Part shown: piece after piece, positions 1 through 64,000 of the stretch
How the letters are laid out: each line of letters opens with the position of its first letter
How positions within the stretch are numbered: position 1 is the first letter of the stretch
Source of the DNA: an uncultured Holophagales bacterium
GTDB taxonomy: Bacteria > Acidobacteriota > Thermoanaerobaculia > UBA5066
Length of the DNA stretch: 64,000 bases
Reading direction: 5' to 3'
Assembly: GCA_964384675.1 (NCBI GenBank)
Contig: CAYLNK010000001.1
Location: forward strand, 5,518-69,517
Notes under the pieces: generated by a model
What the model was told of the DNA's origin: nothing
Database searches by the model: none
The model's input: only the letters and a program-made list of their open reading frames with translations
Translations under genes and position numbers: made by a program

Positions 1-1233
1 GTCGCCGGCGCGGGCTGCTCGCTCGAGGTCCTGCCCGCGATCACCGACCTCGCGGGAGTCGTCGGCACTCCGATCCCGACGACCGTCTTCACGGGCGTGA
101 AAGGGACGCCGCCGTACCAGGTCGCCTCGACGCTCCTCTCCAGCCCGCTCGCCGGCGTCACGCTGTCGTCGGACCGCATCTCGGGTACGCCGCAGGCGCC
201 GGGCACGCTCCGGTTCCGGATCGACGTCACCGACGCGGCGGGATGCGCCGCGTCCCTCACCGCGACCCTCACGGTGACCCAGCCGGCCTGTCCGACTATC
301 GCGGTGACGGGGCCGCCCCCCGCGCTGCCGGTCGGCACGGTCGGCTCACCCTACGCGCAGGGGTCCCCGTTCACCGCCACCGGCGCGACGGGCCCGTACA
401 CCTACGCGGTCGCGAGCGGGACTCTCCCGGCCGGGCTGAGCGTGGACGGCGATCTCCTGAAGGGGACGCCGACCCAGTCGGGCGCGTTCCCCTTCTCGCT
501 CGTGGCGACCGACGTCCCGACCGGCTGCGCGAGCTCGCCGAAGGGCTACAGCCTGCAGGTGAACGCCTGCGTGCCGATCGGAATCGGCCCGGCGACGCTC
601 CCGGGTGGCGTGATCGGAACGCCGTACCAGCAGGCGCTCTCACCCGTGGGTCCGACGTACTCGTCGTCCGACCTTCCGGGCTGGCTCTCCCTGAGCGCGG
701 CCGGCGTGCTCTCCGGAACGCCCCCGGCCGCCGGGAGCTACCCGTTCACCGTGACCGCGAACCAGTCGGGCTGCCTGGGGACGAAGGGCTACACGATCAC
801 GGTGACGCAGCCCTCCGCGGACCTCACGATCCTCGCCGTGACCCAGAGCCCGGACGTCATGCCCTCCAGCTCGGGCGGTACCCTCTCCGTGCAGGTGCAG
901 AACCAGAGCGGCAGCGCGACCCAGGGCAACGTCGACGTCACGCTGGCGTTGAACGTGGTCCAGGCCGCCGCGAAGCTCGGCTACAAGGACCTCCAGACGG
1001 CGGGCTGGGAGACCGTCTTTCCGACGACCCAGGGCTCGACGACCATCGTGGTGCGCCGGACGGCGCCGCTCGCGGGAGGCGCCACCGCCACGGTGGTGAT
1101 CGGCGTCGGCGTCTTCGGGGGCAGCCAGATCGGTGGGCCCTTCCCGAACAACACCGCGCTGGTGTCCTACGGGGCCGACCCCGTCGCGGGGAACAACCAG
1201 CAGACGTTCAACATCGAGATGGACCCGAATTGA
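1..1233 (+). CDS. Secreted protein with repeated putative-Ig (He_PIG-like) domains and a C-terminal CARDB-like domain; 5' end lies outside the window.
   Basis: Frame 1 is open from nt 1 (VAGAGCSLEVLPAITDLAGVVGTPIPTT...). The motif ...LPAGLSVDGDLLKGTPTQSGAFPFSLVATD... repeats, matching the He_PIG pattern. The C-terminal DLTILAVTQSP...GNVDVTLAL resembles CARDB. Stop TGA at 1231-1233. Confidence 0.6.
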   Translation, partial: VAGAGCSLEVLPAITDLAGVVGTPIPTTVFTGVKGTPPYQVASTLLSSPLAGVTLSSDRISGTPQAPGTLRFRIDVTDAAGCAASLTATLTVTQPACPTIAVTGPPPALPVGTVGSPYAQGSPFTATGATGPYTYAVASGTLPAGLSVDGDLLKGTPTQSGAFPFSLVATDVPTGCASSPKGYSLQVNACVPIGIGPATLPGGVIGTPYQQALSPVGPTYSSSDLPGWLSLSAAGVLSGTPPAAGSYPFTVTANQSGCLGTKGYTITVTQPSADLTILAVTQSPDVMPSSSGGTLSVQVQNQSGSATQGNVDVTLALNVVQAAAKLGYKDLQTAGWETVFPTTQGSTTIVVRRTAPLAGGATATVVIGVGVFGGSQIGGPFPNNTALVSYGADPVAGNNQQTFNIEMDPN

Positions 1234-1265
1234 GGAGGGTCACGCCCCGGGGTGCCGCCCTCTTC

Positions 1266-2666
1266 ATGCTCCTCGCCGGAGGCCCGGCGCTGGGGCAGTA
1301 CGAGCTCGCGGGCCTCTCCCAGACGCAGGCCAACCTGACGAACCCGGGCGCGAAGTCGCTGGCGCTCGGCGGCGCCTTCGTCGCGCTCGCCGACGACGGC
1401 ACGGCCGCGTTCGTGAACCCGGCCGGCATCGCGGATACCACGGCGTGGCAGGCCGGCGTGGCGGTCAAGTCCTTCCGGTTCCAGCCGGACCTCACGCCCG
1501 GGCTCTTCGAGGGGGCGGCGGGGCAGTTCGCGGCCCTGCCGACCACCTCGGTCACCGTCTCGAGCCGGGTGACGGACGTCGACTTCGCGTCGGTGAGCGG
1601 TCCGCTCATCCCGAACAAGCTGGCCGTCGCCCTCTATCGCTCCGTCAACTTCAGGTACCGGTTCACGCTCGACCAGGACCTCCTGCTGTTCGACTTCAGG
1701 ATCGCCGGCACCAACCCGGTCAGCCGCGTCTCCACGTCGGAGGCGGGCGCCGTCGACCTCACCAACGAGCTGTACGGCCTGAGCCTCGGCACGAAGCTCG
1801 ACCTCGATTCGCTCTCCCTGGGAACGCTCGGGCTCGGGGCCGGGATCACCGTGTCGAAGCTGAGCCTGGACCTGTCCGGGCCGGGTCCCGGCTACCGTGT
1901 GACGTTCCGGAGCTTCGGGGGGGGAGCGCCGGCCACGGCGACGGTCGTGTCCGAGGTCGACGACAGCTGGAAAGCCGGCCTCACGCTCGGGCTGGTCTGG
2001 CGGCTGCTCGAGGAGCCGCGGCTGTCGATCGGGGCCTCCTACCGGAGGAACCCGTCGCACGAGGTGGCGTACACCGCGCGCTCCTTCGGGCTCGAGTTCC
2101 GGTGCACCGACGGACGGCCGGACGCCTTCGGGTACATCGGGTGCGGGTCGATCAAGACTCCGGACGACGCCTCGTTCGGCGTCGTCCTGGGCCTCCGGCA
2201 CCTCTTCGTCGCGGCCGAGGTGCAGCGCGTCCTCTACTCGCAGCTCGGTGACGGCTGGACGCACCTCTTCCGCTACAACGACTTCGCGGGGCGCTTCGCC
2301 GTGCCGCGAGCCGAGTACTCCGACGCGACGGTCCTCAGGGTGGGCGTCGAGTACGGGATCGAGCTGGGGCGCTCGACGCTCTACCTGCGCGCCGGCGCCT
2401 TCCGGGAGTCGGCCCACGGCGCCCGGATCCGGCTGAAGAAGGACGACGCCCTGCCGCCGGGCGTCCCCGACGACGGCTCGGACGCCCAGTTCCAGGGGTT
2501 CCAGGTGGATCAGGCGCTCGCCGGCGTCTACAACGGCGGAAGCGCCCAGAACCACGTCACCGGAGGTCTCGGCGTCTCCGTGGGGCGCGGTCTCTCGCTC
2601 GACGTCGCCATCGACCACAGCCGGCAGCTCCAGAGCCTGTCGGCCTCGCTCTTCTATCGGTTCTGA
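1266..2666 (+). CDS. Outer-membrane beta-barrel transport protein of the FadL/OmpP1/TodX family.
   Basis: The N-terminus has signal-like AALFMLLAGGPALGQ followed by GAKSLALGGAFVALADDGTAAFVNPAGIA, matching the FadL hatch/NPA motif. The C-terminus ...SLFYRF ends in Phe, typical of OM barrels. Start is ATG 1266 or in-frame TTG 1230 with GAGGAGGG nearby. Track ORF 243..2666 is an over-extended N-terminus. Confidence 0.6.
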   Translation: MLLAGGPALGQYELAGLSQTQANLTNPGAKSLALGGAFVALADDGTAAFVNPAGIADTTAWQAGVAVKSFRFQPDLTPGLFEGAAGQFAALPTTSVTVSSRVTDVDFASVSGPLIPNKLAVALYRSVNFRYRFTLDQDLLLFDFRIAGTNPVSRVSTSEAGAVDLTNELYGLSLGTKLDLDSLSLGTLGLGAGITVSKLSLDLSGPGPGYRVTFRSFGGGAPATATVVSEVDDSWKAGLTLGLVWRLLEEPRLSIGASYRRNPSHEVAYTARSFGLEFRCTDGRPDAFGYIGCGSIKTPDDASFGVVLGLRHLFVAAEVQRVLYSQLGDGWTHLFRYNDFAGRFAVPRAEYSDATVLRVGVEYGIELGRSTLYLRAGAFRESAHGARIRLKKDDALPPGVPDDGSDAQFQGFQVDQALAGVYNGGSAQNHVTGGLGVSVGRGLSLDVAIDHSRQLQSLSASLFYRF

Positions 2667-2710
2667 CCGGGCTATCATCGGGGAGGCCCCGACGGCGGGT
2701 CGCGAGGGAC

Positions 2711-3127
2711 GTGATGGAGCTACAGGAAGTCGAGATGACCGAGGCGCAAGAGCGCCTCTTCGCCCAGGGGATGATCGCCGTGGCGCGTTGCGACGGCGCG
2801 ATCGATCCGCGGGAGGCCGAGCTGATCTCCGAGCTCTCGGCGGGCGACCTCGAGTCGCTTCCCGATCCGGAGCCGGCGGCCCTGTCGGCGAATCTCACCG
2901 GCGACGCCGCGCGGCTCTTCCTCAGGAGCTGCTACCTGGTGGCGCTCGTCGATCAGAGCCTCTCGGACGCGGAGAAGGGCCTGATCGACGGCTACGCGGC
3001 GGCGCTCTCCGTCCCCACCGAGGAGGTGGAGGGGATCCACCAGTCCGTGAAGGAGTTCCTGATCGCGCCCCTGACGCGCCTCGCCAACGTCGAGGTCGCC
3101 GCCGAGGTGGCGCGGAAGATGGAGTGA
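2711..3127 (+). CDS. TerB-like (tellurite-resistance TerB / DjlA N-terminal domain) small protein.
   Basis: 138 aa. MMELQEVEMTEAQERLFAQGMIAVARCDGAIDPREAELI... shows a paired helical repeat (D-G-x-I-D-x-x-E) typical of the TerB fold. Starts at GTG 2711 / ATG 2714. Confidence 0.45.
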   Translation: MMELQEVEMTEAQERLFAQGMIAVARCDGAIDPREAELISELSAGDLESLPDPEPAALSANLTGDAARLFLRSCYLVALVDQSLSDAEKGLIDGYAAALSVPTEEVEGIHQSVKEFLIAPLTRLANVEVAAEVARKME

Positions 3128-3159
3128 CGCCGGCGAGACCGGACGGCGGCGGATGAAGA

Positions 3160-3181
3160 GGGCCGGGTCCGTACCCGGCCC
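3160..3181. terminator. Putative bidirectional intrinsic terminator hairpin between the convergent TerB-like gene and fumC.
   Basis: GGGCCGGGT-ccgt-ACCCGGCCC is a perfect 9-bp GC stem with a 4-nt loop. It lies in the 62-nt gap between two convergent stop codons. There is no strong T-tract, as is usual in high-GC genomes. Confidence 0.35.
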
Positions 3182-3189
3182 CCCGGCTC

Positions 3190-4584
3190 TCACTCCCCGG
3201 GCTGCGTCATCCTCGCGGGGACTATCCAGCGGTCGAAGTCCTCGCTCGAGAGGTGCCCGAGCGCCAGGGCCGCCTCCTTCAACGTGGTTCCTTCCTTGTG
3301 CGCCTTCTTCGCGATTGCGGCCGCCTTGTCGTAGCCGATGTGCGGGTTCAGCGCGGTGACGAGCATGAGGGACCGGGCGACCAGCTCGGCGATGCGAACC
3401 TCGTCGGCCTCGATCCCCTCGGCGCAGTGGAGCCGGAAGCTGCGGCAGCCGTCGGCGAGGAGCCGCACCGACTCCAGGAAGTTGTGGATCATCACCGGCT
3501 TGTAGACGGAGAGCTCGAAGTTCCCCTGGCTCGCGGCGAACGCGATGGCCGCGTCGTTGCCGTATACCTGCACCGCCACCATCGTGAGCGCCTCGGACTG
3601 GGTGGGGTTGACCTTGCCCGGCATGATCGAGCTGCCCGGCTCGTTCTCCGGGATCCGGATCTCGCCGAGGCCGCTGCGCGGGCCCGACGCGAGCCAGCGC
3701 ACGTCGTTGGCGATCTTCATGAGCGAGCCGGCGAGCGTCCGCAGCGCTCCCGACGCGAACGCGAGGCCGTCGTGGGCGGCGAGCGCCTCGAACTTGCTCG
3801 GCGCGCTCACGAACGGGTATCCGGTCATCTCGCCGATCCGGCGCGCCATCCGTTCGGCGTACTCCGGGTGCGCGTTCAGGCCGGTGCCGACCGCCGTTCC
3901 GCCGATCGCGAGCTCGTACAGGTGGGGCAGCCCCTGCTCGACGTGGGCGATCCCGTGATCCAGCTGCGACACCCAGCCGGAGATCTCCTGCCCCAGGGTG
4001 AGCGGAACGGCGTCCATCAGGTGGGTGCGGCCGATCTTGACGACGTCGGCGAGCGCCTTCGCCTTGGCGTCGAGCGTGTCGCGCAGGGCCCTCACCTCGG
4101 GGAGGAGCCTCTCGTGCACCTCGCAGACCGCGGCGATGTGCATCGCCGTCGGGAACGTGTCGTTGGACGACTGCGAGCGGTTGACGTCGTCGTTCGGGTG
4201 GACCGGCTTCTTGCTGCCGAGGACGCCGCCGGCCATCTCGATGGCGCGATTGCTGATGACCTCGTTGACGTTCATGTTGGTCTGCGTGCCGCTGCCCGTC
4301 TGGAAGACGACGAGGGGGAAGTGGGCGTCGAGCTTCCCGTCGATCACCTCGCGCGAGGCCGCCTCGATCAGCTTCGCCTTCTCGAGGTCGAGCAGGCCCA
4401 GGTCACGGTTCACGCTGGCCGCGGCGTACTTGAGCACGCCGAACGCCTTGATCATGGGGCGTCCGAAATGGATCTCGCCGATCTCGAAGTTCTGGAGCGA
4501 ACGCTGCGTCTGCGCGCCCCAGTAGCGGTCCGACCGGACCGCGATCTCGCCCATGGTGTCCTTCTCGATTCGCGTCTCGCTCAT
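3190..4584 (-). CDS. fumC: Fumarate hydratase class II.
   Basis: 464 aa, full length. Carries the [16 protein letters not shown] signature and aligns throughout to FumC/aspartase-family lyases ([29 protein letters not shown]...). Confidence 0.95.
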
Positions 4585-4753
4585 GGCGGGATCTTACTGC
4601 CGGCCCCTCCGCGCTCCCGCTTCCGCGCGCGGTGTTTCGAATCGTTACAGCTCGCGTGTCGGGCGACCCTGGACCCGTGGCTGTAACAAGCACGTCTTCA
4701 GTCGTTTAAGCGCTGCCGAGGAGCCGGGTATCACCCTTGCTGAGACTGGATCC

Positions 4754-4981
4754 ATGGCGCAGATCACCCTGCAGGTCCCGGACGGCCTCCTCGACGGTCA
4801 GTTCCGCACGCCAGAGGAGCTCGGGCGCGAGATCCGGCTGGCGGCTGCCCTCCACTGGTACGAATCGGGCCGTGTCTCGGAGGAGAGCGCCGCCGCGCTC
4901 GCCGCGCTGCCGCGTCCCGAGTTCCGCAAGGCCGTCACCGGGGACGTCGCCACCGGCTTCCTCGTGGACCTGGACGGGTGA
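4754..4981 (+). CDS. UPF0175-family small protein (antitoxin-like); no partner toxin present.
   Basis: 75 aa from ATG 4754: MAQITLQVPDGLLDGQFRTPEELGREIRLAAALHWYESGRVSEESAAALAALPRPEFRKAV... This matches the UPF0175 helix-turn-helix antitoxin-like pattern. The upstream part of track ORF 4553..4981 overlaps the fumC start and is rejected. Confidence 0.5.
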   Translation: MAQITLQVPDGLLDGQFRTPEELGREIRLAAALHWYESGRVSEESAAALAALPRPEFRKAVTGDVATGFLVDLDG

Positions 4982-4988
4982 CCCGGGC

Positions 4989-6476
4989 CTAGGCCGGAGC
5001 CTCGACTGCGGCCGACGGCGGCCGCAGCTCGCGGGTCTCCTCGTGGTACTCGTCGTCGACGTTCACCGACCAGAGGTCGTGTGCCTCACCGTACAGGTTC
5101 CTCACCGCGTACATCGCCGTGACCATCGCGTGGTCCTGGTTGTTGTAGCGGTGCATGCCGTTGCGGCCGATCAGCTGGAGGTTCGGGAGCCTCGACCCCA
5201 CGAACGCCTTCACGACGTCCACCGCATCACGGTACCCGGGGTCGTACATCGGGTACGTCTTCTTCATCCGAACGACGGCGCCGTCGATCCGGTTCGCGCC
5301 TGCCGGCACGAGGCCCGTCTGGGCGATCTCCCGCGCGGCGAGGTCGATGAGGTCGGCGTCGCTCCGGTTCCAGATCGGGTCGGTCTCGAAGCAGAAGTAC
5401 TCGAGGCCCAGGCACGTGACGCCGGGGCGGGGGAGCAGGCCGGGGGACCAGTTGTTGAAGTTCTGGATCCGGCCCACGGACAGCTCGGGGCTGTGGATGT
5501 AGACCCAGTTGTCGGGGAAGAAGCCGTCCCCCTCGAACATGACCGCCACGAGGATGAAGTCGCGATACCGGAGGCGCTTCGCGGCCGCGACCACGTCGGC
5601 GGGCGGCGCCGGCGAGAGCGAGGCGACGAGCTCCGAGATCGGCATCGACGACAGGTAGGCGTCGCCCTCGTGGCGCTGGCTGCCCGCGGCGCCCGACGTG
5701 CCCGGTGTCTCGATCCCGGTGACGCCCCGGCCCGGGGCCCAGTGGATCCTCGAGACCGGTCGGCGGAAGAGGACCCGGCTCCCCGCGGTCTCGAGGTTCC
5801 GGTGCACGGTCTCCCACATCTGGCCCGGGCCCAGGCGCGGGTAGTCGAACCTGTCGATGAGGGTCTTGACCGTCGGGTCCTTCTTCACCGCGTGCCAGAC
5901 GGCCTTGACCAGCGAGAGCCCGCGGATCCGCTGGGCCGCCCACTCCGCCTGGATCTCCTTGCAGGAGACACCCCACACCTTCTCGGTGTACGTCTTGAAG
6001 AAGATCGAGAAGAGCCGCTTGCCGAAGCGGTTCGAGACCCAGGTCTCGAGGTCCTCCTCCGGCTTCGTCGGCGCGAGGCGCGCCCGCAGGTAGCTGGCGA
6101 GGATCAGCACGCTCTCGGCAGGACCCAGGCCGAGGAAGGCCTCGACCGGCTTCAGCGGGTAGGAGAAGAACTTCTTGCGGTACAGGATCCGGGACAGCCG
6201 CGGCACCCGCAGGAAGTCGTGCGCGAGGACCTCGTGCCAGAAGGCCGTCACCTCCGGCACCTTCGAGAAGAAGCGGTGCCCGCCGATGTCGAACCGGTAC
6301 CCCTGGTGCTGGACGGTGCGGGCGATCCCGCCGACGACCTCATCCTGCTCGAGCAGAGTCGAGGTGCCGCCGTGGCGTTCGTTCTCCCAGGCGGCGGTGA
6401 GGCCGGCGGGGCCGGCGCCGACGATCACCAGGTGCTTGGGGTCCAGGGCCGGGTTTCGGGGACGGTTCAGGGGCAC
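4989..6476 (-). CDS. FAD/NAD(P)-dependent oxidoreductase (amine-oxidase / protoporphyrinogen-oxidase-like fold).
   Basis: The N-terminal dinucleotide-binding motif KHLVIVGAGPAGLTAAWE...EQDEVVGG is present. I assign the start to GTG (MPLNRPRNPALDPKHLVIVGAG). The long upstream in-frame stretch (to 8264) is GC-rich low-complexity and overlaps the next gene. Confidence 0.7.
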   Translation of the reverse strand: MPLNRPRNPALDPKHLVIVGAGPAGLTAAWENERHGGTSTLLEQDEVVGGIARTVQHQGYRFDIGGHRFFSKVPEVTAFWHEVLAHDFLRVPRLSRILYRKKFFSYPLKPVEAFLGLGPAESVLILASYLRARLAPTKPEEDLETWVSNRFGKRLFSIFFKTYTEKVWGVSCKEIQAEWAAQRIRGLSLVKAVWHAVKKDPTVKTLIDRFDYPRLGPGQMWETVHRNLETAGSRVLFRRPVSRIHWAPGRGVTGIETPGTSGAAGSQRHEGDAYLSSMPISELVASLSPAPPADVVAAAKRLRYRDFILVAVMFEGDGFFPDNWVYIHSPELSVGRIQNFNNWSPGLLPRPGVTCLGLEYFCFETDPIWNRSDADLIDLAAREIAQTGLVPAGANRIDGAVVRMKKTYPMYDPGYRDAVDVVKAFVGSRLPNLQLIGRNGMHRYNNQDHAMVTAMYAVRNLYGEAHDLWSVNVDDEYHEETRELRPPSAAVEAPA

Positions 6477-6520
6477 TCCTCGCGCGGCGGATGATAGGGG
6501 AGAGACGCCCCGAATGCCCG

Positions 6521-9073
6521 TCAGTCGATCGGGGCCATCTCCACGTAGCTCCCATCGCCCGTGCCCTGGCCTGGCGCGGCGCCGTCGTTGATGACGCCGT
6601 AGGCGCCGAAGTCGCCCGCGGGGCTCGCCGTGATCCGTACGTACCCCTGGGTCACGCCGTAGCCCGAGAGGATGCCGTCGATCTGGGCCCAACCATATCC
6701 GCCGCCCGGCAGGGTGACCGATTCCCTCCCCACGGAAACGCCGCGGGCGCCGTCGAAGACCTCGACGTCGAAGGTGCGTGGCGCGAAGCTCAGGCTGTAG
6801 AGCCCGAGGTTGGAGCGAACGGAGCCGTCGTGCCGGAGGCCCATGACCAGGGCCGAGCGAATCGCGGGGGCCTGTGGGCCGTAGCTCACGCCGTAGCGGC
6901 CGCGGCCGTCCTCCGAGGGCGTGGTCACACGGGCCATGAAGGCGCCGCCGCTGAAGGCGTGGATCGGGTCCCCGTCCGTGATACCGCCGTTCAGGACGCC
7001 CGCGTTCGTCGTTCCTCGGGCGGGGAGAGGGACTCCCTTGGACCGGAGATAGTCGAGGAGGGACGGGAACCTGGCCTGTCGGACCTCGATCGGCTCGGTG
7101 TACGTCAGGAGGGAGGTCGGCGCCGGCAGCGACGGGTAGTAGTCCAACACCAGGAAGAGCCCGGGCGAGGTGACCCTCGAGTCCGCGACGACCACTTCCG
7201 TCTCGTAGCTCGGCGTCTCCACCACCACCGGAAGGGGCGCGGCCGTATCGCCCCTCACGTAGGAGCCGTCCCCGGTGACGTTGTCGTTGATCACGGCGTA
7301 AGCCAGGAAGGGATCCGTTCCCGCGACCCTCGTCACGCGCGCGAGGCCTTCGCCGAGACCGCTCCCCGCGAGCACGGAGTCGAGCTGGCGCCACTGCCCC
7401 GGCGCGAGCTCGATCGCCGGGAGCACCTTCGGTTCGCCCGCCGGTGGGTACAGCGTGACCTGCAACGTGATCGGAGCGTCGAGTCCCGCGTGCACGACCG
7501 CGAGATTCGATCGGTCCTGGTCGTTCTCCCGAAGCCCGAGGAGCGCCGGGCCGAGCGCGCCGTAGGGCTCCGCGCGACTCACGTTCACCGCCGGGTAGGC
7601 GAGGCCGGCCCGACCGCGGCCGGACGGTGTCGTGGTCCTCGCGAGCGCACCTGCCGCCGTGGGCGACGACAGGCCCGAGAAGAGGAGCCGCAAGGTTCCC
7701 CCCTGGCCCGGGCCCTCGGGAATCGAGAGCCCCTTCCCGCGCAGGTAGGCGATCGCGTCGGTGAGGACCAGCTGGCGTCCCGAGCCGAGGCTCTCCTCGA
7801 TCGTGCCGCTCCCCGTCGCGCCGAGCACCGTCGCGGCCGTGTACGTCATCACGACCCGGATCGGCGTCGTGCCGGCGTTCGTCAAGGTCAGCTCGGTCGT
7901 GAATCGCGTCCCGTTCCTCCCCGTGACGTCGAGGACGATGGGGACGATCCTCTCGACGCCGATCCCGGCGGCGTCCGTGATCTGGTAGATCCTCCCGCCG
8001 TTCCCGTCCGCGACGTACAGCTCGCCGGCCTCGTCCTCGCCGAACGTGGTGATGCCGTAGGTGGTCTTGATCAGCGCTCTCGACTCCCACTGCCCTTGCC
8101 TCCGCCTCAGGCCCCAGATCCGGCCGCTGCAGTAGTCGCCGTACAGGTAGACGCCGTACAGGCGCGGGTAGAGGGAGCCCCGGTAGACGAAGCCCCCGGT
8201 CACGGAGCAGCCGTCCGAGTGGCTGTACTCCACCACGGGCGGCGTGAGCCCCGCAGACGGGCATCCGCTCGACGGGTTGTAGCAGTGGGTTCCCTCCCGG
8301 AGCCGCCAGCCGTAGTTCTCGCCGCCGCCGCTAGCGGCGGGTTGGACGTCGATCTCCTCCCACGCCCCCTGGCCCACGTCTGCGATGAAGAGGTTCCCGG
8401 TCAGTCGGTCGAACGAGAAGCGCCACGGGTTGCGGAGGCCGTACGCCCAGATCTCGGGGCGCGACGAGGCCGCGTGCGCGAACGGGTTCGACGGCGGGAT
8501 GGCATAGCCCTGCGCCGGGCTCACGTCGATCCGCAGGATCTTCCCCAGGAGGGTCGTCAGGTCCTGGGCCCGGTTCTGCGGGTCGCCGCCCGAGCCTCCG
8601 TCCCCTGTCCCGATGTACAGGTATCCGTCGTCGGGGCCGAAGGCGAGCTGGCCCCCGTTGTGGTTCGAGTACGGCTGGGGAATCGTCAGGAGGATCTCCT
8701 CGCTGCCGGCGTCCGCCGCGTCTCCCGCCGCCCGGTAGCGGGCGATGACGGTGTCGCCGTTCCTGTCGGTGTAGTCCGCGTAGACCCGCTTGGAGGAGTC
8801 GATCGCGATCGACAGGAGCCCGCGTTCGCCGCAGCAGCTCACCTTCGAGGAGAGGTCGAGGTACGGGGTGGGAAGGAGCTGGCCGTCCTTCATCACCCGC
8901 ACCTGCCCGGTTTGCTGCACGACGAAGAGCCGCCCGCTGCCGTCCCGCGCGCTGGTGACGTGAGTCGGGGCGTTCAGGCCCGACGGCACCTGGCGGAACG
9001 CCAGCTCGGGCCACTCGTCCGCGAGGGCGGGGAGGGTGGCGAGCAGGAGGATCGCGGTCGGGAGCGCGCGCAT
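6521..9073 (-). CDS. Secreted PQQ-dependent sugar dehydrogenase-like beta-propeller (GSDH/YliI-like) fused to two C-terminal copies of an uncharacterised ~235-aa domain.
   Basis: Signal peptide MRALPTAILLLATLPALA. Residues 20-370 resemble soluble aldose sugar dehydrogenase (YLYIGTGDGG, GLRNPWRFSFD). Residues ~374-607 and ~612-850 are two repeats sharing motifs with the C-termini of the genes at 20092 and 57711. Confidence 0.75.
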   Translation of the reverse strand: MRALPTAILLLATLPALADEWPELAFRQVPSGLNAPTHVTSARDGSGRLFVVQQTGQVRVMKDGQLLPTPYLDLSSKVSCCGERGLLSIAIDSSKRVYADYTDRNGDTVIARYRAAGDAADAGSEEILLTIPQPYSNHNGGQLAFGPDDGYLYIGTGDGGSGGDPQNRAQDLTTLLGKILRIDVSPAQGYAIPPSNPFAHAASSRPEIWAYGLRNPWRFSFDRLTGNLFIADVGQGAWEEIDVQPAASGGGENYGWRLREGTHCYNPSSGCPSAGLTPPVVEYSHSDGCSVTGGFVYRGSLYPRLYGVYLYGDYCSGRIWGLRRRQGQWESRALIKTTYGITTFGEDEAGELYVADGNGGRIYQITDAAGIGVERIVPIVLDVTGRNGTRFTTELTLTNAGTTPIRVVMTYTAATVLGATGSGTIEESLGSGRQLVLTDAIAYLRGKGLSIPEGPGQGGTLRLLFSGLSSPTAAGALARTTTPSGRGRAGLAYPAVNVSRAEPYGALGPALLGLRENDQDRSNLAVVHAGLDAPITLQVTLYPPAGEPKVLPAIELAPGQWRQLDSVLAGSGLGEGLARVTRVAGTDPFLAYAVINDNVTGDGSYVRGDTAAPLPVVVETPSYETEVVVADSRVTSPGLFLVLDYYPSLPAPTSLLTYTEPIEVRQARFPSLLDYLRSKGVPLPARGTTNAGVLNGGITDGDPIHAFSGGAFMARVTTPSEDGRGRYGVSYGPQAPAIRSALVMGLRHDGSVRSNLGLYSLSFAPRTFDVEVFDGARGVSVGRESVTLPGGGYGWAQIDGILSGYGVTQGYVRITASPAGDFGAYGVINDGAAPGQGTGDGSYVEMAPID

Positions 9074-9120
9074 GAGGCTTCTCTCCGGGAAGTGTTCCGG
9101 GATAACGGTACGCTCCCGCC

Positions 9121-10326
9121 ATGACGAAGACGCACGACGTCGTGGTCGTCGGCGGCGGGCTCGTCGGCCTCGCCACCGCGCGGGCCCTCCTCGAGGCGAG
9201 GCCCGGCCTCTCGCTGACGGTCCTCGAGGCCGAGGGGGGCGTCGCGCCCCACCAGTCCGGCCACAACAGCGGCGTCCTCCACTCCGGCCTCTACTACGTC
9301 CCCGGCTCGGCCAAGGCGCGGCTCTGCCTGGACGGGCGCGAGCGGATGGTCCGCTACTGCGCGGAGCGGGGGATCGCCCACGCGATCAGCGGCAAGCTCG
9401 TCGTGGCGACGCGGAGCGACGAGCTGTCGCGCCTCGACACGCTGGCCGAGCGTGCCGCGGCCAACGGGCTGGCGGGCGTGGCCCGCCTCGGCCCCGAGGG
9501 GATCCGCGAGCACGAGCCGCACGCCACGGGCCTCGCGGCGCTCTTCGTGCCCCAGGCCGGCGTCGTCGACTACACGGGCGCGGCTCGAGCGATGGCCCGC
9601 GAGATCGAACCCGCGGGCGGGACGGTACACACGGGCGCGCGGCTCCTCGGCCTCACGCGGGCGGAGGGCCACCTGGTCCTCGAGACGGAGGCGGGGGAGA
9701 TCCACGCGCGATTCCTGGTCGCCTGCGCGGGCCTGGAGGCCGACCGGGTCGCCCGCCTCGCCGGCCTCGAGCCCGAGGTCTCGATCGTGCCGTTCCGCGG
9801 CGACTACGTGGAGCTGGTGCCGGAGCGGCGCGAGCTGGTGCGCGCGCTCGTCTACCCCGTGCCCGACCCGCGCTTCCCGTTCCTGGGCGTGCACTTCACC
9901 CGGCGCGTCGACGGCCGGGTGGAGGTGGGGCCGAACGCCGTCGTGGCGTTCTCGCGCTCGACGTACTCCCGCGTCGCCCTGTCGCTCGACGACGCTCGCG
10001 AGACCCTCGCGTTCCCCGGCTTCTGGCGCTTCGTGGGACGGCACCTCGGCACCGCCGTCTCCGAGCTCCGGCGCGGCTTCTCCCCGGCCGAATTCGCCGC
10101 GGCGGCGCGGGAGCTGATCCCGGACCTCGGCGACGACGACCTGGTGCCGTCCGGCTGCGGGATCCGGGCCCAGGCGATGCGCGAGGACGGCGCTCTCGTC
10201 GACGACTTCGCGTTCGCCGAGGGGGAGTCGATGCTGCACGTCCTGAACGCGCCGTCCCCCGCCGCCACCGCGTGCCTGTCGATCGGCGAGGAGGTCGCCC
10301 GGTGGGTCGCCGCCCGGCTCACCTGA
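9121..10326 (+). CDS. lhgO: L-2-hydroxyglutarate oxidase/dehydrogenase.
   Basis: 401 aa. HDVVVVGGGLVGLATA...HQSGHNSGVLHSGLYY...FRGDYVEL...PSPAATACLSIGEEV aligns end-to-end with E. coli LhgO (YgaF). Confidence 0.9.
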   Translation: MTKTHDVVVVGGGLVGLATARALLEARPGLSLTVLEAEGGVAPHQSGHNSGVLHSGLYYVPGSAKARLCLDGRERMVRYCAERGIAHAISGKLVVATRSDELSRLDTLAERAAANGLAGVARLGPEGIREHEPHATGLAALFVPQAGVVDYTGAARAMAREIEPAGGTVHTGARLLGLTRAEGHLVLETEAGEIHARFLVACAGLEADRVARLAGLEPEVSIVPFRGDYVELVPERRELVRALVYPVPDPRFPFLGVHFTRRVDGRVEVGPNAVVAFSRSTYSRVALSLDDARETLAFPGFWRFVGRHLGTAVSELRRGFSPAEFAAAARELIPDLGDDDLVPSGCGIRAQAMREDGALVDDFAFAEGESMLHVLNAPSPAATACLSIGEEVARWVAARLT

Positions 10327-10367
10327 TAATCCGCCGCCGGATGAGAGAGAAGAGGAAGGGTATGGGT

Positions 10368-11513
10368 ATGAAGCGTATCGTCGTTCTCGGCTCGGGCCTG
10401 GTCGGCTCCCTGATGGCGAAGGACCTCGCCGCGGACGAACGGTTCGAGGTCGTCGCGGTCGACCGGAGCGAGGAGGCGCTGGGGCGCCTGGAGGCGGCGC
10501 GCCTCCCGCGGCTCTCGACGCGGCTGGCGGACCTGGCGTCGCCGATCGAGATCACCAAGATCATCGCCGGCGCCGACGTCGTCGTCGGCGCCGTCCCGGG
10601 CTTCCTGGGGCACCGGATGCTCCGCACCGTGATCGAGGCCAAGAAGCCGGTGGCCGACATCTCGTTCGCTCCCGAGGACCCGTTCGCGCTGGAGGCGCTG
10701 GCGGTGCAGCACGGCGTTCCGGTCGTCGTGGACTGCGGAGTCTCACCCGGCCTCTCGAACCTGGCCGCGGGACGCGCGGCGGCCCTCATCGAGGACCTCG
10801 ACCGCGTCCAGATCCTGGTGGGCGGCCTGCCGTTTCGCCGGGTCTGGCCGTACGAGTACCGGATCGTCTTCTCGGCGACCGACGTGATCGAGGAATACAC
10901 CCGCCCCGCGCGCGTTATCACCGACGGCGTGATGGTGACCAGGCCGGCCCTCTCCGAGGTCGAGACGTTCGACTTCCCGGTCGTCGGGACGCTCGAGGGC
11001 TTCCTGTCGGACGGCCTGCGGACCGTGCTGACGACCGTCCGCGCGCGGAACCTCGAGGAGAAGACGCTGCGGTACCCGGGGCACGCGGACCGGATGCGGA
11101 TGCTGCGCGAGACCGGCTTCTTCGGCGAGGAGCCGGTGGACGTGCGCGGGCTGCCCGTCGTCCCGCGCGCCCTCACCGAGAAGCTCCTCTTCTCGGCCTG
11201 GAAGCTCCCGCAGGGGGAGGAGGAGTTCACGGTGCTGCGCGTCGTGTGCGAGGGCCGGGCCGACGGCGTGAGGGTGCGCCGCACCTACGAGCTCTTCGAC
11301 CGGACCGACGCCGCCACCGGCACCTCGATGGCGCGCACCACCGGCTACCCGTGCACCATCGCCACCCGGCTCCTCGCCGACGGCGCGATCGTGAAGCCGG
11401 GGATCCACCCGCCCGAGCTGATCGGCCGCAACCCGATCCTGTACGTGGCGATGACGGAGGGGCTGGCCGCCAAGGGTGTGACGTTCACCGAACGGGCCGA
11501 GGAGATCGTCTGA
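10368..11513 (+). CDS. Saccharopine dehydrogenase family protein (NAD(P)-binding).
   Basis: MKRIVVLGSGLVGSLMAKDL... Rossmann N-terminus plus saccharopine-DH C-terminal domain. ATG 10368 is preceded by AGAGGAAGGG about 8 nt upstream. In-frame ATGs at 10341/10362 are alternatives. The upstream part of track ORF 9036..11513 is out-of-context overlap with lhgO. Confidence 0.8.
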   Translation: MKRIVVLGSGLVGSLMAKDLAADERFEVVAVDRSEEALGRLEAARLPRLSTRLADLASPIEITKIIAGADVVVGAVPGFLGHRMLRTVIEAKKPVADISFAPEDPFALEALAVQHGVPVVVDCGVSPGLSNLAAGRAAALIEDLDRVQILVGGLPFRRVWPYEYRIVFSATDVIEEYTRPARVITDGVMVTRPALSEVETFDFPVVGTLEGFLSDGLRTVLTTVRARNLEEKTLRYPGHADRMRMLRETGFFGEEPVDVRGLPVVPRALTEKLLFSAWKLPQGEEEFTVLRVVCEGRADGVRVRRTYELFDRTDAATGTSMARTTGYPCTIATRLLADGAIVKPGIHPPELIGRNPILYVAMTEGLAAKGVTFTERAEEIV

Positions 11514-11557
11514 AGGACGAGAAGCTCGGGAAGGACGGCAAGCCGAAGCCGCCGAAA

Positions 11558-13402
11558 GTGCAGCGGCTGAAGGCGATCCTGCCGGACGTCTGGGCGCTGG
11601 TGAAGCCGCGCCGTGGGCTCCTCGCGGCGGGGCTCGTCCTGATGGCGATCAACCGCGTCTCGGGGCTGGTGCTCCCGGCCTCCACGAAGTTCCTGATCGA
11701 CGATGTCATCGGGAAGCGCCGCACGGACCTCCTGGTGCCGATCCTCCTGGGCGTCGTCGCCGCGACGATCCTCCAGGGCGTCTCCTCGTTCACGCTCACC
11801 CAGATCCTCTCGAAGGCGGCCCAGCGCCTGATCACCGAGCTGCGCCAGAAGGTGCAGGCGCACCTGGGGCGCCTCCCGGTCGCGTACTACGACGAGAACA
11901 AGAGCGGCAACCTCGTCTCGCGCGTCATGAACGACGTCGAGGGAATCCGGAACCTGATCGGGACCGGACTCGTCGAGTTCCTCGGCGGCCTCCTCACCGC
12001 CGCCCTCGCGCTCGGCGTGCTGGTGAAGATCAGCCCGCCGCTCACGGCCCTGGCGTTCGGCGTCCTCGTGCTCTTCGGCGGCGTCGTCGCCAAGGCGTTC
12101 GCGTCGATCCGCCCGATCTTCGCCGAGCGCTGGAAGATCCAGGCCGAGGTCGTGGGACGCCTCACCGAATCGATCGGCGGGGTGCGCGTCGTGAAGGGGT
12201 ATCACGCGGAGGCGCGCGAGGAGAGCGTCTTCGCGAGCGGCGTGAAACGCCTCCTCGACAATGTCCTGAAGACCCTGACCGCGACCTCGGTGATGGGCCT
12301 CTCCTCGACGGTGCTCCTCGGCGTCGTCGGCGCCGCGGTGATGTTCCTCGGGGCGCGCCAGATCCTGGCGGGAAGCCTCACCCTGGGCGGTTTCTTCACC
12401 TACACGCTCTTCCTCGGTTTCCTGATCGCCCCGATCTTCCAGATCGTCTCGATCGGGACGCAGCTGACCGAGGCGTTCGTCGGCCTGGAGCGGACGCGCG
12501 AGATCCTGTCGGAGCGCCCCGAGGACGCCGACCCGCGCCGCACCGTGTCGCTCCCGCGCGTCGAGGGAGCGATCACGTTCGAGGACGTCTCGTTCTCCTA
12601 CGAGGCCGGGAAGGAGGTCCTGCACGGCGTCTCCTTCCGGGCCGAGCCCGGCACGGTCACGGCTCTGGTCGGGCCGTCGGGCTCCGGCAAGTCGACCATC
12701 ATCAGCCTGGTCGCGGCCTTCCACGACCCGAAGGGGGGCCGCATCACGGTGGACGGCGTCGACCTCGGGACGGTGAAGCTCGACTCGTACCGCTCGGCGC
12801 TGGGCGTCGTCCTGCAGGAGACGTTCCTCTTCGACGGCACGATCCGCGAGAACGTGGCGTTCGCGCGTCCCGAGGCCACCGAGGAGCAGGTCCTCGAGGC
12901 GTGCCGGATCGCGCGCGTCGACGAGTTCGCCGAGGGCTTCGAGAAGAAGTACGACACGATCGTCGGCGAGCGAGGCGTGAAGCTCTCGGGCGGGCAGCGG
13001 CAGCGCGTCTCGATCGCCCGGGCGATCCTGGCGAGCCCGCGAATCCTCATCCTGGACGAGGCCACCTCCAGCCTGGACTCGGAGTCCGAGGCGCTCATCC
13101 AGGCCGGCCTCTCGTACCTGATGAAGGGACGCACCACGTTCGTCATCGCGCACCGCCTCTCGACGATCCGTCGAGCCGACCAGATCCTCGTCGTGGAGAA
13201 GGGGCTGATCGCCGAGCGCGGGACCCACCCCGAGCTGTACGCGGCGGCCGGCCGCTACCGGGAGATGTACGACCGCCAGTACGAGGTGGAGTCGAACCTC
13301 TTCCTCGCGCCGGGCGAGGGGGATGCCGTCCCGGAGCCGGAAGCCGACGAGAAGAAGGCGGCCGAGCCGGTGATCAGCGCGGCCGCCATGCTGGGGCGCT
13401 GA
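11558..13402 (+). CDS. ABC exporter, fused permease/ATP-binding protein (MsbA-like).
   Basis: Six predicted TM segments, then Walker A GPSGSGKST, signature LSGGQRQRVSIARA and Walker B ILILDEATS. I propose a GTG start (MQRLKAILPDVWALVKPRRG...), typical of the ABC-exporter N-terminus. There is no canonical start between the upstream stop (11513) and this GTG in frame, so the start is uncertain. Confidence 0.8.
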   Translation: MQRLKAILPDVWALVKPRRGLLAAGLVLMAINRVSGLVLPASTKFLIDDVIGKRRTDLLVPILLGVVAATILQGVSSFTLTQILSKAAQRLITELRQKVQAHLGRLPVAYYDENKSGNLVSRVMNDVEGIRNLIGTGLVEFLGGLLTAALALGVLVKISPPLTALAFGVLVLFGGVVAKAFASIRPIFAERWKIQAEVVGRLTESIGGVRVVKGYHAEAREESVFASGVKRLLDNVLKTLTATSVMGLSSTVLLGVVGAAVMFLGARQILAGSLTLGGFFTYTLFLGFLIAPIFQIVSIGTQLTEAFVGLERTREILSERPEDADPRRTVSLPRVEGAITFEDVSFSYEAGKEVLHGVSFRAEPGTVTALVGPSGSGKSTIISLVAAFHDPKGGRITVDGVDLGTVKLDSYRSALGVVLQETFLFDGTIRENVAFARPEATEEQVLEACRIARVDEFAEGFEKKYDTIVGERGVKLSGGQRQRVSIARAILASPRILILDEATSSLDSESEALIQAGLSYLMKGRTTFVIAHRLSTIRRADQILVVEKGLIAERGTHPELYAAAGRYREMYDRQYEVESNLFLAPGEGDAVPEPEADEKKAAEPVISAAAMLGR

Positions 13403-13474
13403 AGGGGCGACGGGAAGGGACCGTCCAGGCCGCTCGGGGTCGCGCCCGATCCTCCCCACGCGGCGCGGCCAGAT

Positions 13475-13488
13475 CGTTTGACCTCAAA
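13475..13488. promoter_or_regulatory. AT-rich palindromic motif cGTTTGAccTCAAAt, copy 1 of 3; putative operator about 90 nt upstream of the sps start.
   Basis: GTTTGA-CC-TCAAA(t) is an inverted repeat, AT-rich in a ~70% GC genome. It sits in the 171-nt intergenic region upstream of sps-susy. Near-identical copies are at 32279 and 35171. Confidence 0.4.
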
Positions 13489-13573
13489 TGAAATGGGCGC
13501 TAGCCTCTTCGGCGATGGAGGCGACCCACGGGGAGAGCGCCCGCCGGAATGAGCCGTCGCGGATCGGCGCCGC

Positions 13574-15745
13574 GTGACGTCCCGCGCGCTCCCCCCGCTC
13601 CGGATCCTGCTGCTGAGCGTGCACGGTCTGGTTCGGGGCCGTGAGCCGGAGCTGGGCCGCGACGCCGACACGGGCGGGCAGATCACCTACGTGCTCGAGC
13701 TCTCCCGGGCGCTGGGTCGACACCCGCGTGTGGCGCACGTCGACCTCGTCACCCGGCTGATCGAGGACGAGCGTCTCTCGGCCGACTACGCGCGGCCGTT
13801 CGAGGAGCTCGGGCCCCGCGCCCGCCTGGTCCGGCTCCCGTTCGGTCCCCGGCGCTACCTCCGGAAGGAGGTGCTCTGGCCGCACCTCGGGCAGCTCGTC
13901 GACCGATGCCTCGACTTCCTGCGCGAGCAGCCGACGCTGCCCGACGTCATCCACACCCACTACGCCGATGCCGGATGGGTGGGGAAGGAGCTGTCGCACC
14001 TCCTGGGGGTGCCTCTGGTCCACACCGGGCATTCGCTCGGACGCTGCAAGAAGAAACGGATGCTCGATGCCGGCCGGGCGGACGGAGCCCTGGAGAGGCA
14101 GTTCAGCTTCAGGCGCCGGTTCGCGGCGGAGGAGGAGGCCCTCGAGCAGGCCTCACTGGTCGTCGCCTCGACCCAGGACGAGGTGAGCCAGCAGTACGCG
14201 CTCTACGAGGCGTTCCAGCCGCGGCGTTGCACCGTCATCCCTCCCGGCGTCGACACGTCCCGCTTCCGCCCGCCCCAGGGTCGCGGCTCTCGGGGTCTGC
14301 CGTGGATCGACCGGTTCCTGTCCGAGCCCGACAAGCCGCTCCTCGTCGCGGTCGCTCGCCCCGCGCCGAAGAAGAACCTGTCGACCCTCGTCGCGGCGTA
14401 CGGAGAGGACCCCGAGCTCCAGGCGATGGCGAACCTGGCCGTCGTGGCGGGGACCCGGGACGACCTGACGCAGGCGGAGGAGCCGGCTCGCGGCGTGCTC
14501 CTCGAGCTCCTTCTCCTGATGGACGGGTACGACCTGTACGGCCACCTGGCGCTGCCGAAGCGACATGGGATGCGGGACGTTCCCGAGCTGTACCGGCTGG
14601 CGGCCGAAAGGGGTGGGATCCTCGTGAACCCCGCCCTCACGGAGCCTTTCGGGCTGACGCTCCTGGAGGCGGCGGCGAGCGGCTTGCCCGTCGTCGCGAC
14701 GCGGGAGGGCGGACCGCGGGAGATCGTCGCGAACTGCCGGAACGGGCTTCTGGTCGACCCCCTGGACCGGGAGGGCCTGCAGGCCGCGCTCAAGGACGCG
14801 CTCTCCGACGAAGTGCGCTGGCGCCGCTGGGCCCGGAACGGGTTGAAGGGGGTGCAGCGAACGTATACCTGGGACGGCCACGTCGAGAGCTATCTGAAGG
14901 CCTCCGATCGCGTGCTCCTGCGGGAGAGGAAGAGGGCTCGCCGGCGCGCCCACGCCGGAATCGGCCGCGCGGCCGCGGCGTGCCTCGTCGGAGCGGACCT
15001 CGTCCTCCTCACGGACATCGACGAGACCCTCCTCGGCGACGAGAAGGGTCTGGAGACCCTTCTCGACTGGCGGAGACGGGAGCAGGCCCGGGTGGTGTTC
15101 GGGGTCGCGACCGGCCGCACGCTCCGGCGTGCCCTCGCGATCCTCGAGGAGTGGAAGGTGCCGGCGCCCGACCTCCTGATCACGTCCGTCGGAACCGAGA
15201 TCCACTACGGACCCGACCTCGTTCCCGACGACAGCTGGACCAGGCACATCCGCCACCTCTGGCGACGGGACGCCATCGCGGGCGCGCTCGCGGGGACGGC
15301 GGGCCTCGAGCCGCAGGCCGACGAGAACCAGGGGGAGCTCAAGCTCAGCTACAACGTGGACGCGGCGCGCATGCCCTCCGTGGAGCGCCTGTACACGAGG
15401 CTGCGCGAGCGCGATCTCCTGGCTCGCCTCGTCTATTCGCAGGGCAAGTACCTGGACGTGATCCCGCTCCGGGCCGGCAAGGGACAGGCGCTCCGGTACC
15501 TGGCGTACCGGGAGAGCCTTTCTCCGCGCCAGTTCGTCGTCGCCGGGGACTCCGGAAACGACGCCGACATGCTCCTCGGTGACACCCGGGCGGTCGTGGT
15601 GGGCAACTACAAGGCGGAGCTCGAGCCCCTCCGCGGAAGCGAGCAGGTCTACTTCGCGTCGCAGCGGTACGCGCGCGGGATCCTGGAGGGACTGTCGTTC
15701 TACGGGGTCCTGGGATCGCCCGTGGAAGGTTGGGTGGCTCCGTGA
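13574..15745 (+). CDS. sps: Sucrose-phosphate synthase (GT4 domain) with a C-terminal sucrose-phosphatase-like HAD domain.
   Basis: 723 aa. The N-terminus LRILLLSVHGLVRGREPELGRDADTGGQITYVLEL and ...LTEPFGLTLLEAAASGLPVVATREGGP are characteristic of SPS. The C-terminus carries HAD motifs DIDETLLGD and GDSGNDADML (SPP-like). GTG start at 13574. Confidence 0.9.
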   Translation: MTSRALPPLRILLLSVHGLVRGREPELGRDADTGGQITYVLELSRALGRHPRVAHVDLVTRLIEDERLSADYARPFEELGPRARLVRLPFGPRRYLRKEVLWPHLGQLVDRCLDFLREQPTLPDVIHTHYADAGWVGKELSHLLGVPLVHTGHSLGRCKKKRMLDAGRADGALERQFSFRRRFAAEEEALEQASLVVASTQDEVSQQYALYEAFQPRRCTVIPPGVDTSRFRPPQGRGSRGLPWIDRFLSEPDKPLLVAVARPAPKKNLSTLVAAYGEDPELQAMANLAVVAGTRDDLTQAEEPARGVLLELLLLMDGYDLYGHLALPKRHGMRDVPELYRLAAERGGILVNPALTEPFGLTLLEAAASGLPVVATREGGPREIVANCRNGLLVDPLDREGLQAALKDALSDEVRWRRWARNGLKGVQRTYTWDGHVESYLKASDRVLLRERKRARRRAHAGIGRAAAACLVGADLVLLTDIDETLLGDEKGLETLLDWRRREQARVVFGVATGRTLRRALAILEEWKVPAPDLLITSVGTEIHYGPDLVPDDSWTRHIRHLWRRDAIAGALAGTAGLEPQADENQGELKLSYNVDAARMPSVERLYTRLRERDLLARLVYSQGKYLDVIPLRAGKGQALRYLAYRESLSPRQFVVAGDSGNDADMLLGDTRAVVVGNYKAELEPLRGSEQVYFASQRYARGILEGLSFYGVLGSPVEGWVAP

Positions 15746-18135
15746 TCGAGCCGCTGAGACGTTTCGCCGCCGAGCACCGCGACGCGTTCACCCAGCTCCT
15801 GGAAGGGCTCTTCGAGCCGGGCCGGCCGGTCCTCCTGCGGTCGGATCTCCTGCGGGCCTTCAGGACCGTCGAGCACGAGTACGCCCGCTGCGCCCTGGGC
15901 GGGACGGCGCTCCACGGTCTCGTGACGCGGGGGCAGGAGGTTCTCCTCAAGAGTCCCTGGGCGCTCTTCGCGCTGCGCGAGGCCGTCGGCCGCTGGCACT
16001 ACGTCCGCGTGCACCGGGAGAACCTCGTCCCGGAGCCGATCACCGCGACCGAGTTCCTCCGTTTCAAGGAGCACCTGGTCCTGTCGCCGGACGACGAGGC
16101 CTTCGAGCCGCTCGAGCTCGACTTCGCCCCGTTCGAGCGCGGCTTCCCGAAGCTGACCGAGGCGCGCTCGATCGGTCAGGGAGTCGCCTTCCTGAATCGG
16201 AAGCTGTCGAGCGACCTCTTCACCGACGGCGGTGAGGGACGGGAGAGGCTCCACGACTTCCTCGGCCTTCACGCGATAGACGGGCAGAGCCTGCTCCTGC
16301 TCGGGCCGTTCCCCTCCGTGTCGGAGCTGCAGGAAGCGCTCCGGGCCGCCCGGGAGGTGCTGGAGGGGCTCGATCCCGTGCTGCCGTGGGCCGAGGTGGC
16401 GGACCGGCTGGCCGGCCGCGGCTTCGCCCCGGGCTGGGGAGACACGGCGGGGCGGGCCGCCGAGACGATGGCGTTGCTCGTGGACCTCCTCGAAGCGCCG
16501 TCGCCCGACGCGCTGGAGCGATTCCTGGCCCGGATCCCGATGATCTCCCGTCTCCTCGTGCTGTCGCCGCACGGCTTCTTCGGCCAGGACGACGTGCTGG
16601 GACTGCCCGACACGGGCGGCCAGGTGGTCTACGTCCTCGACCAGGTGCGCGCGCTCGAGCGGGAGATGCGCGAGCGGCTCGCCCGCCAGGGCGTGGCCGT
16701 GGAGCCCCAGATCGTCATCGTGACGCGCCTGATCCCGGAGTCTCGCGGCACGACCTGCCACGAGCCGCTCGAGCGGGTCGCGGGCTGCCTGAGCACGCGG
16801 ATCCTGCGGGTCCCGTTCAGGAGGAGGAGCGGCGAGGTGGTCCGCCATTGGATCTCCCGCTTCGAAGTGTGGCCGTACCTGGAGCGCTTCGCGCGGGAGG
16901 TGGAGAACGAGGTGATCGCCGAGCTCGGAGGTCGGCCCGACCTGGTGGTCGGGAACTACTCCGACGGCAACCTCGTGGCGACGCTCATCGCCCAGCGCCT
17001 CGGGGTCACGCTGTGCACCATCGCGCACGCGCTCGAGAAGACCAAGTACCTGCTCTCCGCCCTCCACTGGAAGGAGATGGAGCCGCAGTACCACTTCTCC
17101 TGCCAGTACACGGCCGACCTCGTCGCCATGAACGCCTCGGACTTCATCATCGCCAGCACCTACCAGGAGATCGCCGGTACCGCCGACGCGGTGGGTCAGT
17201 ACGAGAGCTACCAGACGTTCACGATGCCCGGGCTGTATCGTGTCCGGGACGGCATCGACGTCTTCGACCCGAAGTTCAACGTCGTCTCGCCCGGCGCGGA
17301 CGCCGACGTCTACTTCTCGTTCCGCGAGGCCGACCGGCGTCTGCGCGGGCTGACGTCCCGCATCGAGGAGCTGGTCCTCGGGCACGACGCTTCCGGCGAC
17401 TGCCGGGGCGCGCTCGACGCGCCGGGCAAGCCGATCGTCTTCACCATGGCCCGGCTCGACCGGATCAAGAACCTCACCGGTCTCGTCGACTGGTACGGCG
17501 CCTCGCCGAGGCTCCGCTCTCTCGCCAACCTGCTGGTCGTCGGGGGGAGCATCTCCCCGGACGCCAGCGGGGATCGGGAGGAACGTGAGCAGTGCGAGCG
17601 GATGCACGAGCTCTTCGAGCGCCACGGTCTCGACGGGCAGGTGCGCTGGGTCGGGAAGCGGCTCCCGAAGCTGCTGGCCGGGGAGCTGTACCGGTGGATC
17701 GCGGACCGGCGGGGCGTCTTCGCTCAGCCCGCGCACTTCGAGGCCTTCGGCCTGACCGTGATCGAGGCGATGGCGTCGGGGCTGCCCATGTTCGCGACGT
17801 GCTACGGCGGGCCGTCCGAGATCGTCCAGCAAGGCCGGTCCGGCTTCCTCCTCGACCCGGACCGGGGTGCGGAGGCCGCCGACCAGATCGCCGCCTTCCT
17901 GGAGGACTGCGCCGCCGACCCGGCGAAGTGGGACCTCCTGTCCGCCGGCGCCCGGGCGCGGGTCGAGGAGCGGTACACGTGGAAGCGGTACGCCGAGCGG
18001 ATGATGACCCTCTCTCGCATCTACGGGTTCTGGAAGTTCGTGAGCCGCCTCGAACGGCAGGAGACGGTCCGGTACCTCGAGATGTTCCACCGGCTGCAGC
18101 TGCGACCCCTCGCGGCGGCCGTCCTCGAGTCGTGA
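15742..18135 (+). CDS. susA: Sucrose synthase.
   Basis: About 798 aa. LVLSPHGFFGQDDVLGLPDTGGQVVYVLDQVRALE...HFEAFGLTVIEAMASGLPMFATCYGGPSEIV is diagnostic of SuSy. GTG 15742 overlaps the sps stop TGA 15743-15745 (GTGA overlap). TTG 15730 is an alternative start. Confidence 0.9.
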   Translation: MIEPLRRFAAEHRDAFTQLLEGLFEPGRPVLLRSDLLRAFRTVEHEYARCALGGTALHGLVTRGQEVLLKSPWALFALREAVGRWHYVRVHRENLVPEPITATEFLRFKEHLVLSPDDEAFEPLELDFAPFERGFPKLTEARSIGQGVAFLNRKLSSDLFTDGGEGRERLHDFLGLHAIDGQSLLLLGPFPSVSELQEALRAAREVLEGLDPVLPWAEVADRLAGRGFAPGWGDTAGRAAETMALLVDLLEAPSPDALERFLARIPMISRLLVLSPHGFFGQDDVLGLPDTGGQVVYVLDQVRALEREMRERLARQGVAVEPQIVIVTRLIPESRGTTCHEPLERVAGCLSTRILRVPFRRRSGEVVRHWISRFEVWPYLERFAREVENEVIAELGGRPDLVVGNYSDGNLVATLIAQRLGVTLCTIAHALEKTKYLLSALHWKEMEPQYHFSCQYTADLVAMNASDFIIASTYQEIAGTADAVGQYESYQTFTMPGLYRVRDGIDVFDPKFNVVSPGADADVYFSFREADRRLRGLTSRIEELVLGHDASGDCRGALDAPGKPIVFTMARLDRIKNLTGLVDWYGASPRLRSLANLLVVGGSISPDASGDREEREQCERMHELFERHGLDGQVRWVGKRLPKLLAGELYRWIADRRGVFAQPAHFEAFGLTVIEAMASGLPMFATCYGGPSEIVQQGRSGFLLDPDRGAEAADQIAAFLEDCAADPAKWDLLSAGARARVEERYTWKRYAERMMTLSRIYGFWKFVSRLERQETVRYLEMFHRLQLRPLAAAVLES

Positions 18136-18231
18136 GGAAGCCGGCGCGGGCCCTGGGGCGGGGCGAGGTCGAGGTGGACGATCACTGACGAGCCTCGAGC
18201 CGCGGCAGTAGCCACGGGTGCCGCGGCGGCC

Positions 18232-19992
18232 GTGGCTCGCCTGGGGAATCGCCTGGCGCCCTTCGTGGTCCGCCTCCGGAAGGAGGCGCGCCGCTTCCCG
18301 GCGGTACCGCTCGTCCTGATCGGGGCGGGCTGCGGGCTCGTCGCGGTGCTCTTCCACCACGCGCTCCAGCTGGGGCGAGCTCTCCTCATCGACGCCGCGC
18401 TGGCGTCCCCGCGCCCGCTCGTGAGAGCCGCGCTGGTCCTGCTGCTCCCCACGGCGATGGCGGGGCTCCTGGCCCTGGCGGTCCGGCGGCTCTCGCCCGG
18501 CGCCGGCGGCGGCCTGGCTCTCGTCCGGCGCGCTTACGCGCAGCGCCCCGAGATCCTGAACGGCCGCACGTTCGTCGGAGCGTTCCTCGCCAACCCGCTG
18601 TCGCTCGGCGCGGGGACGCCGCTCGGTCCGGAGGGACCCACGGTCGTCCTGACCAGCACGTTCAGCTCGGGGATGGCCCGCCTCGTCGGCCTCCCCTCGC
18701 GGGCCGTCCGGGGGATGATCCCGATCGGGACCGCGGCCGGCATCTCCGCGATCTTCAACACGCCGATCACCGGTGTGGTGTTCGGCCTGGAGGAGGTCGT
18801 GGGAAGCGCGTCCCGCGGGGTCCTGGGCGGCTCGCTGGTGGCCGCGGTCGCGGCGGCCGTGGTGCAGCGTCAGGTGCTGGGCGGGGAGCGCCTTCTCCCC
18901 GCTTCGGCGGCCACGTGGAAGGACCCCCGGGAGCTCGTCGGCTTCGCTCTCGTCGGTCTCGTGGCCGGCGGTGTGGCCGGCTTCGTGCCGCGTCTCGTGC
19001 CGTGGCTCCGGTCCGTCCTCGAGACGTCGCTGGCCCGCCTCGGGCGTTCCGCGGTGGTGGTGCGCGGCTGCGTCGCCGGGCTCGGCGTCGGTCTGCTGGG
19101 GCTCGTCTCTCCCGAGACGCTCGGCACCGGCTACCGGCCGATCTCGGCCTGGCTGACCGGAGGCGGGACCGCCGGTCTTGCGGTCGTCGCCTTCCTCGCC
19201 AAGTCGGCCGGCCTGGTCGTCGCGCTCGCCGGGCCTCTCGTCGGAGGTGTCTTCGCGCCGTCTCTCTTCATCGGGGCTTCACTGGGGGCCGCCACGGGAC
19301 ACGCCGCTCATCAGCTCTTCCCGGGCGCGCCGATCGATCCGGCGGCGTACGCCCTGGTGGGGATGGGCGCCTTCTTCGCGGGCTTCCTGAGGACGCCTCT
19401 GGCCGCGGTCCTCATCGTCTTCGAGCTGACCGGCGACTACGCCCTCGTCCTGCCCCTGATGCTCGCCGTGGCGATCTCGAGCGTCGTGGCGCGGCGAATC
19501 TCGCGACGCACGCTCGTGGAGCAGCAGCTCGAGGACGAGGGGGTCCACGCGGCGCCTGCCGGAGGCGACCCGTTGTCGTCCGTCCTCGTCTCCGAGGTGA
19601 TGTCCCGCGCGCCGGTGACGGTAAGGCGCGACCAGACGCTCCTCGAGGCGGCCCGGAGCGTCGCGGGAACCAACCACCCGGTCTACCCCGTCGTGGACGA
19701 CGGAGGCTGGTGCCTGGGCCTGCTCGAGGGAAGGGACCTCGACGCCGCGGCCCGGGAGGGGCGCCTGGAGAGCCTCGTCGTCGGGGACGTGATGCGCGGG
19801 GTCCCGGTCTTCGCGACGCCGGAGGAGCCGGTGGACCGGATCTCCCTCCGGCTCGGCACGCACCACGTCACCCGCTGTCCTGTGGTCGCGTCCCACGAAG
19901 AGCCTCGGCTCGTCGGCTTCCTCGGCCCGTCCGATCTCCTGCAGGCGAGGGTGAAGGGCACGTCGGAGATCGGCGACTCGACCCTCTCGTGA
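18232..19992 (+). CDS. ClC-family chloride channel / Cl-(F-)/H+ antiporter with a C-terminal CBS-domain pair.
   Basis: Motifs GPEGP and GGVFAP. There are multiple TM helices. The C-terminal tandem CBS domains include VSEVMSRAPVTVRRDQTL and VGDVMRGVPVFATPEE. GTG start at 18232. Confidence 0.85.
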   Translation: MARLGNRLAPFVVRLRKEARRFPAVPLVLIGAGCGLVAVLFHHALQLGRALLIDAALASPRPLVRAALVLLLPTAMAGLLALAVRRLSPGAGGGLALVRRAYAQRPEILNGRTFVGAFLANPLSLGAGTPLGPEGPTVVLTSTFSSGMARLVGLPSRAVRGMIPIGTAAGISAIFNTPITGVVFGLEEVVGSASRGVLGGSLVAAVAAAVVQRQVLGGERLLPASAATWKDPRELVGFALVGLVAGGVAGFVPRLVPWLRSVLETSLARLGRSAVVVRGCVAGLGVGLLGLVSPETLGTGYRPISAWLTGGGTAGLAVVAFLAKSAGLVVALAGPLVGGVFAPSLFIGASLGAATGHAAHQLFPGAPIDPAAYALVGMGAFFAGFLRTPLAAVLIVFELTGDYALVLPLMLAVAISSVVARRISRRTLVEQQLEDEGVHAAPAGGDPLSSVLVSEVMSRAPVTVRRDQTLLEAARSVAGTNHPVYPVVDDGGWCLGLLEGRDLDAAAREGRLESLVVGDVMRGVPVFATPEEPVDRISLRLGTHHVTRCPVVASHEEPRLVGFLGPSDLLQARVKGTSEIGDSTLS

Positions 19993-20091
19993 CGAGGCCG
20001 TGAGACTCGTGGGCCGTGGTGTAGCATCTGATGAACAACCGTTTGGGCACGAACGATCGCGGCGGAGCCGCAACTCGGGAGGAGCCGTCCC

Positions 20092-23000
20092 ATGGACCTG
20101 ACGACTCGAGGCAGACGTGTCGCATCCCTGGCGAGAGGCCCCGCGCGAATCCTCCTCCTCGCCGGCGTGGTCCTCGCCGGCTCCCGGGCACACGCCCAGA
20201 CCGTGACGTCGTTCACGGCGAACCCGCTGGCGGTCCCGCCGCGAGGGATCACCCAGCTCTCGTGGACCTCGACGGGCGCCACCCATTGCCTCCTCAACTG
20301 GGCGGCCGCGACGGCCTCGGGGACCTTCGGGAACGGGCCCGCCAACGGAGGGTTCACGGCGACGATGCCCGACGTGGCGATCACGTTCACGCTGATCCCG
20401 TACGCGGGGGCCGTCGCCGGTACCCCCAAGAGCGTCACGGTGGACGTGACGGTCGTGACGTCGATCACCGCGACACCTCCGACGGTGACCCCCGGCGGGT
20501 CGACGGTCATCGCCTGGACCACCACGGGGGCCACCTACTGCGAGATCCAGTACACCTCGGCGTCCGGCGGCGGGGGCGCGGGTAACCAGCCCGCCAACGG
20601 ATCGCGATCCTACAACCCCATCGAGACGACGACCTACAAGGTCACTCCGTACTTCGGGGGTGTCGGGGGTGTCGGAGGCGTCGCCGGCACTCCGGCCAGC
20701 GTCACCGTCACCGTGATGGAGGAGACCCTGGCGGTGGTGACGTCGATCACCGCGACGCCTCCGACGGTCAGCCCCGGCGGCGCGACGGTGATCGCCTGGA
20801 CCACGTCGGGCGCCACTTCCTGCACGATCAGCTACACCTCGGCGAGCGGCGGCGGGGGCCAGGGTCCCCTGCCTGCCAACGGGTCTCTCCCTTACAACCC
20901 CGTCGAGACGACGACCTACACGGTCACCCCGTACGCGGGCGTCACCGTCGGAGTCCCGATGAGCGTGACGGTCACGGTGACCCAGGCCGCGACGCCCGTG
21001 ATGACGTCGTTCACGGCGACGCCGTCGACGATCGTCCCCGGGGGTTCGTCCGTCCTCTCGTGGACGTCCACCGGCGCGGCGGACGTCCTCCTCGAGCCGG
21101 GTATCGGGCCCAGCCCCGCGAACGGCTCGGTCACGGTGACGCCATCGGCCACCACCACGTACAAGGCCACGGCCTACACGGCAATGGGGGTCGGCTCCAC
21201 ACCCCTCACCACCACGGTGACCGTGGGTCCCGCCAGCATGAAGGTGCCGGTCGTCACGAACGTCCGCGCGTCCCAGCTCCCGGACGGAACCGGGGACGTG
21301 CGGATCGACTACGACCTCGAGGTCCCCGCGGGGGCGACCACGGCCGCCACCAGCCTCCTCATCTCCCCGGATGGGGGCCAGACGTTCCCGATCGTCCCCG
21401 TCGCCGGCGCGCTGGTGGGAGACGCCGGAGCCGCGATCGCGGCGGGGGCCCGTGTGATCGGCTGGAAGGCGAGCCAGACGCTCCCGAAGGTCGACGCCTT
21501 CTACGTCGCCGCCGTCGAGGCCCGGATCGACGGCACCGCTCGCGCGGTCTCGGCGCCGTTCCGCATCAATCTCCAGAACTCGAAGCTGCCGACCGCCGCG
21601 TTCAGCTTCAGCCCGGCCAGCCCGAAGGCGGGAGAGTCGGTGACGTTCAAGGACGAGTCGCGTCTCTGTCCGACCAGCGCCGCGTGCGGCGCCTCGATCG
21701 CCTGGGACTTCGGGGACGACGGGACGGTCGACTCGCGCAGCGCCACCGTCGCCAAGACGTTCGCGGCCGGGGCATCGGTGAGGGTGAAGCTGACGGCGAC
21801 GAACTCCTACGGGTCGGACTCCACCGTCCGGACGGTGACGGTCGCCCCGCCCGCGGCGACGCCGGTCGTGACGCGTGTGCGCCGGACGCCCGCGGGCGTC
21901 TACCTCGACTCGAACGCGTTCGACGTGGAGCTCGCGGCCGACGTCACCTGGAACGGCGCTCCCGGGACGGTCGAGTTCCGGCTCCCGGGGAAGCCGGCGG
22001 TCAGCAAGACCGGGACGGCGACGGGCGCGAGCCACAAGTTCCGCTCGCCGACCGACTTCAAGACGGGCTTCACGGCGACCGAGGTCACCATCACGGCGGT
22101 CAACGCCGCCGGGGCGCGGAGCGCGCCGTTCACGGAGTCGGTGTGGGTCTTCCCGTGGCCCTCGTGGCTGAACGGCCTGGGCGGCGTCTCGGTCACCCAG
22201 AACGGGCAGGGGACGACCTTCTCTCGCACGTTCCAGATTCCCTCGTCCCCCCTCTTCGGGACCATCACCATCCCGAGCGCCGTCCCGTTGCTCGACGGCG
22301 AGAGCGGGCTCACCGAGACGTACTGCCGCGGCACCGTCTCGGCGTCGACGTACGGGACAGCCAGCGGCTACGCCCGATGTGATACGGGGTTCGCCGTCGC
22401 CGGCAAGGAGGTGGACGGCAACTTCACCCTGGACGGCACGTTCAGCCTCGGCGCGCCCAAGGGGTTCAAGCTCGATCGGCTGGAGATCACCGGGTCGCTG
22501 AGCGGCACGGTGAAGAAGGAGAAGAAGCTCGGCGAGGTCTTCCCGAAGCTGAAGAAGCTCGAGAAGAAGAAGATCATCGGCGGCCCGATCAAGAGGCTGA
22601 ACGAGACCGTGACGCTCTCGCTCGAGGCGAGCCCGTACCTCGAGGCGAACCTGCTGCTCGTCGACCGGAACGGGACCGTCGACTGGAGCGGGACGCTCGC
22701 GGCCGGCCTCGAGCTGAAGGTGATGGGCCGGATCAAGATCATCCCCGGCGTCCAGGGCCGGGTCTGGATCTCCGGGAAGGGGGACGTCGTCCTCGGCTTC
22801 CAGGCGCCGGTCCTCCGGAGCTACGTCCTCAACGCCGAGCTCGGGGCCGCCCTCGAGATCAACTTCTTCATCTACAAGGACGAGTTCTCCGCCAAGGTCG
22901 ACGTGACCTGCTCCGGTTCGGCCACGAAGGCGTTCGGCTGCAAGCTCGACGCGTCCACACGGCCGGGGGAGGACCTCCTCGCGGCCGGCGACACCGACGG

Positions 23001-26000
23001 CTTCCGCGTGATCCCGCGGACGTACGAGCTCTTCGGGCCGGCGGTGCGGGTCGTCGACCGTCCGCGGCTTCGCACCATGGCCGGGACGCTCACGGGGACC
23101 TCCGGGACCTCGCTCGTGGAGAACGTCTTCGCGGGGGCCGCGCCCCAGCTCGTCCCGCTCGGAGACGGGACGTCGCTCCTCCTCTTCGTGGAGGAGAACC
23201 TCTCGCTGCCGCGCCAGCAGGCGCCCGACGTCGCCTGGTCGATCCTGACCAACGGGTCGCCCTCGGCGCCCCAGAAGATCGCCGCCGACACCCGGCTGGA
23301 GAGCGAGCCGGTCGTGGCGCGCGACGCGGCCGGGAAGGTGGTGGCGGCCTGGACCCGCATCAAGGGCTCGAACGCGGCGGCGCCGGTCACCGACGAGGAC
23401 CTCGCCGCCTTCAACAAGAGCCGCGAGGTCGTCACGTCGGTCTATGACGTCGCGGCGCGCCGCTGGAGCGAGCCTGTCGCCCTCACCGACGACGACGCCT
23501 TCGACACGGGCCTGGTGATGGGCTCCGACGGGCAGGGTCGCGTGGTGCTGAGCTGGCTCTCGATCCCGGACGGCAGCTTCGAGTCGTCGGCCGACTCGCC
23601 GGCCCGCGTGAGGTCGGCGACCTGGAACGGGCAGAGCTGGTCCGCGGTCGCCGATGCCGCCACCGGCCTCGTCGGGGCGCGAAGCCTCGCGGGAGGCTTC
23701 GGGAACGGCAAGGGGGCGCTGGCCGTAGTGCGTGCCGTCTCCGACACGTCCGACTCGATCGACGTCGTCCGATTCACCGCCGGCACCTGGAGCGCGCCGC
23801 AGGGCCTCCCCGGCGCGGGACAGGTGAATCGTTCGCCGGCCGTCGCGTTCGACGCCACGGGCCGGCTCCACGTGGTCTGGAACCGCGACGGGGACCTCGT
23901 GCACTCGATCGATCTCGGCTCGCCGGCCGTGGTGCGGCAGGGCAGCGACTCGATCTCCCTGCTGGGGCCCGTCCTCGCACCCACGCCCGACGGCGGGCTC
24001 GTGCTCGTCTGGACCGAGGCGGGCAAGGACCGGCCCGCGCAGCTGGCCGGCCTCGTCTTCGACCCGAAGACCGGCTCCTGGAGCCGTGACCTGGGCCTCT
24101 CGGCCGACCCGGGCTCCATGGCCTCGGCCGTCGCGTTGTCGGTGGAGCCGCAGGGGACCGTCAAGATCTCGTACCTCTCGACCCAGGCCGTTTCCCGTGA
24201 CGTGACCCTGGAGGACGGGACCGTGATCGCCATTCCCGAGGAGGGGCGTCACGACATCACCGTCCTCGAGGTCCCGATCGTCACCGACCTGGCCGTCACC
24301 GAGGGATCGGCGAAGACCGAGCCCGTCCGCCCCGCGCCCGGCGAAGCCGTGGTGCTGACGGCCGAGGTCCGCAACTCCGGCAGTCTCCCCGTGGCGACTC
24401 CGGTCAAGGTCCGGGTGCTGGTCGGCGCGAACGAGGCGACCGCCTCGACCGTCGGCGAGACCGTCCTGCAGGCGCCGCTGCCCGGAGGCGAGCGTCGCTC
24501 GGTGTCCGTTCCCTACACGTTCCCGGCCTCGGGCGGCGCGACCTTCGTCGTCGTCGACCCTGAGAACGAGGTGCCCGAGTTCACGAAGGCGAACAACAGG
24601 GCCACCGTCTACACCGACAACCGGCCTCCCGTCGCCGTCGCCTCGGCCGACAGGACCGTCGGTGCCGTTCCGCTCGGTGTCGGCTTCTCCGCGAGTGAGA
24701 GCGCCGACCCCGACGGGGACTCCCTGAGCTACGTTTGGGACTTCGGCGACGGCTCGGCGCCCGCGAGCGGCGCCAGCGTCTCGCATTCCTTCACGCGGGG
24801 CGGTGTCCGGGCGGTCTCGCTCACCGTCACCGACAGCCGGGGCGCCTCCTCGACCGCGGTCGTGACGATCACGGCGGGCGAGAGCATCCCCGCCATCGAC
24901 ACGGTCAGTCCCGCCTCGGGCCCCACGGCCGGCGGGACGACGATCACCATCAGCGGCTCCCGCTTCGGCGCCGGCGCGCGCGTGCTCATCGGGGGCGCCC
25001 CGGCCCGATCGGTCAAGGTCGTCGACGCCACGACGATCGTGGCCGAGACGCCGTCGAGCGAGGCCGCGATCGTCGACGTGACCGTCGTGAGCGGGGACGG
25101 CGCGGCGTCCACGGCCCCGGGCGTCTTCCAGTACGTCCCCGGCACCGCCACTACCGAGCAGCTGGTCCCGATCGTCCTCGACGTCGACACGGGCCGGGAC
25201 CACTTCCGCTCCCAGGCGACCCTCACCAACCGCGGCACGACGCCCGTGACCGCCCGGCTCACCTACACGCCCACCTTCAGCGATCAGAAGGGCGGAGGGT
25301 CGATCGACGTGACGCTGGGCGCGGGCCAGCAGCGCGTCCTCGACGACGTCCTCGGATACCTCAGAGCCCAGGGCCTCCCCATCCCGCAGGCCAGCCAGGC
25401 TGCCCCTCAGGGGGGCACGCTGGCCCTTCGCTTCTCCGGGGCGTCCTCCGTGGACGCCGTGGCGATGACGACCCGCACCGGAGCCGAGACCGCTGCACCG
25501 CAGCCGGTCGGACGGGCCGGCCTGGCCTACGCCGGCGTCCCGTCGTCCCGGGGCGTCACGACGGAGGCCACGCTCTTCGGCCTGCGGCACGACGAGAAGG
25601 ACCGCAGCAACGTCGCCATCGCCAACACCACCGGCGACCCGCTGCGGGTCCGCGTCATCGCCGCGTCCGGCTCCGGCGACGGGAAGAAGGTCGTCGTCCG
25701 CGACGCGCTCGACCTTCCACCCTTCGGCTGGGCCCAGCTCTCCAGCGTCCTCGCGACGGCCGGCATCACCCAGGGCTGGGTCACGGTCGAGCGAACGGGA
25801 ACGACCGGCGCCTTCGCCGTCTACGGGGTCGTCAACGACAACGGGACCGGCGACGGGTCGTACGTCTTGCCGACCGTCCGGGGCGTGTCGGGGTCCTCGA
25901 TCACGGTCCCGGCCCTCGTCGAGACGGGCGCGTTCGAAAGCGAGCTCGTGCTGGCCAACCGCGGCACACGGCCGGCGCTCCTGACGCTTCGCTACCTCGA

Positions 26001-26706
26001 GTCCCTCTCCCCGAACGAGGGGGCCGGCGGCACGGCGAGCCTCACGCTCCAGCCGGGGACCCAGCTGATCATCCCGAGCGCCATCGACGACCTCCGGAAG
26101 CGCGGTCTCGCCATCGGCGCCCGCGACGCGGCCGGGTACGTCGGCGCGCTGCGGGTGACCGTGAGCAGCGCCGCCCTCGAGGACGTCTTCGCCGGGGCCC
26201 GCACCGCCTCGCCCTCTCCCGCCGGCGGACAGTTCGGTCTCTTCACGCCGGGTGTCTACGAGGGGCAGGAGGCCGGCGCCGCCGCCTACCTCTACGGGCT
26301 CCGGGCCGACTCGATCAATCGCTCCAACGTCGCGGTCGTCCACGCCGGGAGCGAGGACAGCTCACCCATCACCCTCGAGATGCAGGCGTACGACGGCGAC
26401 CGCCAGGGCGCCCCCGCGGGCTCGCCCTGGACCGCGACGCTCGTTCCGGGCCAGTGGTTCCAGGCCTCGAACTTCCTTTCGATCTCCGGGGTCTCGAACG
26501 GCTGGGTCAAGATCACCCGGACCGTCGGGGCCTCGCCCTGGATCGCTTACGGGGTCGTCAACGACGGCGGCAAGCCGGGCGAGCGTACGGGCGACGGCGC
26601 GTTCGTCCCCATGGTGACCGACATCCCCACGAATCCGCCGGCGACCGTCGCGGCGAGGTCAGGGCCGCCCGAGCCTCGTTCGAAGGTCGGGGCGCAGACT
26701 CGATGA
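20092..26706 (+). CDS. Giant secreted multidomain protein (2204 aa): Ig-like tandem repeats, PKD, CARDB-like and IPT/TIG domains, plus two C-terminal copies of the uncharacterised ~235-aa domain.
   Basis: RBS GGGAGGAG lies 8 nt upstream of ATG 20092. Signal peptide ARILLLAGVVLAGSRAHAQ. Four ~90-aa repeats follow (VTSITATPPTV.PGG.TVIAWTT.GAT.C.I.YTSASGGGG...TTTY.VTPY). PKD at IAWDFGDDGTVDS and VWDFGDGSAPASG. IPT/TIG at IDTVSPASGPTAGGTTITISGSRFG. The C-terminal repeats are at nt 25156-25866 and 25885-26621. Confidence 0.85.
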   Translation: MDLTTRGRRVASLARGPARILLLAGVVLAGSRAHAQTVTSFTANPLAVPPRGITQLSWTSTGATHCLLNWAAATASGTFGNGPANGGFTATMPDVAITFTLIPYAGAVAGTPKSVTVDVTVVTSITATPPTVTPGGSTVIAWTTTGATYCEIQYTSASGGGGAGNQPANGSRSYNPIETTTYKVTPYFGGVGGVGGVAGTPASVTVTVMEETLAVVTSITATPPTVSPGGATVIAWTTSGATSCTISYTSASGGGGQGPLPANGSLPYNPVETTTYTVTPYAGVTVGVPMSVTVTVTQAATPVMTSFTATPSTIVPGGSSVLSWTSTGAADVLLEPGIGPSPANGSVTVTPSATTTYKATAYTAMGVGSTPLTTTVTVGPASMKVPVVTNVRASQLPDGTGDVRIDYDLEVPAGATTAATSLLISPDGGQTFPIVPVAGALVGDAGAAIAAGARVIGWKASQTLPKVDAFYVAAVEARIDGTARAVSAPFRINLQNSKLPTAAFSFSPASPKAGESVTFKDESRLCPTSAACGASIAWDFGDDGTVDSRSATVAKTFAAGASVRVKLTATNSYGSDSTVRTVTVAPPAATPVVTRVRRTPAGVYLDSNAFDVELAADVTWNGAPGTVEFRLPGKPAVSKTGTATGASHKFRSPTDFKTGFTATEVTITAVNAAGARSAPFTESVWVFPWPSWLNGLGGVSVTQNGQGTTFSRTFQIPSSPLFGTITIPSAVPLLDGESGLTETYCRGTVSASTYGTASGYARCDTGFAVAGKEVDGNFTLDGTFSLGAPKGFKLDRLEITGSLSGTVKKEKKLGEVFPKLKKLEKKKIIGGPIKRLNETVTLSLEASPYLEANLLLVDRNGTVDWSGTLAAGLELKVMGRIKIIPGVQGRVWISGKGDVVLGFQAPVLRSYVLNAELGAALEINFFIYKDEFSAKVDVTCSGSATKAFGCKLDASTRPGEDLLAAGDTDGFRVIPRTYELFGPAVRVVDRPRLRTMAGTLTGTSGTSLVENVFAGAAPQLVPLGDGTSLLLFVEENLSLPRQQAPDVAWSILTNGSPSAPQKIAADTRLESEPVVARDAAGKVVAAWTRIKGSNAAAPVTDEDLAAFNKSREVVTSVYDVAARRWSEPVALTDDDAFDTGLVMGSDGQGRVVLSWLSIPDGSFESSADSPARVRSATWNGQSWSAVADAATGLVGARSLAGGFGNGKGALAVVRAVSDTSDSIDVVRFTAGTWSAPQGLPGAGQVNRSPAVAFDATGRLHVVWNRDGDLVHSIDLGSPAVVRQGSDSISLLGPVLAPTPDGGLVLVWTEAGKDRPAQLAGLVFDPKTGSWSRDLGLSADPGSMASAVALSVEPQGTVKISYLSTQAVSRDVTLEDGTVIAIPEEGRHDITVLEVPIVTDLAVTEGSAKTEPVRPAPGEAVVLTAEVRNSGSLPVATPVKVRVLVGANEATASTVGETVLQAPLPGGERRSVSVPYTFPASGGATFVVVDPENEVPEFTKANNRATVYTDNRPPVAVASADRTVGAVPLGVGFSASESADPDGDSLSYVWDFGDGSAPASGASVSHSFTRGGVRAVSLTVTDSRGASSTAVVTITAGESIPAIDTVSPASGPTAGGTTITISGSRFGAGARVLIGGAPARSVKVVDATTIVAETPSSEAAIVDVTVVSGDGAASTAPGVFQYVPGTATTEQLVPIVLDVDTGRDHFRSQATLTNRGTTPVTARLTYTPTFSDQKGGGSIDVTLGAGQQRVLDDVLGYLRAQGLPIPQASQAAPQGGTLALRFSGASSVDAVAMTTRTGAETAAPQPVGRAGLAYAGVPSSRGVTTEATLFGLRHDEKDRSNVAIANTTGDPLRVRVIAASGSGDGKKVVVRDALDLPPFGWAQLSSVLATAGITQGWVTVERTGTTGAFAVYGVVNDNGTGDGSYVLPTVRGVSGSSITVPALVETGAFESELVLANRGTRPALLTLRYLESLSPNEGAGGTASLTLQPGTQLIIPSAIDDLRKRGLAIGARDAAGYVGALRVTVSSAALEDVFAGARTASPSPAGGQFGLFTPGVYEGQEAGAAAYLYGLRADSINRSNVAVVHAGSEDSSPITLEMQAYDGDRQGAPAGSPWTATLVPGQWFQASNFLSISGVSNGWVKITRTVGASPWIAYGVVNDGGKPGERTGDGAFVPMVTDIPTNPPATVAARSGPPEPRSKVGAQTR
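20197..21235 (+). repeat. Intragenic tandem repeat array of about 280 nt (4 units) encoding Ig-like ~90-aa modules in the giant gene.
   Basis: Units begin near 20197, 20452, 20735 and 21001. Units 2 and 3 are about 80% identical at nucleotide level (gtgacgtcgatcaccgcgacaccTccgacggtgacccccggc vs gtgacgtcgatcaccgcgacgccTccgacggtcagccccggc). Confidence 0.6.
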
Positions 26707-26716
26707 AGAGCCTCTC

Positions 26717-27775
26717 TCAGGAGTCGAGCCTTCGGCCCGTCGCGGCGTCGAACCAGTGGAGGCTGGCGCGCGGGATCCGGACCGAGAGCGTTCCGTTGGA
26801 GGAGCGGATGCGCGTCAGGGCCCGGAGGCGGAGCCGCCCGATCCGGATCGTCAGGAGCGTGCGGTCCCCCTGTGGCTCCTCCAGCTCCACCGTGCCCTCG
26901 AGCCCGTCGTCGAGCGGCCCCTCTCCCACCTCCACGTCCTCGGGACGGATCCCGGCGCAGAGCTCCGTCCCGTCGCGCAGCCCCGGCGGGAGCGGAAGGC
27001 GTGTCCCTTCCGAGACGAACTCCGTTCCTTCGGCCCTTCCCCTCCAGACGGTCATCCGCGGTGACCCGACGAAGGTAGCGGTGAAGAGGTCGGCCGGCCG
27101 CCGGTAGAGCTCCTCGGGCGGGGCGGCCTGGAGCACCTTTCCGTCCTTCAGCGCCAGGACCTCGTCGGCGAGGCTCATCGCCTCCGACTGGTCGTGTGTG
27201 ACGTAGAGGACGGTGGCACCGAGCCGCCGGAAGAGCGACTTCAGCTCGGCGCGCATCTCCTCGCGAAGGAGGGCATCGAGGTTCGAGAGCGGCTCGTCCA
27301 TCAGGTAGAGGCGCGGCCGCCGGATCAGTGCGCGTCCGACGGCCACCCGCTGCTGCTGCCCTCCCGACAGCTCGGCGGGGTGGCGCGAGAGAAGGCCCGT
27401 CAGGCCGAGGAGCTGCGCCGTCTCGGCGACCCTCTGCGCGATCTCCGCGCGCGGCAGGCGCCGGACCTCGAGCGCGAGCGACAGGTTGCGGGACACCGTC
27501 AGGTGCGGGTAGAGGGCGTAGCTCTGGAAGACGAAGCCGACGTCGCGTGCGCCGGCATCGACGCCGTCGAGGGGGCGGCCGTCGAGCGTCAGCGTCCCCG
27601 ACGTCGCGGTCTCCAGGCCGGCCACGACCCGCAGCAGCGTCGTCTTCCCGCACCCCGACGGGCCGAGGAGCGCGAGGACCTTCCCTTCTGCGGCTCGGAA
27701 CGAAACGCCGTCCAGGGCGCGTGTCCCGCCCGCGAACACCTTGGTCAGGCCGGTGCCGACGAGCTCGCCCGGCAC
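26717..27775 (-). CDS. Sugar ABC importer ATP-binding protein (MalK/UgpC family).
   Basis: Walker A LLGPSGCGKTT, signature LSGGQQQRVAVGRAL, Walker B LYLMDEPLSNLD, and a C-terminal MalK-type regulatory/TOBE domain. Proposed GTG start (MPGELVGTGLTKVF...) lies 2 nt after the upstream permease stop. The longer track ORF (to 28405) overlaps the permease. Confidence 0.85.
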   Translation of the reverse strand: MPGELVGTGLTKVFAGGTRALDGVSFRAAEGKVLALLGPSGCGKTTLLRVVAGLETATSGTLTLDGRPLDGVDAGARDVGFVFQSYALYPHLTVSRNLSLALEVRRLPRAEIAQRVAETAQLLGLTGLLSRHPAELSGGQQQRVAVGRALIRRPRLYLMDEPLSNLDALLREEMRAELKSLFRRLGATVLYVTHDQSEAMSLADEVLALKDGKVLQAAPPEELYRRPADLFTATFVGSPRMTVWRGRAEGTEFVSEGTRLPLPPGLRDGTELCAGIRPEDVEVGEGPLDDGLEGTVELEEPQGDRTLLTIRIGRLRLRALTRIRSSNGTLSVRIPRASLHWFDAATGRRLDS

Positions 27776-27777
27776 GC

Positions 27778-28623
27778 TCAGCCCTTCACCGCGCCGCGCG
27801 TCAGCCCGCTCGCGATGCGCCGCTCGAAGAGGAGGACGAGGAGGACGAGCGGCACGGTCGCCACGACGACCGCCGCCGAGAGCTGTCCCCAGGGGACCTC
27901 GAACGTCGAGGAGCCCGTGACGCTCGCGATCCCGGCCGTCACGGTCTTCCTCGCGTCGCGGGTCAGGAACGTCAGCGCCAGCAGGAACTCGTTCCACGAG
28001 TAGATGAAGACGAGGATCGCCGCCGTGACCGCGGACGGCGCGGCGAGCGGCAGGTGGATCCGGAAGACGCGCCGCGCGGGACCGAGCCCGTCCAGGACGG
28101 CGGCCTCGTCGACCGCGCGGGGGATCTGGCGGAAGCCGCTCTCGAGGATCCAGACCGAGAGCGGGAGGTTGAGCAGCGCGTACGGGAGGATCAGGGCGAT
28201 CGGGTTGTTCAGCCACCCGAGCGCCCGCACGGCCTCGTACGTCGGGAAGAGGAGGAGGATCGGAGGAACGAACGCGAGCGCCAGGAGCGCCACGAGCCAG
28301 CGCTCCCGCGCCCGGACCGTGGCGCGGGTGAGCGCGCCGGCCGCCAGGGCGCCCAGGGTCACCGACAGCAGCGTCGACACCGCCGCAACCACCGCGCTGT
28401 TCCATAGGTACGTCGCGAACGGCTTCCTCGTGAACAGCGCCTCGACGTGGCGGAGCGTGGGCGGGCTCGGCAGGTAGACGGTCGGCACGCGGGTGATCTG
28501 GGCGTCCGGCTTCAACGCCGTCAGGACCTGCCAGACGCCGGGCGCCAGGCTCCAGACCACGAGGAGCCCGACGGCGAGGCCGGGAAGGAGCCGGCGCACC
28601 TTCCCTTCCGCAACGGACGTCAC
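27778..28623 (-). CDS. ABC sugar importer permease (MalG/UgpE-like).
   Basis: About 281 aa with 6 TM segments. EAA loop DEAAVLDGLGPARRVFRIHLPLAAP. GTG start (MTSVAEGKVRRLLPGLAVGLLVVWSL) overlaps the upstream stop (GTGA). The remainder of track ORF 27778..32055 is artefact. Confidence 0.85.
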   Translation of the reverse strand: MTSVAEGKVRRLLPGLAVGLLVVWSLAPGVWQVLTALKPDAQITRVPTVYLPSPPTLRHVEALFTRKPFATYLWNSAVVAAVSTLLSVTLGALAAGALTRATVRARERWLVALLALAFVPPILLLFPTYEAVRALGWLNNPIALILPYALLNLPLSVWILESGFRQIPRAVDEAAVLDGLGPARRVFRIHLPLAAPSAVTAAILVFIYSWNEFLLALTFLTRDARKTVTAGIASVTGSSTFEVPWGQLSAAVVVATVPLVLLVLLFERRIASGLTRGAVKG

Positions 28624-30635
28624 GTCCGCCTCCAGCGGGGTCGGGCGAGCCGCACCACCGCGCCCGCCAGGAGGGCCGCGGGCAGGAAGCCGTTGACCGC
28701 GATCCAGGCTCCGTGCGCGGGGTCGAGGTAGCGGAAGTAGGTCTGGAACGCGTAGAGAGAGACCGTCTCGGTGGAGCCGCCCGGGCCGCCGCCGGTCATC
28801 ACGTAGACGATGTCGAAGGCGCCGTACGCCTGGACCGCGCGGAAGAGCGCCGCCGCCAGGATCGACGGCGAAAGGAGCGGCAGGACGACGTGCCAAAAGC
28901 GCGGCCATGCGCCGAGCCCGTCCATCCGCGCGGCCTCCAGCACCTCGCCCGGGATCCCCTGCAGGCCGGCGAGGATGATCAGCGCGACGAATGGCGTTGT
29001 CTTCCAGACGTCGGCCACCACGAGGGCCGCCATCGCGGTGCCGGGCGAGCTCAGCCAGGCGATGGGCCGCGAAACGAGACCGAGGCGTCCGAGGAGGTCG
29101 TTCGCCACGCCGAAGGAATCGTTGAAGATCCAGGCCCACGCCAGGGCCATCACCGCGGTGGGGAGCGCCCAGGGCAGCAGCGTGAGGGCCCGTACGAGTC
29201 CCCGGCCGCGGAAGCGAAGGTGGAGGAGCAGCGCGATCCCGAGGCCGAGGAGCGTCTCGAGCCCCACCGACGCCGTCGTGAAGAGCGCGGTGTTCCGGAG
29301 CGACGAGAGGAACCGCCCGTCGCGCCACGGCCGGAGGGCTCCGCTCTCGGCCCCGCCCGGCGCCAGGAGGAGACGCGTCTCCCGGGCCGCGGCGCCGAGG
29401 GCCTCGGACGGGGTCGCGAGACCCGCGAGGGCGGCGCTCAGGTGTCGCTGGAGGATGTCCGACGCCATCGCGTAACGGGGGATCACGGGGCGCGCCAGCG
29501 CCGCCTCGTGGATCCGCAGAAGCTCGGGAAGGAACGGATTCGCGGCGAGGAGCGTCGGGTCGCGGTACGCCTCGGCGAGCGCGGGGGCGTAGCCCGTCTC
29601 GCGACAGAGAGCCCGCTGGCCGGGGAGCGACACCACGTGACGGATGAAGTCCATCGCGAGCCGGGGGTGACGGCTGAAGCGTGAGACGCCGAGGCCCCAG
29701 CCGCCGAGAGTCCCCGCGCTCTCGCCTCCCGGCGTGTGCACCATCGGGACGACCCCGACCTTGCCGGCCACCGGCGAACCGGGCGCCTGGGCGAGGCGCC
29801 AGACGTACGGCCAGTTGCGCAGGAAGACCGCGCGGCCGTCCTGGAAGAGCCGCCGGCTCTCGTCCTCCTTGTAGGCGGTCACACCGGGCGGGCTGATCGG
29901 GTCCTGCCCGGAGCGGCACCTGCGGAGGAACTCGAGCGCCTGGGTGGCCTCCTTCCGGTCGAGGCCGACCTCCAGCGTGTCGGGGTTGACCCAGAAGCCT
30001 CCGAAGCCGCGCAGGACCTCCTGGTAGTCGCACACCAGCCCCTCGTACTGGCTTCCTTGCCACACGAAGCCCCAGAGCGCGGGTGGCTTCTGGAGGGCGC
30101 GCGCGGCCCGCTCGAGGTCGTCGAACGTGAGCGGCGGGGGGAGCCCGGCGGTCTCCAGGAGGTCTCGGCGATAGAAGAGCACGCCGACGTCGGTGCGCAC
30201 CGGGATGCGGTACAGGTGCCCGCGATAGCGGCCCGCGTCCACCGCCGCGGGCAGGAGCCTCGCGAGGTCGCCGGCGGGGAAATCCGCCTCCAGCGGGAGC
30301 AGCCACCGCGCGAACTTGGGCGTCCACGTCACGTCCATGTAGACGAGGTCGAGGGACTCGTCGCCCGCCACGAGCGAGGACGTGTAGAGGTTCTCGCGCA
30401 GGTCCGTGGCGTTCGGACCCTCCACGACGTCCACCGCGACACCGGGACGCGACGCCTCGAAGTCCTTCGCGATCCGGACCCAGACGTCCCGGTCGCTCGC
30501 GAGGACCAGGAACGAGAGGCGGCGCGTCTCGCCGGGCGGCCCGTCCGCGCGGACGGGGAGGGCCGCTGCCACGATTGCCGCGGCGGCCAGGAGACGCGTC
30601 GCGAGTCGGCGAACGGTCGTGGCGCCGGGCGTCAT
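28620..30635 (-). CDS. Natural fusion of a family-1 extracellular solute-binding protein to a MalF/UgpA-type permease (671 aa).
   Basis: N-terminal signal peptide MTPGATTVRRLATRLLAAAAIVAAALPVRA and an SBP_bac_1-like domain of ~420 aa run uninterrupted into permease TM2-TM6. The permease part carries the EAA loop EAARMDGLGAWPRFWHVVLPLL. The usual TM1 and first periplasmic loop are absent. Confidence 0.75.
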   Translation of the reverse strand: MTPGATTVRRLATRLLAAAAIVAAALPVRADGPPGETRRLSFLVLASDRDVWVRIAKDFEASRPGVAVDVVEGPNATDLRENLYTSSLVAGDESLDLVYMDVTWTPKFARWLLPLEADFPAGDLARLLPAAVDAGRYRGHLYRIPVRTDVGVLFYRRDLLETAGLPPPLTFDDLERAARALQKPPALWGFVWQGSQYEGLVCDYQEVLRGFGGFWVNPDTLEVGLDRKEATQALEFLRRCRSGQDPISPPGVTAYKEDESRRLFQDGRAVFLRNWPYVWRLAQAPGSPVAGKVGVVPMVHTPGGESAGTLGGWGLGVSRFSRHPRLAMDFIRHVVSLPGQRALCRETGYAPALAEAYRDPTLLAANPFLPELLRIHEAALARPVIPRYAMASDILQRHLSAALAGLATPSEALGAAARETRLLLAPGGAESGALRPWRDGRFLSSLRNTALFTTASVGLETLLGLGIALLLHLRFRGRGLVRALTLLPWALPTAVMALAWAWIFNDSFGVANDLLGRLGLVSRPIAWLSSPGTAMAALVVADVWKTTPFVALIILAGLQGIPGEVLEAARMDGLGAWPRFWHVVLPLLSPSILAAALFRAVQAYGAFDIVYVMTGGGPGGSTETVSLYAFQTYFRYLDPAHGAWIAVNGFLPAALLAGAVVRLARPRWRRT

Positions 30636-30644
30636 GGCGCAACC

Positions 30645-32258
30645 CTACACGGCGGTCCCGGCAGCCGGCACCAGGTGGATCGTCCGGGTCGGGAACGCGA
30701 ACGAGCTGCCCTCCGACTCCACGATCGCCATCAGCTCGAGGAGCATCGCCTGGCGGATCCCCAGGAACTCCCCCCAATCGGTCGTGAGGAACCAGGCCAT
30801 GACGAGGACGTTCAGCGAGGAGTCGCCGAACCCCTGGAACGCCACGGTCACCGAATCGGGCCAGATCTTGGGGTGCTCGCGCAGCGCCGATTCGATCCGG
30901 GCGAGGATCCGGCGCATCTGGTCGGAGCTGGTGTCGTAGGTCAGGCCGATGTCCACCGCCAGCCGCAGCCGGTCGCGCTCGGCGAACGACTCGATGCGCT
31001 GCTCGGCGAGCCGTCCGTTCGGGATGGAGACGAGCGTGCGGTCCAGGGTGCGGATCCGCGACGACCGCAGGCCGATCCGTTCCACGACCCCGAAGACGTC
31101 TTCGACCTTCACGAGGTCTCCCTCGCGGAATGGCTGGTCGACCCCGATGGAGACGGAGCCGAAGAGGTGCTCCACCGTCTTCTGCGCCGCCAGCGCGAGG
31201 GCGAGGCCGCCGATTCCGAGCCCGGCGAGGAGGCTCGCCACCGGATAGCCCAGGGTCGCGAGGGCCGAAACGACGGCGAGCGCCGAGAGCAGGACCTTGG
31301 CGATCCGGGTCGAGAGAGGCACGAGCCCGCGGACCGAGGGCCGCTGCGCGGCCCACGTCGAGCCGGTGACCGCCTGGCCGGTGAGGTCCACCGTACGGAG
31401 CGCGGCCCAGAAGACCACGAGGAGGAGGCCGGAGACGCGGAGGCTCCCGACGAAACGCTGTGCCGGGGCGTAGAGCGAAAGGGCGGCGAGCGGAAACGGA
31501 ACGACGACGAGGCTCCAGGCGAGCGCCAGGGGGCGCCCCAGGCGTGCGAGGAGCGTGTCGTCGAGCGTCGACTCGGACCGCGCGGCCATGCGCCCGAGCA
31601 GCGTGGTCGTGACTCTCCCGAGCGGCAGTCCGGCGCCGTAGCTCAGGAGGAGGACGAGCGGGAGCGCGAGCCACTGCCACCACAGGAGCTCGCCCGGGCC
31701 CGGCCTGAGGAGCGGCGCCGGGAGGTGCTCGAGCACCCACCGGTTCCCCACGGCGCCGTACTGGACGTCGATCCGGCCGACGGTGGCACGCGTGAAGAGC
31801 CAGCGGGCTCCGTCCGGTCCCGAGCGCCTCACGAGCCTCACGGGCTGACGGACCCCGCCGGCGAAGGGGAGCGTGGTCAGCTCCTCGACGCCCGCCGGCA
31901 GCCCGTCGTCTTCTCGGCCCTCCGGGAGCGCCGAGAGGTCGTCGGGCTCGAGCCACACGTGGGCGTCCAGAACCGCTTTCAGCCGGCGCGCCAGCTCGGG
32001 GCCCCGGGACACGTCCGCCGCGGGAAGCTCGAGGTATCGGGCCGCCTCCTCCCACCGTCCCGCCCGCGCCAGCTCGAGATACGAGATCACGGCGGCACGC
32101 GGGGAATCGGGCGAAGGGCGGTCCGCGGGCTCGGTCGCGGCTGGCGTGGGCTCGGGAGGACCTGCCGCCCGGAGGGGCGGCCCGAGGATCACGGCGAGCG
32201 CCAGGACGCTCGCGACGCGCACGCGGCCATGGCGGGGGAGCCGAACGGGGGGCGTCAT
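30645..32258 (-). CDS. Mechanosensitive ion channel, MscS family, with an N-terminal periplasmic domain.
   Basis: 537 aa. Signal/TM then periplasmic region. TM helices lead into the MscS core (...GIGGLALALAAQKTVEHLFGSVSIGVDQPFREGDLVKVEDVFGVVERIGLRSSRIRTLDRTLVSIPNGRLA...). Confidence 0.85.
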   Translation of the reverse strand: MTPPVRLPRHGRVRVASVLALAVILGPPLRAAGPPEPTPAATEPADRPSPDSPRAAVISYLELARAGRWEEAARYLELPAADVSRGPELARRLKAVLDAHVWLEPDDLSALPEGREDDGLPAGVEELTTLPFAGGVRQPVRLVRRSGPDGARWLFTRATVGRIDVQYGAVGNRWVLEHLPAPLLRPGPGELLWWQWLALPLVLLLSYGAGLPLGRVTTTLLGRMAARSESTLDDTLLARLGRPLALAWSLVVVPFPLAALSLYAPAQRFVGSLRVSGLLLVVFWAALRTVDLTGQAVTGSTWAAQRPSVRGLVPLSTRIAKVLLSALAVVSALATLGYPVASLLAGLGIGGLALALAAQKTVEHLFGSVSIGVDQPFREGDLVKVEDVFGVVERIGLRSSRIRTLDRTLVSIPNGRLAEQRIESFAERDRLRLAVDIGLTYDTSSDQMRRILARIESALREHPKIWPDSVTVAFQGFGDSSLNVLVMAWFLTTDWGEFLGIRQAMLLELMAIVESEGSSFAFPTRTIHLVPAAGTAV

Positions 32259-32278
32259 CGCCCCACCTTAGCGCGACC

Positions 32279-32294
32279 TTCGTTTGACCTCAAA
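32279..32294. promoter_or_regulatory. Palindromic motif tCGTTTGAccTCAAAC, copy 2 of 3; about 25 nt upstream of the mscS start codon and just downstream of marR.
   Basis: Perfect inverted repeat GTTTGA-cc-TCAAAC, AT-rich, in the 67-nt mscS upstream region. Confidence 0.4.
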
Positions 32295-32325
32295 CCATCA
32301 CCGGCTCGGCTTCGCGACCGGCACC

Positions 32326-32871
32326 TCAGCCCGCGCCGGAGCCCTTCTCGTCGCGACGCTTTCCGGCGTCCCTCCGAAGCCCCCGTTCCAGGGACCCGGC
32401 GAGCGACGCCAGCACCTCGCTCGTGACGGCGATACTCTCGGCGGGAATACGGGCGAGGGCGCTCTCGACGGCCGCCTCGATCGTTCCGGCCGAGCGCCTG
32501 TCCACCGCACGCCCCTTGGCGGTCAAGCTGAAGAGCGCCAGGCGGCCATCCCGGGGATCGCCCTTTCGCTCGACGAAACCGCCCTTCTCCAGGCGCGCGA
32601 GGACCCCGCTGAGCGTGCTGGGGTGAAGGAGGATGGTCCGGGCGAGCCGCCCGGCCGGGATCCCCGGGAAGCTCCCGATGATCCGGATGGCCAGCCGCTG
32701 CGGCCCGGTGACGCCGACGGAGCGCAGCATCCGTTTGGAGCTTCGTTGCAGGCCGTGGTCGAGCGCCCACAGCAGCCGCAGGAACTCGAGGGCGCTCCCG
32801 AGCGGCGGGACGTCCCGCTCCGCGGCGGACGTCCGCCGGCGTGCGCCTGGGGGGGACTTCAGGGACGACAT
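32326..32871 (-). CDS. MarR-family transcriptional regulator.
   Basis: About 181 aa. Winged-HTH region ...LRLLWALDHGLQRSSKRMLRSVGVTGPQRLAIRIIGSFPGIPAGRLARTILLHPSTLSGVLARLEKGGFVERKGDPRDGRLALFSLTAKG... The 5' end of track ORF 32326..35478 is artefact. Confidence 0.8.
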   Translation of the reverse strand: MSSLKSPPGARRRTSAAERDVPPLGSALEFLRLLWALDHGLQRSSKRMLRSVGVTGPQRLAIRIIGSFPGIPAGRLARTILLHPSTLSGVLARLEKGGFVERKGDPRDGRLALFSLTAKGRAVDRRSAGTIEAAVESALARIPAESIAVTSEVLASLAGSLERGLRRDAGKRRDEKGSGAG

Positions 32872-34994
32872 GGCGCGAGGATTTTTGCACGCCGGATCGA
32901 GCTCGTTGCCCTGAGGGCGACCCCGGCGATTCCCGCTGCGACGGCCCACCAGCCGGGGAGGCTGAGCGGATCTCGAGGGGGCGCTGGCGGAGCGATCCGC
33001 CGCGGCAGACGCTCGAACACCACGAGCGCAGGAGGCTGCCCAACCTCTCCCAGCGGCCGGCCAACGCCGCCGGGGAAACGTCCCTCGAGGACGGGAAGCA
33101 GGTCCCTCTCGTCGTACAGCAGGACCGCGGCCGGCGGCGTGAGATCCAGGCGCCCGCTCAGGACGTCCTGGCGGGTCGCGTCGCGGCCGTTCTGGTCCGC
33201 CCCGAAGAAGCGGAACGGATGCTCGCTCCAGCGGAACTCGTGGCTCACGAGGTAGACCCGAGAGCCGGAGGGGAGAGCATCGACGTATCGCGCTCCCCGG
33301 GCGCGGGGACCTTCGCCGCTGCTGGCGAACCCGACGTAGACCTCCCAGTTCTGGATTCCGAGCGGGACCAGACCTGCGACCAGGGCCGCGACGCCGAGCC
33401 GCCGTGAGCTCGGGCCGTCGGGCAGGAGACCGGACACGGCCTGAACCGCCCCCAGCGCCGCGAGGAGAGACACCGCCGGAAGGGCGATGTTCAGGTGCGG
33501 CCAGTACGGCGGATCGGCCGTGAGGACGCCTCCCAGGAAGAGCGTCAGAAAGACCCACAGGACGGCGACCGCGCGCGACAAGTTCCTCGGCCGGGCCAGG
33601 GCGAAGCCGGTTCCGAGGACGAGGAAGATCGAGGCCGGCGCACTGACCATCGGACGTCGCAGGCTGAAGTGGGGGCTTCCGTCGCCGAACAGGTGGAACG
33701 TCAGGAAGGTGTCGCGCGCCTGGTAGAGGAGGACCTCTAGGACGCTGCCCGCCTCGTACTTCGCCATCGTGTGCGAGAGGACGTACGGGTTCCAGATCGC
33801 GACCTCGGTGCCGCGCCCGGCGAAGGATGCGAAATCGGTGGCCGGGATCGCGATCTTGGGACCGAAGACGACCAGCGTCGTCGTCGCGAGAAGCGTCCAG
33901 CCGCGCCAGGCCCGCCTGAACCCGCCCCGGTCGAAGAGCGCCTGCCAGAGGGCGGTGGCGGCGACCAGTACCGGCCCGACCCGGCTGGAGTCGTAGTTGA
34001 ACAGTCCGAACGACAGAACGGCTCCCGAGAGCGCGAACGCGAGCGGCGCCCCGGTCCTGAGCCCCGCGATGAGGAGCACCAGCGCGAGCGTGAGGCACAG
34101 CGTGGCGATCGGCCCGAACAGCGTACGGCTGAAGTGGATGTGGGTGTAGCTGATGGCGAGCAGCCCGGATGCGACGAGCCCTTCGGCTCGCCCGAACAGG
34201 GCCCGGCCGAGGAGGTACAGGATGGGGATGGTCGCGGTCCCGGCGAGCACCGAAGGCATGACGAGCCCGTAATAGTCCCGACCGAACAGGCGCATGCCGA
34301 GCGCGATCACCTGGTGCATGGAGGCGGGGTGCTGCGAGGCGGCCAGGCCCAGCCACCGGCCGGGCTCCGTCGCCATCATCTCGAGCGTGACGTTCCCCAT
34401 CAGGGCGATGTCGGGATGGACATGCGCCGGCAGGTCGGCGACGTCGTGGCAGCGGAGCCAGAAGCCCGCGAGCGTGACGACGGAGACGAGGCCCCACTCC
34501 CACGCCGGATGGCCCACGACCCCGAGGAAGCGCCGGTCTCTCAGGGCGATAGGGAGCAGGAGCAGGACGATCGCCGCCAGCCAGAGCCACCTCACTCCGG
34601 GTGACTCGCCGGAGCGGACGAAGAGCGTGACGGAGCTGGCGTAGCAAAGCCCCGAGGCCGCGAGCGCCGCCGCGATGGCGGGGCTCCGCGCGCCGCAGAT
34701 CGCCTGCGTCGGGACAGTCAGCGAGCCGATCGTCCCGTGCGCCTGAAACGCTCTGGTGGCCGCGGCGACTCCGGCCAGGAGAAGGAGAGAGGCCGCCGTG
34801 TAGCGGGGCGGCCAGTCCCAGGTCTGGGTGTCCCGGTTCCGGGTCAGGAGCTCGCCCGTGAACAGGTACTGGGCCACGAACGCGAGCGCCAGGGCGACCC
34901 CGATGAGCAACGGCCGCCGCCGGTCGGGGCCCGGCCCCACGGCAGCCAGGATGTTGCCCGGTGCGAAGACCGTCGCCTCGTCGCTGCTCCGCAC
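32859..34994 (-). CDS. Large polytopic membrane protein, putative GT-C-fold glycosyltransferase (ArnT/PMT/GT39-like), with a C-terminal periplasmic domain.
   Basis: 711 aa, at least 12 hydrophobic helices, with an Arg/Asp-rich first loop. It overlaps the marR start by about 13 nt. The family assignment is weak. Confidence 0.45.
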   Translation of the reverse strand: MRSSDEATVFAPGNILAAVGPGPDRRRPLLIGVALALAFVAQYLFTGELLTRNRDTQTWDWPPRYTAASLLLLAGVAAATRAFQAHGTIGSLTVPTQAICGARSPAIAAALAASGLCYASSVTLFVRSGESPGVRWLWLAAIVLLLLPIALRDRRFLGVVGHPAWEWGLVSVVTLAGFWLRCHDVADLPAHVHPDIALMGNVTLEMMATEPGRWLGLAASQHPASMHQVIALGMRLFGRDYYGLVMPSVLAGTATIPILYLLGRALFGRAEGLVASGLLAISYTHIHFSRTLFGPIATLCLTLALVLLIAGLRTGAPLAFALSGAVLSFGLFNYDSSRVGPVLVAATALWQALFDRGGFRRAWRGWTLLATTTLVVFGPKIAIPATDFASFAGRGTEVAIWNPYVLSHTMAKYEAGSVLEVLLYQARDTFLTFHLFGDGSPHFSLRRPMVSAPASIFLVLGTGFALARPRNLSRAVAVLWVFLTLFLGGVLTADPPYWPHLNIALPAVSLLAALGAVQAVSGLLPDGPSSRRLGVAALVAGLVPLGIQNWEVYVGFASSGEGPRARGARYVDALPSGSRVYLVSHEFRWSEHPFRFFGADQNGRDATRQDVLSGRLDLTPPAAVLLYDERDLLPVLEGRFPGGVGRPLGEVGQPPALVVFERLPRRIAPPAPPRDPLSLPGWWAVAAGIAGVALRATSSIRRAKILAPCRP

Positions 34995-35170
34995 GCCGGG
35001 TCAGCTGGCCGTCACGTGGAATTGGCCGCGCCGTCTCAGATGACCCCTGCGGGACGCGGTGCGACGCTCGCCCGCTGCCAGGAGCGGAGCGAACCGGGCC
35101 GGAGCGAAGGGAGCCGTCACCGGGTATGGCACGTTCTCGATCTCTCCTGGCGCGCGATCGTAGGCGCATT

Positions 35171-35186
35171 TCGTTTGATGTCAAAC
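35171..35186. promoter_or_regulatory. Palindromic motif TCGTTTGAtgTCAAAC, copy 3 of 3, in the divergent promoter region between the GT-C-like gene and the MpgS-like gene.
   Basis: Perfect inverted repeat GTTTGA-tg-TCAAAC, about 90 nt upstream of ATG 35276. Confidence 0.4.
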
Positions 35187-35275
35187 TATCGAAGGTCCTC
35201 TGCGGTCCGGTCCGGTCGCGGCGCGCGGTTCCGAACGGGATTCGCCCGGTCGCCCGGGCCGGGCCACAATCAGGC

Positions 35276-36496
35276 ATGAGCGATTTCGCGCAGAACGGCA
35301 TCGTCACCACGCTCACCCGGCTCGGGAACCGACCGCTCGTGGAGCTGGAGGACGCGCTCGTTCGCCACACCCGGCGCAACCGGGCCGCGCTCCTGATCCC
35401 CTGTCTCGTGTCGGAGCTCGACCGTCCGGCGCTCGCTCGCATTTGCGACGAGATCTCCCGGGCGCCGTACCTCGACACGGTCCTGATCTCCCTCGACCGG
35501 GCCGACGAGGCGGGCTACCGGCGTGCCCTGGACTACTTCCGGGCGGTCAAGCGGCGGACCGTCGTCCTGTGGAACGACGGTCCCGGGGTGACGACGCTGG
35601 TCGAGAAGCTGGCGCGAGCGGACCTCCAGCTCGGCGAGCGGGGAAAGGGCCGGGCCTGCTGGATGGCGTTCGGGTACCTCCTGGCGCAAGGGAACATCGA
35701 GTCCATCGCGCTCCACGACGCGGATGTCCTCGACTACGACCGCGCGACCCTGGCGCGGCTCCTCCTGCCCGTGGCCGATCCGCTCCTGACCTTCGACTTC
35801 TGCAAGGGCTACTACGCGCGGTTCACGGACCGCCTGAACGGCCGGGTCTCGCGTCTCTTCGTCGGACCGGTGCTCGGCGCGTTCCGGGCGCTCCTGGGGA
35901 CCAATCCGTACATCGAGTTCCTCTCCTCGTTCCGCTACCCTCTGGCGGGCGAGTTCGCGCTCTCGGCCGACCTCGCCCGGCAGGTGAGGGTGCCGGCGGA
36001 CTGGGGGCTCGAGATCGGGATGCTCTCCGAGGTTTTCCGGCACCGCTCGGCCCGGCGGATCTGCCAGGCCGACATCGCCGACCGCTACGACCACAAGCAC
36101 CAGTCCCTGTCGCAGGACGATCCGGCCGTGGGCCTCCACCGCATGGCGGCCGACATCGCCCAGCACCTGCTGCGAACGCTCGCCGCGGCGGACGTCGTCC
36201 TTTCGGAGGGGGGGCTCAAGTCCCTTCTGGCGTCGTACCAGCGCCGCGCCGAGGACGCGGCCTCGAGCTTCTACGCCCTGGCCAAGGTCAACGGGCTGGT
36301 GTTCCCGAGGCACGAGGAGGAGATGGCCATCTCCACCTTCGCGCGGGCCCTCCGGAGCGGCGTCGAGCAGTTCCAGCTCGATCCTCTCGGAGCGCCGCTC
36401 ATCCCGAACTGGGCGCGTGTGCTCTCGGCGGTTCCCGACGCCGGAGACCAGCTCCTCGAAGCGGTCGTCGCCGAGGGAGGCATCCTGAACGGCTGA
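35276..36496 (+). CDS. mpgS: GT55-like glycosyltransferase, putative mannosyl-3-phosphoglycerate (or glucosyl-3-phosphoglycerate) synthase.
   Basis: Blocks similar to archaeal/bacterial MPGS: ...ALLIPCLVSELDRPALARICDEISRAPYLDTVLISLD..., GKGRACWMAFGYLLAQGNIESIALHDADVLDYD (GKGEGM...FVDADN in MPGS) with a DXD motif. The N-terminal part of track ORF 34961.. is rejected. Confidence 0.6.
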   Translation: MSDFAQNGIVTTLTRLGNRPLVELEDALVRHTRRNRAALLIPCLVSELDRPALARICDEISRAPYLDTVLISLDRADEAGYRRALDYFRAVKRRTVVLWNDGPGVTTLVEKLARADLQLGERGKGRACWMAFGYLLAQGNIESIALHDADVLDYDRATLARLLLPVADPLLTFDFCKGYYARFTDRLNGRVSRLFVGPVLGAFRALLGTNPYIEFLSSFRYPLAGEFALSADLARQVRVPADWGLEIGMLSEVFRHRSARRICQADIADRYDHKHQSLSQDDPAVGLHRMAADIAQHLLRTLAAADVVLSEGGLKSLLASYQRRAEDAASSFYALAKVNGLVFPRHEEEMAISTFARALRSGVEQFQLDPLGAPLIPNWARVLSAVPDAGDQLLEAVVAEGGILNG

Positions 36497-36523
36497 GGTC
36501 CGAAGCGTCGCGAGGCAAACCGT

Positions 36524-37222
36524 TCAGACGTGGCGGATGCCGGACTCCTCCTCCTCGGCCCGCAGCTTCTTCTCGAGCCACGCCTTGGCCAGGTCGCGGC
36601 CTCCGAGCCCGAACGCGAGCGCGAAGGTCAGCGCCAGGGATCCGGCCGTGATCGAAAAGGCCGCCACCAGGATCGACCGCCCGACGCCGAGGTGGTCGAG
36701 CGCGGCGGCGACGAACGAGATCACGACGAACAGGTAAGCGGCCCGGGCGCCGGTCCGGGCCCAGGGCAGCCCCGAGTTGACGGCTCCGAGGAGGACGCTG
36801 CGTCTCACCAGCGCACCGACCCCGAACCCGACGATCGCCAGCAGCACCGCGCCGAGGAAGCGCGGCAGGAAGCCCACTCCTTCCGAGAGGACGTCGCGGA
36901 GCGCGCCCGGCTCGAGGGCGTTCACGCCGACGGCGAGCCCGACGACGACCGCGGTCCAGAAGGACGCCTCCCCGACGACGCGCTCCGGCTCGGCGCGCAG
37001 CCCCGCGGCCCTCAGGATCTGGCGCGACGACGAGGGCTCGCCGGCTCGCGCCCGGCGCCGCACGCGACCCACCGCCTGGAGGATGGCGCGGAGCAGGACG
37101 CCTGCCGCCAGACCGACCACGAGCGAGACCGCGAGGACGGTCACCGCCGGGACGATCGAGAGGAACGCGTCGAGGAGGCGCTCCAGGGCGAGGACGATCT
37201 GGGTACCCAGGTTCTTTGCCAT
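36524..37222 (-). CDS. Small integral membrane protein with repeated 'conserved TM helix' segments (mechanosensitive-channel-related family).
   Basis: About 232 aa. MAKNLGTQIVLALERLLDAFLSIVPAVTVLAVSLVVGLAAGVLLRAIL... RBS GGAGGTGA lies 5 nt upstream of the ATG. Start is 2 nt after the upstream gene's stop. The long 5' part of track ORF (to 38086) is rejected. Confidence 0.6.
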   Translation of the reverse strand: MAKNLGTQIVLALERLLDAFLSIVPAVTVLAVSLVVGLAAGVLLRAILQAVGRVRRRARAGEPSSSRQILRAAGLRAEPERVVGEASFWTAVVVGLAVGVNALEPGALRDVLSEGVGFLPRFLGAVLLAIVGFGVGALVRRSVLLGAVNSGLPWARTGARAAYLFVVISFVAAALDHLGVGRSILVAAFSITAGSLALTFALAFGLGGRDLAKAWLEKKLRAEEEESGIRHV

Positions 37223-37224
37223 GG

Positions 37225-38508
37225 TCACCTCCGGTCCGGGGCACCGCCCCAGAGCGCTTCGAGCTCGCTCTTGCCTCGCTCGTAGGCGAGGGCGAGCTCC
37301 TCGAGACGGGCCTCGGCGTCGTCGGCCGTGCCGGACTCCGTCTCGGCGACGAACGTCGCCACCTTTCCGAGGTACAACGGGACGAGAGAGCGGATGAGCG
37401 TGGCGGTCGGGAGCGCCCTCCTCCGGTATCCGGCGGCCGACTCCGCCACGATCCGGACCCAGGTTTCGTCGCCGAGCGACACCGCGGGCGCCTGCGCGGC
37501 CTCGCGAATGCCGTCGAGAGACGCCGGAGAGAGGAAGGCCTCCCAGACCGGCGGCAGGTCGTGAGCCGCCTGGCGGAACAGGGCCAGGAGCCGGTCGAGC
37601 CGCACGGGGACAGGCTCCAGCCCCACGGTGTACGGGAACCCGAAGACCGGGACGGCCGTCGAGCCGCGAACGCCCCTCCAGACCGCCTCGTGACGCTCCA
37701 TGAGCTGGAAGAGCGTCGAGACGACCTGGACCAGCATCGGCGAGAGGTCGGAGCCGGGGTCCTTCGGGTCGTGGATCTTCGCGCCGAGGAACGCCTGGGC
37801 GACCCGACGTCCCTCGGCCAGCGCGGTGGTCGTCATGAAGACGTCGATGCCGAACTGGGCGACGGGACCTTCCCAGTCCTCGAACTCGAGGAAGCGGGCC
37901 GCGAGGCCGCCGGAGAACCCGAAGTCGCCGCCGATCGGCTGGCGCACGCGCTTCCCGTAGAGCGCGCGCGTCAAGGGGTAGACGATCGTGTTGGTGATCG
38001 TCCCGTCGTACCGGTGCCGGCCGTACAGCGGCGCCACGAACTCGAAGCCGTGACGCGTGATCGGCTCGAGCAGGAGCTCGACCCACTCGGGCGTGATGCT
38101 CCGGAGGTCGCTGTCGACGACGCAGCAGGCGCGCGCCTCGAGCTCGGCGGCGATCCGGAAGATGGTCCGGAACGCGCTCCCCTTGCCCGGGATCCCGTGG
38201 TACGGGGTCACGATCCGCTCCGTCGACGTGGACGGGACCGCGTCCACGAGGATCTCGGCGAGGCTCCCCACCTCGGTCCGCTCGACGATCTCACGGGTCC
38301 GGTCGGTGGAGCCTCCGTCGGAGTTGACCAGGACGGCTCGGGCGTCGGGGAAGTGGCGGGCGAGTCCGGCCACGACGGCCCGGACGACGTGACCGATCGT
38401 CTGGGCGTTGTTGAAGGACGGGATCCCGACGAGGATGTCCGCCCGGCCGATGCGCGCCAGGGCGGAGGCCACCTCGGGGGAGAGCGGCGGCAGGCTGGCC
38501 CCGCTCAT
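37225..38508 (-). CDS. gpgS: GT81-like glycosyltransferase, glucosyl-3-phosphoglycerate synthase (GpgS)-like.
   Basis: GT-A fold N-terminus ILVGIPSFNNAQTIGHVV, then NSDGGSTDRTREIV...GKGSAF...VVDSDL (DXD), similar to mycobacterial GpgS. ATG start at 38508 overlaps the upstream MpgP stop (ATGA). Confidence 0.65.
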   Translation of the reverse strand: MSGASLPPLSPEVASALARIGRADILVGIPSFNNAQTIGHVVRAVVAGLARHFPDARAVLVNSDGGSTDRTREIVERTEVGSLAEILVDAVPSTSTERIVTPYHGIPGKGSAFRTIFRIAAELEARACCVVDSDLRSITPEWVELLLEPITRHGFEFVAPLYGRHRYDGTITNTIVYPLTRALYGKRVRQPIGGDFGFSGGLAARFLEFEDWEGPVAQFGIDVFMTTTALAEGRRVAQAFLGAKIHDPKDPGSDLSPMLVQVVSTLFQLMERHEAVWRGVRGSTAVPVFGFPYTVGLEPVPVRLDRLLALFRQAAHDLPPVWEAFLSPASLDGIREAAQAPAVSLGDETWVRIVAESAAGYRRRALPTATLIRSLVPLYLGKVATFVAETESGTADDAEARLEELALAYERGKSELEALWGGAPDRR

Positions 38509-39272
38509 CGAGACGCCCCGAGGAGGGACCTCACGGCCTCGGCCCATCCGGCCCCGCCCGGGAGGGCCGCGCGTCGGCCCGCCGGCACCTCGGCGGCGAG
38601 CCGGGGGTCGACGTCGCCCGCGGCGCCGGGGACGAGGACCGCGACGTCACAGAGAGCGAGGAATCCGGCGTCGTTCGGTGCGTCGCCCAGACCCGCGACG
38701 GGGCGGGCCACGATTCCCCCCGACAGGAGGAGGCGGACGGCGTCCTCCTTCCCGTGGTCGCCGGAGAGGTGCCAGAAGATCCCTCCCCGCGTCAGCCGAG
38801 TCCCCGGCAGCCGACCCGCGACCCGGGTGAGCTCGGGTCCCGCGTCGGGCGGCGCGAGGAACGGCAGGCCCCACCGGCGCGCGAGCATCGCCGGGAGACT
38901 CCGTTCGGGGAGGCCCGTCCGCGCCACGAGCTCGGCGGTCGACAAGGTGGAGACCGACCGCAAGGGCAGGCCGCAGAGCTCCGAGAGGCGTGAGAGGCGC
39001 TCTTGAAGGGCGCTCATGGGCAGTGCCGAAGGATGCACCTCGGCCCGGCCGGACGCCACGATGCCCGCACCGTTCTCGAAGCTGCCGATCCCGCCGAGAT
39101 CGAGCTCGGAGAGGAGATCGCGCAGCTCGAGCTCGGTCTTGCTGGTCAGCGGGACCACCGGGATGCCGCGCCTCCGGAGAGCGTCGACCGCCGCCCGGGC
39201 CTCGGCTCCGAGGACCCCTCCGCGGTCCAGGAGGGTACCGTCCAGGTCGGTGAGGACGGCGCCCAGCTCCAT
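38505..39272 (-). CDS. mpgP: HAD-IIB hydrolase, mannosyl-3-phosphoglycerate phosphatase family (MpgP/YedP/GpgP-like).
   Basis: MELGAVLTDLDGTLLDRGG...IPVVPLTSKTELE...GLGDAPNDAGFL. HAD motifs I, II and IV are arranged as in MPGP. Confidence 0.8.
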   Translation of the reverse strand: MELGAVLTDLDGTLLDRGGVLGAEARAAVDALRRRGIPVVPLTSKTELELRDLLSELDLGGIGSFENGAGIVASGRAEVHPSALPMSALQERLSRLSELCGLPLRSVSTLSTAELVARTGLPERSLPAMLARRWGLPFLAPPDAGPELTRVAGRLPGTRLTRGGIFWHLSGDHGKEDAVRLLLSGGIVARPVAGLGDAPNDAGFLALCDVAVLVPGAAGDVDPRLAAEVPAGRRAALPGGAGWAEAVRSLLGASR

Positions 39273-39275
39273 TCC

Positions 39276-39428
39276 TCAGATCCCCAGGATGAGCTTGATC
39301 ACGAACATCAGCGCGATCGTGCCGAAGAAGAAGACGGCGGCCTTGATCCGGTCCTTTCTCTCGTCCGTCTCTTCTCCCGCGGGACGCCCGGCGGGCTCCG
39401 GTCCGCTCTCTTGCTTCTGCGTCGACAT
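39276..39428 (-). CDS. Small (50 aa) tail-anchored membrane protein; not in the ORF track because it is below the length cutoff.
   Basis: MSTQKQESGPEPAGRPAGEETDERKDRIKAAVFFFGTIALMFVIKLILGI*. Strong RBS GAGGAGGG lies ~5 nt upstream of the ATG. The stop is 3 nt before the mpgP ATG. Charged N-terminus with a single C-terminal TM helix. Confidence 0.4.
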   Translation of the reverse strand: MSTQKQESGPEPAGRPAGEETDERKDRIKAAVFFFGTIALMFVIKLILGI

Positions 39429-39479
39429 CCGTCCCTCCTCACCGCCCGGCCGTAGCGACCGAGCGAGCCGTGAAACACG

Positions 39480-40739
39480 TCATCGCCCGCGGGCTTCGGG
39501 ATCGCCCGGGGAGTCGTCCGACATCGCTTCCGACACCAGGTCGGAGAGCGGTGTGCTTTTCCGTGGCCGCGAGACCATCGGAGTCTTCACCAGGAGCGCT
39601 CTGAGGGCGGGCGGCGAAAGGAACGTCGTCACGATCACCATCAGCGCGACCGAGCCGTAGAGGCCGCTCGAGAGCACTCCCGCCGCGAGCCCCAGCTGCG
39701 CGAAGATCAGCCCGACCTCCCCCCGGGGCACCATCCCCACACCGATGACGAGCCGGCGCAGGGGCCGCCCGAAGGCCGCGTAGCCGGCCAGGACCTTGCC
39801 GACGATCGCGACGAACGTGAGGAGCAGCCCGACCAGGAAATACGGCCGGGAGGCCGCGTCGAACGGGCTCAGGGCCTTCAGGTCGACGGCGGCCCCGACC
39901 GAGACGAAGAAGATCGGGATGAAGAACTGGGCGATGTCGTGGACCTCGTGCTCGATCTCCCGCCCTCGCTCGGTGCGAGCCAGGACGAGGCCCGCCGCGA
40001 ACGCACCGATGATGAGCGCGGAGCCGACGAGCTGAGCCAGCCACGCCAGCGCGAAGGCGTAGACGATGGAGGCGAAGAACAACGCCTTGGCCACCCGAAG
40101 GCGCGCGATCCACCGGATGAGGTACGGTGCGAGCCAGGAGCCGATCACGACCGCCAGGGCCACGAACCCGAAGGCGATCGCGAAGAGCTTGCCGATCCCG
40201 AAGGCGCTCATCTTCTCGCCCGCGGCCACCGCGCTCACGACCGCGAGGAGGACGAGCCCCAGGACGTCGTCGATCACAGCCGCGCCGAGGATCACCTGGG
40301 ACTCGTCGCTCTCGAGGTGCCCGAGGTCCGACAGGACGCGCGCGGTGATCCCGACGGAGGTCGCCGTGAGGGCCGCGCCGAGGAAGACGGCGACGGTGGG
40401 CGGGTAGCCGAGCAGCCATCCGACCCCGGCGCCTGCCGCGAACGGCAGGACCACGCCGACGAGGGCGACCGCCGACGAGGCCCCGCCCACCGAGAGCAGG
40501 CGCCGAAGATCGGTCTCGAGCCCGATCAGGAAGAGCAGCAGGACGACGCCGAGCTCCGACAGGAGATGCAGGACGGGCTGGTGCGGGTCCACGAGGTGCA
40601 GGCCGGAGACGCCGACGACGATCCCGCCGAGCATCTCCCCGAGGACGGCCGGCTGCCCGATCCGCTCGGCGAGCTCGCCGAACACCTTGGCGGCAACGAA
40701 GACGACCAGGAGGGAAAGGAGAAGATCGGCTGCGGTCAT
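39480..40739 (-). CDS. Monovalent cation:proton antiporter (CPA2 family, KefB/NapA-like Na+(K+)/H+ exchanger).
   Basis: 419 aa, about 12 TM helices. Characteristic segments GEMLGGIVVG, LLLFLIGLETDL and GAALTATSVGITARVL. The overlapping ORF 39439..40776 in another frame is rejected. Confidence 0.9.
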   Translation of the reverse strand: MTAADLLLSLLVVFVAAKVFGELAERIGQPAVLGEMLGGIVVGVSGLHLVDPHQPVLHLLSELGVVLLLFLIGLETDLRRLLSVGGASSAVALVGVVLPFAAGAGVGWLLGYPPTVAVFLGAALTATSVGITARVLSDLGHLESDESQVILGAAVIDDVLGLVLLAVVSAVAAGEKMSAFGIGKLFAIAFGFVALAVVIGSWLAPYLIRWIARLRVAKALFFASIVYAFALAWLAQLVGSALIIGAFAAGLVLARTERGREIEHEVHDIAQFFIPIFFVSVGAAVDLKALSPFDAASRPYFLVGLLLTFVAIVGKVLAGYAAFGRPLRRLVIGVGMVPRGEVGLIFAQLGLAAGVLSSGLYGSVALMVIVTTFLSPPALRALLVKTPMVSRPRKSTPLSDLVSEAMSDDSPGDPEARGR

Positions 40740-40764
40740 CGACGTTCGCTCCCATCGAATCCGG

Positions 40765-40787
40765 AGCGTTCCTCACGCTCCGGCTCT
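40765..40787. terminator. GC hairpin CCGGAGCG-ttcctca-CGCTCCGG between the DinB-like gene and the antiporter gene; possible terminator or attenuator.
   Basis: Perfect 8-bp inverted repeat with a 7-nt loop in the 143-nt intergenic gap. No T-tract. Confidence 0.25.
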
Positions 40788-40882
40788 CACGGCGCGAACG
40801 GCGGCCCGACCGTCTGCGGTTCCTGCGGGACGCCCGTCCCGCACCCGGCTCGATTGTAGGCCAGTCGTCCGGCGGCCCCGCC

Positions 40883-41386
40883 TCAGCCCGGACGGACGGT
40901 CCGTCCCGATGCCGCGGCGAGGATCTCGCCGACGATCTTCAGGTGGTGCCCCGTGTGGATCCGCGCGAACCGCACCGTCTGCGTCGCGGTCAACCCGCCG
41001 AAGTACGGGTGGCGCATCACGGGCACGCGCGCCGCGAGGAGCACCGGCCGGTCGACCACGGCCTGGAGCGCCCCGACGCATCGCCGGTGTGACTCGGCCA
41101 GCGCGTCGGACGTCACCTCCCGCCCCACGAGGGCCTCCGGCGACTTCCCCTTGCCGCGCGGGATCCAGCCGAGCGTCAGCACCAGGCGCCCACGCCAGTC
41201 CAGGGGCGGCATCGCCTCTTCCGACGGCTTCGCGACCCGCTTCAGCATCCCGGTGCCGACCCGGAGGACGTGGTCGAGGTGCTGGGCCGCCGACCAGGCC
41301 GAGACGCCCGGCGCCGACGGGAGCGGCCCCGCGACGAGGGTCGCGATGCGGTCGAGCTGGACGCGAAGGGTGTCCAGATCGCTCAA
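40883..41386 (-). CDS. DinB/YfiT-like (DinB_2 superfamily) four-helix-bundle protein.
   Basis: C-terminal ~167 aa: ...QHLDHVLRVGTGMLKRV...HRRCVGALQAV...RHPYFGGLTATQTVRFARIHTGHHLKIVGEIL carries the His-rich DinB pattern. The N-terminal ~260 aa of track ORF (to 42169) is low-complexity overlap with the aminoacylase gene. Likely TTG start overlaps the upstream stop (TTGA). Confidence 0.5.
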   Translation of the reverse strand: MSDLDTLRVQLDRIATLVAGPLPSAPGVSAWSAAQHLDHVLRVGTGMLKRVAKPSEEAMPPLDWRGRLVLTLGWIPRGKGKSPEALVGREVTSDALAESHRRCVGALQAVVDRPVLLAARVPVMRHPYFGGLTATQTVRFARIHTGHHLKIVGEILAAASGRTVRPG

Positions 41387-42981
41387 CGGGACGCCGGGGC
41401 CCTGGTCCCCGGCCCGAGCAGCGGGCGACCCGGACGGGCTCGTGTGATCTTCCCGCCGTCCACCACGAGCGTGCCGTTGACGGCCACGTACGGAAAGCCC
41501 GCCGAGTAGCGGTTGGGCTCGGCGAACGTCGACACGGCCCGCACCGCGGCGAGGTCGAACGCGACGAGGTCGGCCGCCATCCCGGACTTCAGCAGTCCCC
41601 GGTCGCCGAGCCGCGCGCGAGCGGCCGGGAGCGAGGTCATCTTGCGAACGGCCTCCTCGAGCGGCAGGAGCTTCTCGTCGCGGACGTACGTGGCGAGGAT
41701 CCGCGCCGTCGAGGCCCAGCCGCGGGGATGCGAGCGCTCCTGCGAGTAGATACCGTCCTCGGCCGAGGCGGGGGAGTCCGTGCAGAAGGCGACCAGGCGG
41801 TGCTTCACGCCGGCCCGCACGTCGTCCTCGTCCATGACGAACGTGATGCAGTACGTGCCGGCCCTGTCCGCGGCGACGATGTCCATGATGGCGTCGCGCG
41901 GGTCCTTCCCCTCGGCGCGGGCGATCTCCTCGATCGTCTTGCCCTCGTACGCCTTCAGGGAGGGGCTCAGCACGGCCGACACGAGAATGCCCGCGGGCCC
42001 GCCCGCGCCGACGTACTGGTTCGACCAGGCGTCGGAGTCCTCGGCCATGTCCCTCTTCGCGCGTTCCCGCAGGGCCGGGTCCTTCAGGCGCGCGAGCAGC
42101 GGATCGCGTCCGCCCTCGCGGATCCAGGGAGGCAGGCAGGCGTCGAGGCCGTTCGAGGCGGCGGTCCACGGATACTGGTTCGCCGCCACGTCGAGGCCCT
42201 CGGCGCGCGCCTTCTCGAGCCGCGCCAGGACACCGGGGAGCTTCCCCCAGTTCCGCTTGCTGGAGGTCTTCAGGTGCCAGACGTCCGCGGGGATCCGCGC
42301 CTCACGGGCGATCCGGAACACCTCGTCTAGGGAGGCGTCGACGGCGTTCCCCTCGGAGCGCTGATGGGTGAAGTAGACGCCCCCGTACCGGGCGGCCACC
42401 CGCGCCATCGCGATGATCTCCTCGGTGGAGTTGTACATGTCGGGGACGTACTGGAGCGAGGTCGAGACGCCGAGGGCCCCCTCCTCCATCGCCCGCGCGA
42501 CGATCGCCTCCATCTCGGCGAGCTCCTTCGGCGTGGCGCGCCGGTCCACCTTCCCGATCACGAGGTCGCGTACGCCGCCGAGCCCCACGAAGGTGCCGAG
42601 GTTGAGCGTGGGCGGGGTGCGGCGGAACCGGGAGAGGTAGTCGGCCAGGGACGTCCAGTCGGGACGGAGGCCGTAGCGCTTCCAGACGTCCTCGCTCTCG
42701 GCGATCTGCCGGGCGTTCGTGGGCGCGATCGACGAGCCCTCGCCGGTCACCTCGGTCGTGATCCCCTGGGTGATCTTCGAGGCCGCGCGGCGGTCCACCA
42801 GCGCGGCGTACTCCGACTGGCCGAGGAGGTCGATGAACCCCGGCGCCACGTGGAGCGCCGAAGCGTCGATCCGGCGCCCGGCGCGGGACTTCCGGTCCTC
42901 GGGGAGATGCCCGACCGCCGCGATCCTGTCGCCCCGCACCGCGACGTCGGCCCGGAACGCGGGCGCACCCGTTCCGTCCAC
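41383..42981 (-). CDS. N-acyl-D-amino-acid deacylase (D-aminoacylase), amidohydrolase superfamily; true start probably upstream of the track start.
   Basis: VDGTGAPAFRADVAVRGDRIAAVGHL...APGFIDLLGQSEY... aligns with D-aminoacylases. The family N-terminus (..DLVLEGGLVVDG..) and a Tat-like signal peptide are encoded in frame upstream of GTG 42981, to about 43095, without an ATG/GTG/TTG. Confidence 0.8.
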   Translation of the reverse strand: MDGTGAPAFRADVAVRGDRIAAVGHLPEDRKSRAGRRIDASALHVAPGFIDLLGQSEYAALVDRRAASKITQGITTEVTGEGSSIAPTNARQIAESEDVWKRYGLRPDWTSLADYLSRFRRTPPTLNLGTFVGLGGVRDLVIGKVDRRATPKELAEMEAIVARAMEEGALGVSTSLQYVPDMYNSTEEIIAMARVAARYGGVYFTHQRSEGNAVDASLDEVFRIAREARIPADVWHLKTSSKRNWGKLPGVLARLEKARAEGLDVAANQYPWTAASNGLDACLPPWIREGGRDPLLARLKDPALRERAKRDMAEDSDAWSNQYVGAGGPAGILVSAVLSPSLKAYEGKTIEEIARAEGKDPRDAIMDIVAADRAGTYCITFVMDEDDVRAGVKHRLVAFCTDSPASAEDGIYSQERSHPRGWASTARILATYVRDEKLLPLEEAVRKMTSLPAARARLGDRGLLKSGMAADLVAFDLAAVRAVSTFAEPNRYSAGFPYVAVNGTLVVDGGKITRARPGRPLLGPGTRAPASR

Positions 42982-43090
42982 GACCAGACCACCTTCGAGG
43001 ACGAGGTCGTCAGCCGGGGGCTGCGTGCCCGACGCGGCGCCCAGGAAGACCAGCGCGGCGGCGCCGGCCGCCGCCGCGAGGAAAGGCCGT

Positions 43091-43363
43091 CTAATAGCGA
43101 TCGCGCGGCGGGCGGTCGGAGGCCGCCTTCGGGCGCGCCTCGTTCACGCGGATCGTCCGTCCGTCGTGCTGCGAGCCGTTCAGCGCCTGGATCGCCCGCT
43201 GGGCGTCGGCATCGCTCATCTCGACGAAGCCGAATCCTTTCGACCTTCCGGTCTGACGGTCCATCACCACCGTGGCCGACTCCACGCCGCCGTACCCCTC
43301 GAAGAGGGCGCGGAGGCTGGCGTCGTTGACGGAATACGCGAGATTCCCGACGTAGAGCTTCAT
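43091..43363 (-). CDS. RNA-binding protein with a single RRM (RNP-1) domain.
   Basis: 90 aa. MKLYVGNLAYSVNDASLRALFEGYGGVESATVVMDRQTGRSKGFGFVEM. RNP-2 LYVGNL and RNP-1 KGFGFVEM are present. The 5' part of track ORF 43091..46027 is antisense artefact. Confidence 0.8.
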   Translation of the reverse strand: MKLYVGNLAYSVNDASLRALFEGYGGVESATVVMDRQTGRSKGFGFVEMSDADAQRAIQALNGSQHDGRTIRVNEARPKAASDRPPRDRY

Positions 43364-43435
43364 CTCGAGAGTCCTTTCGGGCGGTTGCTGGCCTGGAAGA
43401 TTATCACGCCGCACTCTTGGTACTCTCCCCGGCCT

Positions 43436-44665
43436 ATGGCCGAGATCCGACCGTTTCCCTCGGGACGTCCCGCGCCGGCGCTCGCCGCGCGCGTGGCGTC
43501 CGTCCCGTACGACGTGATCGACACCCCGGAGGCGCGGGAGCTGGCGAAGGGGAACGACGTGTCGTTCCTCCACGTCTGCCGGCCCGAGATCGACCTGCCC
43601 GAGGGGACCCCCCTCTACGCCGACGAGGTGTACGCGAAAGGGCGGGAGAACCTCGACCGCTTCTACGCGAACGGCACGCTCGTCGCCGACGGGACGCCGC
43701 GCCTCTTCGTCTACCGCCAGACCTGGCGCGGGCGCAAGCAGGACGGCCTGGTCGCCACCTGCTCGGTGGACGACTACGACGCCGACGTGATCAAGAAGCA
43801 CGAGAAGACGCGGGCCGACAAGGAGAACGACCGCGTGCGCCACGTGCTGACGCAGTCGGCGCACGCCGAGCCGGTCTTCCTCACGTACCGGGCGGCGGAC
43901 GACGTCGATGCGCGCGTCGCCACGATCACCGCGACCCCGCCGGAGTTCGACTTCCTCGCGCCGGACGGCGTCGGGCACACGCTCTGGCTCGTCCCCGAGG
44001 CGGACGCGGCGTTCTTCGTGGAGCGCTTCCGCGCGATCCCGATGCTCTACGTCGCCGACGGCCACCACCGCTGCGCGTCGGCGTCGCGGGCGCGGGCGGC
44101 CCTCCGCGAGAAGGACCCGAGCCTCTCGCCGGAGCATCCCGTGAACTGGTTCACCGCGACGATCTTCCCCGACCGGGAGCTCGCGATCCTGCCGTACAAC
44201 CGCCTCGTGAAGGACCTCCACGGGCGCACGCCGGACGGGTTCCTGGGGGAGGTGTCCAAGGCGTTCCGCGTGACCGAAGGAGCCGGCGCCGAGCCGGAGC
44301 GGAAGGGCGAGGTGCGGATGTACCTGGGCGGGCGCTGGCTCGGGCTGACGCCGCTCGCGCCCGTGGACGCGAGCGACCCGATCGGCTCCCTCGACGTCTC
44401 CGTCCTCCAGGACCGGCTGCTGGCGCCGCTCCTCGGAATCGGGGACCCGCGCACCGACAAGCGGATCGACTTCGTGGGGGGCATCCGCGGCACCGGCGAG
44501 CTCGTCAAGCGGGTCGAGTCCGGCGCCTTCGCGGTCGCCTTCTCGATGTTCCCGACGACGCTCGGAGAGCTGATGGCGATCGCCGACGCCGGCGCCACGA
44601 TGCCACCCAAGTCGACGTGGTTCGAGCCGAAGCTCCGCTCCGGCCTCTTCGTCCATCGATTCTGA
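43436..44665 (+). CDS. DUF1015-family conserved protein.
   Basis: About 409 aa from ATG 43436. MAEIRPFPSGRPAPALAARVASVPYDVIDTPEARELA...MLYVADGHHRCASAS... matches the DUF1015 pattern. Frequently found next to serA. The upstream part of track ORF 42719.. is rejected. Confidence 0.7.
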   Translation: MAEIRPFPSGRPAPALAARVASVPYDVIDTPEARELAKGNDVSFLHVCRPEIDLPEGTPLYADEVYAKGRENLDRFYANGTLVADGTPRLFVYRQTWRGRKQDGLVATCSVDDYDADVIKKHEKTRADKENDRVRHVLTQSAHAEPVFLTYRAADDVDARVATITATPPEFDFLAPDGVGHTLWLVPEADAAFFVERFRAIPMLYVADGHHRCASASRARAALREKDPSLSPEHPVNWFTATIFPDRELAILPYNRLVKDLHGRTPDGFLGEVSKAFRVTEGAGAEPERKGEVRMYLGGRWLGLTPLAPVDASDPIGSLDVSVLQDRLLAPLLGIGDPRTDKRIDFVGGIRGTGELVKRVESGAFAVAFSMFPTTLGELMAIADAGATMPPKSTWFEPKLRSGLFVHRF

Positions 44666-44749
44666 AGTACCGCGGGGGAGCCTACCGCCTTCGGCGGGCT
44701 GGCCGCCGCACCCCTCCGAGCCGCCGGAAACCCACCCGGGAGTCGTGAA

Positions 44750-45955
44750 ATGAGAGTTCTCGTCGCGGACAAGTTCGAGGAATCGGGGATCCAGGGCCTC
44801 CGGGGGATTGGCTGCGAGGTGATCTACGAGCCGAAGCTCGAGGGCGACTCCCTGGGGGCGCGCCTCGCGGAGACGGCGGCGGAGGTGCTCGTCGTCCGCT
44901 CCACGAAGGTCGGGGCCGCCGAGATCGAGCGCGGGGCGGCCCTCGCGCTGATCGTGCGGGCCGGCGCCGGCGTGAACACCATCGACCTCGCCGCCGCCTC
45001 CCAGCGCGCCGTCGCGGTGTCGAACTGCCCGGGGAAGAACTCGATCGCGGTGGCCGAGCTGGCCTGGGGGCTCCTCCTCGCGCTCGACCGGCGGATCGCC
45101 GACCAGACGGCCGACCTGAAGGCCGGCATCTGGAACAAGGCGGAGTACAGCAAGGCGAGGGGCCTCGCCGGCCGCACGCTCGGCGTGATCGGCACCGGCT
45201 CCATCGGGCGCGAGGTGATCGCCCGGGCGAAGGCGTTCGGGATGCCGGTCGTCGCCTGGAGCCGCTCGCTGGACGCGGCCGGCGCCGCGGCCCTGGGCGT
45301 GGCGCGGGCCGAGTCGATCCACGAGCTGGCCCTCGCCTCGGACGCCGTCTCGGTTCACCTCGCGCTGACGAAGGAGACGCGCCTCCTCCTCGACGCCTCG
45401 TTCTTCGGAGCGATGCGGGCGGGCGCGCTCTTCGTGAACACCAGCCGTGGCGAGGTCGTGGACGGCGCCGCGCTCCGGGCCGCCGTCGACGAGAAGAAGA
45501 TCCGCGCGGGGCTCGACGTCTTCGAGACCGAGCCGTCGGGCGGTACGGGGACGTTCGAGGACCCGGTCGTCGTGCTGGCCGGCGTCGTCGGAACGCATCA
45601 CGTCGGCGCCTCCACCGAGCAGGCGCAGAACGCCATAGCCGCCGAGACGGTGCGGATCGTGGCCGCCTTCAAGTCGACGGGCTCCGTCCCGAACGCCGTC
45701 AACCTCCTCGACCGGACCCCGGCGACGCATCTCCTGTCGATCCGGCACCGCGACCGCGTGGGCGTGCTGGCCCACATCTTCGGCGAGCTGCGCGAGGCCC
45801 GGATCAACGTGGAGCAGACCGAGAACGTGGTGTTCGCCGGCGCCGAGGCGGCGTGCGCGCGGGTCCAGGTGGACCGGGCGCCCGAGCCCGAGGTGCTGGA
45901 GAGGATCCGCAGCGGCCACGAGGACGTCCTCTCGGTCACTCTCACGAAAATCTGA
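44750..45955 (+). CDS. serA: D-3-phosphoglycerate dehydrogenase with a C-terminal ACT domain.
   Basis: 401 aa. 2-hydroxyacid dehydrogenase NAD-binding motif GVIGTGSIGREVA, then ACT-like C-terminus HLLSIRHRDRVGVLAHIFGELREARINVEQ. Confidence 0.9.
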   Translation: MRVLVADKFEESGIQGLRGIGCEVIYEPKLEGDSLGARLAETAAEVLVVRSTKVGAAEIERGAALALIVRAGAGVNTIDLAAASQRAVAVSNCPGKNSIAVAELAWGLLLALDRRIADQTADLKAGIWNKAEYSKARGLAGRTLGVIGTGSIGREVIARAKAFGMPVVAWSRSLDAAGAAALGVARAESIHELALASDAVSVHLALTKETRLLLDASFFGAMRAGALFVNTSRGEVVDGAALRAAVDEKKIRAGLDVFETEPSGGTGTFEDPVVVLAGVVGTHHVGASTEQAQNAIAAETVRIVAAFKSTGSVPNAVNLLDRTPATHLLSIRHRDRVGVLAHIFGELREARINVEQTENVVFAGAEAACARVQVDRAPEPEVLERIRSGHEDVLSVTLTKI

Positions 45956-46074
45956 CCCGCGCAATCGTGCCGGAACATCAGCCCGGCGCATTAACGCCTT
46001 TTTCGGGCGCGGCGGCCGGCGGCTCATAATTCTCTCCGAGCCGCGTCTCCTGGGCGCGCGGAGGGAGAGAAGGC

Positions 46075-47913
46075 ATGAGTGACGCGTTACCGGCCCGTAC
46101 GCTCCTCGACTACTTCAAGCACGCCGCCTCGAGCGGGAAGGCCGAGCTCCTGGTCTCGAAGGTCAACGGCGCCTGGACGCCGGTCTCGGCCGAGGAGTTC
46201 GGCCGCAAGACACGCGGCTTCTCGCTCGGGCTCGCGTCGCTGGGGGTCGACCGTGGCGACCGGGTGGCGATCCTCTCGGAGAACCGGCCGGAGTGGCCGA
46301 TCACCGACTTCGCCACGCTCGCCCTCGGCGCCATGACGGTGCCCATCTACACGACGTACTTCGCGCCGCAGGTGGAGTACATCCTGCGGGACTCCGAGGC
46401 GAAGGTCATCGTCGTCTCGAGCACGGCCGAGCTCGCCAAGGTGATGGACGGGCGCTCCCGCTGCCCGGACCTCCAGTTCGTGGTGCTGGTCGAGGGGGAC
46501 GTCCCGAACCAGCCCGGCGTCGTCACGTTCGACAGCGTCATCCGGCGAGGCGAGCAGATCCTCAAGCAGAACCCCAACGACTTCGAGGAGCGGATGTCCA
46601 CGGTCGAGCCCGAGGACTTCGCCACCATGATCTACACGTCGGGGACCACGGGGGAGCCGAAGGGCGCGGTCCTCTCCCACGGGAACTTCGTCTCCAACGT
46701 GAAGACCACCTCCACGCTCTTCGAGGCCAGCGACCAGATGGTGGCCCTCTCCTTCCTGCCGCTCGCGCACGTCTTCGAGAGGATGGGGGACTACCTCTAC
46801 TTCTCGCGGCGGGTCACCATCGCCTACGCGGAGTCGATCGAGAAGCTGGCGGACAACTTCGCCGAGATCAAGCCGCACTTCTTCGCGGCTGTGCCGCGTG
46901 TGTACGAGAAGATCCTGGCCCGGGTGATGGCGGCCATCGAGCAGGCGCCCACCCTGCGCCGCAAGATCTTCGAGTGGGGGACGAAGACCGGCAAGGACTA
47001 CGCCGCGCTCGTCGAGCACAAGCAAGCGGTCCCCGGCTTCCTCGACTTCAAGTACAAGCTGGCCGACAAGCTCGTCTTCTCGAAGATCAAGGCGCGTCTC
47101 GGCGGCCGCTTCCTCTTCGCGATCTCGGGAGGCGCGCCCCTTTCGAAGGAGGTGGCCGAGTTCTTCTGGGGCGCGGGCGTGCAGATCTTCGAGGGGTACG
47201 GGCTCACCGAGACGAGCCCCGTCCTCACCTGCAACCGGCCCGGCGACTACCGGCTCGGCACGGTCGGCAAGCCGCTCCCGGGCGTGACCATCAAGCTGGC
47301 CGAGGACGGCGAGGTGCTGGCCAAGGGTCCGAACATCATGTGGGGCTACTGGAAGAAGCCGGAGGAGACCGCCAAGGTGTTCGACCCGGAGGGTTGGTTC
47401 CACACCGGCGACGTCGGGGTGATCGACAACGACGGGTTCCTCACCCTGACCGACCGGAAGAAGGAGATCCTGGTCAACTCGAACGGCAAGAACATCGCGC
47501 CGGCGCCGATCGAGGGCGCTCTCAAGATGGTCCGCTACGTCGGCTCGGCCGTGCTGATCGGCGACCGCCGCAAGTTCCTCTCGGCCCTCATCGTCCCGAA
47601 CTTCGAACGGCTCGAGAGCTGGGCCATCGCGAACGGGGTCGACTTCCGGTCCCGGGACGACCTGATCCGGAGCCCGAAGGTCCGCGGCCTCTACCAGCAG
47701 GCGATCGACATCATCAACGGTGACGAGCCGTCGGAGAGGTGCATCCGCGCCTTCGCCCTGGTGGGAACCGACTTCTCGATCGAGGGCGGAGAGCTGACGC
47801 CGACGCTGAAGGTGAAGCGCCGCGTGATCGTCACGAAGTACAAGGAGCTGATCGACGCGATCTACGACCAGGCCGAGGCGCAAGGGGTGGCGCTCTCGGC
47901 CGAGGAGGAGTAG
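46075..47913 (+). CDS. Long-chain-fatty-acid--CoA ligase (AMP-dependent synthetase/ligase).
   Basis: RBS GGAGGGAGAGAAGG precedes ATG 46075. AMP-binding signature IYTSGTTGEPKGAVLSHGN; GYGLTETS; ...GWFHTGDVGVIDNDGFLTLTDRKKE. Confidence 0.9.
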   Translation: MSDALPARTLLDYFKHAASSGKAELLVSKVNGAWTPVSAEEFGRKTRGFSLGLASLGVDRGDRVAILSENRPEWPITDFATLALGAMTVPIYTTYFAPQVEYILRDSEAKVIVVSSTAELAKVMDGRSRCPDLQFVVLVEGDVPNQPGVVTFDSVIRRGEQILKQNPNDFEERMSTVEPEDFATMIYTSGTTGEPKGAVLSHGNFVSNVKTTSTLFEASDQMVALSFLPLAHVFERMGDYLYFSRRVTIAYAESIEKLADNFAEIKPHFFAAVPRVYEKILARVMAAIEQAPTLRRKIFEWGTKTGKDYAALVEHKQAVPGFLDFKYKLADKLVFSKIKARLGGRFLFAISGGAPLSKEVAEFFWGAGVQIFEGYGLTETSPVLTCNRPGDYRLGTVGKPLPGVTIKLAEDGEVLAKGPNIMWGYWKKPEETAKVFDPEGWFHTGDVGVIDNDGFLTLTDRKKEILVNSNGKNIAPAPIEGALKMVRYVGSAVLIGDRRKFLSALIVPNFERLESWAIANGVDFRSRDDLIRSPKVRGLYQQAIDIINGDEPSERCIRAFALVGTDFSIEGGELTPTLKVKRRVIVTKYKELIDAIYDQAEAQGVALSAEEE

Positions 47914-47919
47914 GCGGCC

Positions 47920-48492
47920 TCAGAGCCGCGCGGCGAGCTTCCGGAGCATCCGGGTCGAGCCCGGCTCGTTCATGAGGCGGGCCGCCTCGTCCAGGTCGAA
48001 CCAGGCGAGCGCCACGGACTCGGCGTCGTCCCGAAGGATCTCGTCCGGGCGTTCGGTCAACGCCGCGTAGCGGACGTCGTGGTGAAGGTGGTGCGGCTCG
48101 CCCTTCGCCGCCGGGATGTCGTGGACGTGGACGTCGAGGATCGACGGGGAGAGGAGCGTCAGGTCGGAGAGGCCCGACTCTTCCTGGCCCTCCCGCAGGG
48201 CGGTGATCGCGGCGTCGCGGTCCCCCTCGTCGTGGCCGCCCATCTGGAGCCAGCGGCCGAGGCGACGGTGGTGGTGGAGGAGCACCTTCCCCGTGGCGCG
48301 GCAGGCGATGAAGACGCTGCCGGTGACGTGGCCCGGCGCGTAGTGCCGGCGCGAGAAGCACTCCGGCGACGACTCCACGAGGGTGACGATGGCGTCGCGG
48401 TCGCGCGCCTCCTCGGCGTCGGCGGGGACGAGAGCCAGCAGGGAAGCGCGAAGCGCGGCGCGGGGCGGGTCCAGCGGACCGGGCTCGGTCAC
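47920..48492 (-). CDS. NUDIX hydrolase.
   Basis: About 190 aa. NUDIX box GGHDEGDRDAAITALREGQEESGL. GTG start overlaps the amidohydrolase stop (GTGA). The 5' part of track ORF 47920..50235 is rejected. Confidence 0.75.
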   Translation of the reverse strand: MTEPGPLDPPRAALRASLLALVPADAEEARDRDAIVTLVESSPECFSRRHYAPGHVTGSVFIACRATGKVLLHHHRRLGRWLQMGGHDEGDRDAAITALREGQEESGLSDLTLLSPSILDVHVHDIPAAKGEPHHLHHDVRYAALTERPDEILRDDAESVALAWFDLDEAARLMNEPGSTRMLRKLAARL

Positions 48493-50141
48493 CGCCCCGC
48501 CTCGAAGACGACGCGCCCACCCACGACCGTCAGCTCGACCGGAGTCGTCAGGATCTTCCGCGGGTCGCTCGCCTCGGCGGCGAAGAGGTCGGCCCCGAAG
48601 ACCACCAGGTCGGCCAGCTTTCCTGGCTCGAGCGTCCCCTTCCGGTCCTCGGTCCCCTCCGCGTACGCGCTCCCCCGGGTGTAGAGGTCGAGGGCCTCCG
48701 CCAGCGTCAGCTTTTCCTCCGGCTTGAACCCTCCCTTCGGGCCGCCGCCGTCCGGCGCCTCGCGGGCCACGGCCGAGTAGAGGCCGCGCCGCGGGTCGAG
48801 CGGCTCGACCGACCAGTCGGTGCCGAAGGCGACGTGGATCCCCCTGGCGAGGAAGGCGCGCGCGTTGTAGGCGTCCTTCAGGCGCTCCTTGCCGATCCGC
48901 TTCTCGGCCCAGCGCATGTCGGTGGTGGCGTGCGTCGGCTGGATCGAGGCGATGACGCCCAGGTCGCGGTAGCGGTCGAGGTCCGCCGCGCGCACCACCT
49001 GCGCGTGCTCGATCCGGAAGCGCCGGTCGCGGCGCCCGTGCTTCGCGACGATCGCCGCGACGGCGTCGAGCACAAGCGCGTTGGCGCGGTCGCCGATGGC
49101 GTGGACGGCGAGCTGAAGTCCGTGGCGGTCGGCCTCCTCCACCATCCGGGAGAGCTCGGGGATCGGGGTGACGAAGAGGCCGGACGTCTTCGGGTCGTCG
49201 GCGTACGGCGCGAAGAACGCCGCGGTGCCGGCGCCCATCGAGCCGTCGGCGTACAGCTTCACGGCGCCGACGCGCACCCAGTCGTCGCCGAGCCCGGTGG
49301 AGACGCCCCCGGCGATCAGGGCCGGGAGCGTCTCGGCGGCGCGCCAGACGTTGATCCGCGCGGTCAGCTCGCCGGCCCGCGCCAGCTCGACGTAGGTCCG
49401 GAGGGCGTCGGCGTCGGAGGCGTCCTGCAGCGACGTGACGCCGAGCCGGGCGGCCTCCTTCAGGGCGCCCCGCACGGCGCGGAGGTTCTGCTCGTGGGTC
49501 GCGGGCGGGACGACCTTCGCCACCAGATCGATCGCGTTGTCCTTCAGGATTCCGGTCGGCTCGCCCGCGGCGTCCCTCACGATCGTGCCGCCTTCGGGAT
49601 CGGGCGTCGTGCGGTCGATCCGGGCGGCCGCGAGTGCCGCTCCGTTCGCGAGCGCCATGTGCCCGTCGACGCGGTCGACGAGGACCGGGTTGTGGGGTGT
49701 GACGCGGTCGAGAGACGCGCGAGCGGGCGGCCTCTTCGACGGCCACGTCTCGTGGTCCCAGCGCCCGCCCAGCACCCACTCGCCCTTCCTGAGCCCCTTC
49801 ACGTGCTCGCCCACGCGGCGGGCCATCTCCTCCTCGTCGCGCGAGCTCCGGAGGTCCACGGAGAGGAGTCCGTGCCCGCTGGAGAGGACGTGGGTGTGCG
49901 CGTCGTTGATCCCCGGGACGACGAGCCGCCCGGCGAGGGGGACGACGCGGGTGGTCTTGCCGATCCACGGGGCGACCTCGGCGTCGGAGCCGATCGCGAC
50001 GATGCGGCCGTCGGCGATGGCGACCGCGGTGGCGGCCGGAAGGCCCTTGCCGGGCCAGATCTTCCCGCCGGTGAGGACGAGCGTGGCCTCGCGGGGGAGG
50101 GCGAGGAGAGCCGGGAGGACGAGCGACAGGCCGATCACCAT
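48489..50141 (-). CDS. Secreted amidohydrolase-family protein (Amidohydro_3 / YtcJ-like).
   Basis: Signal peptide MVIGLSLVLPALLALP. Metal-binding motifs INDAHTHV, ...AVHAIGD..., FGTDWSVEP. 550 aa. Confidence 0.85.
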   Translation of the reverse strand: MVIGLSLVLPALLALPREATLVLTGGKIWPGKGLPAATAVAIADGRIVAIGSDAEVAPWIGKTTRVVPLAGRLVVPGINDAHTHVLSSGHGLLSVDLRSSRDEEEMARRVGEHVKGLRKGEWVLGGRWDHETWPSKRPPARASLDRVTPHNPVLVDRVDGHMALANGAALAAARIDRTTPDPEGGTIVRDAAGEPTGILKDNAIDLVAKVVPPATHEQNLRAVRGALKEAARLGVTSLQDASDADALRTYVELARAGELTARINVWRAAETLPALIAGGVSTGLGDDWVRVGAVKLYADGSMGAGTAAFFAPYADDPKTSGLFVTPIPELSRMVEEADRHGLQLAVHAIGDRANALVLDAVAAIVAKHGRRDRRFRIEHAQVVRAADLDRYRDLGVIASIQPTHATTDMRWAEKRIGKERLKDAYNARAFLARGIHVAFGTDWSVEPLDPRRGLYSAVAREAPDGGGPKGGFKPEEKLTLAEALDLYTRGSAYAEGTEDRKGTLEPGKLADLVVFGADLFAAEASDPRKILTTPVELTVVGGRVVFEAGR

Positions 50142-50216
50142 GCCGCGAGGTTACCTTCGACCGGGGCGGGAGCGGAGCCTGGATCACGACCTCGGGCCGG
50201 CGGCCTAAGATGGGAC

Positions 50217-53200
50217 GTGCGCGGTGCGGCGGCATTCCTGAGCGTCGGGCTCGCCCTGGCCGGCGCGGGGCGCGTCGCGGCGGCCGCCGGCGTCCTCCCT
50301 CCGGATCCGCGCTACGTTTTCGAGCACGTCGGCGAGGAGAAGGGCTTCGCGACGCGGACGGTGGTCTCCCTCTGCCAGGACCGCGAGGGGTTCCTCTGGG
50401 TCGGCACGCTGAACGGTCTCCATCGCTTCGACGGCGCGTCGTTCCAGCTGCTCTCCGGCCCGGGGGGCGTGCCCGAGACGGCCGTCTACTCCGTGCGAGA
50501 GGCGCCCGACGGCACGCTCTTCGTCTCGACCGGCGCGGGCCTCTACCAGCGCGCCCGTGGGCGGTTCGAGAAGGTGTCGCTCCCCGCGCAGGCGGATTCG
50601 CTGGAGGCCTTCGAGCCTTTCGCCTTCGACGGACGGGGGCGCCTCCTCGTGGCCACGTCGTCGGGCCTCCTCCGCCGCACGGACGGCGTCATCGAGCCGA
50701 TCGGCCCGCCCCTGCCGGTCTCGGCCGTTCACGCCTCGCCGGCGGGCGAGCTCTGGTGCGCGAGCGGCACACGGGCCTTCAGGCTGACGCCGACCGGTGC
50801 GGTCGCCCACGAGGTCTCCGGCCTCCCGGGAGACGCGGTCCGGTCGTTCGCGTCCGCTCCGGACGGTACCCTCTGGATCCGGACGGCCCGCCACCTCCTG
50901 CGGCGGGACGGGGATCGCTTCGTGCTCGACGACGACGGTCTGCCGGGCGGAAACGACTACGGCGGGCCGTTCGCCGACCGGTTCGGGGAGCTGTGGGTCC
51001 CGACCCCGGTCGGACTCTACCGCCGCGAGGCGGGGCGCTGGCGCCGGCTCGGACGCGCGCAGGGGATGGGAGCCAACGCCGTGATCGCCGTGACCGAGGA
51101 CCGCGAGGGAGCGCTCTGGATCGGTTTCGGCGGCGCGGGCCTCGACCGGTGGCCGGGACGGCGCCTCTGGTCGGCCTGGGGCGCCGAGGAAGGCCTTCCG
51201 AACGAGGTCGTCTGGGGGATGGTGCGCGACCCCGCGGGTCGGCTCCTCATCGCCACGAGCGACGGGCTCGCCATCGTCGATCCGGGGCGGCCCGGGATCC
51301 GTGTCGTGAACGAGAGAGACGGCCTGGCCGGCCGGACGGTGCGCCACCTCGCCGCCGCGTCGGACGGCTCCGTCTGGGCCCTCTCGGTGCCCGGAGGCCT
51401 CTCGCGAATCGATCCTTCGCGGGGGACCGCGCGCGCGATCCACGATCTCCCCGAGCCGCCCGTCAACGTCTCGGCGTCGCCCGACGGGACGCCGTACCTG
51501 GTGAGCCGGAACCACGTCTTTCGGCTCGGGGACCGTCTCCTCGAGCTGCCGTTCCCGTCCGGGCTCGAAGGGATGGCGGGCCGCCTGGTCGCGGCGAACG
51601 GCGGCGTCCTCTGGGAACGGAGCCGCTCGGGGCTCTTCCGCTTCGACGGGACGCGCTGGAGGCTCTTCACCGAAGCCGACGGCCTCCTCCCCGGCGCCGT
51701 CGACGAGGTGGGCGCGGTGACCGCGGACGAGGCCTGGGTTCGCTATCGCTCCTCACCGGCCATCTCCCGGGTGCGGCTCCGCGGAGGCGGGCTCGACGTC
51801 CGGCATTTCCGGCGATCCGACGGGCTCCTCGACACCGCGCCGTTCTTCATCGGCCGCGACGCGGGCGGGCGGGTCTTCCTCGGAGGCGAGAACGGGATCT
51901 CCGTCGTGGCGCCGGACGGACGGGTCCGGAGCCTCACCCGCGCGGACGGGCTGATCTGGAACGACTGCTCCGACGGGGCGTTCCTGGCGGAGCCGGACGG
52001 CAGCGTGCTCGTCGGCACCAGCCGGGGGCTCGCGCGGTACGACCCGACCGGAGGGGAGGAGCTTCCGGGGGCGCCCGCGGTGGCGTTGACCTCGGTCACG
52101 CTGGGCGGGCGGGAGGCGATCCCCGGAGGGGAGGTGCCGTGGAGCCGGCGCCTCCTGGTGGCCCGGTTCGCGGCGCTGACGTACCGCAGCCGCGGCGACG
52201 TGCGCTTCCGGTACCGGCTCTCGGGCCTCGAGTCCGAGGCGACCGAGACCGCGCTGCGGGAGGCGCGCTATCCGGCCCTGCCGGCCGGCACCTATCGGTT
52301 CGAGGTGTCGTGCCGCTCCGCCGCCGGGCTCTGGAGCGCACGTCCGGCCGCCTTCGATCTGACGATCCTGCCCCCGTGGTGGCAGACGTGGCCGTTCCGG
52401 CTCGGCGTCGCGGTCGTGGTCCTCGCGGCCGGCGCCGGGGCGGTCAAGCTGCGTGTGGCCCGCCTGGAGCGCCGTCAGGCGCAGCTCGAGGCGCAGGTGA
52501 CGGAGCGGACGCGCCTCCTGGACGAGCGGAATCGCGACCTTCAGCGGGCCAACCTGCGGCTCGGGGAAGCCCAGAAGCGGCTGGCGGACCTGCAGCTGAG
52601 CGCTCCCGACAGCCTCGGCAGCCTGGGCGACTGGGGGCGCCGGCTGGCCGGGGAGACCGCGCGGATGGCCGGGCTCGAGGCGCTCGACGTCTTCCGCCGC
52701 AACGGTGAGACGGTGACGCCGCTCTTCCCCACGACACGCCCGGTGCCGTCGGCGGACGAGCTGCGCGCCGCGGCGGGATTCGGCGGGGCCGCCCCGCGGG
52801 GGACCGGACTGGTTCCGGTCCTGGGTCCGACCGGAGAGCTGCACGGCGCTCTCGCGATCGACGGTTCGCTGGACCGTCTGGGCGACGTCGAGCGTCAGCT
52901 CCTCGAGACGCTGGCGCGCCACCTCGGGACGACCCTCGACATGGCGAGCCTGCGGCGCAGGCTACAGGACGCCCAGAACGAGAGGGAGGCGAGCCGGGTG
53001 GAGCTCCATCGCAGGGGGATCGACACGCTCCGCGAATGCCCTCGCTGCGGCCGCTGCTACGACCAGCGTCTCGAGCGGTGCGAAGCGGACGGCGCGGAGC
53101 TCGCGTCGACGCGGCTGCTGCCGCTCCGGCTCGGGGGCCGCTACCGGCTGCGCCGGCTCCTCGGCGAGGGCGGCATGGGAGCCGTCTTCCTGGCCGTCGA

Positions 53201-54038
53201 CGAAGCGACGGGCTTGCGACGGGCGGTCAAGATCGTGCGGGCCGAGCACCTCAACGACGTGGTCGTGAGGACGCGGTTCGAGCGCGAGGCGCAGCTGGTG
53301 GCGCGTATCGCTCACCCGGGCGTCGTGAGCCACGTCGACTCCGGCGAGCTGCCGGACGGCTCGAGGTTCCTCGTCATGGAGCTTCTCGAGGGCTTCGACC
53401 TGGGACGGATCCTCGAGGCTCGCGGTCCCGGCACCCCAGCCCAGGTGGCCGAGGTCCTGCGCCAGGCCGGTGCGGCCCTCCAGGCGGCGCACCTCCTCGG
53501 CGTCCTGCACCGCGACCTGAAGCCGTCGAACCTGTTCCTGCAGCCGCGCCCGGATGGCTTCGAGGTGAAGGTCGTCGACTTCGGCCTCGCCAAGTCGATG
53601 GGCGAGAAGAGCAAGGCCACCCAGACGGGCTTCGTGGTCGGGAGCCCGATGTACATGTCCCCCGAGCAGATCCGGGAGGAGAGCCTGGACGGACGCTCCG
53701 ATCTTTTCTCGCTCGCGTCGGTGGGCTACGAGCTCCTCACCGGCGTGGCCCCCTTCGAGGGTCCGAACGTCGCGGAGATCTTCACCCGCATCCTCCAGCA
53801 GGCGCCGGCATCGTTCACCAGGTACCTGCCCGGCTTCCCGCCCGACGTGGAGGCGGTCTACACCTCGGCCTTCGAGAAGAAGCCGGCGCGACGTCCCGCC
53901 GGGGTCGGAGCCTGGGTGGCGCGCGTGGTTCCGGCGCTGGAGGGCGTTCCGCCGACCGTGTCCGGCTGGCCGATCCCGGCGATTCGTGCCGAGGCGGCGG
54001 CGTTCGTGTCCGGGTTCGTTGCAGAATCCGCCGGATGA
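50217..54038 (+). CDS. Transmembrane sensor Ser/Thr protein kinase: signal peptide, two-component-regulator-propeller repeats, Y_Y_Y domain, TM, GAF-like domain, Cys4 zinc-ribbon-like motif, C-terminal Hanks-type kinase domain.
   Basis: GTG start with signal MRGAAAFLSVGLALAGAGRVAAAAG. Repeated G(L/I)xRFDG propeller motifs. Y_Y_Y: DVRFRYRLSGLES...GTYRFEV. TM: WPFRLGVAVVVLAAGAGAV. Zinc-ribbon-like CPRCGRCYDQRLERC. Kinase: LLGEGGMGAVFLAVD...AVKIV, HRDLKPSNLFL, DFGLAKS, GSPMYMSPEQ. Confidence 0.8.
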   Translation: MRGAAAFLSVGLALAGAGRVAAAAGVLPPDPRYVFEHVGEEKGFATRTVVSLCQDREGFLWVGTLNGLHRFDGASFQLLSGPGGVPETAVYSVREAPDGTLFVSTGAGLYQRARGRFEKVSLPAQADSLEAFEPFAFDGRGRLLVATSSGLLRRTDGVIEPIGPPLPVSAVHASPAGELWCASGTRAFRLTPTGAVAHEVSGLPGDAVRSFASAPDGTLWIRTARHLLRRDGDRFVLDDDGLPGGNDYGGPFADRFGELWVPTPVGLYRREAGRWRRLGRAQGMGANAVIAVTEDREGALWIGFGGAGLDRWPGRRLWSAWGAEEGLPNEVVWGMVRDPAGRLLIATSDGLAIVDPGRPGIRVVNERDGLAGRTVRHLAAASDGSVWALSVPGGLSRIDPSRGTARAIHDLPEPPVNVSASPDGTPYLVSRNHVFRLGDRLLELPFPSGLEGMAGRLVAANGGVLWERSRSGLFRFDGTRWRLFTEADGLLPGAVDEVGAVTADEAWVRYRSSPAISRVRLRGGGLDVRHFRRSDGLLDTAPFFIGRDAGGRVFLGGENGISVVAPDGRVRSLTRADGLIWNDCSDGAFLAEPDGSVLVGTSRGLARYDPTGGEELPGAPAVALTSVTLGGREAIPGGEVPWSRRLLVARFAALTYRSRGDVRFRYRLSGLESEATETALREARYPALPAGTYRFEVSCRSAAGLWSARPAAFDLTILPPWWQTWPFRLGVAVVVLAAGAGAVKLRVARLERRQAQLEAQVTERTRLLDERNRDLQRANLRLGEAQKRLADLQLSAPDSLGSLGDWGRRLAGETARMAGLEALDVFRRNGETVTPLFPTTRPVPSADELRAAAGFGGAAPRGTGLVPVLGPTGELHGALAIDGSLDRLGDVERQLLETLARHLGTTLDMASLRRRLQDAQNEREASRVELHRRGIDTLRECPRCGRCYDQRLERCEADGAELASTRLLPLRLGGRYRLRRLLGEGGMGAVFLAVDEATGLRRAVKIVRAEHLNDVVVRTRFEREAQLVARIAHPGVVSHVDSGELPDGSRFLVMELLEGFDLGRILEARGPGTPAQVAEVLRQAGAALQAAHLLGVLHRDLKPSNLFLQPRPDGFEVKVVDFGLAKSMGEKSKATQTGFVVGSPMYMSPEQIREESLDGRSDLFSLASVGYELLTGVAPFEGPNVAEIFTRILQQAPASFTRYLPGFPPDVEAVYTSAFEKKPARRPAGVGAWVARVVPALEGVPPTVSGWPIPAIRAEAAAFVSGFVAESAG

Positions 54039-55171
54039 CACGGGCCCCCCGGGTGCTGTTCGCGACGATGAGCGCGCCGTCCGCCGAGGGCCAGGGCGGG
54101 CATCACCGTTCGTACCAGATCGTGCACGACCTCGGGGCGCTGGTAGGACCCGGACGGGTGACCACCCTCTGTCTCTCTGAGGAACGGGGGCCAGCCACCG
54201 GCGCGCAGAGGCTCTCCTGGAAGAGGAGGCGGCTCTCGGACCTCGTGAGGAACCGGCGACGGGTCCGGGGCGGGTCCGACTACTCGCCTCGGGCCTACGT
54301 GCAGGAGGCCGGTCTCGAGGAGTACAGGCGCGCGCTCGACCCGGAGCGGCCGGACGTCTGCCTCACCGATCACTCCGGGATCGCCGCCGGACTCCTGCCC
54401 ATGAACGAGCGCGCCGGGATCCCGACGGTGATCCTCCCGCAGAACATCGAGTCGCTCGACTGGGTCCGGCCCGGCCGGCTGGCCACGGCGATCGCCGACC
54501 TCGGTGACGAGCTGTCGATCCTCTCCGCGTGCGTCGCGCGGCTCTGCATCTCCCGCGTGGAGGCCGGGTTCCTCGGCGGACTCGGCCTGCCGTCGCGCTA
54601 CTACCCGTACCGGCCCGTCGCCGACCTGGAGTCCACGCTGCTCGGGATCCGGGCCGAACGGGCGGTGCGCCGTGAGCCGGGCTTGCTCCTCCTCCTCGGC
54701 TCGGCGGTTCACCGCACCACGGGCGAAGCGTTCGCGTGGCTGCTCCGCGGGATCCGGGAGCACGGCCTGCCGCCGGGGGTGACGCTCCTGGTGGCGGGCA
54801 AGTCGACGGAGTCGCTGCTCCCCCGGGGAGAAAGCGTGCCCGGGGTGGAGGTGCTGGGCACCGTCACGCCGGCGGCGCTTCGAGGGGTGCTCACTCGTGC
54901 GGCCGCGGTACTGGTCCCGCAGCGCCGGGGATTCGGCGCGCTCACCCGGCTCTCCGAGATGTCGTGCGCGGGGATCCCGTATGCGGTTTCGGAGCATGCC
55001 TGCCTGGCGCTCGACCTTCCGCCGGGCGCCACACCCGTCGGCGACGACGTGGCCGAGTGGCTGGCCGTCATGGGGGAGATGGCGCGGGGAGAGGACACAC
55101 CGCTGCCCGAGTATGTCGCCTGGCGGGACCGTCAGCGCGGCCTGCCGGGCGACGTCTTCCGGCCTTCCTGA
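54035..55171 (+). CDS. Putative GT-B glycosyltransferase (group-1/GT4-like, divergent), translationally coupled to the sensor kinase gene.
   Basis: ATG 54035 overlaps the upstream stop (ATGA). N-terminus VLFATMSAPSAEGQGGHH is like the GT4 Gly-rich start. C-terminus ...RRGFGALTRLSEMSCAGIPYAVSE resembles the E-x7-E/GFG motif region. The upstream part of track ORF 53036.. is rejected. Confidence 0.5.
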   Translation: MTRAPRVLFATMSAPSAEGQGGHHRSYQIVHDLGALVGPGRVTTLCLSEERGPATGAQRLSWKRRRLSDLVRNRRRVRGGSDYSPRAYVQEAGLEEYRRALDPERPDVCLTDHSGIAAGLLPMNERAGIPTVILPQNIESLDWVRPGRLATAIADLGDELSILSACVARLCISRVEAGFLGGLGLPSRYYPYRPVADLESTLLGIRAERAVRREPGLLLLLGSAVHRTTGEAFAWLLRGIREHGLPPGVTLLVAGKSTESLLPRGESVPGVEVLGTVTPAALRGVLTRAAAVLVPQRRGFGALTRLSEMSCAGIPYAVSEHACLALDLPPGATPVGDDVAEWLAVMGEMARGEDTPLPEYVAWRDRQRGLPGDVFRPS

Positions 55172-57633
55172 TCGTCGTCGTCCACGCGGGGGGAGACGAA
55201 CGCCGCGTTGACGGGGGCGGGCATCACCGAGCCGGCGCCGCGCACGCTCTTCCAGATCGCCTCGTTCAGCGGGATATCCGGCGCGGCGTCCTCGCGCGTC
55301 AGGTCCCACGAGCCCGACTCGGCCTGCATCGGCGCACCCTCCTCGTTCCTCTCGTAGAGCGGAAGGGTGGCCGGGCGGTGGCGGTACGGCGTGAGGTCCG
55401 GCGTGTCCCGGAAGGCGTTGGACATCGGCGTCGCCGACGCGTCGTGCTGCGACAGGGGGGGAAGTCCGAGGATCAGCTCGATCGTGCGCAGGACCGAGGT
55501 GGTCGAGTAGAGCGTGGAGTCGACGGCGCCGCCCCGCCGCGTGTAGGGCGAGACGACGAGCGCGATCGACCGGTGGGCGTCGACGTGGTCGGACCCGTTC
55601 TGGGCATCGTCCTCCACCACGAAGACGGCGGTCTCTTTCCAGAACGGCGTCGCCGAGAGGGCCTCGACGAGGCGGCCGAGCGCCAGGTCGTTGTCGGCCA
55701 CCATGGCCCGCGGCGTCAGCGCCCCCCGCTTCGTGCCCGCGGTGTGGTCGTTCCCGAGCCGCACGATCGAGAGGCGCGGCAGCTCCCCCTTCGCCACGTA
55801 GTCCCGCAGCTCCTTCAGCCAGAGGTCCACGCGGGCGTTGTCGGTGATGTCGAGGTCGAAGCCGGGGTAGAAGGGACAGGTCACGCCTTTCAGGACTCTG
55901 CCTTTCCCCTCGACCAGACCGCCGGGGGCCGGGGCCTCGGGACCCTGCTCGGGCGCGACCCCGACGAACTCCCCGTAGTTGCGGATCGAGAGGCCCGCGC
56001 GCGCGGCGGCATCCCAGAGATAGCCCGCGGTGGGCGCCGGAGCGTCGTCGTCGCCCTCGAACCAGTACGCGAAGCCGTTCCCGGCGTAGAGCGGGGGCCA
56101 CACCTTCTCGGTGAGGTCGGTGGCGTAGGCCGCCGTCGACCAGTTGTGCCCGTCGGCCGAGACCTCGGCGTCACAGTAGAAATCGTCGAGGAGGACGAAC
56201 TCGTCGACGAGGGCGTGCGCGTTCGGGGTGACGTCCTTCCCGAAGATCGTGATCGACGGGTCGCCGTTGCCGCGGGGGACGTCGCCCAGGACCTGGTCGT
56301 ACGTCCGGTTCTCACGGATGACGTAGACGACGTGGCGGATCGGCGTCGGCTCGCCCGGGAGCGACGGGATCACGCGCGAGGGACGCGCCGGGGAGGCGCC
56401 GCGCGCCGCCGGCTTCCGGTTCCGGTAGGCGCGCACGGTCAGGGCCGCGAGCTCGCGCGTGGACGGGACCGGGATGCGCGAGAGGCTGCCGGGCAGGTGC
56501 CGGATGTCGCCTTCCGGGTGCGCGCCCCGCGATCCCAGGTCGGGACCGGTGGCGCGGTTCTGCATCGAGCCGCTCCCCTTGGCGTTGGCCGCGTAGAGGG
56601 TCCGGCCGTCCGGCGCGAGCGCCAGCGCCGACGGGTACCAGCCGGACGGGATGAAACCGGTCGCGCGCGCGGCGACGGGCCCCTTCGAGAGGTCGACCAC
56701 GGCGATGGCGTCGTCGTCCGCGTTGGCGACGTAGAGCGTCCGCCCGTCCGGCGAGAGGGCGAGCGCGTTCGGCGTGGATCCGTCGGGGAGCGTGTCCGCC
56801 GACGGGGTCCCCGGTCCGTCGGGACCCATCGCCACCGAGATCTGCCGCACGACCCGGGGGCGCGCGAGGTCGATCGCGGCCACCCAGTTGCGGTTCGCCT
56901 CGGCGACGTAGAGCGTCGCGCCGTCGGGGGAGAAGACGAGGTCGCACGGGTGATCGGCGGTGGGGACCGTCGCGACGACGCGGCCCTCGGCCGCGTCGAC
57001 GAGGCTGACCGTCGCCCCGGCCCAGCTCGAGACCGCCACCAGCCGTCCGTCCGGCGACAGCACCGGACGGTACGGGAACCGCCCCACCGGGATTCCGGGT
57101 CCGACGGCGCCGGTCGCGAGATCGACCCGTACGAGGTCGTTCCGGAGGATCCGGGCCACCCAGAGCGAGCGTCCATCGGCCGTGACCGCGAGCCCGGAAG
57201 GGATCGATTCCTCGGCCGGCCGCCCGCCGCTCACGTCGATCGGGGTCTCCGGGACCAGCCGGTCGTCCTCGATGCGGAAGACCAGCACGTCGCCGCCCTT
57301 GGCCCCCGAGAGGAACGCCCGTGCGCCGTCCGGAGTGACGGCGAGCCCGAGCCAGGAGCGCATCGCCGGCGCGACGTGAAGCACGCGCCCGGACGTCGTG
57401 TCGAGGAGCTGGAGGCGCTGGTCGTCCGAGCCGGTGGACGCGACCAGGAGACGCTTGCCGCCCGGCACGACGGCGACGGCGAACGGCGAGGTCGCGACCG
57501 GTGTCTGGGCGCCGGTCGGCGTGAGGGTCCGGCCGTTGGGGAGGGGGATCTCCAGAGGGCGCGGGGCGAGCGGGCGCTGGGCGGCGGCGAGGCAATCGGC
57601 GAGGAGGAGCGCGAGCGGCAGCAGGCGGCGCAT
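55132..57633 (-). CDS. Secreted bifunctional-type protein: YncE/YVTN seven-bladed beta-propeller fused to a phosphoesterase-family (phospholipase C / AcpA acid phosphatase-like) domain.
   Basis: Signal MRRLLPLALLLADCLAAA. Repeated ..SPDG(R)TLYVA.. blades. C-terminus IRENRTYDQVLGD...LGNDHTAG...VVEDDAQNGSDHVDAHR is typical of PF04185 phosphoesterases. Its 3' end converges on the upstream gene with a 40-nt overlap. Confidence 0.8.
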   Translation of the reverse strand: MRRLLPLALLLADCLAAAQRPLAPRPLEIPLPNGRTLTPTGAQTPVATSPFAVAVVPGGKRLLVASTGSDDQRLQLLDTTSGRVLHVAPAMRSWLGLAVTPDGARAFLSGAKGGDVLVFRIEDDRLVPETPIDVSGGRPAEESIPSGLAVTADGRSLWVARILRNDLVRVDLATGAVGPGIPVGRFPYRPVLSPDGRLVAVSSWAGATVSLVDAAEGRVVATVPTADHPCDLVFSPDGATLYVAEANRNWVAAIDLARPRVVRQISVAMGPDGPGTPSADTLPDGSTPNALALSPDGRTLYVANADDDAIAVVDLSKGPVAARATGFIPSGWYPSALALAPDGRTLYAANAKGSGSMQNRATGPDLGSRGAHPEGDIRHLPGSLSRIPVPSTRELAALTVRAYRNRKPAARGASPARPSRVIPSLPGEPTPIRHVVYVIRENRTYDQVLGDVPRGNGDPSITIFGKDVTPNAHALVDEFVLLDDFYCDAEVSADGHNWSTAAYATDLTEKVWPPLYAGNGFAYWFEGDDDAPAPTAGYLWDAAARAGLSIRNYGEFVGVAPEQGPEAPAPGGLVEGKGRVLKGVTCPFYPGFDLDITDNARVDLWLKELRDYVAKGELPRLSIVRLGNDHTAGTKRGALTPRAMVADNDLALGRLVEALSATPFWKETAVFVVEDDAQNGSDHVDAHRSIALVVSPYTRRGGAVDSTLYSTTSVLRTIELILGLPPLSQHDASATPMSNAFRDTPDLTPYRHRPATLPLYERNEEGAPMQAESGSWDLTREDAAPDIPLNEAIWKSVRGAGSVMPAPVNAAFVSPRVDDDDQEGRKTSPGRPR

Positions 57634-57710
57634 CGACCCGGAGATTACTGCCCGCGCGCCGGATCCCGGTTTCGGGCGACAATCGCGCGGCCACTCATGG
57701 AGGGCAACCG

Positions 57711-60098
57711 ATGACACGCCCCTCGAGCAACCGGTCGATCCTCGTCCGCTCCGCGTGCGCCGCGACGGCTCTCGTCCTGCTCACGCTCGGCGCGGCTGCC
57801 GCGCCGGCGGCGCTGATCGTGAACGTCGTGGCGAGCCCGACGAACGTCCCGATCGGGCAGCCGGTGGCGTTCTCGGCCACCGTGACGGGCGGGGTCTCGC
57901 CGTTCCTGTACACCTGGAACTTCGCGGACGGAGGGAGCGCCAGCGGGGCGCTCACCGTCCACACGTTCGCGTCGGCCGGTCCGTTCAACGTCAAGTGCAC
58001 GGTGCGCGATTCCAGCCAGCCCGCGCAGATCGCGACGGGCAGCGTCACGGTGCGCGTCTCCAAGCCGCCGGACCCGATCGACTTCCAGGTGAAGGACACG
58101 GCAACGGGGGCGCTCCTTTCGTACTCGGAGGCGACGGGCTGGCGCGCCGTCGTCGGGGAGAACCTGACGTTCGTGCCGGTTCCGGCCGTCTCGACGCCCC
58201 TCTGGAGCTTCGGTGACGGCTCCAATTCGTTCGAGTCGCAGCCGGTCCACGCGTTCGAGAAGGCGGGCTCCTACACCGTCACCCTCACCGGGAGCGGGCA
58301 GACGAAGAGCGCCCTGGTCCTGGTGGAGACGCAGGCGGGTCCGCCCCTGACCGGCGCCTTCACCTACCGCTATGTCGACGGAGGCACCGTGGACCGGAAC
58401 GCCGTCGTGGCCGGGCGCTCGGTGCGCTTCTCGGCCTCCGATCCGGCGGACACCTATCTCTGGAGCTTCGGCGACGGCGGCGCGGCGGGCGCCCGCGAGG
58501 TCGACCACGCCTTCGGGGTGCCCGGGCTCTACACGACGAGCCTCGCGGTCACGCGTGGCGGCTCGCCTTCGGCGGCGAGCAGCGTCACCTTCGTGGTCGT
58601 GGGGCCGGGCGTGGTCACCGACACGTGGGTCCTCCCGGGTGTCGCGTTCAGCGACGGGCTGAACGGCGCCCTCTGGCAGTCCGACGTGACGCTGTTCAAC
58701 CCGAGCCCGACGCAGCCGATGACGGTGAGCCTGGCGTTCGCCGACGCCCGGCAGCCGCTCGCCGACCCGTCGCAGCTCGTCTACTTCCCCATCGTCGTCG
58801 ACCGGCAGCGGAGCGTGCGGTTCGTCAACGTCCTCACCGGCTACCCGTTCTACGCGTCGAAGGGAAGCTACGGCGCGCTTTTCCTGCGGGTGGCGAACGC
58901 CGACCAGTCCCCGGTCGTCACGGCCCGGACCTACAACACCGGTGACGGCAGCGGCACGTACGGCCTCGCCGTCCCGTCGCTCCCGGTCACGTCCGGCATC
59001 TCGGCGTCGAGCCCTCGCGCGGCGCGCACGCTGCTCGGGCTGAAGGAGAACGCCTCGGCGTACACGAACCTGGCCGTGGTCAACCTGGGCGGGGACCCGG
59101 CCGTCGCCGACGTGGCCTTGCTGGACCCGGCGGGCAGCCCCCTCGGCGTCCCGGTGCGCTTCGCGCTCGGACCGTACGGCGTGGCCCAGGTCGGACGGAT
59201 CCTGGCGGCCGCCGGCGTGACCGCCTCGGCCGACACCTTCGTCGCCGTCGTCACGCTCGTGTCCGGGACCTCGGTCGTGCCGTACGCCAGCGTCATCGAC
59301 GTCCTCTCGAAGGACCCGATCGTCGTCAATCCGGTGTCGACCCCCGCCTCCTCGTACCGCCTGCCGGGCATCGTGAGGACTCGCGGCCAGGGGAGCACCT
59401 TCTTCCGGAGCGACTTCTATCTTCACAACCCGTCCACCCAGATCCGGAAGCTGAACGTGTCGTACTCGTACCGCTCCGGTGACGGACCGCGCTTCGTCGC
59501 CTCGAACGTGCTGATCCTCCAGCCGCTGCAGACGATCGAGCTCGACGATTTCGTGAAGGAATGGCTCAAGCTCCCGCCCTCCGACACGGCCAGCTACGTC
59601 GACGCCTTCGTGGACGTCACCCCGGCGGCCGGAGATCCCGCCGGGGAGGCGGTGCTCGTCCTCGGCAAGACGTACAACTCGCAGCCGACCGGCTCGACGG
59701 GTCTCCAGGTCCCCGGGTACACCGCTGCCGACGCCGCTTCGGCGGCCGGCCCCGCCCGGCGCCTCCTGATGACCGGGCTGCAATCGACCGCGGCGTACCG
59801 CACGAACCTGGCGTTCTTCCTGGCCTATCCCGGAGCGACCGGCAGCGTCAGCGCGATGCTGCGGCTCTACGACGGATCGGGCGCGCTGGTGAGATCGCTT
59901 CCGATCACCCTCGACGACTTCACCAGCTTCGTCCAGAAGGGGGACTCCGAGCTGTTCGGCGGTCTCAGCGGCGACCGGACGCGGATCACGGCGGTCCTGG
60001 AGGACCCCACGGGCAGCGCTCCGGTCGCCGCATACGCCACCGTGCTCGACCAGGTCTCGGGGGACGCGGTCCTCGTCGTGGGCAAGCCGCAACCGTGA
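57711..60098 (+). CDS. Secreted protein with three PKD domains followed by two copies of the uncharacterised ~235-aa domain.
   Basis: Signal MTRPSSNRSILVRSACAATALVLLTLGAAAA. PKD: YTWNFADGGSASG, LWSFGDGSNSF, LWSFGDGGAAG. C-terminal repeats at nt ~58620-59336 and 59337-60095 share motifs with the genes at 6521 and 20092. Confidence 0.8.
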   Translation: MTRPSSNRSILVRSACAATALVLLTLGAAAAPAALIVNVVASPTNVPIGQPVAFSATVTGGVSPFLYTWNFADGGSASGALTVHTFASAGPFNVKCTVRDSSQPAQIATGSVTVRVSKPPDPIDFQVKDTATGALLSYSEATGWRAVVGENLTFVPVPAVSTPLWSFGDGSNSFESQPVHAFEKAGSYTVTLTGSGQTKSALVLVETQAGPPLTGAFTYRYVDGGTVDRNAVVAGRSVRFSASDPADTYLWSFGDGGAAGAREVDHAFGVPGLYTTSLAVTRGGSPSAASSVTFVVVGPGVVTDTWVLPGVAFSDGLNGALWQSDVTLFNPSPTQPMTVSLAFADARQPLADPSQLVYFPIVVDRQRSVRFVNVLTGYPFYASKGSYGALFLRVANADQSPVVTARTYNTGDGSGTYGLAVPSLPVTSGISASSPRAARTLLGLKENASAYTNLAVVNLGGDPAVADVALLDPAGSPLGVPVRFALGPYGVAQVGRILAAAGVTASADTFVAVVTLVSGTSVVPYASVIDVLSKDPIVVNPVSTPASSYRLPGIVRTRGQGSTFFRSDFYLHNPSTQIRKLNVSYSYRSGDGPRFVASNVLILQPLQTIELDDFVKEWLKLPPSDTASYVDAFVDVTPAAGDPAGEAVLVLGKTYNSQPTGSTGLQVPGYTAADAASAAGPARRLLMTGLQSTAAYRTNLAFFLAYPGATGSVSAMLRLYDGSGALVRSLPITLDDFTSFVQKGDSELFGGLSGDRTRITAVLEDPTGSAPVAAYATVLDQVSGDAVLVVGKPQP

Positions 60099-60142
60099 GG
60101 CGGCGCACCGGGGCTGGGCCCCGCTCGCGGTAGATTCGGGGG

Positions 60143-62050
60143 ATGAGCAGCACGCGGCTCGGCCGATACGCCCTCAAGAAACGCCTCGGATCGGGCGGCA
60201 TGGCCGAGGTCTGGGAGGCGTTCGACGAGACGCTCCACCGCACCGTCGCGGTGAAGGTGATCCGTCCCGCCATCTCGGGCGCGCCGGAGTTCGTGGAGCG
60301 GTTCCTCCGCGAGGCCCGGGTCGTCGCGAACCTGGAGCACCCGAACATCGTCCCCGTCTACGACTTCGGCAACGAGGGGGAGACCGCGTACCTCGTCATG
60401 CCGCTGGTCCCGGGCGGGACGCTGAAGGACCGGATGCGGGGTCCGATGGACCCGGCCTCGGCTCTGGACGCCATCGCCGCGATCGCCGCCGCCCTCGACC
60501 ACGCGCACGGCAAGTCGGTGCTTCACCGGGACGTCAAGCCGACGAACGTCCTGGTGGACCAGATCGGACGGCTGGTGCTCGCCGACTTCGGCCTGGCCAA
60601 GAGCACGATGGTCAGCTCCGAGCTGACCTCGACCGGGATGGTCGTCGGCACACCGGTCTACATGTCGCCCGAGCAGGCGCTCGGGCAGCAGGTGGATGGC
60701 CGCTCCGACCAGTACGCTCTCGCCGTTCTCGCCTTCGAGCTCCTGACCGGCCGGATCCCGTACGTCGCCGCGACGCCGATCGCGTTCCTCCAGCAGCACC
60801 TCCACGCGCCGCCCCCGGCCGCCACGTCGGTCAACAAGGCCCTTCCGCCCGCCGTGGACGCCGCGCTCGCGCGCGGCCTGGCCAAGCGCCCCGAGGAGCG
60901 CTACGACAGCTGCACGGCGCTCGCGGCGGCCATCGGCGAGGCGCTCGGAATCACGCTGGCGACGGCGCGCTGGCGGCCGACGGCCGGAGGCGGCCGACTG
61001 GCGTCCAGCTCCGTGCCCGCCCCGGCAACGCCGACTCCCGAGTCCGAGTCCGCGACGATCGTCCACCCGTCGTCGGGCCGCGTCTCACGTGCGTCGGCCA
61101 GCGGGGCCGCCACCCGGGCGACGGGGCAGACGTCGCCGACTCCGCCCCCCGTCACGCCGCCTCCGCTGCCGCGGGCCGTCCGTGGACCGATACCCTCGCC
61201 GCCACCCGAGCCGGTGGCCGAGCTCCCACGGTCCGGGACGATGCCGGCGCCCGCGCTTCCCTCCGAGTCCCGGCGGATGTCGATCCTGCCGCTCTTCCTG
61301 GTCCTCGCCGCCGTCGGGGCTCTGATCGGCTACCAGATCTACTCCGGCCGGAAGCCGGCCGGGCCCGTGGAGACCCCGGTCGCCACGCCGGTGCCCGCCT
61401 CGACCGTGCCGCCGGGAGCCCCGATCGTCCCCCTGGCGACCCCGGTCCCGACCGCCGTGCCGACGGTCGAGCCGACCGTGCCGCCGATCACGATCCGGGA
61501 GGTCGGGGCGACACCGGTCCCGGGCGAGCCCGAGCCGACACGGCCACCGCGAGCGCACCCCACGGCGCCTCCGCCCACGGAGCGCCCGCCGGAAGATCGC
61601 CCCCGGGGCGGGGCAACCCCGGTCGCCGAGGACCGGCGAGGGCCGTTGCGAAAAGGGGAGAAGCGCACCGGCGAAGCCACGGTCCCGTTCCGGCCCGGCG
61701 AGCGTGTCCCGGTTGGCGCGAAGATCGGGGACGCCACGATCCTCTGGGTCGAGGTGAAGGACATGCCGGACGACTCCGACTACCGGAAGGCGGAGAAGGA
61801 CCCGGAGCGGACCCACAAGATCACCGTCACCTTCACGTACGCCAACGCGGACGACGAGCACGACTACAAGTGCGACTACGGCGTGTCCCTTCTGGACGGC
61901 GCAGGGCGTGAGGTCGGCGCGGGCCAGCAGGATCGCTCCCTCAACAAGGGGGAGCGGAGCGACACCAACCGGATGTCGGTGAAGGGGCGCACCGCCGATT
62001 TCAAGTCGGTGCGGTCGATGCGCCTGAGGTTCCGGATGGAGGCGGACTAG
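60143..62050 (+). CDS. Hanks-type Ser/Thr protein kinase: N-terminal kinase domain, Pro-rich linker, single TM, extracytoplasmic C-terminal domain of unknown function.
   Basis: LGSGGMAEVWEAFD...AVKVI, HRDVKPTNVLV, DFGLAKS, GTPVYMSPEQ. TM ILPLFLVLAAVGALIGYQIY, then a Pro/Thr/Val-rich region and a ~150-aa C-terminal domain. Confidence 0.9.
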   Translation: MSSTRLGRYALKKRLGSGGMAEVWEAFDETLHRTVAVKVIRPAISGAPEFVERFLREARVVANLEHPNIVPVYDFGNEGETAYLVMPLVPGGTLKDRMRGPMDPASALDAIAAIAAALDHAHGKSVLHRDVKPTNVLVDQIGRLVLADFGLAKSTMVSSELTSTGMVVGTPVYMSPEQALGQQVDGRSDQYALAVLAFELLTGRIPYVAATPIAFLQQHLHAPPPAATSVNKALPPAVDAALARGLAKRPEERYDSCTALAAAIGEALGITLATARWRPTAGGGRLASSSVPAPATPTPESESATIVHPSSGRVSRASASGAATRATGQTSPTPPPVTPPPLPRAVRGPIPSPPPEPVAELPRSGTMPAPALPSESRRMSILPLFLVLAAVGALIGYQIYSGRKPAGPVETPVATPVPASTVPPGAPIVPLATPVPTAVPTVEPTVPPITIREVGATPVPGEPEPTRPPRAHPTAPPPTERPPEDRPRGGATPVAEDRRGPLRKGEKRTGEATVPFRPGERVPVGAKIGDATILWVEVKDMPDDSDYRKAEKDPERTHKITVTFTYANADDEHDYKCDYGVSLLDGAGREVGAGQQDRSLNKGERSDTNRMSVKGRTADFKSVRSMRLRFRMEAD

Positions 62051-64000
62051 ACAGGGGTCTCGCCCCGATCGCTTCGCGCACACGCGCGACGAGGTGGGCC
62101 GGGGAGAACGGCTTCTCGAGGAAAGCCGTTCCGTCCATCCCGGGAAGGGCTCCGTCGCTGAAGCCCGACATGAAGATCACCTTGAGCTCCGGGAGCTGAC
62201 CCGTCAGCTCCTCGGCCAGGCCCGGCCCCGTCATCCCGGGCATCACCGCGTCCGTCAGCAGCAGGTGGATCGGGTTCCAGTGGGCGGCGGCCACGGCCAA
62301 AGCTTCCTCTCCCGACGCGGCCTCGAGTACCTGGTAGCCGGAGGCGCGCAGGGTTCGCGCGGCGAACGTGCGTGTCGATTCCTCGTCCTCGACCAGGAGG
62401 ATCGTCTCGGCCCCGCGCTCCGCGGGGGGGGAAGGGCGCGCGGACACGCCCCGATCCTCGCCGCAGGGGAGGTAGACCTTGAAGACCGATCCGCGACCCG
62501 GCTCGCTGTACACGCCGATGTGTCCCCCGCTCTGCTTCACGATGCCGTAGACGGTGGAGAGGCCGAGCCCCGTGCCGCGTCCCGGCTCCTTCGTCGTGAA
62601 GAAGGGCTCGAAGATGCGGGGCAGCACGTCCGGCTCCATTCCCGTGCCCGTGTCCGACACGGAGATCAGGACGTACGGTCCGGGCGCGACATCCAGGTGG
62701 TGGCGTGTGTAGTCGTCCTCGAGCTCGACCTCGAGCGTCTCGATCGTCAACGTGCCGCCGTCCGGCATGGCGTCCCGGGCGTTCACCACCAGGTTCATCA
62801 GCACCTGCCCGAGGAGCCCGGGGTCGGCGCGGACGTGCCCGGGCACCGGCGCCAGCCGGACCCGGAGCTCCACGGACGGGCCTGCCAGATGGCCCAGCAG
62901 CTTCTCCAGCCCGGTCACGACCGCGTTGACGTCGACCAGCACCGGCTCGACCGGCTGGGACCTGCTGAACGCCAGGAGCTGCCGGGTCAGCGCCGCGGCG
63001 CGCTCTCCCGCCTTCCGGATCTCGTCCAGATCCTCGTGCAGCGGGGAGCCGGGCTCCGCACGCAGCTGGATGGCCTCGCTGTAGCCGAGGATCGGGGTGA
63101 GGAGGTTGTTGAAGTCGTGCGCCACGCTACCGGCGAGCTGACCCAGCGCCTCCATCTTCTGTGACTGGCGGAGCTGCTCCTCCAGCAGCCGGCGATCCGT
63201 GACGTCCAGGAAGGAGACCAGGACGGCTGCCTCCGACGAGGCCCCGGGGCGTCTCAGCTGCTCGGTGGTCACCGAGATCCAGCGGCGGCGTTCGCCCGGT
63301 GTCTCGACGCCGATCACCACGTCGTTGGAAGGAGTTCCTTCCCGCCGGGTGACGGCGCTCGGCAGGTCGTCCGGCGGGAGGGGCGAGCCGTCCTCCGCGA
63401 AGAAGCGAAGGCCGAGCTCCGACGGCTGACGGCCCAGGCAGTGGAGCGCCCGGCGCCCCAGGATCCGCTCGGCGGCCGGGTTCACGGTCTCGATGTCGCC
63501 GGCGGCATCCAGCACGATGACTCCGACGGCCAGCGAGAGGACCAGGGTGCGGTACCGCTCCTCGCTGAAGAGGAGCGCTTCCTCGGCCTGGCGCCGGGCG
63601 ACGACCTGACCACACTGACGCGCCAGGTCCGAGAGGGCCTCCAGGTCCTCCGGGGAGAGGAGCGGCGGCTCACCGTCGACGTGCAGCGCGAGGACACCCA
63701 CCGTGCCCGCATCCCCGATCATCGGGACCGAGACGGTGGATCGAAACGGCGTCCCGGCCGAGACGTCGGCGGGTGCGAGGTCCACCAGGGATCTCCCCGC
63801 CCTCCAGGCGCGGCCGGCCGGCTCTTCGCCGGGCGCCAGCGTCCGTTCGCCGTCGAGGGGCCCCGCGGTGGTCCGGCTCCAGCTGGAGAGCCGGGTCAGC
63901 ACGTTGCGACGGGGGTCGACGAGCCACAGCTCTCCCAGGTCGGCCCGCAGGGCCGCGGCAAGGCTCTCCAGGAGCCTGGGAGCCGCCTCCTCCAGGGTCG
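62001..64000 (-). CDS. Hybrid sensor histidine kinase (GAF-PAS-HisKA-HATPase_c-REC); 5' end extends beyond the window.
   Basis: The frame stays open upstream of the track start (…LLESLAAALRADLGELWLVDPRRNVLTRLSS… continues the GAF domain to nt 64000). H-box HDFNNLLT; G-box GTGLGLSTVYGIV; receiver LLVEDEESTR...LLLTDAVMPGMTG. Its 3' end overlaps the 3' end of the STK gene by 50 nt (convergent). Confidence 0.85.
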   Translation of the reverse strand, partial: TLEEAAPRLLESLAAALRADLGELWLVDPRRNVLTRLSSWSRTTAGPLDGERTLAPGEEPAGRAWRAGRSLVDLAPADVSAGTPFRSTVSVPMIGDAGTVGVLALHVDGEPPLLSPEDLEALSDLARQCGQVVARRQAEEALLFSEERYRTLVLSLAVGVIVLDAAGDIETVNPAAERILGRRALHCLGRQPSELGLRFFAEDGSPLPPDDLPSAVTRREGTPSNDVVIGVETPGERRRWISVTTEQLRRPGASSEAAVLVSFLDVTDRRLLEEQLRQSQKMEALGQLAGSVAHDFNNLLTPILGYSEAIQLRAEPGSPLHEDLDEIRKAGERAAALTRQLLAFSRSQPVEPVLVDVNAVVTGLEKLLGHLAGPSVELRVRLAPVPGHVRADPGLLGQVLMNLVVNARDAMPDGGTLTIETLEVELEDDYTRHHLDVAPGPYVLISVSDTGTGMEPDVLPRIFEPFFTTKEPGRGTGLGLSTVYGIVKQSGGHIGVYSEPGRGSVFKVYLPCGEDRGVSARPSPPAERGAETILLVEDEESTRTFAARTLRASGYQVLEAASGEEALAVAAAHWNPIHLLLTDAVMPGMTGPGLAEELTGQLPELKVIFMSGFSDGALPGMDGTAFLEKPFSPAHLVARVREAIGARPLSSPPPSGTSGASTAPT

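Follow-up and report, generated by a model that had tools for sequence, protein, structure and literature searches.

An A/T-rich palindrome that occurs three times in the 64-kb stretch of DNA analyzed here (the window) is probably the operator of the MarR-family protein encoded at positions 32326-32871, which would act as an autoregulated repressor of osmotic-stress genes by blocking the -35 element of their promoters. The three copies lie in front of genes for sucrose metabolism, a mechanosensitive channel, and the regulator's own operon (Table 1), and the palindrome recurs beside homologs of the regulator and beside related osmoadaptation genes in many uncultured Acidobacteriota and Myxococcota.

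A palindrome at three predicted promoters of the window

The sequence TTTGA-NN-TCAAA occurs exactly three times in the window, every time between genes, and the core TTTGANNTCAAA has three exact matches versus 0.00 expected from 100 dinucleotide-preserving shuffles. Allowing up to one mismatch, CGTTTGANNTCAAA recovers only sites a, b, and c, each on both strands (0.02 expected), and no further or weaker copies were found in the window at up to two core mismatches. The initial annotation had placed three sites in promoter regions and had seen no others, as we confirm; it had also called the motif strongly AT-rich for its surroundings, and the motif is indeed conspicuous because the GC content of the window is 0.67-0.75. 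Its description as a perfect 6+6 repeat ending in TCAAAC holds in part: the palindrome is real, but site a ends in TCAAAT, leaving perfect arms of 5+5, and the full element is longer, an 18-22 bp A/T-rich 8-2-8 palindrome, T(C/A)GTTTGA-NN-TCAAAC(G/T)A. Among 21 unique sites, this extended symmetry (T at -2 and A at +15, positions not used for selection) is kept in 81%, and the flanks are A/T-rich amid roughly 70% GC DNA.

The small number of sites in the window (three) is all that a chance occurrence, a generic dispersed repeat, or the end of a mobile element would have in its favor. These origins are refuted, and their probability is negligible: shuffling produces no such sites, the sequence similarity of a, b, and c stops beyond about 24 bp with unrelated outer flanks, and orthologous promoter positions keep the element across phyla. 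Sites for CRP/FNR (consensus TTGAT-N4-ATCAA or TGTGA-N6-TCACA) have their TGA/TCA cores 6 bp apart, and were rejected since TTGA and TCAA are 2 bp apart in 21/21 unique core sites. LexA/Cheo box, HAIR, and IHF sites were set aside on spacing or orientation.

Table 1. Predicted operators, promoters, and target units in the 64-kb window
Feature	Coordinates	Strand	Description	Basis
Core a	13477-13488		TTTGACCTCAAA	
Core b	32283-32294		TTTGACCTCAAA	
Core c	35174-35185		TTTGATGTCAAA	
Operator a (predicted)	13474..13491	no strand	TCGTTTGA-CC-TCAAATGA	Weight-matrix score 34.1
Operator b (predicted)	32280..32297	no strand	TCGTTTGA-CC-TCAAACCA	Weight-matrix score 28.0
Operator c (predicted)	35171..35188	no strand	TCGTTTGA-TG-TCAAACTA	Weight-matrix score 32.2
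Promoter a (predicted)	13478..13506	+	-35 TTGACC (13478-13483), 17-nt spacer, -10 TAGCCT (13501-13506); faces SPS-SuSy-ClC	
Promoter b (predicted)	32265..32293	-	-35 TTGAGG (32293-32288), 17-nt spacer, -10 TAAGGT (32270-32265); faces MscS	
Promoter c (predicted)	35157..35184	-	-35 TTGACA (35184-35179), 16-nt spacer, -10 TACGAT (35162-35157); faces PMT2-MarR	
Target operon a	13574..19992	+	SPS-SPP fusion (13574-15745), sucrose synthase (SuSy, 15730-18135), ClC with CBS domain (18232-19992)	Pfam
Target operon b	26717..32258	-	MscS (30645-32258), SBP-permease fusion (28620-30635), permease (27778-28623), MalK-like ATPase (26717-27775)	Pfam
Target operon c	32326..34994	-	PMT_2-family glycosyltransferase (PMT2, 32859-34994), MarR-family regulator (32326-32871; proposed cognate repressor)	Pfam
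GpgS-like glycosyltransferase	35276..36496	+		NCBIfam

Site a lies between the end of an ABC exporter gene (13402) and the GTG start of SPS, 86 nt from the latter. By independent JGI gene calls, site b occupies the 67 bp that separate the stop codon of MarR from the start of MscS, with 25 nt from core to ATG, and site c occupies the divergent gap between PMT2-MarR and the GpgS-like gene, about 91-97 nt from the ATG of the latter; the distances first noted (~90, ~25, and ~90 nt) were accurate (86, 25, and 91 nt). The gene beyond site c had been taken for an MpgS-like gene and is instead GpgS-like: it matches the glucosyl-3-phosphoglycerate synthase model NF040724 with 315 bits, under the 700-bit cut-off, and its homologs are named GpgS by JGI. 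Site c had been assigned to the promoter of this gene, and it does lie in the divergent region, but the clean promoter there faces PMT2-MarR, whose two gene calls overlap. Operon b is likewise compact, with 9-nt and overlapping junctions in the JGI gene calls.

Each predicted operator of the window is fused to a predicted -35 hexamer through one of its half-sites. A search of the 64 kb for TTGAC(N) or TTGAGG followed after 16-18 nt by TAnnnT returns three matches, all of them sites a, b, and c, which thus have the sigma-70-type arrangement of a TTGACA-like -35 and a TAnnnT-like -10 at 16-18 nt. Across the data, a -10-like hexamer stands at this spacing in 25 of the 37 unique strong sites, versus 0-10 of 37 at six control spacings. 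Counted from the predicted starts of transcription (about 13514, 32258, and 35150 for a, b, and c), the site is centered at about -30. In a consensus scan of positions 30000-37000, promoter c is the sole promoter-like site; it is separated from PMT2-MarR by a leader of about 156 nt, and no recognizable promoter was found in the window leading from site c toward the GpgS-like gene. The MscS mRNA is probably leaderless, because the ATG begins 6 nt past the -10 of promoter b. Known RNA elements were not found by Rfam in the leaders of the three target units.

The single Rfam match in the window lies outside these leaders. The island as a whole holds genes for sucrose- and GG-type solutes, trehalose, ClC, a Na+/H+ exchanger, MscS, and TrkAH, together with a Li+/Na+-type riboswitch.

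That site c sits on the -35 of the promoter facing PMT2-MarR implies autoregulation, and the MarR protein probably regulates its own gene. The GpgS-like gene is probably a regulon member as well, on the evidence of relatives rather than of window geometry: in three other loci (L112, L110, and L113) the operator lies upstream of the GpgS-like gene or its operon.

So close a fit between palindrome and promoter could also arise if no dedicated factor existed and the palindrome were two overlapping divergent -35 hexamers (TTGACC/TTGAGG) with A/T-rich, UP-like flanks at strong promoters of a GC-rich genome. All three consensus-like promoters of the window are palindrome sites, and in L003-L008, L012, L112, L001, and L085 one palindrome has a -10-like hexamer at 16-18 nt in both directions, both as this explanation would have it. 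We nevertheless regard it as very unlikely. The second half-site is perfect despite a one-way promoter at a, b, and c and in L011, L007-1639, L105, L106, and L107, and the conserved G at 0, the T at -2, and the preference for TTTGA rather than TTGACA exceed what a -35 needs. Nor is TCAAA a general feature of promoters, being absent from 11 of the 26 consensus-like promoters in the data. TTGACN is followed by TCAAA in just 25 of 743 occurrences, and the motif goes together with a single MarR subfamily and with genes of one functional class.

Recurrence beside MarR and osmoadaptation genes

We compared the window with about 110 related loci (L numbers), most of them fetched by their MarR gene and five independently of it. 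Calls of coding or intergenic status from open reading frames and third-position GC are unreliable at 70% GC, where spurious N-terminal extensions cross sites, and this status was therefore taken from independent gene calls. Of the 160-nt windows just upstream of MarR, 14% score >18, compared with 0.29% of 3809 control windows, an enrichment of about 48-fold (93 loci), and the upstream sites keep a fixed offset, their centers lying 55-62 nt ahead of the codon that aligns with residue 24 of the window MarR. More than 30 sites score >20 versus none in five local-composition shuffles, and none of six control loci scores >15. Conservation in related genomes, which the initial annotation had proposed as a check, is borne out across Acidobacteriota and Myxococcota, both upstream of MarR and at osmo-related cargo.

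Seven genome loci have a perfect core 30-68 nt before the MarR match; L011 has one beside MarR, and L001 has one upstream of a GT20-MarR operon. In closer relatives (61-72% identity), the site is located at the 3' end of MarR or overlaps it, together with TTGAC(A/G)-17-TAnnnT, and this placement, which is that of promoter b, is found in L011, L073, L057, L105, L106, L107, and L110. The arrangement of promoter a is repeated before PfkB-SPS-SuSy in L011, L007, and L112, and the gene order of operon a is found again in L011.

The association has its bounds. No site scoring >19 is present in 23 of 41 MarR-anchored loci of at least 5 kb, and a perfect core is present in only 9 of 80 metagenomic loci; in many lineages, and chiefly in the soil clade, the predicted operator is thus remote, degenerate, or of a different kind. 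No alternative palindrome is enriched upstream of MarR in the 80 metagenomic loci, the best being GCACCG-N3-CGGTGC in seven. We also asked whether the operator had shifted from TTTGA to TTGG in step with the recognition helix, and rejected this form of co-evolution: the helix does not differ between the two groups, and the majority of TTGG sites are hybrids. A single locus from Archangium (L010, n=1) combines an altered helix, DPGTVSA, with a clean TTGGA-TA-TCCAA palindrome.

The genes behind motif-bearing promoters elsewhere, whose identities were confirmed with Pfam, comprise PfkB-SPS-SuSy (also with ClC or GpgS), GT20 (OtsA-like), trehalose-phosphatase, and ClC genes, as well as genes for Na+/H+ exchanger, MscS, Usp, and OmpA-lipoprotein. 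In loci anchored on GpgS, 8/8 sites are intergenic by independent gene calls. One of these loci, L112 from Thermoanaerobaculia, was fetched via its GpgS-like gene rather than MarR and carries three sites, as does the window regulon: upstream of an operon of a small ORF and MscS, at the promoter of PfkB-SPS-SuSy-GpgS, and between OmpA-ClC and MarR. Given its recurrence beside the regulator and beside such cargo, the palindrome most likely serves MarR as its binding site at genes that protect against salt and drought. The proposal that one dimeric regulator, possibly the adjacent MarR, controls an osmoadaptation regulon gains support from the co-occurrence with MarR, from the cargo, and from L112.

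The predicted regulon combines solute synthesis with a release valve, MscS. Escherichia coli MscS is induced at high osmolarity, and its place in a solute regulon fits this, without being proof.

The operator could be real and yet be bound by another factor, for example an ArsR-type (HTH_5/HTH_20) protein, leaving MarR a mere member of the regulon. ArsR/SmtB proteins also bind inverted repeats. In L003-L007, L012, and L112 the gene immediately after MarR is of ArsR type, and another such gene lies near site L112-1282; in one Thermoanaerobaculia clade MarR is always followed by such a gene. We judge this assignment unlikely, however, because few strong-site loci carry an ArsR gene: 7 of 36, versus 34 of 36 with MarR, in a sample that is biased by most loci having been fetched via MarR. 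The 64-kb window and the strong-site loci L001, L011, L044, L057, L073, L085, and L105-L107 have no detectable ArsR homolog, and L111 has an ArsR gene and lacks the site. In addition, a predicted 8-2-8 site on the promoter of MarR or its operon, as in the window and in many loci and lineages, is the usual palindromic operator and autoregulation signature of the MarR family.

The MarR protein and its proposed mode of action

The protein encoded at 32326-32871 (181 aa) matches MarR profiles PF12802 (2.8e-11) and PF01047 (1.6e-10), both above curated cut-offs, and its AlphaFold monomer model has a MarR fold (pLDDT 90.3) with helix H84-96 and wing strands E100-104 and E112-116. The top Foldseek matches in the PDB are all MarR proteins, such as DNA-bound FabT (6jbx, E 3e-8); the best sequence matches to solved members have E about 1e-16 to 1e-13, and the structural matches have at most 30% identity. 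Across 35 subfamily members there is almost no variation in the DNA-reading parts, which are the recognition helix (HPSTL(T/S)G..RLE) and the wing (DPRDGRR). NCBIfam gives weak matches to HpaR, OhrR, FabT, and others, far under cut-off, and no EctR or CosR name appears among the 120 best homologs.

We infer that MarR binds the palindrome as a homodimer. The homodimer would occupy an 18-22 bp element, wTTTnGTTTGA-NN-TCAAACnAAAw, whose 8-bp half-sites are spaced by about one turn of the helix. One half-site holds the -35 (TTGACC, TTGAGG, or TTGACA), and the other takes up the start of the 16-18 nt spacer. Because one half-site contains the -35 hexamer, bound MarR would block sigma region 4 and keep otherwise strong promoters off. 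A signal linked to osmotic, ionic, or desiccation stress would lower its affinity for DNA and release three units together: SPS-SPP/SuSy/ClC, the leaderless MscS with ABC uptake, and PMT2-MarR, the last under site c and therefore in negative autoregulation.

We infer repression rather than activation, and an osmotic nature of the signal; the logic of a repressor follows from promoters that are near consensus and need no activator and from a site centered at about -30. Some MarR-family proteins (SlyA and RovA) act positively, and MarR might bind the site as an activator or dual regulator, for instance by recruiting RNA polymerase at some promoters. The 12 of 37 strong sites without a recognizable -10 at the expected spacing point that way, as does the distance from site c to the GpgS-like start, which is more typical of upstream activation. 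Activation has only a small probability in our estimate, since a protein bound over the -35 and spacer, as at this site, would normally keep polymerase out, the promoters as they stand are near consensus with a 17-nt spacer, and the functional analogs EctR1 and CosR are repressors.

Relation to known regulators and significance

EctR1 of Methylotuvimicrobium (Methylomicrobium) alcaliphilum 20Z is a MarR-type homodimer that represses ectABC-ask, with an A/T-rich pseudo-palindrome of 8-bp half-sites and a 2-bp gap as its operator, overlapping the core promoter; it also regulates its own gene (PMC5924519; PMC13342039). The predicted window operator shares this 8-2-8 A/T-rich geometry and core-promoter overlap, but differs in sequence and in register: EctR1 binds over the -10 of the distal ect promoter, and the window sites cover the -35 and spacer instead. 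The EctR1 site reads TATTTAGT-GT-ACTATATA; a literature search with the EctR operator string gave only irrelevant papers. EctR genes adjoin ect clusters in Proteobacteria and Planctomycetota, whereas the window-type MarR is found in Acidobacteriota and Myxococcota with genes for sucrose, trehalose, and glucosylglycerate-type synthesis, ClC, MscS, and Na+/H+ exchanger. Neither ect nor BCCT genes were found in the Pfam-annotated neighborhoods of the window and its relatives.

CosR of Vibrio cholerae and V. parahaemolyticus is a MarR-type global repressor of osmotic-stress genes that directly represses several unlinked operons for compatible-solute synthesis and transport; the study defines no operator consensus and reports no autoregulation in V. 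parahaemolyticus (bioRxiv 10.1101/845297). As predicted for the window MarR, CosR thus governs a regulon rather than one operon. Its targets (ectoine, betaine, BCCT, and ProU systems) and phyla differ from those found here, and in most lineages studied here the predicted operator lies on the promoter of the regulator or its operon, in contrast to V. parahaemolyticus CosR.

Classical MarR repressors (E. coli MarR, OhrR, MexR, and HucR) bind a palindrome of about 16-20 bp over the core promoter, exclude polymerase sterically, and are encoded adjacent to or inside the regulated unit. The window system resembles them in winged-helix fold, predicted operator position, and gene placement. Their signals are phenolics, oxidants, or urate, and their targets are genes for efflux or detoxification. 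Here the cargo is osmoadaptive, a half-site also provides the -35, and in several genomes two back-to-back promoters share one palindrome. The Bacillus subtilis proteins GbsR, OpuAR, and OpcR are MarR-superfamily repressors of osmoprotectant synthesis or uptake that sense choline or related ligands; they are similarly dedicated to compatible-solute genes but form another subfamily, are found in Firmicutes, and use other operators. By analogy, the window regulator would work like EctR/CosR; its operator, cargo, and phyla are new, and the kind of mechanism is not.

A broader reading, which we offer as speculative, is that this MarR subfamily may be an osmostat shared across phyla by uncultured Acidobacteriota and Myxococcota, in which repressor and sigma factor compete for the -35 half-site and one palindrome can gate two back-to-back promoters. 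The protein might sense cytoplasmic ionic strength directly, with no small-molecule ligand, or a pathway intermediate such as a sugar phosphate, and might thereby coordinate sucrose, trehalose, and glucosylglycerate synthesis with fluxes through ClC, the Na+/H+ exchanger, and MscS. Sugar-phosphate sensing is hinted at by L044, in which one ORF joins a trehalose-phosphatase domain to a MarR domain. If this reading is true, the subfamily would be a tractable model for what EctR/CosR-type MarR proteins sense, and in any event it would offer, alongside EctR/CosR, an independent second system in which the cue of MarR-type osmoregulators can be sought.

The regulator, its 18-22 bp operator, the promoter position, and the recurring target set were derived from sequence alone, and the prediction is for that reason directly testable, with one small protein and sigma-70-like promoters. 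Searching for the operator can identify candidate regulon members in metagenome-assembled genomes, and the operator-plus-promoter module is compact (about 45 bp), making it a possible stress-responsive genetic part. Acidobacteriota (including Thermoanaerobaculia) and Myxococcota abound in soils and sediments subject to drying and salt build-up, but a description of an osmoregulatory transcription factor or operator from either phylum did not turn up in the searchable literature. If the broader reading is true, the subfamily would give these phyla their first defined osmoregulatory transcription factor, together with its operator and regulon.

A palindrome joined to sigma-70-type promoters

An exact search for the core TTTGA-NN-TCAAA returns only sites a, b, and c in the 64-kb window, confirming the three places reported in the initial annotation, and a search allowing two mismatches adds no copy, as had also been claimed. 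The window has a GC content of 67-75%, and dinucleotide-preserving shuffles give 0.00 expected copies, excluding a chance origin. The flanks of the three sites are mutually unrelated past ~24 bp, which excludes a generic repeat and indicates a short site rather than a dispersed one; a CRP/FNR-type site is ruled out by the spacing. The 21 unique core-perfect sites of the window plus related loci define a longer element, T(C/A)GTTTGA-NN-TCAAAC(G/T)A, flanked by A/T-rich sequence; T at -2 and A at +15, positions unused when selecting these sites, are found in 81% of them. The palindrome originally described is real but too short: the candidate operator is longer and fused to a -35 element.

In an oriented alignment, every palindrome of the window is joined to a near-consensus sigma-70-type promoter, a pattern matched at these three sites only in the whole 64 kb. 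This layout makes one half-site the -35 hexamer and places the other at the start of the spacer, with the centre of the site at about -30. A -10-like hexamer occurs at spacer 16-18 in 25 of 37 unique strong sites, vs. 0-10 of 37 at six other spacings. That the palindrome is promoter architecture alone is very improbable, as promoters facing one way only also keep a perfect second half-site, and this half-site is missing from 11/26 consensus-like promoters. In Thermoanaerobaculia-type loci a single palindrome provides the -35 of two back-to-back promoters, one directed to MarR and the other to an OmpA-lipoprotein/ClC unit; the two -35 hexamers within the 12-bp palindrome, TTGAGG and TTGACC on opposite strands, share its central 2 bp, and both promoters have a -10-like hexamer 17-18 nt off.

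The MscS ATG lies 6 nt past its -10 TAAGGT (window 32258-32270, -), and the MarR ATG or GTG lies 6-7 nt past the -10 in Thermoanaerobaculia loci L003-L008, L012, and L112; the MscS mRNA is probably leaderless, as the MarR mRNAs of those loci probably are. A 20-codon upstream ORF (MEATHGESARRNEPSRIGAA; window 13515-13577, +) begins 8 nt past the -10 of the site a promoter, and its TGA stop shares bases with the SPS start codon GTG (GTGA at 13574-13577), which could reflect translational coupling from a leaderless mini-ORF or could be chance.

Recurrence of the site beside MarR orthologs

A genome scan with the MarR protein retrieved 15 ortholog loci at 41-67% identity, from Thermoanaerobaculia, Holophagales, other Acidobacteriota, Polyangia, and Labilithrix, and five distant-paralog loci. 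Seven loci have a perfect core 30-68 nt ahead of the MarR match; in L011 the core comes immediately after MarR, in L001 it precedes a GT20-MarR operon, and the five distant-paralog loci have none. A metagenome scan with a subfamily alignment added 80 loci, only nine of which carry the perfect core. With a softened weight matrix, more than 30 sites score >20, against none in five local-composition shuffles, and scores >18 occur in 14% of 160-nt windows just upstream of MarR vs. 0.29% of 3809 control windows, in a locus sample biased towards MarR loci. Site centres fall 55-62 nt ahead of the codon that aligns with residue 24 of MarR in the window, and closer relatives, at 61-72% identity, place the site at the 3' end of MarR or over it, as TTGAC(A/G)-17-TAnnnT, the arrangement of site b. 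Among 41 MarR loci of at least 5 kb, 23 have no site scoring >19, suggesting remote, degenerate, or different sites in many lineages. Mis-binning or mislabelling is probable for two contigs of 73-74% GC that encode this MarR subfamily, L013 and L015, whose labels are Klebsiella pneumoniae and Enterobacteriaceae MAGs.

The MarR subfamily is large, with 399 matches at E <=1e-5 and at least 120 clusters at ~>=50% identity, almost all metagenomic and with generic names only. Its recognition-helix region HPSTL(T/S)G..RLE and wing DPRDGRR are nearly invariant in the subfamily alignment, which fits a conserved half-site. The AlphaFold model of MarR is confident (pLDDT 90.3) and shows the canonical topology of the family plus basic tails that are disordered; its neighbours in structure and in sequence share <=30% identity with it and are ordinary MarR proteins, and NCBIfam matches are weak and far under cut-offs. 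A test for co-variation of operator variants with the recognition helix was negative apart from L010, an Archangium MAG with the palindrome TTGGA-TA-TCCAA (position 7021) ahead of GT20-MarR, orthologous in position to the L001 operator, and an altered helix, DPGTVSA vs. HPSTLTG; this is possibly a single case of operator/protein co-variation.

We consider it probable, from the sequence comparisons, that the palindrome is the operator of the window's MarR. Binding by an ArsR-type factor instead is unlikely: in one Thermoanaerobaculia clade (L003-L007, L012, and L112) MarR is followed by an ArsR-type (HTH_5/HTH_20) gene, but neither the window nor most site-bearing loci have such a gene, and L111 carries one although it lacks the site. 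In that clade the gene (e.g., L112 17481-17789) often has a second copy nearby. As the predicted MarR operator has a half-site doubling as the -35, bound MarR would repress its own and osmoadaptation promoters; activation is disfavoured by both site position and promoter strength.

Coordinates of sites, genes, and site-bearing loci
Source	Position	Strand	Feature	Details
Window	11246-13402	+	ABC exporter	Upstream neighbour of site a
Window	13477-13488	+	Site a core (position); promoter (strand)	-35 TTGACC, spacer 17, -10 TAGCCT; downstream SPS-SuSy-ClC
Window	13574-15745	+	SPS-SPP fusion	Downstream neighbour of site a; Pfam/NCBIfam
Window	15730-18135		Sucrose synthase (SuSy)	After SPS-SPP; Pfam/NCBIfam
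Window	18232-19992		ClC/CBS channel	After SuSy; Pfam/NCBIfam
Window	30645-32258	-	MscS	ATG bounds site b gap
Window	32283-32294	-	Site b core (position); promoter (strand)	-35 TTGAGG, spacer 17, -10 TAAGGT; downstream MscS
Window	32326-32871	-	MarR	Stop bounds site b gap
Window	32859-34994	-	PMT_2 glycosyltransferase	One side of site c; 3' end overlaps MarR start
Window	35174-35185	-	Site c core (position); promoter (strand)	-35 TTGACA, spacer 16, -10 TACGAT; downstream PMT2-MarR
Window	35276-36496	+	406-aa glycosyltransferase	Other side of site c
Window	36524-37222	-	~232-aa protein	Also L109 11307-12011; L110 4314-5009; L111 18504-19205; L112 11260-11958
L001, L003-L008, L012, L085, L112	6910; 948, 949, 9937, 6801, 9934, 9360; 9934; 1853; 16810		Two-promoter palindromes	In order of loci
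L109			One site	Ahead of TPR-ClC unit
L110			Three sites	Ahead of amylase-HAD-GpgS operon; ahead of glycosyltransferase operon by TrkAH; at MarR stop facing ClC
L111			Neither site nor MarR gene
L112			Three strong sites	Upstream of small-ORF/MscS operon; PfkB-SPS-SuSy-GpgS promoter; between OmpA-ClC and MarR
L113			Site over -35	Directly upstream of GpgS-like gene

Genes behind the candidate operators

Window genes were annotated with Pfam, NCBIfam, and independent JGI gene calls for the same organism. Site b occupies the 67-bp gap from the MarR stop to the MscS ATG, and MscS is closely followed by an SBP-permease fusion, a permease, and a MalK-like ATPase. Site c does lie in a divergent region, between the PMT_2 and 406-aa glycosyltransferase genes, but it serves the PMT2-MarR promoter instead of that of the supposed MpgS-like gene, towards which no recognizable promoter faces at site c. 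The NCBIfam models that the 406-aa protein matches are those of glucosyl-3-phosphoglycerate synthase, not of MpgS, and JGI names its homologs GpgS; we therefore call it GpgS-like, and its regulon membership rests on relatives, not on site c. Between the two parts of the regulon, and convergent with the MscS-ABC operon, is a 2204-aa protein with PKD, CARDB, and TIG repeats (20092-26706, +); it is probably located at the cell surface and shows no evident connection with the regulon.

In relatives, motif-bearing promoters precede PfkB-SPS-SuSy(-ClC) (L011 and L007), a membrane-anchored GT20 (OtsA-like) gene (L001, L085, and L057), and Na+/H+ exchangers (L007 and L042), as well as genes for ClC, Usp, an OmpA-family lipoprotein, and a LuxR-type response regulator. 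In L044, a single 446-codon ORF (2796-4136, +) starting 30 nt past a candidate operator encodes a Trehalose_PPase domain (aa 34-214) and, further on in the same frame, the MarR domain (aa 313-381). It may be a fusion of enzyme and regulator, or else two genes that no stop codon separates; its divergent side carries a DUF5752 gene and then a GT20 (OtsA-like) gene.

Five loci (L109-L113) were fetched via the GpgS-like protein, independently of MarR, and then scanned; all eight of their sites are intergenic by independent gene calls. L112 has the regulon of the window in a different gene order, with TTGACG-17-TACGAT under the site of its PfkB-SPS-SuSy-GpgS promoter. In L110, TrkA and TrkH (K+ uptake; 6478-8986, -) lie in the island between the glycosyltransferase operon and ClC-MarR, and the site just downstream of TrkA, facing that operon, has a moderate score of 19.5. 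A conserved ~232-aa protein with a weak PF05552 (mechanosensitive-channel TM helix) match, last in the MGS_GT operon, is convergent to the GpgS-like gene in the window, L109, L110, and L112; in L111 a Mrp antiporter cluster separates the two.

A predicted second control layer and known systems

The leader of a Na+/H+ exchanger gene (39480-40739, -) contains an nhaA-I RNA (Rfam RF03057; 40796-40846, -; 44 bits vs. a gathering score of 37), whose riboswitch class has been validated as Li+-responsive (PMC9646797). The operon headed by this gene also holds a 50-aa ORF and genes for a HAD phosphatase, a GT2/MGS-type glycosyltransferase, and the 232-aa membrane protein. No MarR operator candidate precedes this operon in the window, suggesting two separate ion/osmo-responsive control layers in the island.

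By their descriptions, the closest functional analogs are EctR1, a MarR-type autoregulated repressor of ectoine genes that has an A/T-rich 8-2-8 pseudo-palindrome over the -10 as its operator (PMC5924519), and CosR, a MarR-type repressor of several compatible-solute operons for which no motif is defined and which, in V. parahaemolyticus, does not control its own gene (bioRxiv 10.1101/845297); their signal was described as still unresolved as of 2026 (PMC13342039). The present system would work as they do, but it differs from both in operator sequence and position, cargo, and phyla, and its annotated neighbourhoods lack the ect or bcct genes that lie beside EctR/CosR. No earlier account connecting a MarR with sucrose synthase or SPS, and none of a regulon of this kind in Acidobacteria, turned up in full-text searches.

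The comparative site and gene evidence supports, with three corrections, the initial proposal of an osmoadaptation regulon under one regulator, possibly the adjacent MarR. An autoregulated MarR-type repressor with a palindromic operator is a known kind of system, of which this is a new case as predicted from sequence: an osmoadaptation regulon, not described before, of uncultured members of the Acidobacteriota and Myxococcota.

Follow-up and report, generated by a model that had tools for sequence, protein, structure and literature searches.

A solute-binding protein fused in frame to a permease moiety without its first transmembrane helix in a predicted sugar importer of an uncultured Holophagales bacterium

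Can a complete periplasmic solute-binding protein (SBP) run, within one reading frame, straight into an ABC permease whose first transmembrane (TM) helix is missing, and is such a protein a working importer subunit or the product of faulty assembly or gene decay? The question is raised by a minus-strand gene in a 64,000-nucleotide stretch of DNA (hereafter the window) from an uncultured Holophagales bacterium of the class Thermoanaerobaculia within Acidobacteriota. A first-pass annotation had described it as an SBP fused to helices 2–6 of a MalF/UgpA-type permease and had read it as part of a tethered-SBP importer. Mechanistic work on ABC importers has relied heavily on those with tethered substrate-binding domains (SBDs), such as GlnPQ and OpuA; to our knowledge, the well-studied ones are all homodimers with two or four receptors and belong to amino-acid or osmolyte families.

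Domain layout of the fused SBP-permease

The gene (28620..30635, minus strand) is a single ORF of 671 aa with an ATG start and a TGA stop at 28620–28622. Pfam domains of both halves are found in this one protein: SBP_bac_1 at aa 51–336 (3e-28), SBP_bac_8 at aa 55–365, and BPD_transp_1 at aa 462–670 (1.3e-21). Thus, the SBP is complete and joined in frame to permease helices 2–6, as had been claimed.

The N-terminal signal peptide (aa 1–30; 30546..30635, minus strand) aligns with the signal peptide of an unfused SBP. It has two arginines (RR) in the n-region, the h-region LLAAAAIVAAALPV, and a VRA|DG site resembling those of signal peptidase I, without a lipobox cysteine; its cleavage in the fusion protein is probable. 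Next comes a complete family-1 solute-binding domain of the alpha-glucoside (trehalose/maltose) type (aa 31–424; 29364..30545, minus strand), recognized by alignment, PDB matches and an AF2 model. A linker, APGGAESGAL (aa 425–434; 29334..29363, minus strand), modelled by AF2 as a coil, connects the last SBP helix to an amphipathic segment preceding TM2.

The permease moiety without TM1 (aa 435–671; 28623..29333, minus strand) was delimited by alignment to an unfused permease, hydropathy and AF2 helices. It consists of the pre-TM2 segment, TM2 (~448–471), TM3 (479–517), TM4 (531–559), a coupling helix, TM5 (576–608) and TM6 (639–664). The TM2 string LRNTALFTTASVGLETLLGLGIALLL (aa 446–471) and the EAA loop (aa 567), both mentioned in the first-pass annotation, were located in the protein. 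The EAA motif EAARMDGLGAWPRFWHVVLPLL spans aa 567–588 of the fusion, inside the EAA loop/coupling helix region GEVLEAARMDGLGAWPRFWHVVLPLL (aa 563–588; 28872..28949, minus strand) found by a motif search of the protein. A solute-binding and a transmembrane domain (TMD) are therefore held in one polypeptide with the SBD predicted to lie outside, between the signal peptide upstream and an out-to-in TM2 downstream. Positive charges of the cytoplasmic side (HLRFRGRG) come after TM2, in line with the proposed topology of a periplasmic SBP leading into an out-to-in helix.

The junction and the missing first helix

The missing part becomes apparent from a BLASTP comparison with an unfused relative (L004). 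Residues 10–427 of the fusion align with the whole 427-aa SBP of this relative, and residues 433–667 with residues 59–292 of its 296-aa permease, at 70% identity in both cases; permease residues 1–58 (N-terminal tail, TM1, start of loop 1) have no counterpart in the fusion. TM1 of this permease has a Kyte-Doolittle value of 2.99, and the helix is present in all unfused homologs at 70–79% identity. Matches of the fused permease start only at position 63 of UgpA (NCBIfam) and position 75 of SugA (PDB). The bridge between the aligned halves is short, with only ~5 residues unaligned to the unfused proteins and a coil of ~10 residues in the AF2 model. The hydropathy profile of the fusion contains the h-region of the signal peptide and five TM segments, compared with six TM segments in the unfused permease. 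Hydropathy and AF2 accordingly predict five TM helices in this MalF/UgpA/SugA-type subunit, corresponding to a minimal 5-TM core with an outside N-terminus rather than to the canonical 6-TM core with a cytoplasmic one.

For folding, we used an alignment in which the permeases had been trimmed of TM1 (A4); an alignment of full-length permeases, in which TM1 had been placed under the signal peptide (A3), was set aside. The model from A4 (pLDDT 85.4, pTM 0.79) comprises a full SBP fold with pLDDT >90, a coil at residues 425–434, five TM helices, and the coupling helix. AF2 run on the 21 fused sequences alone gave a pLDDT of 59.5, and that model was not usable. Thus, re-analysis by alignment, hydropathy and the AF2 model brought to light no TM1 between the SBP and TM2, in agreement with the first-pass annotation. 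The junction it had estimated at about 29350–29450 does exist, at 29334–29363, that is, slightly downstream.

Authenticity and conservation of the fused gene

A fusion of this kind could be an artefact, with separate genes for an SBP and a 6-TM permease misjoined by assembly, frameshift or gene calling in a high-GC contig. Long spurious ORFs do arise in high-GC DNA, many shadow ORFs are present in the window, and some database ‘fusions’ are genuinely false (P0022, P0024, P0073; see below). Against this, both halves align in a single frame and no TM1-coding DNA is left over. Seventeen contigs, which come from JGI and two Logan SRA assemblies (three or more independent assemblies in all), carry an identical 671-aa product; the source metagenomes are JGI 3300028842, SRR10823749 and SRR10823760. 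The search for orthologous fusions returned ~22 clusters of 63–91% identity with the same architecture, drawn from NCBI, ENA, JGI and Logan, with members on contigs of 405 and 419 kb. An indel that would restore separate genes was found neither among the identical products nor among these orthologs, which keep the fusion. Because it is conserved in ~22 homolog clusters, the architecture is far beyond chance. A low-GC Thermodesulfobacteriaceae MAG, in which spurious ORFs would hardly be expected, has the same design as well, and both halves bear the mark of selection described next. We consider a misjoined pair of genes extremely improbable and conclude that the fused gene is real and conserved and not an assembly artefact.

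A real deletion might still have joined the two genes and left a non-functional, drifting product, and loss of a helix from a 6-TM permease is usually expected to be harmful. The pattern of substitution speaks against decay: at dS ~0.6–0.8, dN/dS is 0.19–0.29 in the SBP half and 0.17–0.34 in the permease half, so both halves are under purifying selection; the signal peptide has dN/dS of ~0.8–1.2, as is usual for signal peptides. Neither stops nor frameshifts were found in the ~22 diverged orthologs. The EAA loop is near-invariant in fused orthologs and the other permease motifs are invariant. Linker length is kept as well: the segment between the ETR and RNT motifs (ETR...RNT) measures 30–31 aa in 13 of 13 members of the window's subclade with varying linker sequence, and, more generally, junction length is constant inside each subclade (30–31 or 35 aa) with its sequence drifting. 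The lipoprotein cysteine is absent from all fused proteins that could be classified (0/18) and present in 52 of 56 unfused SBP homologs; such loss of the lipobox, a coordinated secondary adaptation, again does not fit a drifting pseudogene. Intact MalG and MalK partner genes, moreover, overlap or abut the fusion gene. That the locus is a pseudogene seems to us highly improbable.

Operon context

Consecutive minus-strand genes at 26717–30635 encode SBP_bac_1/SBP_bac_8, two BPD_transp_1 proteins and ABC_tran, and the same order is observed in homologous loci. The gene following the fusion (27778..28623, minus strand) encodes a second, MalG/UgpE-like permease of 281 aa with six predicted TM helices (Pfam BPD_transp_1, NCBIfam MalG/GlcU-like, hydropathy); its GTG start codon and the stop codon of the fusion gene overlap (GTGA). 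It is followed by the gene of a MalK/UgpC-like ATPase of 352 aa with a C-terminal OB/TOBE regulatory domain (26717..27775, minus strand; Pfam ABC_tran, OB_MalK, TOBE_2), whose NCBIfam matches to UgpC (3e-104) and MalK (1e-84) both fall under the equivalog cut-offs. MalG-like and MalK-like genes lie directly downstream in all fused loci examined; for example, the MalG-like gene is directly 3′ of the fusion in L001, L005, L085 and L024, and the MalK-like gene is also called in L001. The EAA (L-loop) motif of the fusion is conserved across orthologs, and the MalG-like partner aligns over the same region. Altogether, the operon holds the CUT1-kind set of a family-1 SBP, two different BPD_transp_1 permeases, and one ATPase. 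No second or free copy of the SBP was found within the 64-kb window, and linkage of the upstream MscS-like gene to the fusion is not conserved in homologous loci.

Proposed transporter and its origin

Architecture, conservation and operon partners support the tethered-SBP importer reading, and selection on both halves and loss of the lipobox are observed alongside them. In our view, the genes probably specify a functional CUT1-kind type I ABC importer for sugars (MalFGK2 / LpqY-SugABC) whose SBP is covalently tethered to one membrane subunit. In the ancestor, a gene for a lipoprotein SBP would have overlapped the start of one for a 6-TM permease. An in-frame deletion may then have taken out the SBP stop together with 58 permease residues: the N-terminal tail, TM1 and the beginning of periplasmic loop 1. 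With a periplasmic SBP and a TM2 that passes from the outside inwards, it is the removal of TM1 that would leave the topology legal. Once expressed, the protein would be exported by the SBP's own signal peptide, probably cleaved in processing, and inserted as a 5-helix, MetI-like core that would pair with the 6-TM MalG-like subunit and a MalK-like ATPase dimer. In the assembled transporter, one tethered receptor (1:1) would deliver substrate in cis for transport and take the place of the lipid anchor of unfused relatives.

The nearest PDB matches of the SBP are MalE3 of T. maritima (6DTQ, 4e-80) and the trehalose/maltose-binding protein (TMBP) of T. litoralis (1EU8, 5e-76). Foldseek superposes its AF2 model on 6DTQ with a TM score of 0.91; for MalE3 and TMBP the scores range from 0.88 to 0.91, with 36% identity. 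Alpha-glucoside disaccharides, e.g. trehalose, maltose or sucrose, are the likely substrates, judging by sequence identity of 30–36% to SBPs of solved structure.

Two points weigh against the importer reading. In the ModB/MalG structures, TM1 of a 6-TM type I subunit is packed on the partner subunit, and losing it could weaken the heterodimer; no compensating change was seen in the MalG-like partner. Also, the bridge between the SBP and TM2 is short, and it would have to let the SBP dock productively on both TMDs.

The place of TM1 might alternatively be taken by the N-terminal signal sequence, if it stayed uncleaved in the membrane; the SBP would then be a loop-1 insertion in a 6-helix subunit. 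Nature offers such a protein in the ‘type C’ fusion P0283, where a genuine permease TM1 (FLIPALLVMAVLVFYPLLKGVYYSF) is followed by the SBP and then by TM2–6. The fused clade has exchanged the lipobox for a different signal type, several of its members carry basic residues directly after the h-region (TGRRLPAEE, TAKRLRAEE), which is unusual beside a cleavage site, Thermodesulfobacteriaceae-type members have h-regions of ~19–23 residues, and residues 6–25 are helical in the AF2 model. The h-region of the window protein, however, has only ~14 residues followed by a canonical V-R-A|D-G site, and its N-terminus is homologous to an SBP signal peptide rather than to TM1. It is, moreover, near-neutral (dN/dS ~0.8–1.2) and variable in length, as would not be expected of a helix with specific packing contacts. 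A retained signal helix is for these reasons unlikely, and we favour a five-helix subunit with a cleaved signal peptide.

Other fused lineages

The tethered design is not unique to this locus: there are a second TM1-less lineage and two alternative fusion topologies. The second TM1-less fused lineage, represented by the Thermodesulfobacteriaceae MAG (L024) and P0241, has the same operon and appears to have arisen independently. In other lineages, an additional linker helix is present or the SBP is inserted in the TM1–TM2 loop. We propose that three routes lead to fusion: deletion of TM1 (this locus and the Thermodesulfobacteriaceae type), addition of a linker TM helix, and placement of the SBP in the TM1–TM2 loop. 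A broader generalization, which we put forward as speculative and rather doubtful, would be that TM1 is dispensable in CUT1 permeases, that sugar importers with a lipoprotein SBP were converted repeatedly and independently to cis single-receptor importers by at least three routes, and that in the TM1-less form an uncleaved signal helix may fill the TM1 site and so yield a natural ‘split and re-wired’ 6-helix subunit. Such proteins would serve structural and single-molecule studies of sugar importers as SBP-translocator complexes that come with a 1:1 ratio ready-made.

A single origin of all fused proteins was put to a neighbour-joining (NJ) bootstrap test: the main fused clade reaches only 54% in the permease tree and does not appear in the SBP tree, and these trees do not place P0021 firmly. 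The sequences are compatible with anywhere from one to three fusion events within Acidobacteriota.

Several candidates were rejected during this survey. P0022 and P0024 have the SBP C-terminus out of frame and keep TM1; they represent unfused operons called with a read-through or a frameshift. In P0073, the SBP is joined to the end of TM2, an impossible junction inside this helix, and its C-terminus is frameshifted; P0036 is an SBP whose N-terminus is junk. What looks like a stand-alone permease of 83% identity, P0121, is a fragment of a fused gene cut by a contig end.

Implications

Should the window importer be a heterodimer with one receptor and a 5-helix subunit, TM1 of the MalF/UgpA/SugA-type core would not be needed. 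SBP docking and release within the maltose/trehalose paradigm could then be followed by cryo-EM or smFRET on a complex of defined 1:1 stoichiometry. The three fusion solutions can be regarded as a natural experiment on how topology constrains gene fusion. There is also a consequence for annotation: databases currently give the fused proteins no name other than ‘extracellular solute-binding protein’, which hides the permease half and makes their operons seem one permease short.

Comparison with known systems

The nearest precedent is the MalE-MalF fusion of Bdellovibrio bacteriovorus (MalE-FGK2; Licht et al. 2019, pmid 30193862; MalE domain PDB 6FFL). As summarised in PMC6906923, a family-1 sugar SBP is covalently joined to the MalF-type subunit of a heterodimeric CUT1 importer, as proposed here, and the fusion sets the SBP:transporter ratio at 1:1. 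The two are not orthologous: 6FFL matches the window SBP at 2e-7, compared with 4e-80 for MalE3, and the window permease, which lacks TM1, is a short core of the UgpA/SugA type that has no MalF P2 loop and matches MalF only over residues 277–455. The only good match to 6FFL seen among the fused proteins tested was that of P0283, the loop-insertion type (3e-32).

The TMD of GlnP is a 5-helix core with its N-terminus outside, and the window protein appears to have converged on this architecture. Its domain order is also that of Lactococcus lactis GlnPQ, where a signal sequence, the SBD(s) and the N-terminus of the TMD follow one another in one polypeptide (PMC8025302). GlnPQ, however, belongs to the PAAT subfamily with another class of SBP, and GlnP, with two SBDs in tandem, is homodimeric, which brings four SBDs to each complex; a CUT1 heterodimer with one SBD is expected here. 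The distinct second permease gene and the CUT1-type domains set the window system apart from the PAAT and OTCN subfamilies and their homodimeric TMDs.

In OpuA the SBD sits C-terminal to the TMD, and the complex is a homodimer with two SBDs. This glycine betaine importer of L. lactis (OTCN family) is, like the window system, a type I importer with an SBD-TMD fusion (PMC11065425). Its SBP class and substrate are unrelated to those of the window system. MetI of the methionine importer MetNI is a minimal 5-TM type I core (PMC4245157), and the permease moiety of the fusion is predicted to have the same set of helices. This is an architectural resemblance and not subfamily membership: MetI is natively 5-TM, homodimeric and unfused to an SBP, whereas the window protein derives from a CUT1 6-TM permease that has secondarily lost TM1.

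Among solved structures, SugA of mycobacterial LpqY-SugABC (PDB 7CAD/7CAE, 8JA7) is the closest permease homolog (1e-34, matched from residue 75 of 7CAD_A), and T. litoralis TMBP and T. maritima MalE3 are the closest SBP homologs. LpqY-SugABC and the trehalose-maltose systems of T. litoralis and T. maritima share with the window the operon logic of an SBP, two permeases and a MalK-like ATPase, and LpqY is membrane-tethered via a lipid anchor, as are the SBPs of the window's unfused relatives. In these systems, however, the SBP is separate (a lipoprotein or soluble), and SugA has all six TM helices.

A curated ABC permease/substrate-binding fusion is also known from Mycoplasma (PotCD type, NCBIfam NF043073, MMSYN1_0195). 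It differs in belonging to a polyamine family and in its order, being named permease/substrate-binding, with its permease part matching towards the beginning of a profile of 1021 residues; NF043073 gave a weak partial match to the MalG-like partner and none to the fused protein. The literature searched yielded nothing relevant on other CUT1 fusions or on a domain-architecture census. With GlnPQ, OpuA and the Bdellovibrio MalE-MalF already known, SBP-permease fusion is an uncommon but precedented design, and the novelty of the window protein is incremental because SBP-TMD fusion is an established theme.

A single reading frame joins a solute-binding protein to a permease

The fusion gene appears in the ORF listing as one ATG-initiated frame of 671 aa (28620-30635, minus strand). 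Pfam places SBP_bac_1 (aa 51-336, 3e-28), SBP_bac_8 (aa 55-365) and BPD_transp_1 (aa 462-670, 1.3e-21) in this one polypeptide, in agreement with the first-pass annotation, which had described a full solute-binding protein (SBP) running into permease helices 2-6. The TM2 string that it had quoted occupies aa 446-471; the EAA loop spans aa 567-588. On the same strand are a MalG/UgpE-like permease (281 aa; 27778-28623), whose GTG start overlaps the fusion stop codon (GTGA), and a MalK/UgpC-like ATPase with OB/TOBE domains (352 aa; 26717-27775), both identified by Pfam and NCBIfam. No second SBP gene was found within the 64-kb window.

The fusion is preceded, 9 nt away, by an MscS-like mechanosensitive channel gene (537 aa; 30645-32258, minus strand), and because of this short gap and the common strand the two may be co-transcribed. 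Their linkage was seen only in this organism's own contigs and not in two homologous loci, L005 and L085. Near the unfused relative operon L004 lie genes for an MscS-like protein and a sucrose-synthase-like GT-B protein; such neighbours hint at a tie to compatible-solute (trehalose/sucrose) handling. Gene calls in the organism's own contig (L001) place a MarR-family regulator (about 32326-32870, minus strand) and a PMT_2-type glycosyltransferase (711 aa; 32859-34994, minus strand) upstream of the MscS gene. The ABC operon is directly followed, on the opposite (plus) strand, by a 2204-aa ORF (20092-26706) whose N-terminus resembles a signal peptide and in which precomputed Pfam annotation places PKD, CARDB and TIG domains; its product looks like a giant protein that is secreted or exposed at the surface.

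The permease moiety lacks TM1

The closest unfused operon retrieved, L004, encodes a 427-aa SBP and permeases of 296 and 275 aa, the SBP stop overlapping the permease start. Fusion aa 10-427 align with the entire L004 SBP and aa 433-667 with residues 59-292 of the L004 permease, both at 70% identity, only ~5 residues bridging the two alignments. The fusion has no counterpart to residues 1-58 of that permease, a stretch that spans the N-tail, TM1 (Kyte-Doolittle 2.99) and the beginning of loop 1. TM1 is present in all stand-alone permease homologs at 70-79% identity (e.g. WFLLPAAALLLAVVVVPVARVVQLSF). Alignments of the fusion permease part begin at position 63 of UgpA (curated families) and position 75 of SugA (PDB).

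Hydropathy analysis gave a signal-peptide h-region and five TM segments for the fusion, six TM segments for the unfused permease and six for the MalG-like partner. An AlphaFold2 model, built from 89 sequences of fused proteins, SBP-only proteins and TM1-trimmed permeases (pLDDT 85.4, pTM 0.79), contains a complete SBP fold (aa 38-424, pLDDT >90), a coil (aa 425-434) and permease helices at aa 440-471, 479-517, 531-559, 576-608 and 639-664, with a coupling helix at aa 563-571. The unmatched L004 residues and the five TM helices found by both approaches uphold the earlier claim that no canonical TM1 is encoded. Its proposal that a periplasmic SBP leads into an out-to-in TM2 also fits: as read from the sequence, TM2 is followed by a basic cluster, HLRFRGRG, and the C-terminus is likewise basic, which is consistent with this orientation and with a cytoplasmic C-terminus.

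The fusion is conserved and under selection

The fusion is neither an artefact nor a pseudogene; it is real and selected. An assembly error merging separate genes, which the first-pass annotation had asked to be considered, is contradicted by the identical 671-aa product, in the same operon, on 17 contigs of up to 146 kb (one JGI metagenome and two Logan SRA assemblies) and by fused orthologs in several databases. The architecture is common to 20 further 90%-identity clusters (P0002-P0021; 63-91% identity; NCBI, JGI, ENA and Logan) and to a contig-truncated fragment, P0121. One fused ortholog resides on a 419-kb contig of a GTDB species-representative Thermoanaerobaculia MAG, another on a 405-kb contig whose gene neighbourhood differs. 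Among three fused orthologs, dN/dS (Nei-Gojobori) was 0.19-0.29 for the SBP half, 0.17-0.34 for the permease half and about 0.8-1.2 for the signal peptide. The ETR...RNT junction, variable in linker sequence, measures 30-31 residues in 13/13 members of the window's subclade; in a second subclade its length is 35.

Four fusion-like or oversized SBPs (P0022, P0024, P0073 and P0036) proved to be unfused operons distorted by frameshift, read-through or deletion; automated censuses of SBP-permease architecture should allow for such cases. Between 25000 and 35000, both strands hold many very long overlapping shadow ORFs with Arg/Gly/Pro-rich translations (e.g. 27778-32055, minus strand, 1425 aa; 19279-26343, minus strand, 2354 aa). 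DNA with about 72% GC typically produces such artefacts, and thus ORF length alone is not evidence of a gene in the window.

Distribution and origins

In a survey of the 80 best loci (one genome per GTDB species), a fused ORF was detected in only two: L005 (Thermoanaerobaculia MAG, 82-85% identity) and L024 (low-GC Thermodesulfobacteriaceae MAG, 42-46% identity). The other 78, including Acidobacteriota at 60-72% and many cyanobacteria at 45-60% identity, have a separate SBP and 6-TM permease. L024 resembles the window fusion in its TM1-less junction, five TM helices and MalG/MalK partners. Fusion origins were traced with neighbour-joining trees only; there, L024 paired with the metagenomic representative P0241 in 200/200 bootstraps and with the window's clade in 0/200, and its nearest neighbours were unfused, which points to an independent origin. 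The 31-residue junction common to both lineages may reflect structural constraint or shared ancestry. The main Acidobacteriota fused clade had 54% support in the permease tree and was not recovered in the SBP tree, and P0021 had no stable placement; one to three fusion events within Acidobacteriota are therefore possible.

Three topologies of fused importers

A search of 1.84 billion representatives yielded, among the best 150 matches (50%-identity clusters), six cluster representatives with SBP and permease in one chain, and these solve the topology problem in three ways. In type A (P0241), TM1 is deleted. In type B (P0245, P0246, P0265 and P0349, the last being NCBI protein MFC1734488.1 from a Hydrogenedentota MAG), an extra hydrophobic linker helix after the SBP (e.g. 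P0245 aa 439-457, PAAMLAFLLMLTILSLMLF) precedes a full 6-TM permease that keeps TM1, giving a predicted 7-TM subunit. In type C (P0283; 692 aa, Logan, 4 contigs), the N-terminus is a genuine permease TM1, FLIPALLVMAVLVFYPLLKGVYYSF, and a whole GacH/MalE-like SBP, matching the Bdellovibrio MalE domain 6FFL at 3e-32, occupies the periplasmic loop ahead of TM2, where E. coli MalF has its P2 loop.

In three other proteins, P0243 (885 aa), P0260 (935 aa) and P0295 (836 aa), two family-1 SBP domains stand in tandem and a permease domain is absent. These may be sugar SBPs with tandem receptors, comparable to GlnP with its tandem SBP domains (SBDs).

Signal peptide and proposed mechanism

Of 56 classifiable unfused SBP homologs, 52 have a signal peptide that ends in a lipoprotein-type Cys, and the remaining four also resemble LGC|GG. 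The same classifier found this Cys in 0 of 18 classifiable fused proteins, which have signal-peptidase-I-like sites instead (e.g. VRA|DG, RLRA|EE); fused P0016 may keep VLAC|G. A functional fusion would be expected to shed its lipid anchor once tethered by protein.

The signal peptide would export the SBD and is probably cleaved, since its h-region spans only ~14 residues and its -3/-1 site is canonical. The main live alternative, that the signal helix stays uncleaved and stands in for TM1, would make the protein functionally equivalent to type C; we consider it improbable. As to the export route, most fused proteins carry a twin arginine right before the h-region (RRLAT, RRIAI, RRITV, RRFAV, RRAFA; aa 9-10 in the window fusion, also P0004, P0005, P0007, P0010, P0012 and P0016), which may be a Tat-like signal or may simply belong to an Arg-rich high-GC n-region.

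TM2-TM6 would insert as a 5-helix core like that of MetI; MetNI is described as carrying, in each transmembrane domain (TMD), a minimal complement of 5 TM helices (PMC4245157), and reviews describe such a minimal core for type I TMDs. The subunit would heterodimerise with the 6-TM MalG-like protein and bind a MalK-like dimer, and its single tethered SBD would capture an alpha-glucoside disaccharide and hand it over in cis. This substrate class is suggested by SBP matches to T. maritima MalE3 (4e-80; TM score 0.91), the T. litoralis trehalose/maltose-binding protein and a Thermus alpha-glycoside-binding protein; SugA of the mycobacterial trehalose importer, the closest solved homolog of the permease part, agrees.

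Architecture, conservation, selection on both halves and operon partners are directly observed, and support the first-pass reading of a tethered-SBP importer: a real, selected sugar importer with a TM1-less permease moiety.

Comparison with known systems

NCBI names family members merely 'extracellular solute-binding protein'. In the literature searched, whose coverage is incomplete, we found no description of a CUT1 permease losing TM1 upon SBP fusion or of the three-solution topology pattern. The fusion offers an attractive natural 1:1 model system and exemplifies gene fusion constrained by topology. SBD-TMD fusion itself is already known, as described for GlnPQ (PMC8025302) and OpuA (PMC11065425) and, in the sugar family, for Bdellovibrio bacteriovorus MalE-MalF (Licht et al. 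2019, as described in PMC6906923); the TM1-less CUT1 form is a variant, not a new principle. The Bdellovibrio protein is not an ortholog, because the window SBP matches 6FFL at only 2e-7. In the order of its domains (signal, SBD, N-out 5-TM core) the fusion resembles GlnP, but it belongs to another subfamily, carries one SBD and would form part of a heterodimer.

Follow-up and report, generated by a model that had tools for sequence, protein, structure and literature searches.

The closest described counterpart of the locus analyzed here is the glucosylglycerate (GG) cluster of Persephonella marina, where gpgS, gpgP and ggs, as reportedly described by Costa et al. and Fernandes et al. in 2007, form an operon-like cluster that provides two-step as well as single-step GG synthesis. 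A second related arrangement is ectABCD-mscS of Nitrosopumilus maritimus, which Widderich et al. are said to have presented in 2016 as a solute cluster co-encoding an MscS-type channel. At the level of single elements, the nearest known systems are the mannosylglycerate synthase (MGS) of R. marinus (GT78; PDB 2BO4, 2Y4J-M) and the Li+-I (nhaA-I) and Na+-II riboswitches (White et al. 2022, PMC9646797). In the 64,000-nt stretch of DNA that was analyzed (the window), we propose that six genes form a salt-stress gene cluster made of two units, a self-contained nhaA-I riboswitch with its NapA-type antiporter and a P. marina-type cluster with two routes to GG; we consider this explanation as a whole moderately probable. 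The pathway is already known and the wiring of its genes is a new variant. To our knowledge, neither this wiring nor the conserved membrane partner has been described before. The new points are the riboswitch in the antiporter leader, a TM-helix gene that follows one transferase subfamily, and a directional palindromic promoter module.

All six ORFs of the sequence-only reading were reproduced at exactly the same coordinates, and the genes called independently on a public, 100%-identical contig encode identical proteins (419, 50, 255, 427, 232 and 406 aa). The codon-position GC is gene-like in each of them, the 50-aa ORF included (GC3 0.86-0.94). Also the call of an osmoadaptation-type locus was upheld, with an antiporter, an MpgP/GpgP-family phosphatase, glycosyl-glycerate glycosyltransferases and a TM-helix protein brought together, and the presence of SPS/SPP, sucrose synthase, ClC and MscS genes nearby was confirmed. 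The packing of the minus-strand genes is tight at three junctions, with a 3-nt gap between the small ORF and the HAD gene, an ATGA overlap between the HAD gene and the 427-aa transferase gene and a 2-nt gap before the TM-helix gene, but 51 nt separate the antiporter gene from the small ORF, where tight packing had been described too. The plus-strand gene had been taken as divergent, whereas it is convergent with the operon, the stops at 36496 and 36524 lying 27 nt apart, tail-to-tail. Homologs of the locus proteins are labelled Thermoanaerobaculia/Holophagales, and the host genome is acidobacterial and high-GC (72%), different from the Aquificae thermophile P. marina.

The 5' leader of the antiporter gene contains an nhaA-I aptamer (40796..40846, minus strand; Li+-I class, some variants Na+) that the sequence-only reading had missed and that is the strongest direct evidence of cation (Li+/Na+)-responsive control. 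It matches Rfam RF03057 over the full model (1-55) with 44 bits against a gathering score of 37 (E 1.9e-5 for the whole window) and has the conserved CGGGCC loop. The ligand may be either Li+ or Na+. According to minimum-energy and suboptimal leader structures computed with RNAfold, the predicted expression platform (40737..40795, minus strand) holds the hairpin CCGGAGCG-N7-CGCUCCGG, a GGGAG Shine-Dalgarno sequence and the AUG, while the two strands of the aptamer's P2 stem have GCGAACG and AUGACCG as alternative pairing partners. From this prediction we infer a fit with the published Li+-I logic of RBS access and ligand-ON control (PMC9646797). A rise of cytoplasmic Li+ or Na+ would lead to ligand binding and stabilize P2; the RBS and start codon would then be exposed, the antiporter translated and the cation expelled. 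Similar to the published riboswitches, the aptamer scores above the Rfam threshold and precedes a cation/H+ antiporter gene, yet this first gene is a NapA-type CPA2 and not nhaA, and in this genome the riboswitch stands at the start of a series of genes that runs on into compatible-solute synthesis, whereas nhaA-I riboswitches are only occasionally associated with trehalose-6-phosphate synthase (PMC9646797).

The antiporter itself (39480..40739, minus strand; 419 aa) was correctly named as a CPA2 protein (PF00999 1.1e-71; TIGR00932 1.3e-59). Its best PDB relative is Thermus NapA (1.8e-66, residues 3-386), with KefC only at 6e-22, and we class it as a NapA-type Na+(Li+)/H+ antiporter; no RCK/KTN domain is found on the 419 residues and a DD motif is located at about 167-168 as counted from the sequence. 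The next gene (39276..39428, minus strand) is preceded by the Shine-Dalgarno sequence GAGGAGGG, is called in the public contig and encodes a 50-aa tail-anchored small membrane protein with a single TM segment (residues 26-50; GC3 0.86), for which the homolog search returned only identical contigs.

The two glycosyltransferases turn out differently from their earlier naming. The plus-strand 406-aa protein (35276..36496) had been read as a GT55 MpgS-like synthase, but neither PF09488 nor TIGR02460 is matched even at E<=10. Instead, it matches NF040724 (GpgS_Meth) at 6e-94 over residues 3-399 of 406, with a score of 315 that stays below the equivalog cut-off of 700; its PDB sequence relatives are GT81 enzymes only and its homologs are labelled glucosyl-3-phosphoglycerate synthase by JGI. 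By sequence, it is a GpgS of the Methanococcoides/Persephonella type. The 255-aa HAD-IIB protein (38505..39272, minus strand), rightly assigned to the MpgP family, is a glucosyl/mannosyl-3-phosphoglycerate phosphatase (GpgP/MpgP family): it matches TIGR01486 at 2.1e-38 (132, below the cut-off of 165) and TIGR01484 above the cut-off, carries the DxDGT and GDxxND motifs and has Thermus MpgP as PDB relative (2e-16).

The 427-aa transferase (37225..38508, minus strand) had been taken for a GT81 GpgS-like enzyme, an identity we reject, with PRK13915 scoring 57 bits against a cut-off of 262. Its AF2 model (pLDDT 89) has R. marinus MGS as top Foldseek matches over the full length, GT-A plus C-terminal helical domain (TMq 0.70, TMt 0.78, E 1e-15), whereas GpgS structures cover the GT-A domain alone (TMq 0.42), and a profile search ranks MGS first (8.6e-8; GpgS 6e-4). 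Residues K109, D132, D134, R164, T172, D222 and H246 align with MGS K76, D100, D102, R131, T139, D192 and H217. The counterparts of K76, D100, D102, T139, D192 and H217, which in MGS are metal, sugar and carboxylate ligands (PMC2581804), are invariant in the transferase; the DXD motif, the His metal ligand, the Lys/Asp sugar ligands and the Ile/Thr carboxylate site are shared. By analogy, the one-step, phosphatase-independent chemistry of MGS would apply here as well. The homologs, found in at least 598 species, are labelled glucosylglycerate synthase (Ggs) by JGI, and we regard the transferase as a probable Ggs whose likely donor is glucose rather than the mannose of MGS; the likeness to the characterized Ggs of P. 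marina and Petrotoga is drawn through JGI names, fold and synteny.

The locus thus encodes one 3-phosphoglycerate-using synthase, one phosphatase and a one-step synthase, instead of two 3-phosphoglycerate transferases sharing a phosphatase, and the argument built on the latter for production of both mannosylglycerate (MG) and GG therefore falls. Most likely, two routes lead to one solute: GpgS would join NDP-glucose and 3-phosphoglycerate, followed by removal of the phosphate by the HAD GpgP, while the MGS-fold Ggs would couple NDP-glucose straight to D-glycerate. As in the P. marina cluster, the gene of a Methanococcoides-type GpgS stands together with those of a HAD GpgP and a further glycosyltransferase, but gpgS is inverted and convergent here, a TM-helix gene always follows the transferase, and the putative operon opens with a NapA-type antiporter gene under riboswitch control and the gene of a 50-aa membrane peptide. 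GG is anionic and nitrogen-free and can stand in for glutamate as K+ counter-ion (PMC5381378). For this reason, Na+ export and GG synthesis complement each other.

The 427-aa protein could instead be a one-step MG synthase or a promiscuous enzyme, the locus then making GG via GpgS/GpgP and MG in one step, which would restore the earlier MG plus GG conclusion via different enzymes. MGS is its nearest solved structure both by full-length fold and by sequence profile, but the identity is only about 20%, the PF21969 (MGS_GT) match is weak (24.8, below the gathering threshold of 27), and MGS R218 and Y220 are replaced by D247 and K249. The sugar-discriminating loop QPIGGD leaves room for a mannose donor, since it has the Gly of MGS PLGGE, argued to admit the axial O2 of mannose (PMC2581804), and differs from the Ser of glucose-specific GpgS. 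Against this, JGI's orthology-based names specify glucosylglycerate rather than mannosylglycerate, none of the neighborhoods examined was seen to contain mannose-pathway genes, and the family co-occurs with GpgS, the two genes being neighbors in 22 of the 43 loci of the subfamily, which come from different phyla; we therefore rate MG synthesis unlikely. Fusions of the transferase with a bona fide, PRK13915-type GpgS (397-437 bits) exist in both domain orders, an arrangement seen more typically with successive steps than with alternative routes. Together with the tight gpgS-gpgP-GT order in two relatives' loci (L005, L006), where gpgS is co-directional with HAD-GT-TMh, they speak for an enzyme acting after GpgS, adding a second hexose to glucosyl-3-phosphoglycerate or GG to yield a diglycosyl-glycerate (glucosylglucosylglycerate or mannosylglucosylglycerate), with the HAD dephosphorylating the final intermediate. 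P. marina accumulates glucosylglucosylglycerate, and we know of no enzyme synthesizing it there. Yet the transferase shares with MGS, an enzyme for small-acid acceptors, both the Thr/Ile that bind the carboxylate and the pocket as a whole, and about half of the loci with the transferase and TM-helix genes lack a GpgS406-type gene nearby and about half an MpgP-family HAD, which fits a phosphatase-independent one-step enzyme. In addition, MggA (530 aa) and MggB, the MGG enzymes known so far, are reported to be rare, with about twelve homologs (PMC3736172), compared to the wide spread of this family. Such a later step is accordingly improbable to us, and Ggs remains the preferred assignment.

Whether the two units act as one is less certain, and it is quite possible, though not the likelier case, that riboswitch and antiporter form an independent transcription and regulation unit merely abutting the GG genes, with neither a single five-gene operon nor solute synthesis controlled by Na+/Li+. 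At 15 of 19 evaluable orthologous loci (at least 72% identity), the antiporter gene is preceded, at a distance of 80-180 nt, by a similar motif, but GG genes follow in 0 of 80 ortholog loci, whose neighbors vary, and the riboswitch-antiporter/GG junction is therefore lineage-specific. Furthermore, HAD-GT-TMh begins without an antiporter in the close relatives' loci L004, L089 and L090, a promoter of its own might lie in the 51-nt gap, after which comes a strong, separate Shine-Dalgarno sequence, and a riboswitch with a platform predicted to be translational need not govern genes beyond the first. Conversely, the genes share one strand, the search for terminator-like sites in the 51-nt gap gave none on the minus strand, in L005 a CPA2 stop independently overlaps the gpgS start and in L089 an Mrp antiporter operon directly follows the TM-helix gene; these observations suggest selection for linkage. 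In our main reading, antiporter and GG genes would be co-transcribed.

The 232-aa protein (36524..37222, minus strand) is, as previously called, a multi-pass PF05552 "conserved TM helix" protein (3e-4; NF033912 9.5e-11) with about four to five hydrophobic segments and, at the C-terminus, a GIRH motif (mostly GIRHV) that is invariant in the alignment. Its gene lies directly 3' of the transferase-subfamily gene in all 39 evaluable loci, making the protein an obligate downstream partner of this subfamily; in this pairing with a membrane protein the transferase differs from R. marinus MGS. A fold search against the PDB gave no match, nor is there similarity to the MscS of the window. Similar to ectABCD-mscS-type clusters, a membrane protein from mechanosensitive-channel sequence space directly follows a solute synthase, but this one comprises PF05552 TM-helix repeats only, without the MscS pore and beta domain, and a channel role is putative. 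Most likely, it would tether or gate the transferase at the membrane, or serve as a release valve for the anionic solute.

A palindrome (GTTTGACATCAAAC) had been placed in the promoter of the plus-strand gene. This copy (copy c; 35157..35186, minus strand) is real and lies 90 nt 5' of that gene, but the promoter-like module around it (-35 TTGACA, 16 nt, TACGAT) points towards PMT_2-marR instead. The window contains three copies of the palindrome, where 0.05 would be expected, and the same directional module is found at 13476-13489 (plus strand, sps operon) and 32282-32295 (minus strand, mscS), and is thus common to the sucrose, MscS and PMT_2-marR units.

A putative glucosylglycerate (GG) locus is formed in the window, which has a G+C content of about 72%, by five genes on the minus strand and one on the plus strand, all of them open reading frames and public gene calls at exactly the positions read earlier from the sequence alone. 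The minus-strand operon encodes an antiporter of 419 amino acids (40739-39480), a small ORF of 50 amino acids (39428-39276), a HAD phosphatase of 255 amino acids (39272-38505), a Ggs-like transferase of 427 amino acids (38508-37225) and a TM-helix protein of 232 amino acids (37222-36524). The plus strand carries a GpgS-type transferase of 406 amino acids (35276-36496). The same six protein lengths are called independently on the public contig with 100% identity, and codon-position G+C is gene-like in all six ORFs (GC3 0.86-0.94). The tight packing claimed for the operon holds from the small ORF onward (gaps of 3 and 2 nt flanking an ATGA overlap), but the antiporter and the small ORF are 51 nt apart. 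The plus-strand gene, previously described as divergent, is convergent with the operon, 27 nt separating both stop codons, and a search for intrinsic terminators, between the two and within the operon, gave none on the relevant strand.

The pathway itself is already known. In the 2007 work of Costa and of Fernandes, gpgS, gpgP and a third transferase reportedly lie together in Persephonella marina, as they do in the window, with one-step synthesis of GG from ADP-glucose and D-glycerate. A two-route scheme comprising GpgS/GpgP plus GgS has been described for Petrotoga (PMC3736172). What is new here is the arrangement, in which a riboswitch-led antiporter abuts the GG genes and a membrane protein, uncharacterised but obligate, accompanies them.

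Both transferases had been placed in other families, assignments that looked plausible, would predict the wrong solutes and are to be replaced. For the 406-aa protein, the GT55 (MpgS) assignment of the sequence-only reading finds no match: neither the Pfam profile PF09488 (Osmo_MPGsynth), at E<=0.01 or E<=10, nor TIGR02460 is hit, and the sequence matches in the PDB are GT81 GpgS/MpgS only. Instead, the Methanococcoides-type GpgS model NF040724 covers residues 3-399 (model positions 2-397 of 402; E 6e-94), with a score of 315 bits that is under the equivalog cut-off of 700. By its sequence, the protein appears to be a distant member of the NF040724 Methanococcoides/Persephonella-type GpgS family. 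Dozens of its homologues are named glucosyl-3-phosphoglycerate synthase by JGI, its motifs HDADVLD and NGRVS align with DSD and GRVT of GT81 GpgS, and its G-R-V-S loop is typical of enzymes using 3-phosphoglycerate (3-PG). It is a putative 3-PG-dependent synthase that would convert NDP-glucose and 3-PG to glucosyl-3-phosphoglycerate (GPG) and has its own phosphatase. The 255-aa protein, read earlier as a mannosyl/glucosyl-3-phosphoglycerate phosphatase, does belong to the MpgP/GpgP family of HAD-IIB phosphatases: it reaches 47.2 with TIGR01484, whose cut-off is 41.8, is matched by TIGR01486 at 2.1e-38 (132 against 164.75, under the subfamily cut-off) and by Thermus MpgP at 2e-16, and retains the catalytic motifs DLDGT and GDAPND.

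The 427-aa operon transferase was taken for a GT81 GpgS, yet it reaches only 56.9 bits against the cut-off of 262 for PRK13915. A GpgS of the PRK13915 type would be a single-domain protein of about 320 amino acids, whereas the 427-aa protein continues into an additional helical domain of about 150 amino acids at its C-terminus. Its AlphaFold model (pLDDT 89) superposes over the full length, C-terminal helical domain included, on the mannosylglycerate synthase (MGS, GT78) of Rhodothermus marinus (TM 0.70/0.78, E 1e-15, Foldseek), while GpgS/GT81 structures match the GT-A core only (TMq 0.42) and no GT55 structure is among the top 50. A GT55 identity is rejected for both transferases, since neither has a GT55 match in Pfam or NCBIfam and, for the 427-aa model, GT55 structures are absent from the Foldseek top 50; MggA is ruled out for the 427-aa protein by length and rarity. 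MGS also ranks first by sequence in a family profile search (8.6e-8); its identity to the 427-aa protein is about 20%, and PF21969 gives 24.8 bits against a gathering threshold of 27. Rhodothermus MGS is the archetypal one-step glycerate glycosyltransferase, and the two-domain fold and catalytic residues of this enzyme are present in the window protein, as is a D-G-T-I-T loop resembling that of MGS. In a profile alignment, seven MGS residues (K76, D100, D102, R131, T139, D192 and H217) are invariant throughout the 427-aa family, including R131, which we take to be an acceptor ligand. In MGS, K76, D100 and D192 belong to the sugar-binding network, D102 and H217 are metal ligands and T139 binds the carboxylate of glycerate (PMC2581804).

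Many homologues of the 427-aa protein, at 57-85% identity, carry the JGI name "glucosylglycerate synthase". Together with the fold, the conserved residues and the synteny, these names suggest that the protein is probably orthologous to Ggs (EC 2.4.1.268). By analogy with MGS, whose fold and carboxylate site it shares, it would transfer glucose in one step from ADP-glucose to D-glycerate. Two other activities are retained beside this one. The enzyme could elongate GPG or GG, a reading that we keep because members of the family are fused, in both orders, to a bona fide PRK13915 (actinobacterial-type) GpgS (P0124, P0127 and P0197); alternatively, it could use a mannose donor, in line with the Gly of its QPIGGD loop, which is found likewise in MGS. 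The preferred assignment as a one-step GG synthase bears directly on the solutes expected. Two 3-PG-dependent transferases sharing one phosphatase had been read as a possible sign that both mannosylglycerate and GG are made; this fails, since the locus appears to combine one 3-PG-dependent synthase and its phosphatase with a second synthase that is phosphatase-independent. The fusion proteins of the Ggs-like transferase further include P0140, P0253 and P0121; fusion partners in the family also comprise universal stress protein (Usp) and TrkA_N (RCK, K+/NAD-sensing) domains, and one member of 1179 amino acids contains three matched stretches.

To our knowledge, GG synthesis is known from just a handful of cultured organisms. 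The one-step synthase family is nevertheless widespread: at E<=1e-30 it comprises 630 clusters at 50% identity, and it occurs in at least 598 species of Acidobacteriota, Nitrospirota, Desulfobacterota, Thermotogota, Thermococci and others. Persephonella and Petrotoga mobilis were not among the top 80 genome loci of a scan seeded with a Thermotogota-like homologue, which returned Petrotogales and other MAGs, and no Aquificae occurred in the clusters of the ten most AT-rich representatives. For the subfamily of loci with a transferase at least 52% identical to the window protein, gene neighbourhoods were counted by tblastn. The TM-helix gene lies directly 3' of the transferase on the same strand in all 39 evaluable loci, a gpgS of the 406-aa type is present in the flank of 22 of the 43 loci and an MpgP-type HAD gene in 19 of the 43. 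In the more distant subfamily, the TM-helix gene is present in just 3 of 43 loci. Roughly half of the transferase/TM-helix pairs have no gpgS nearby and roughly half no gpgP, which fits a self-sufficient one-step enzyme. Clustering of the transferase with both gpgS and gpgP, the arrangement reported for P. marina, is seen in the window, in the homologous loci L004-L007, L019 and L020, and in others. The order varies, from gpgS-gpgP-transferase-TM-helix (L006) to the same series preceded by a CPA2 gene that overlaps gpgS (L005) and to gpgS-transferase-TM-helix-gpgP in Acidobacteriota and Nitrospira.

All homologues of the 232-aa TM-helix protein are annotated as hypothetical. It has some four to five hydrophobic (TM) segments and weak profile matches to PF05552 (21 bits against 22) and to the C-terminal half of NF033912. 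Its cytoplasmic tail, LEKKLRAEEE-x-GIRHV (36524-36580, minus strand), is nearly invariant in homologues down to 52% identity, the C-terminal GIRH usually reading GIRHV and, in L051, GINHL; such conservation suggests a docking motif. An MscS-family channel or truncated MscS is rejected, as the profiles of the pore helix and beta/alpha-beta domains (PF00924 and PF21082) are unmatched. No similarity was found to the neighbouring MscS of the window, and a PDB fold search with the model returned chance matches only (E>1). From the strict gene pairing, we infer that the protein could be a tether, a sensor or a release valve. The pairing in one large subfamily makes it a candidate for coupling membrane or ion sensing to the synthesis or release of the solute.

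The antiporter of the operon was correctly attributed to the CPA2 family (PF00999, 1e-71, 242 bits). Its closest solved relative is NapA, a Na+/H+ antiporter of Thermus (1.8e-66 over residues 3-386), KefC being far weaker (6e-22), and it contains the DD ion-binding motif as VIDDVLG. An nhaA-I RNA (RF03057, Rfam), overlooked in the sequence-only reading, occupies 40796-40846 (minus strand) and precedes the antiporter start codon by 57 nt; it scores 44 bits, above the gathering threshold of 37, with an E-value of 1.9e-5 for the whole window. Riboswitches of this class have been validated as ON switches responding to Li+, most of which act on the access of ribosomes, with rare variants that sense Na+; in the D. 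propionicus construct, position 54 is the nucleotide that distinguishes the two ions (PMC9646797). When the leader is folded without the P2 stem of the aptamer, the two strands of P2 are predicted to pair with the stretch from just after the Shine-Dalgarno sequence through the AUG. This is the expected OFF state; stabilisation of P2 by the ligand would release the start site.

A similar motif precedes 15 of 19 evaluable orthologous antiporters from metagenomes (>=72% identity), but GG genes follow the antiporter in none of the 80 loci examined, where the neighbours vary. Riboswitch and antiporter therefore constitute a module of their own, which is joined to GG genes specifically in the lineage of the window. 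Elsewhere, the same GG genes are adjoined by a CPA2 gene (L005) or an Mrp operon (L089). The latter locus (9067-15275), from a Thermoanaerobaculia genome with an 84% identical transferase, has the order HAD-transferase-TM-helix; immediately behind it come a complete operon for a multisubunit Na+/H+ antiporter of the Mrp (Mnh) type and another Na_H_antiport_3 gene. In ten related loci, no riboswitch was found ahead of the GG genes and the sole nhaA-I copy lies 3 kb away. This copy (L051, 10481-10542, minus strand, 48 bits), in a Syntrophorhabdaceae MAG, is upstream of a 121-aa pentapeptide-repeat protein at 3 kb from the transferase/TM-helix pair, with a sodium:solute symporter and a TreY-like gene adjoining. 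It may be a Na+-sensing variant as described for Deltaproteobacteria.

In the mechanism we propose, the riboswitch would sense the entry of Na+ or Li+ and switch on NapA-type export. GpgS and GpgP would make GG from 3-PG and the Ggs-like enzyme would make it from glycerate, with the TM-helix partner coupling the latter to the membrane. An osmoadaptation island would be completed by sucrose synthesis, ClC, MscS and an ABC importer, all served by a common promoter/operator. GG is an anionic, nitrogen-free counter-solute of K+ (PMC5381378). The nhaA-I class is occasionally associated with osmotic-stress genes, and a reach into osmolyte synthesis was suggested by its authors tentatively and for trehalose alone (PMC9646797); here, alkali-cation sensing by RNA may extend past transporters into osmolyte biosynthesis. 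A bolder version, which we consider improbable, is that the Ggs-like transferase and the TM-helix protein form an undescribed membrane-coupled unit, in which a tension- or ion-sensing protein gates the synthesis or release of an anionic solute. Captured behind a Li+/Na+ riboswitch, such a unit would allow a rise in cytoplasmic Na+ to switch on cation export and counter-solute together through a single RNA sensor.

The sucrose genes, ClC and MscS previously seen near the cluster are all present, and a palindrome, GTTTGAnnTCAAAC, occurs three times in the window against 0.05 copies expected. Each copy is embedded in a conserved module, directional and about 40 nt in length, consisting of a -35 element (TTGAnn), 16-17 nt and TAnnnT, with GAT-N-GTTTGAnnTCAAAyGAA-N-GCGC-TAnnnT as consensus for -35, palindrome and -10. 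The first copy (13476-13489, plus strand) precedes a string of genes (13574-19992, plus strand) encoding an SPS-SPP fusion (13574-15745), an overlapping sucrose synthase (15730-18135) and a ClC-CBS chloride channel, whose frame opens at 18136 directly after the sucrose synthase stop. It is unusual for a chloride channel to be encoded together with sucrose synthesis. The second copy (32282-32295, minus strand) lies 24 nt ahead of the start codon of mscS. This gene (537 aa) is followed by an ABC system on the same strand, the two together occupying 27778-32258. The first ABC gene encodes a solute-binding protein/permease fusion (671 aa), behind which come another permease and a MalK-like ATPase; the system may be an importer of compatible solutes or sugars that shares the promoter module. 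The third copy (35173-35186, minus strand), earlier regarded as a promoter element of the plus-strand transferase gene, precedes PMT_2-marR and is thus oriented away from gpgS. The PMT_2 gene (32859-34994, minus strand), which sits between the GG cluster and mscS, encodes a GT39/ArnT-like membrane glycosyltransferase of 711 amino acids and overlaps the co-directional marR (32326-32871, minus strand). Located between the second and third copies, marR encodes the obvious candidate for binding the palindrome as regulator, and the three module-led units look like a small osmoregulon. The palindrome was not found in the loci of relatives. Between the sucrose string and the MscS genes, a very large ORF (20035-26706, plus strand; about 2223 amino acids from stop to stop) with CARDB, PKD and TIG domains probably encodes a secreted or surface protein that is unrelated to the GG locus.
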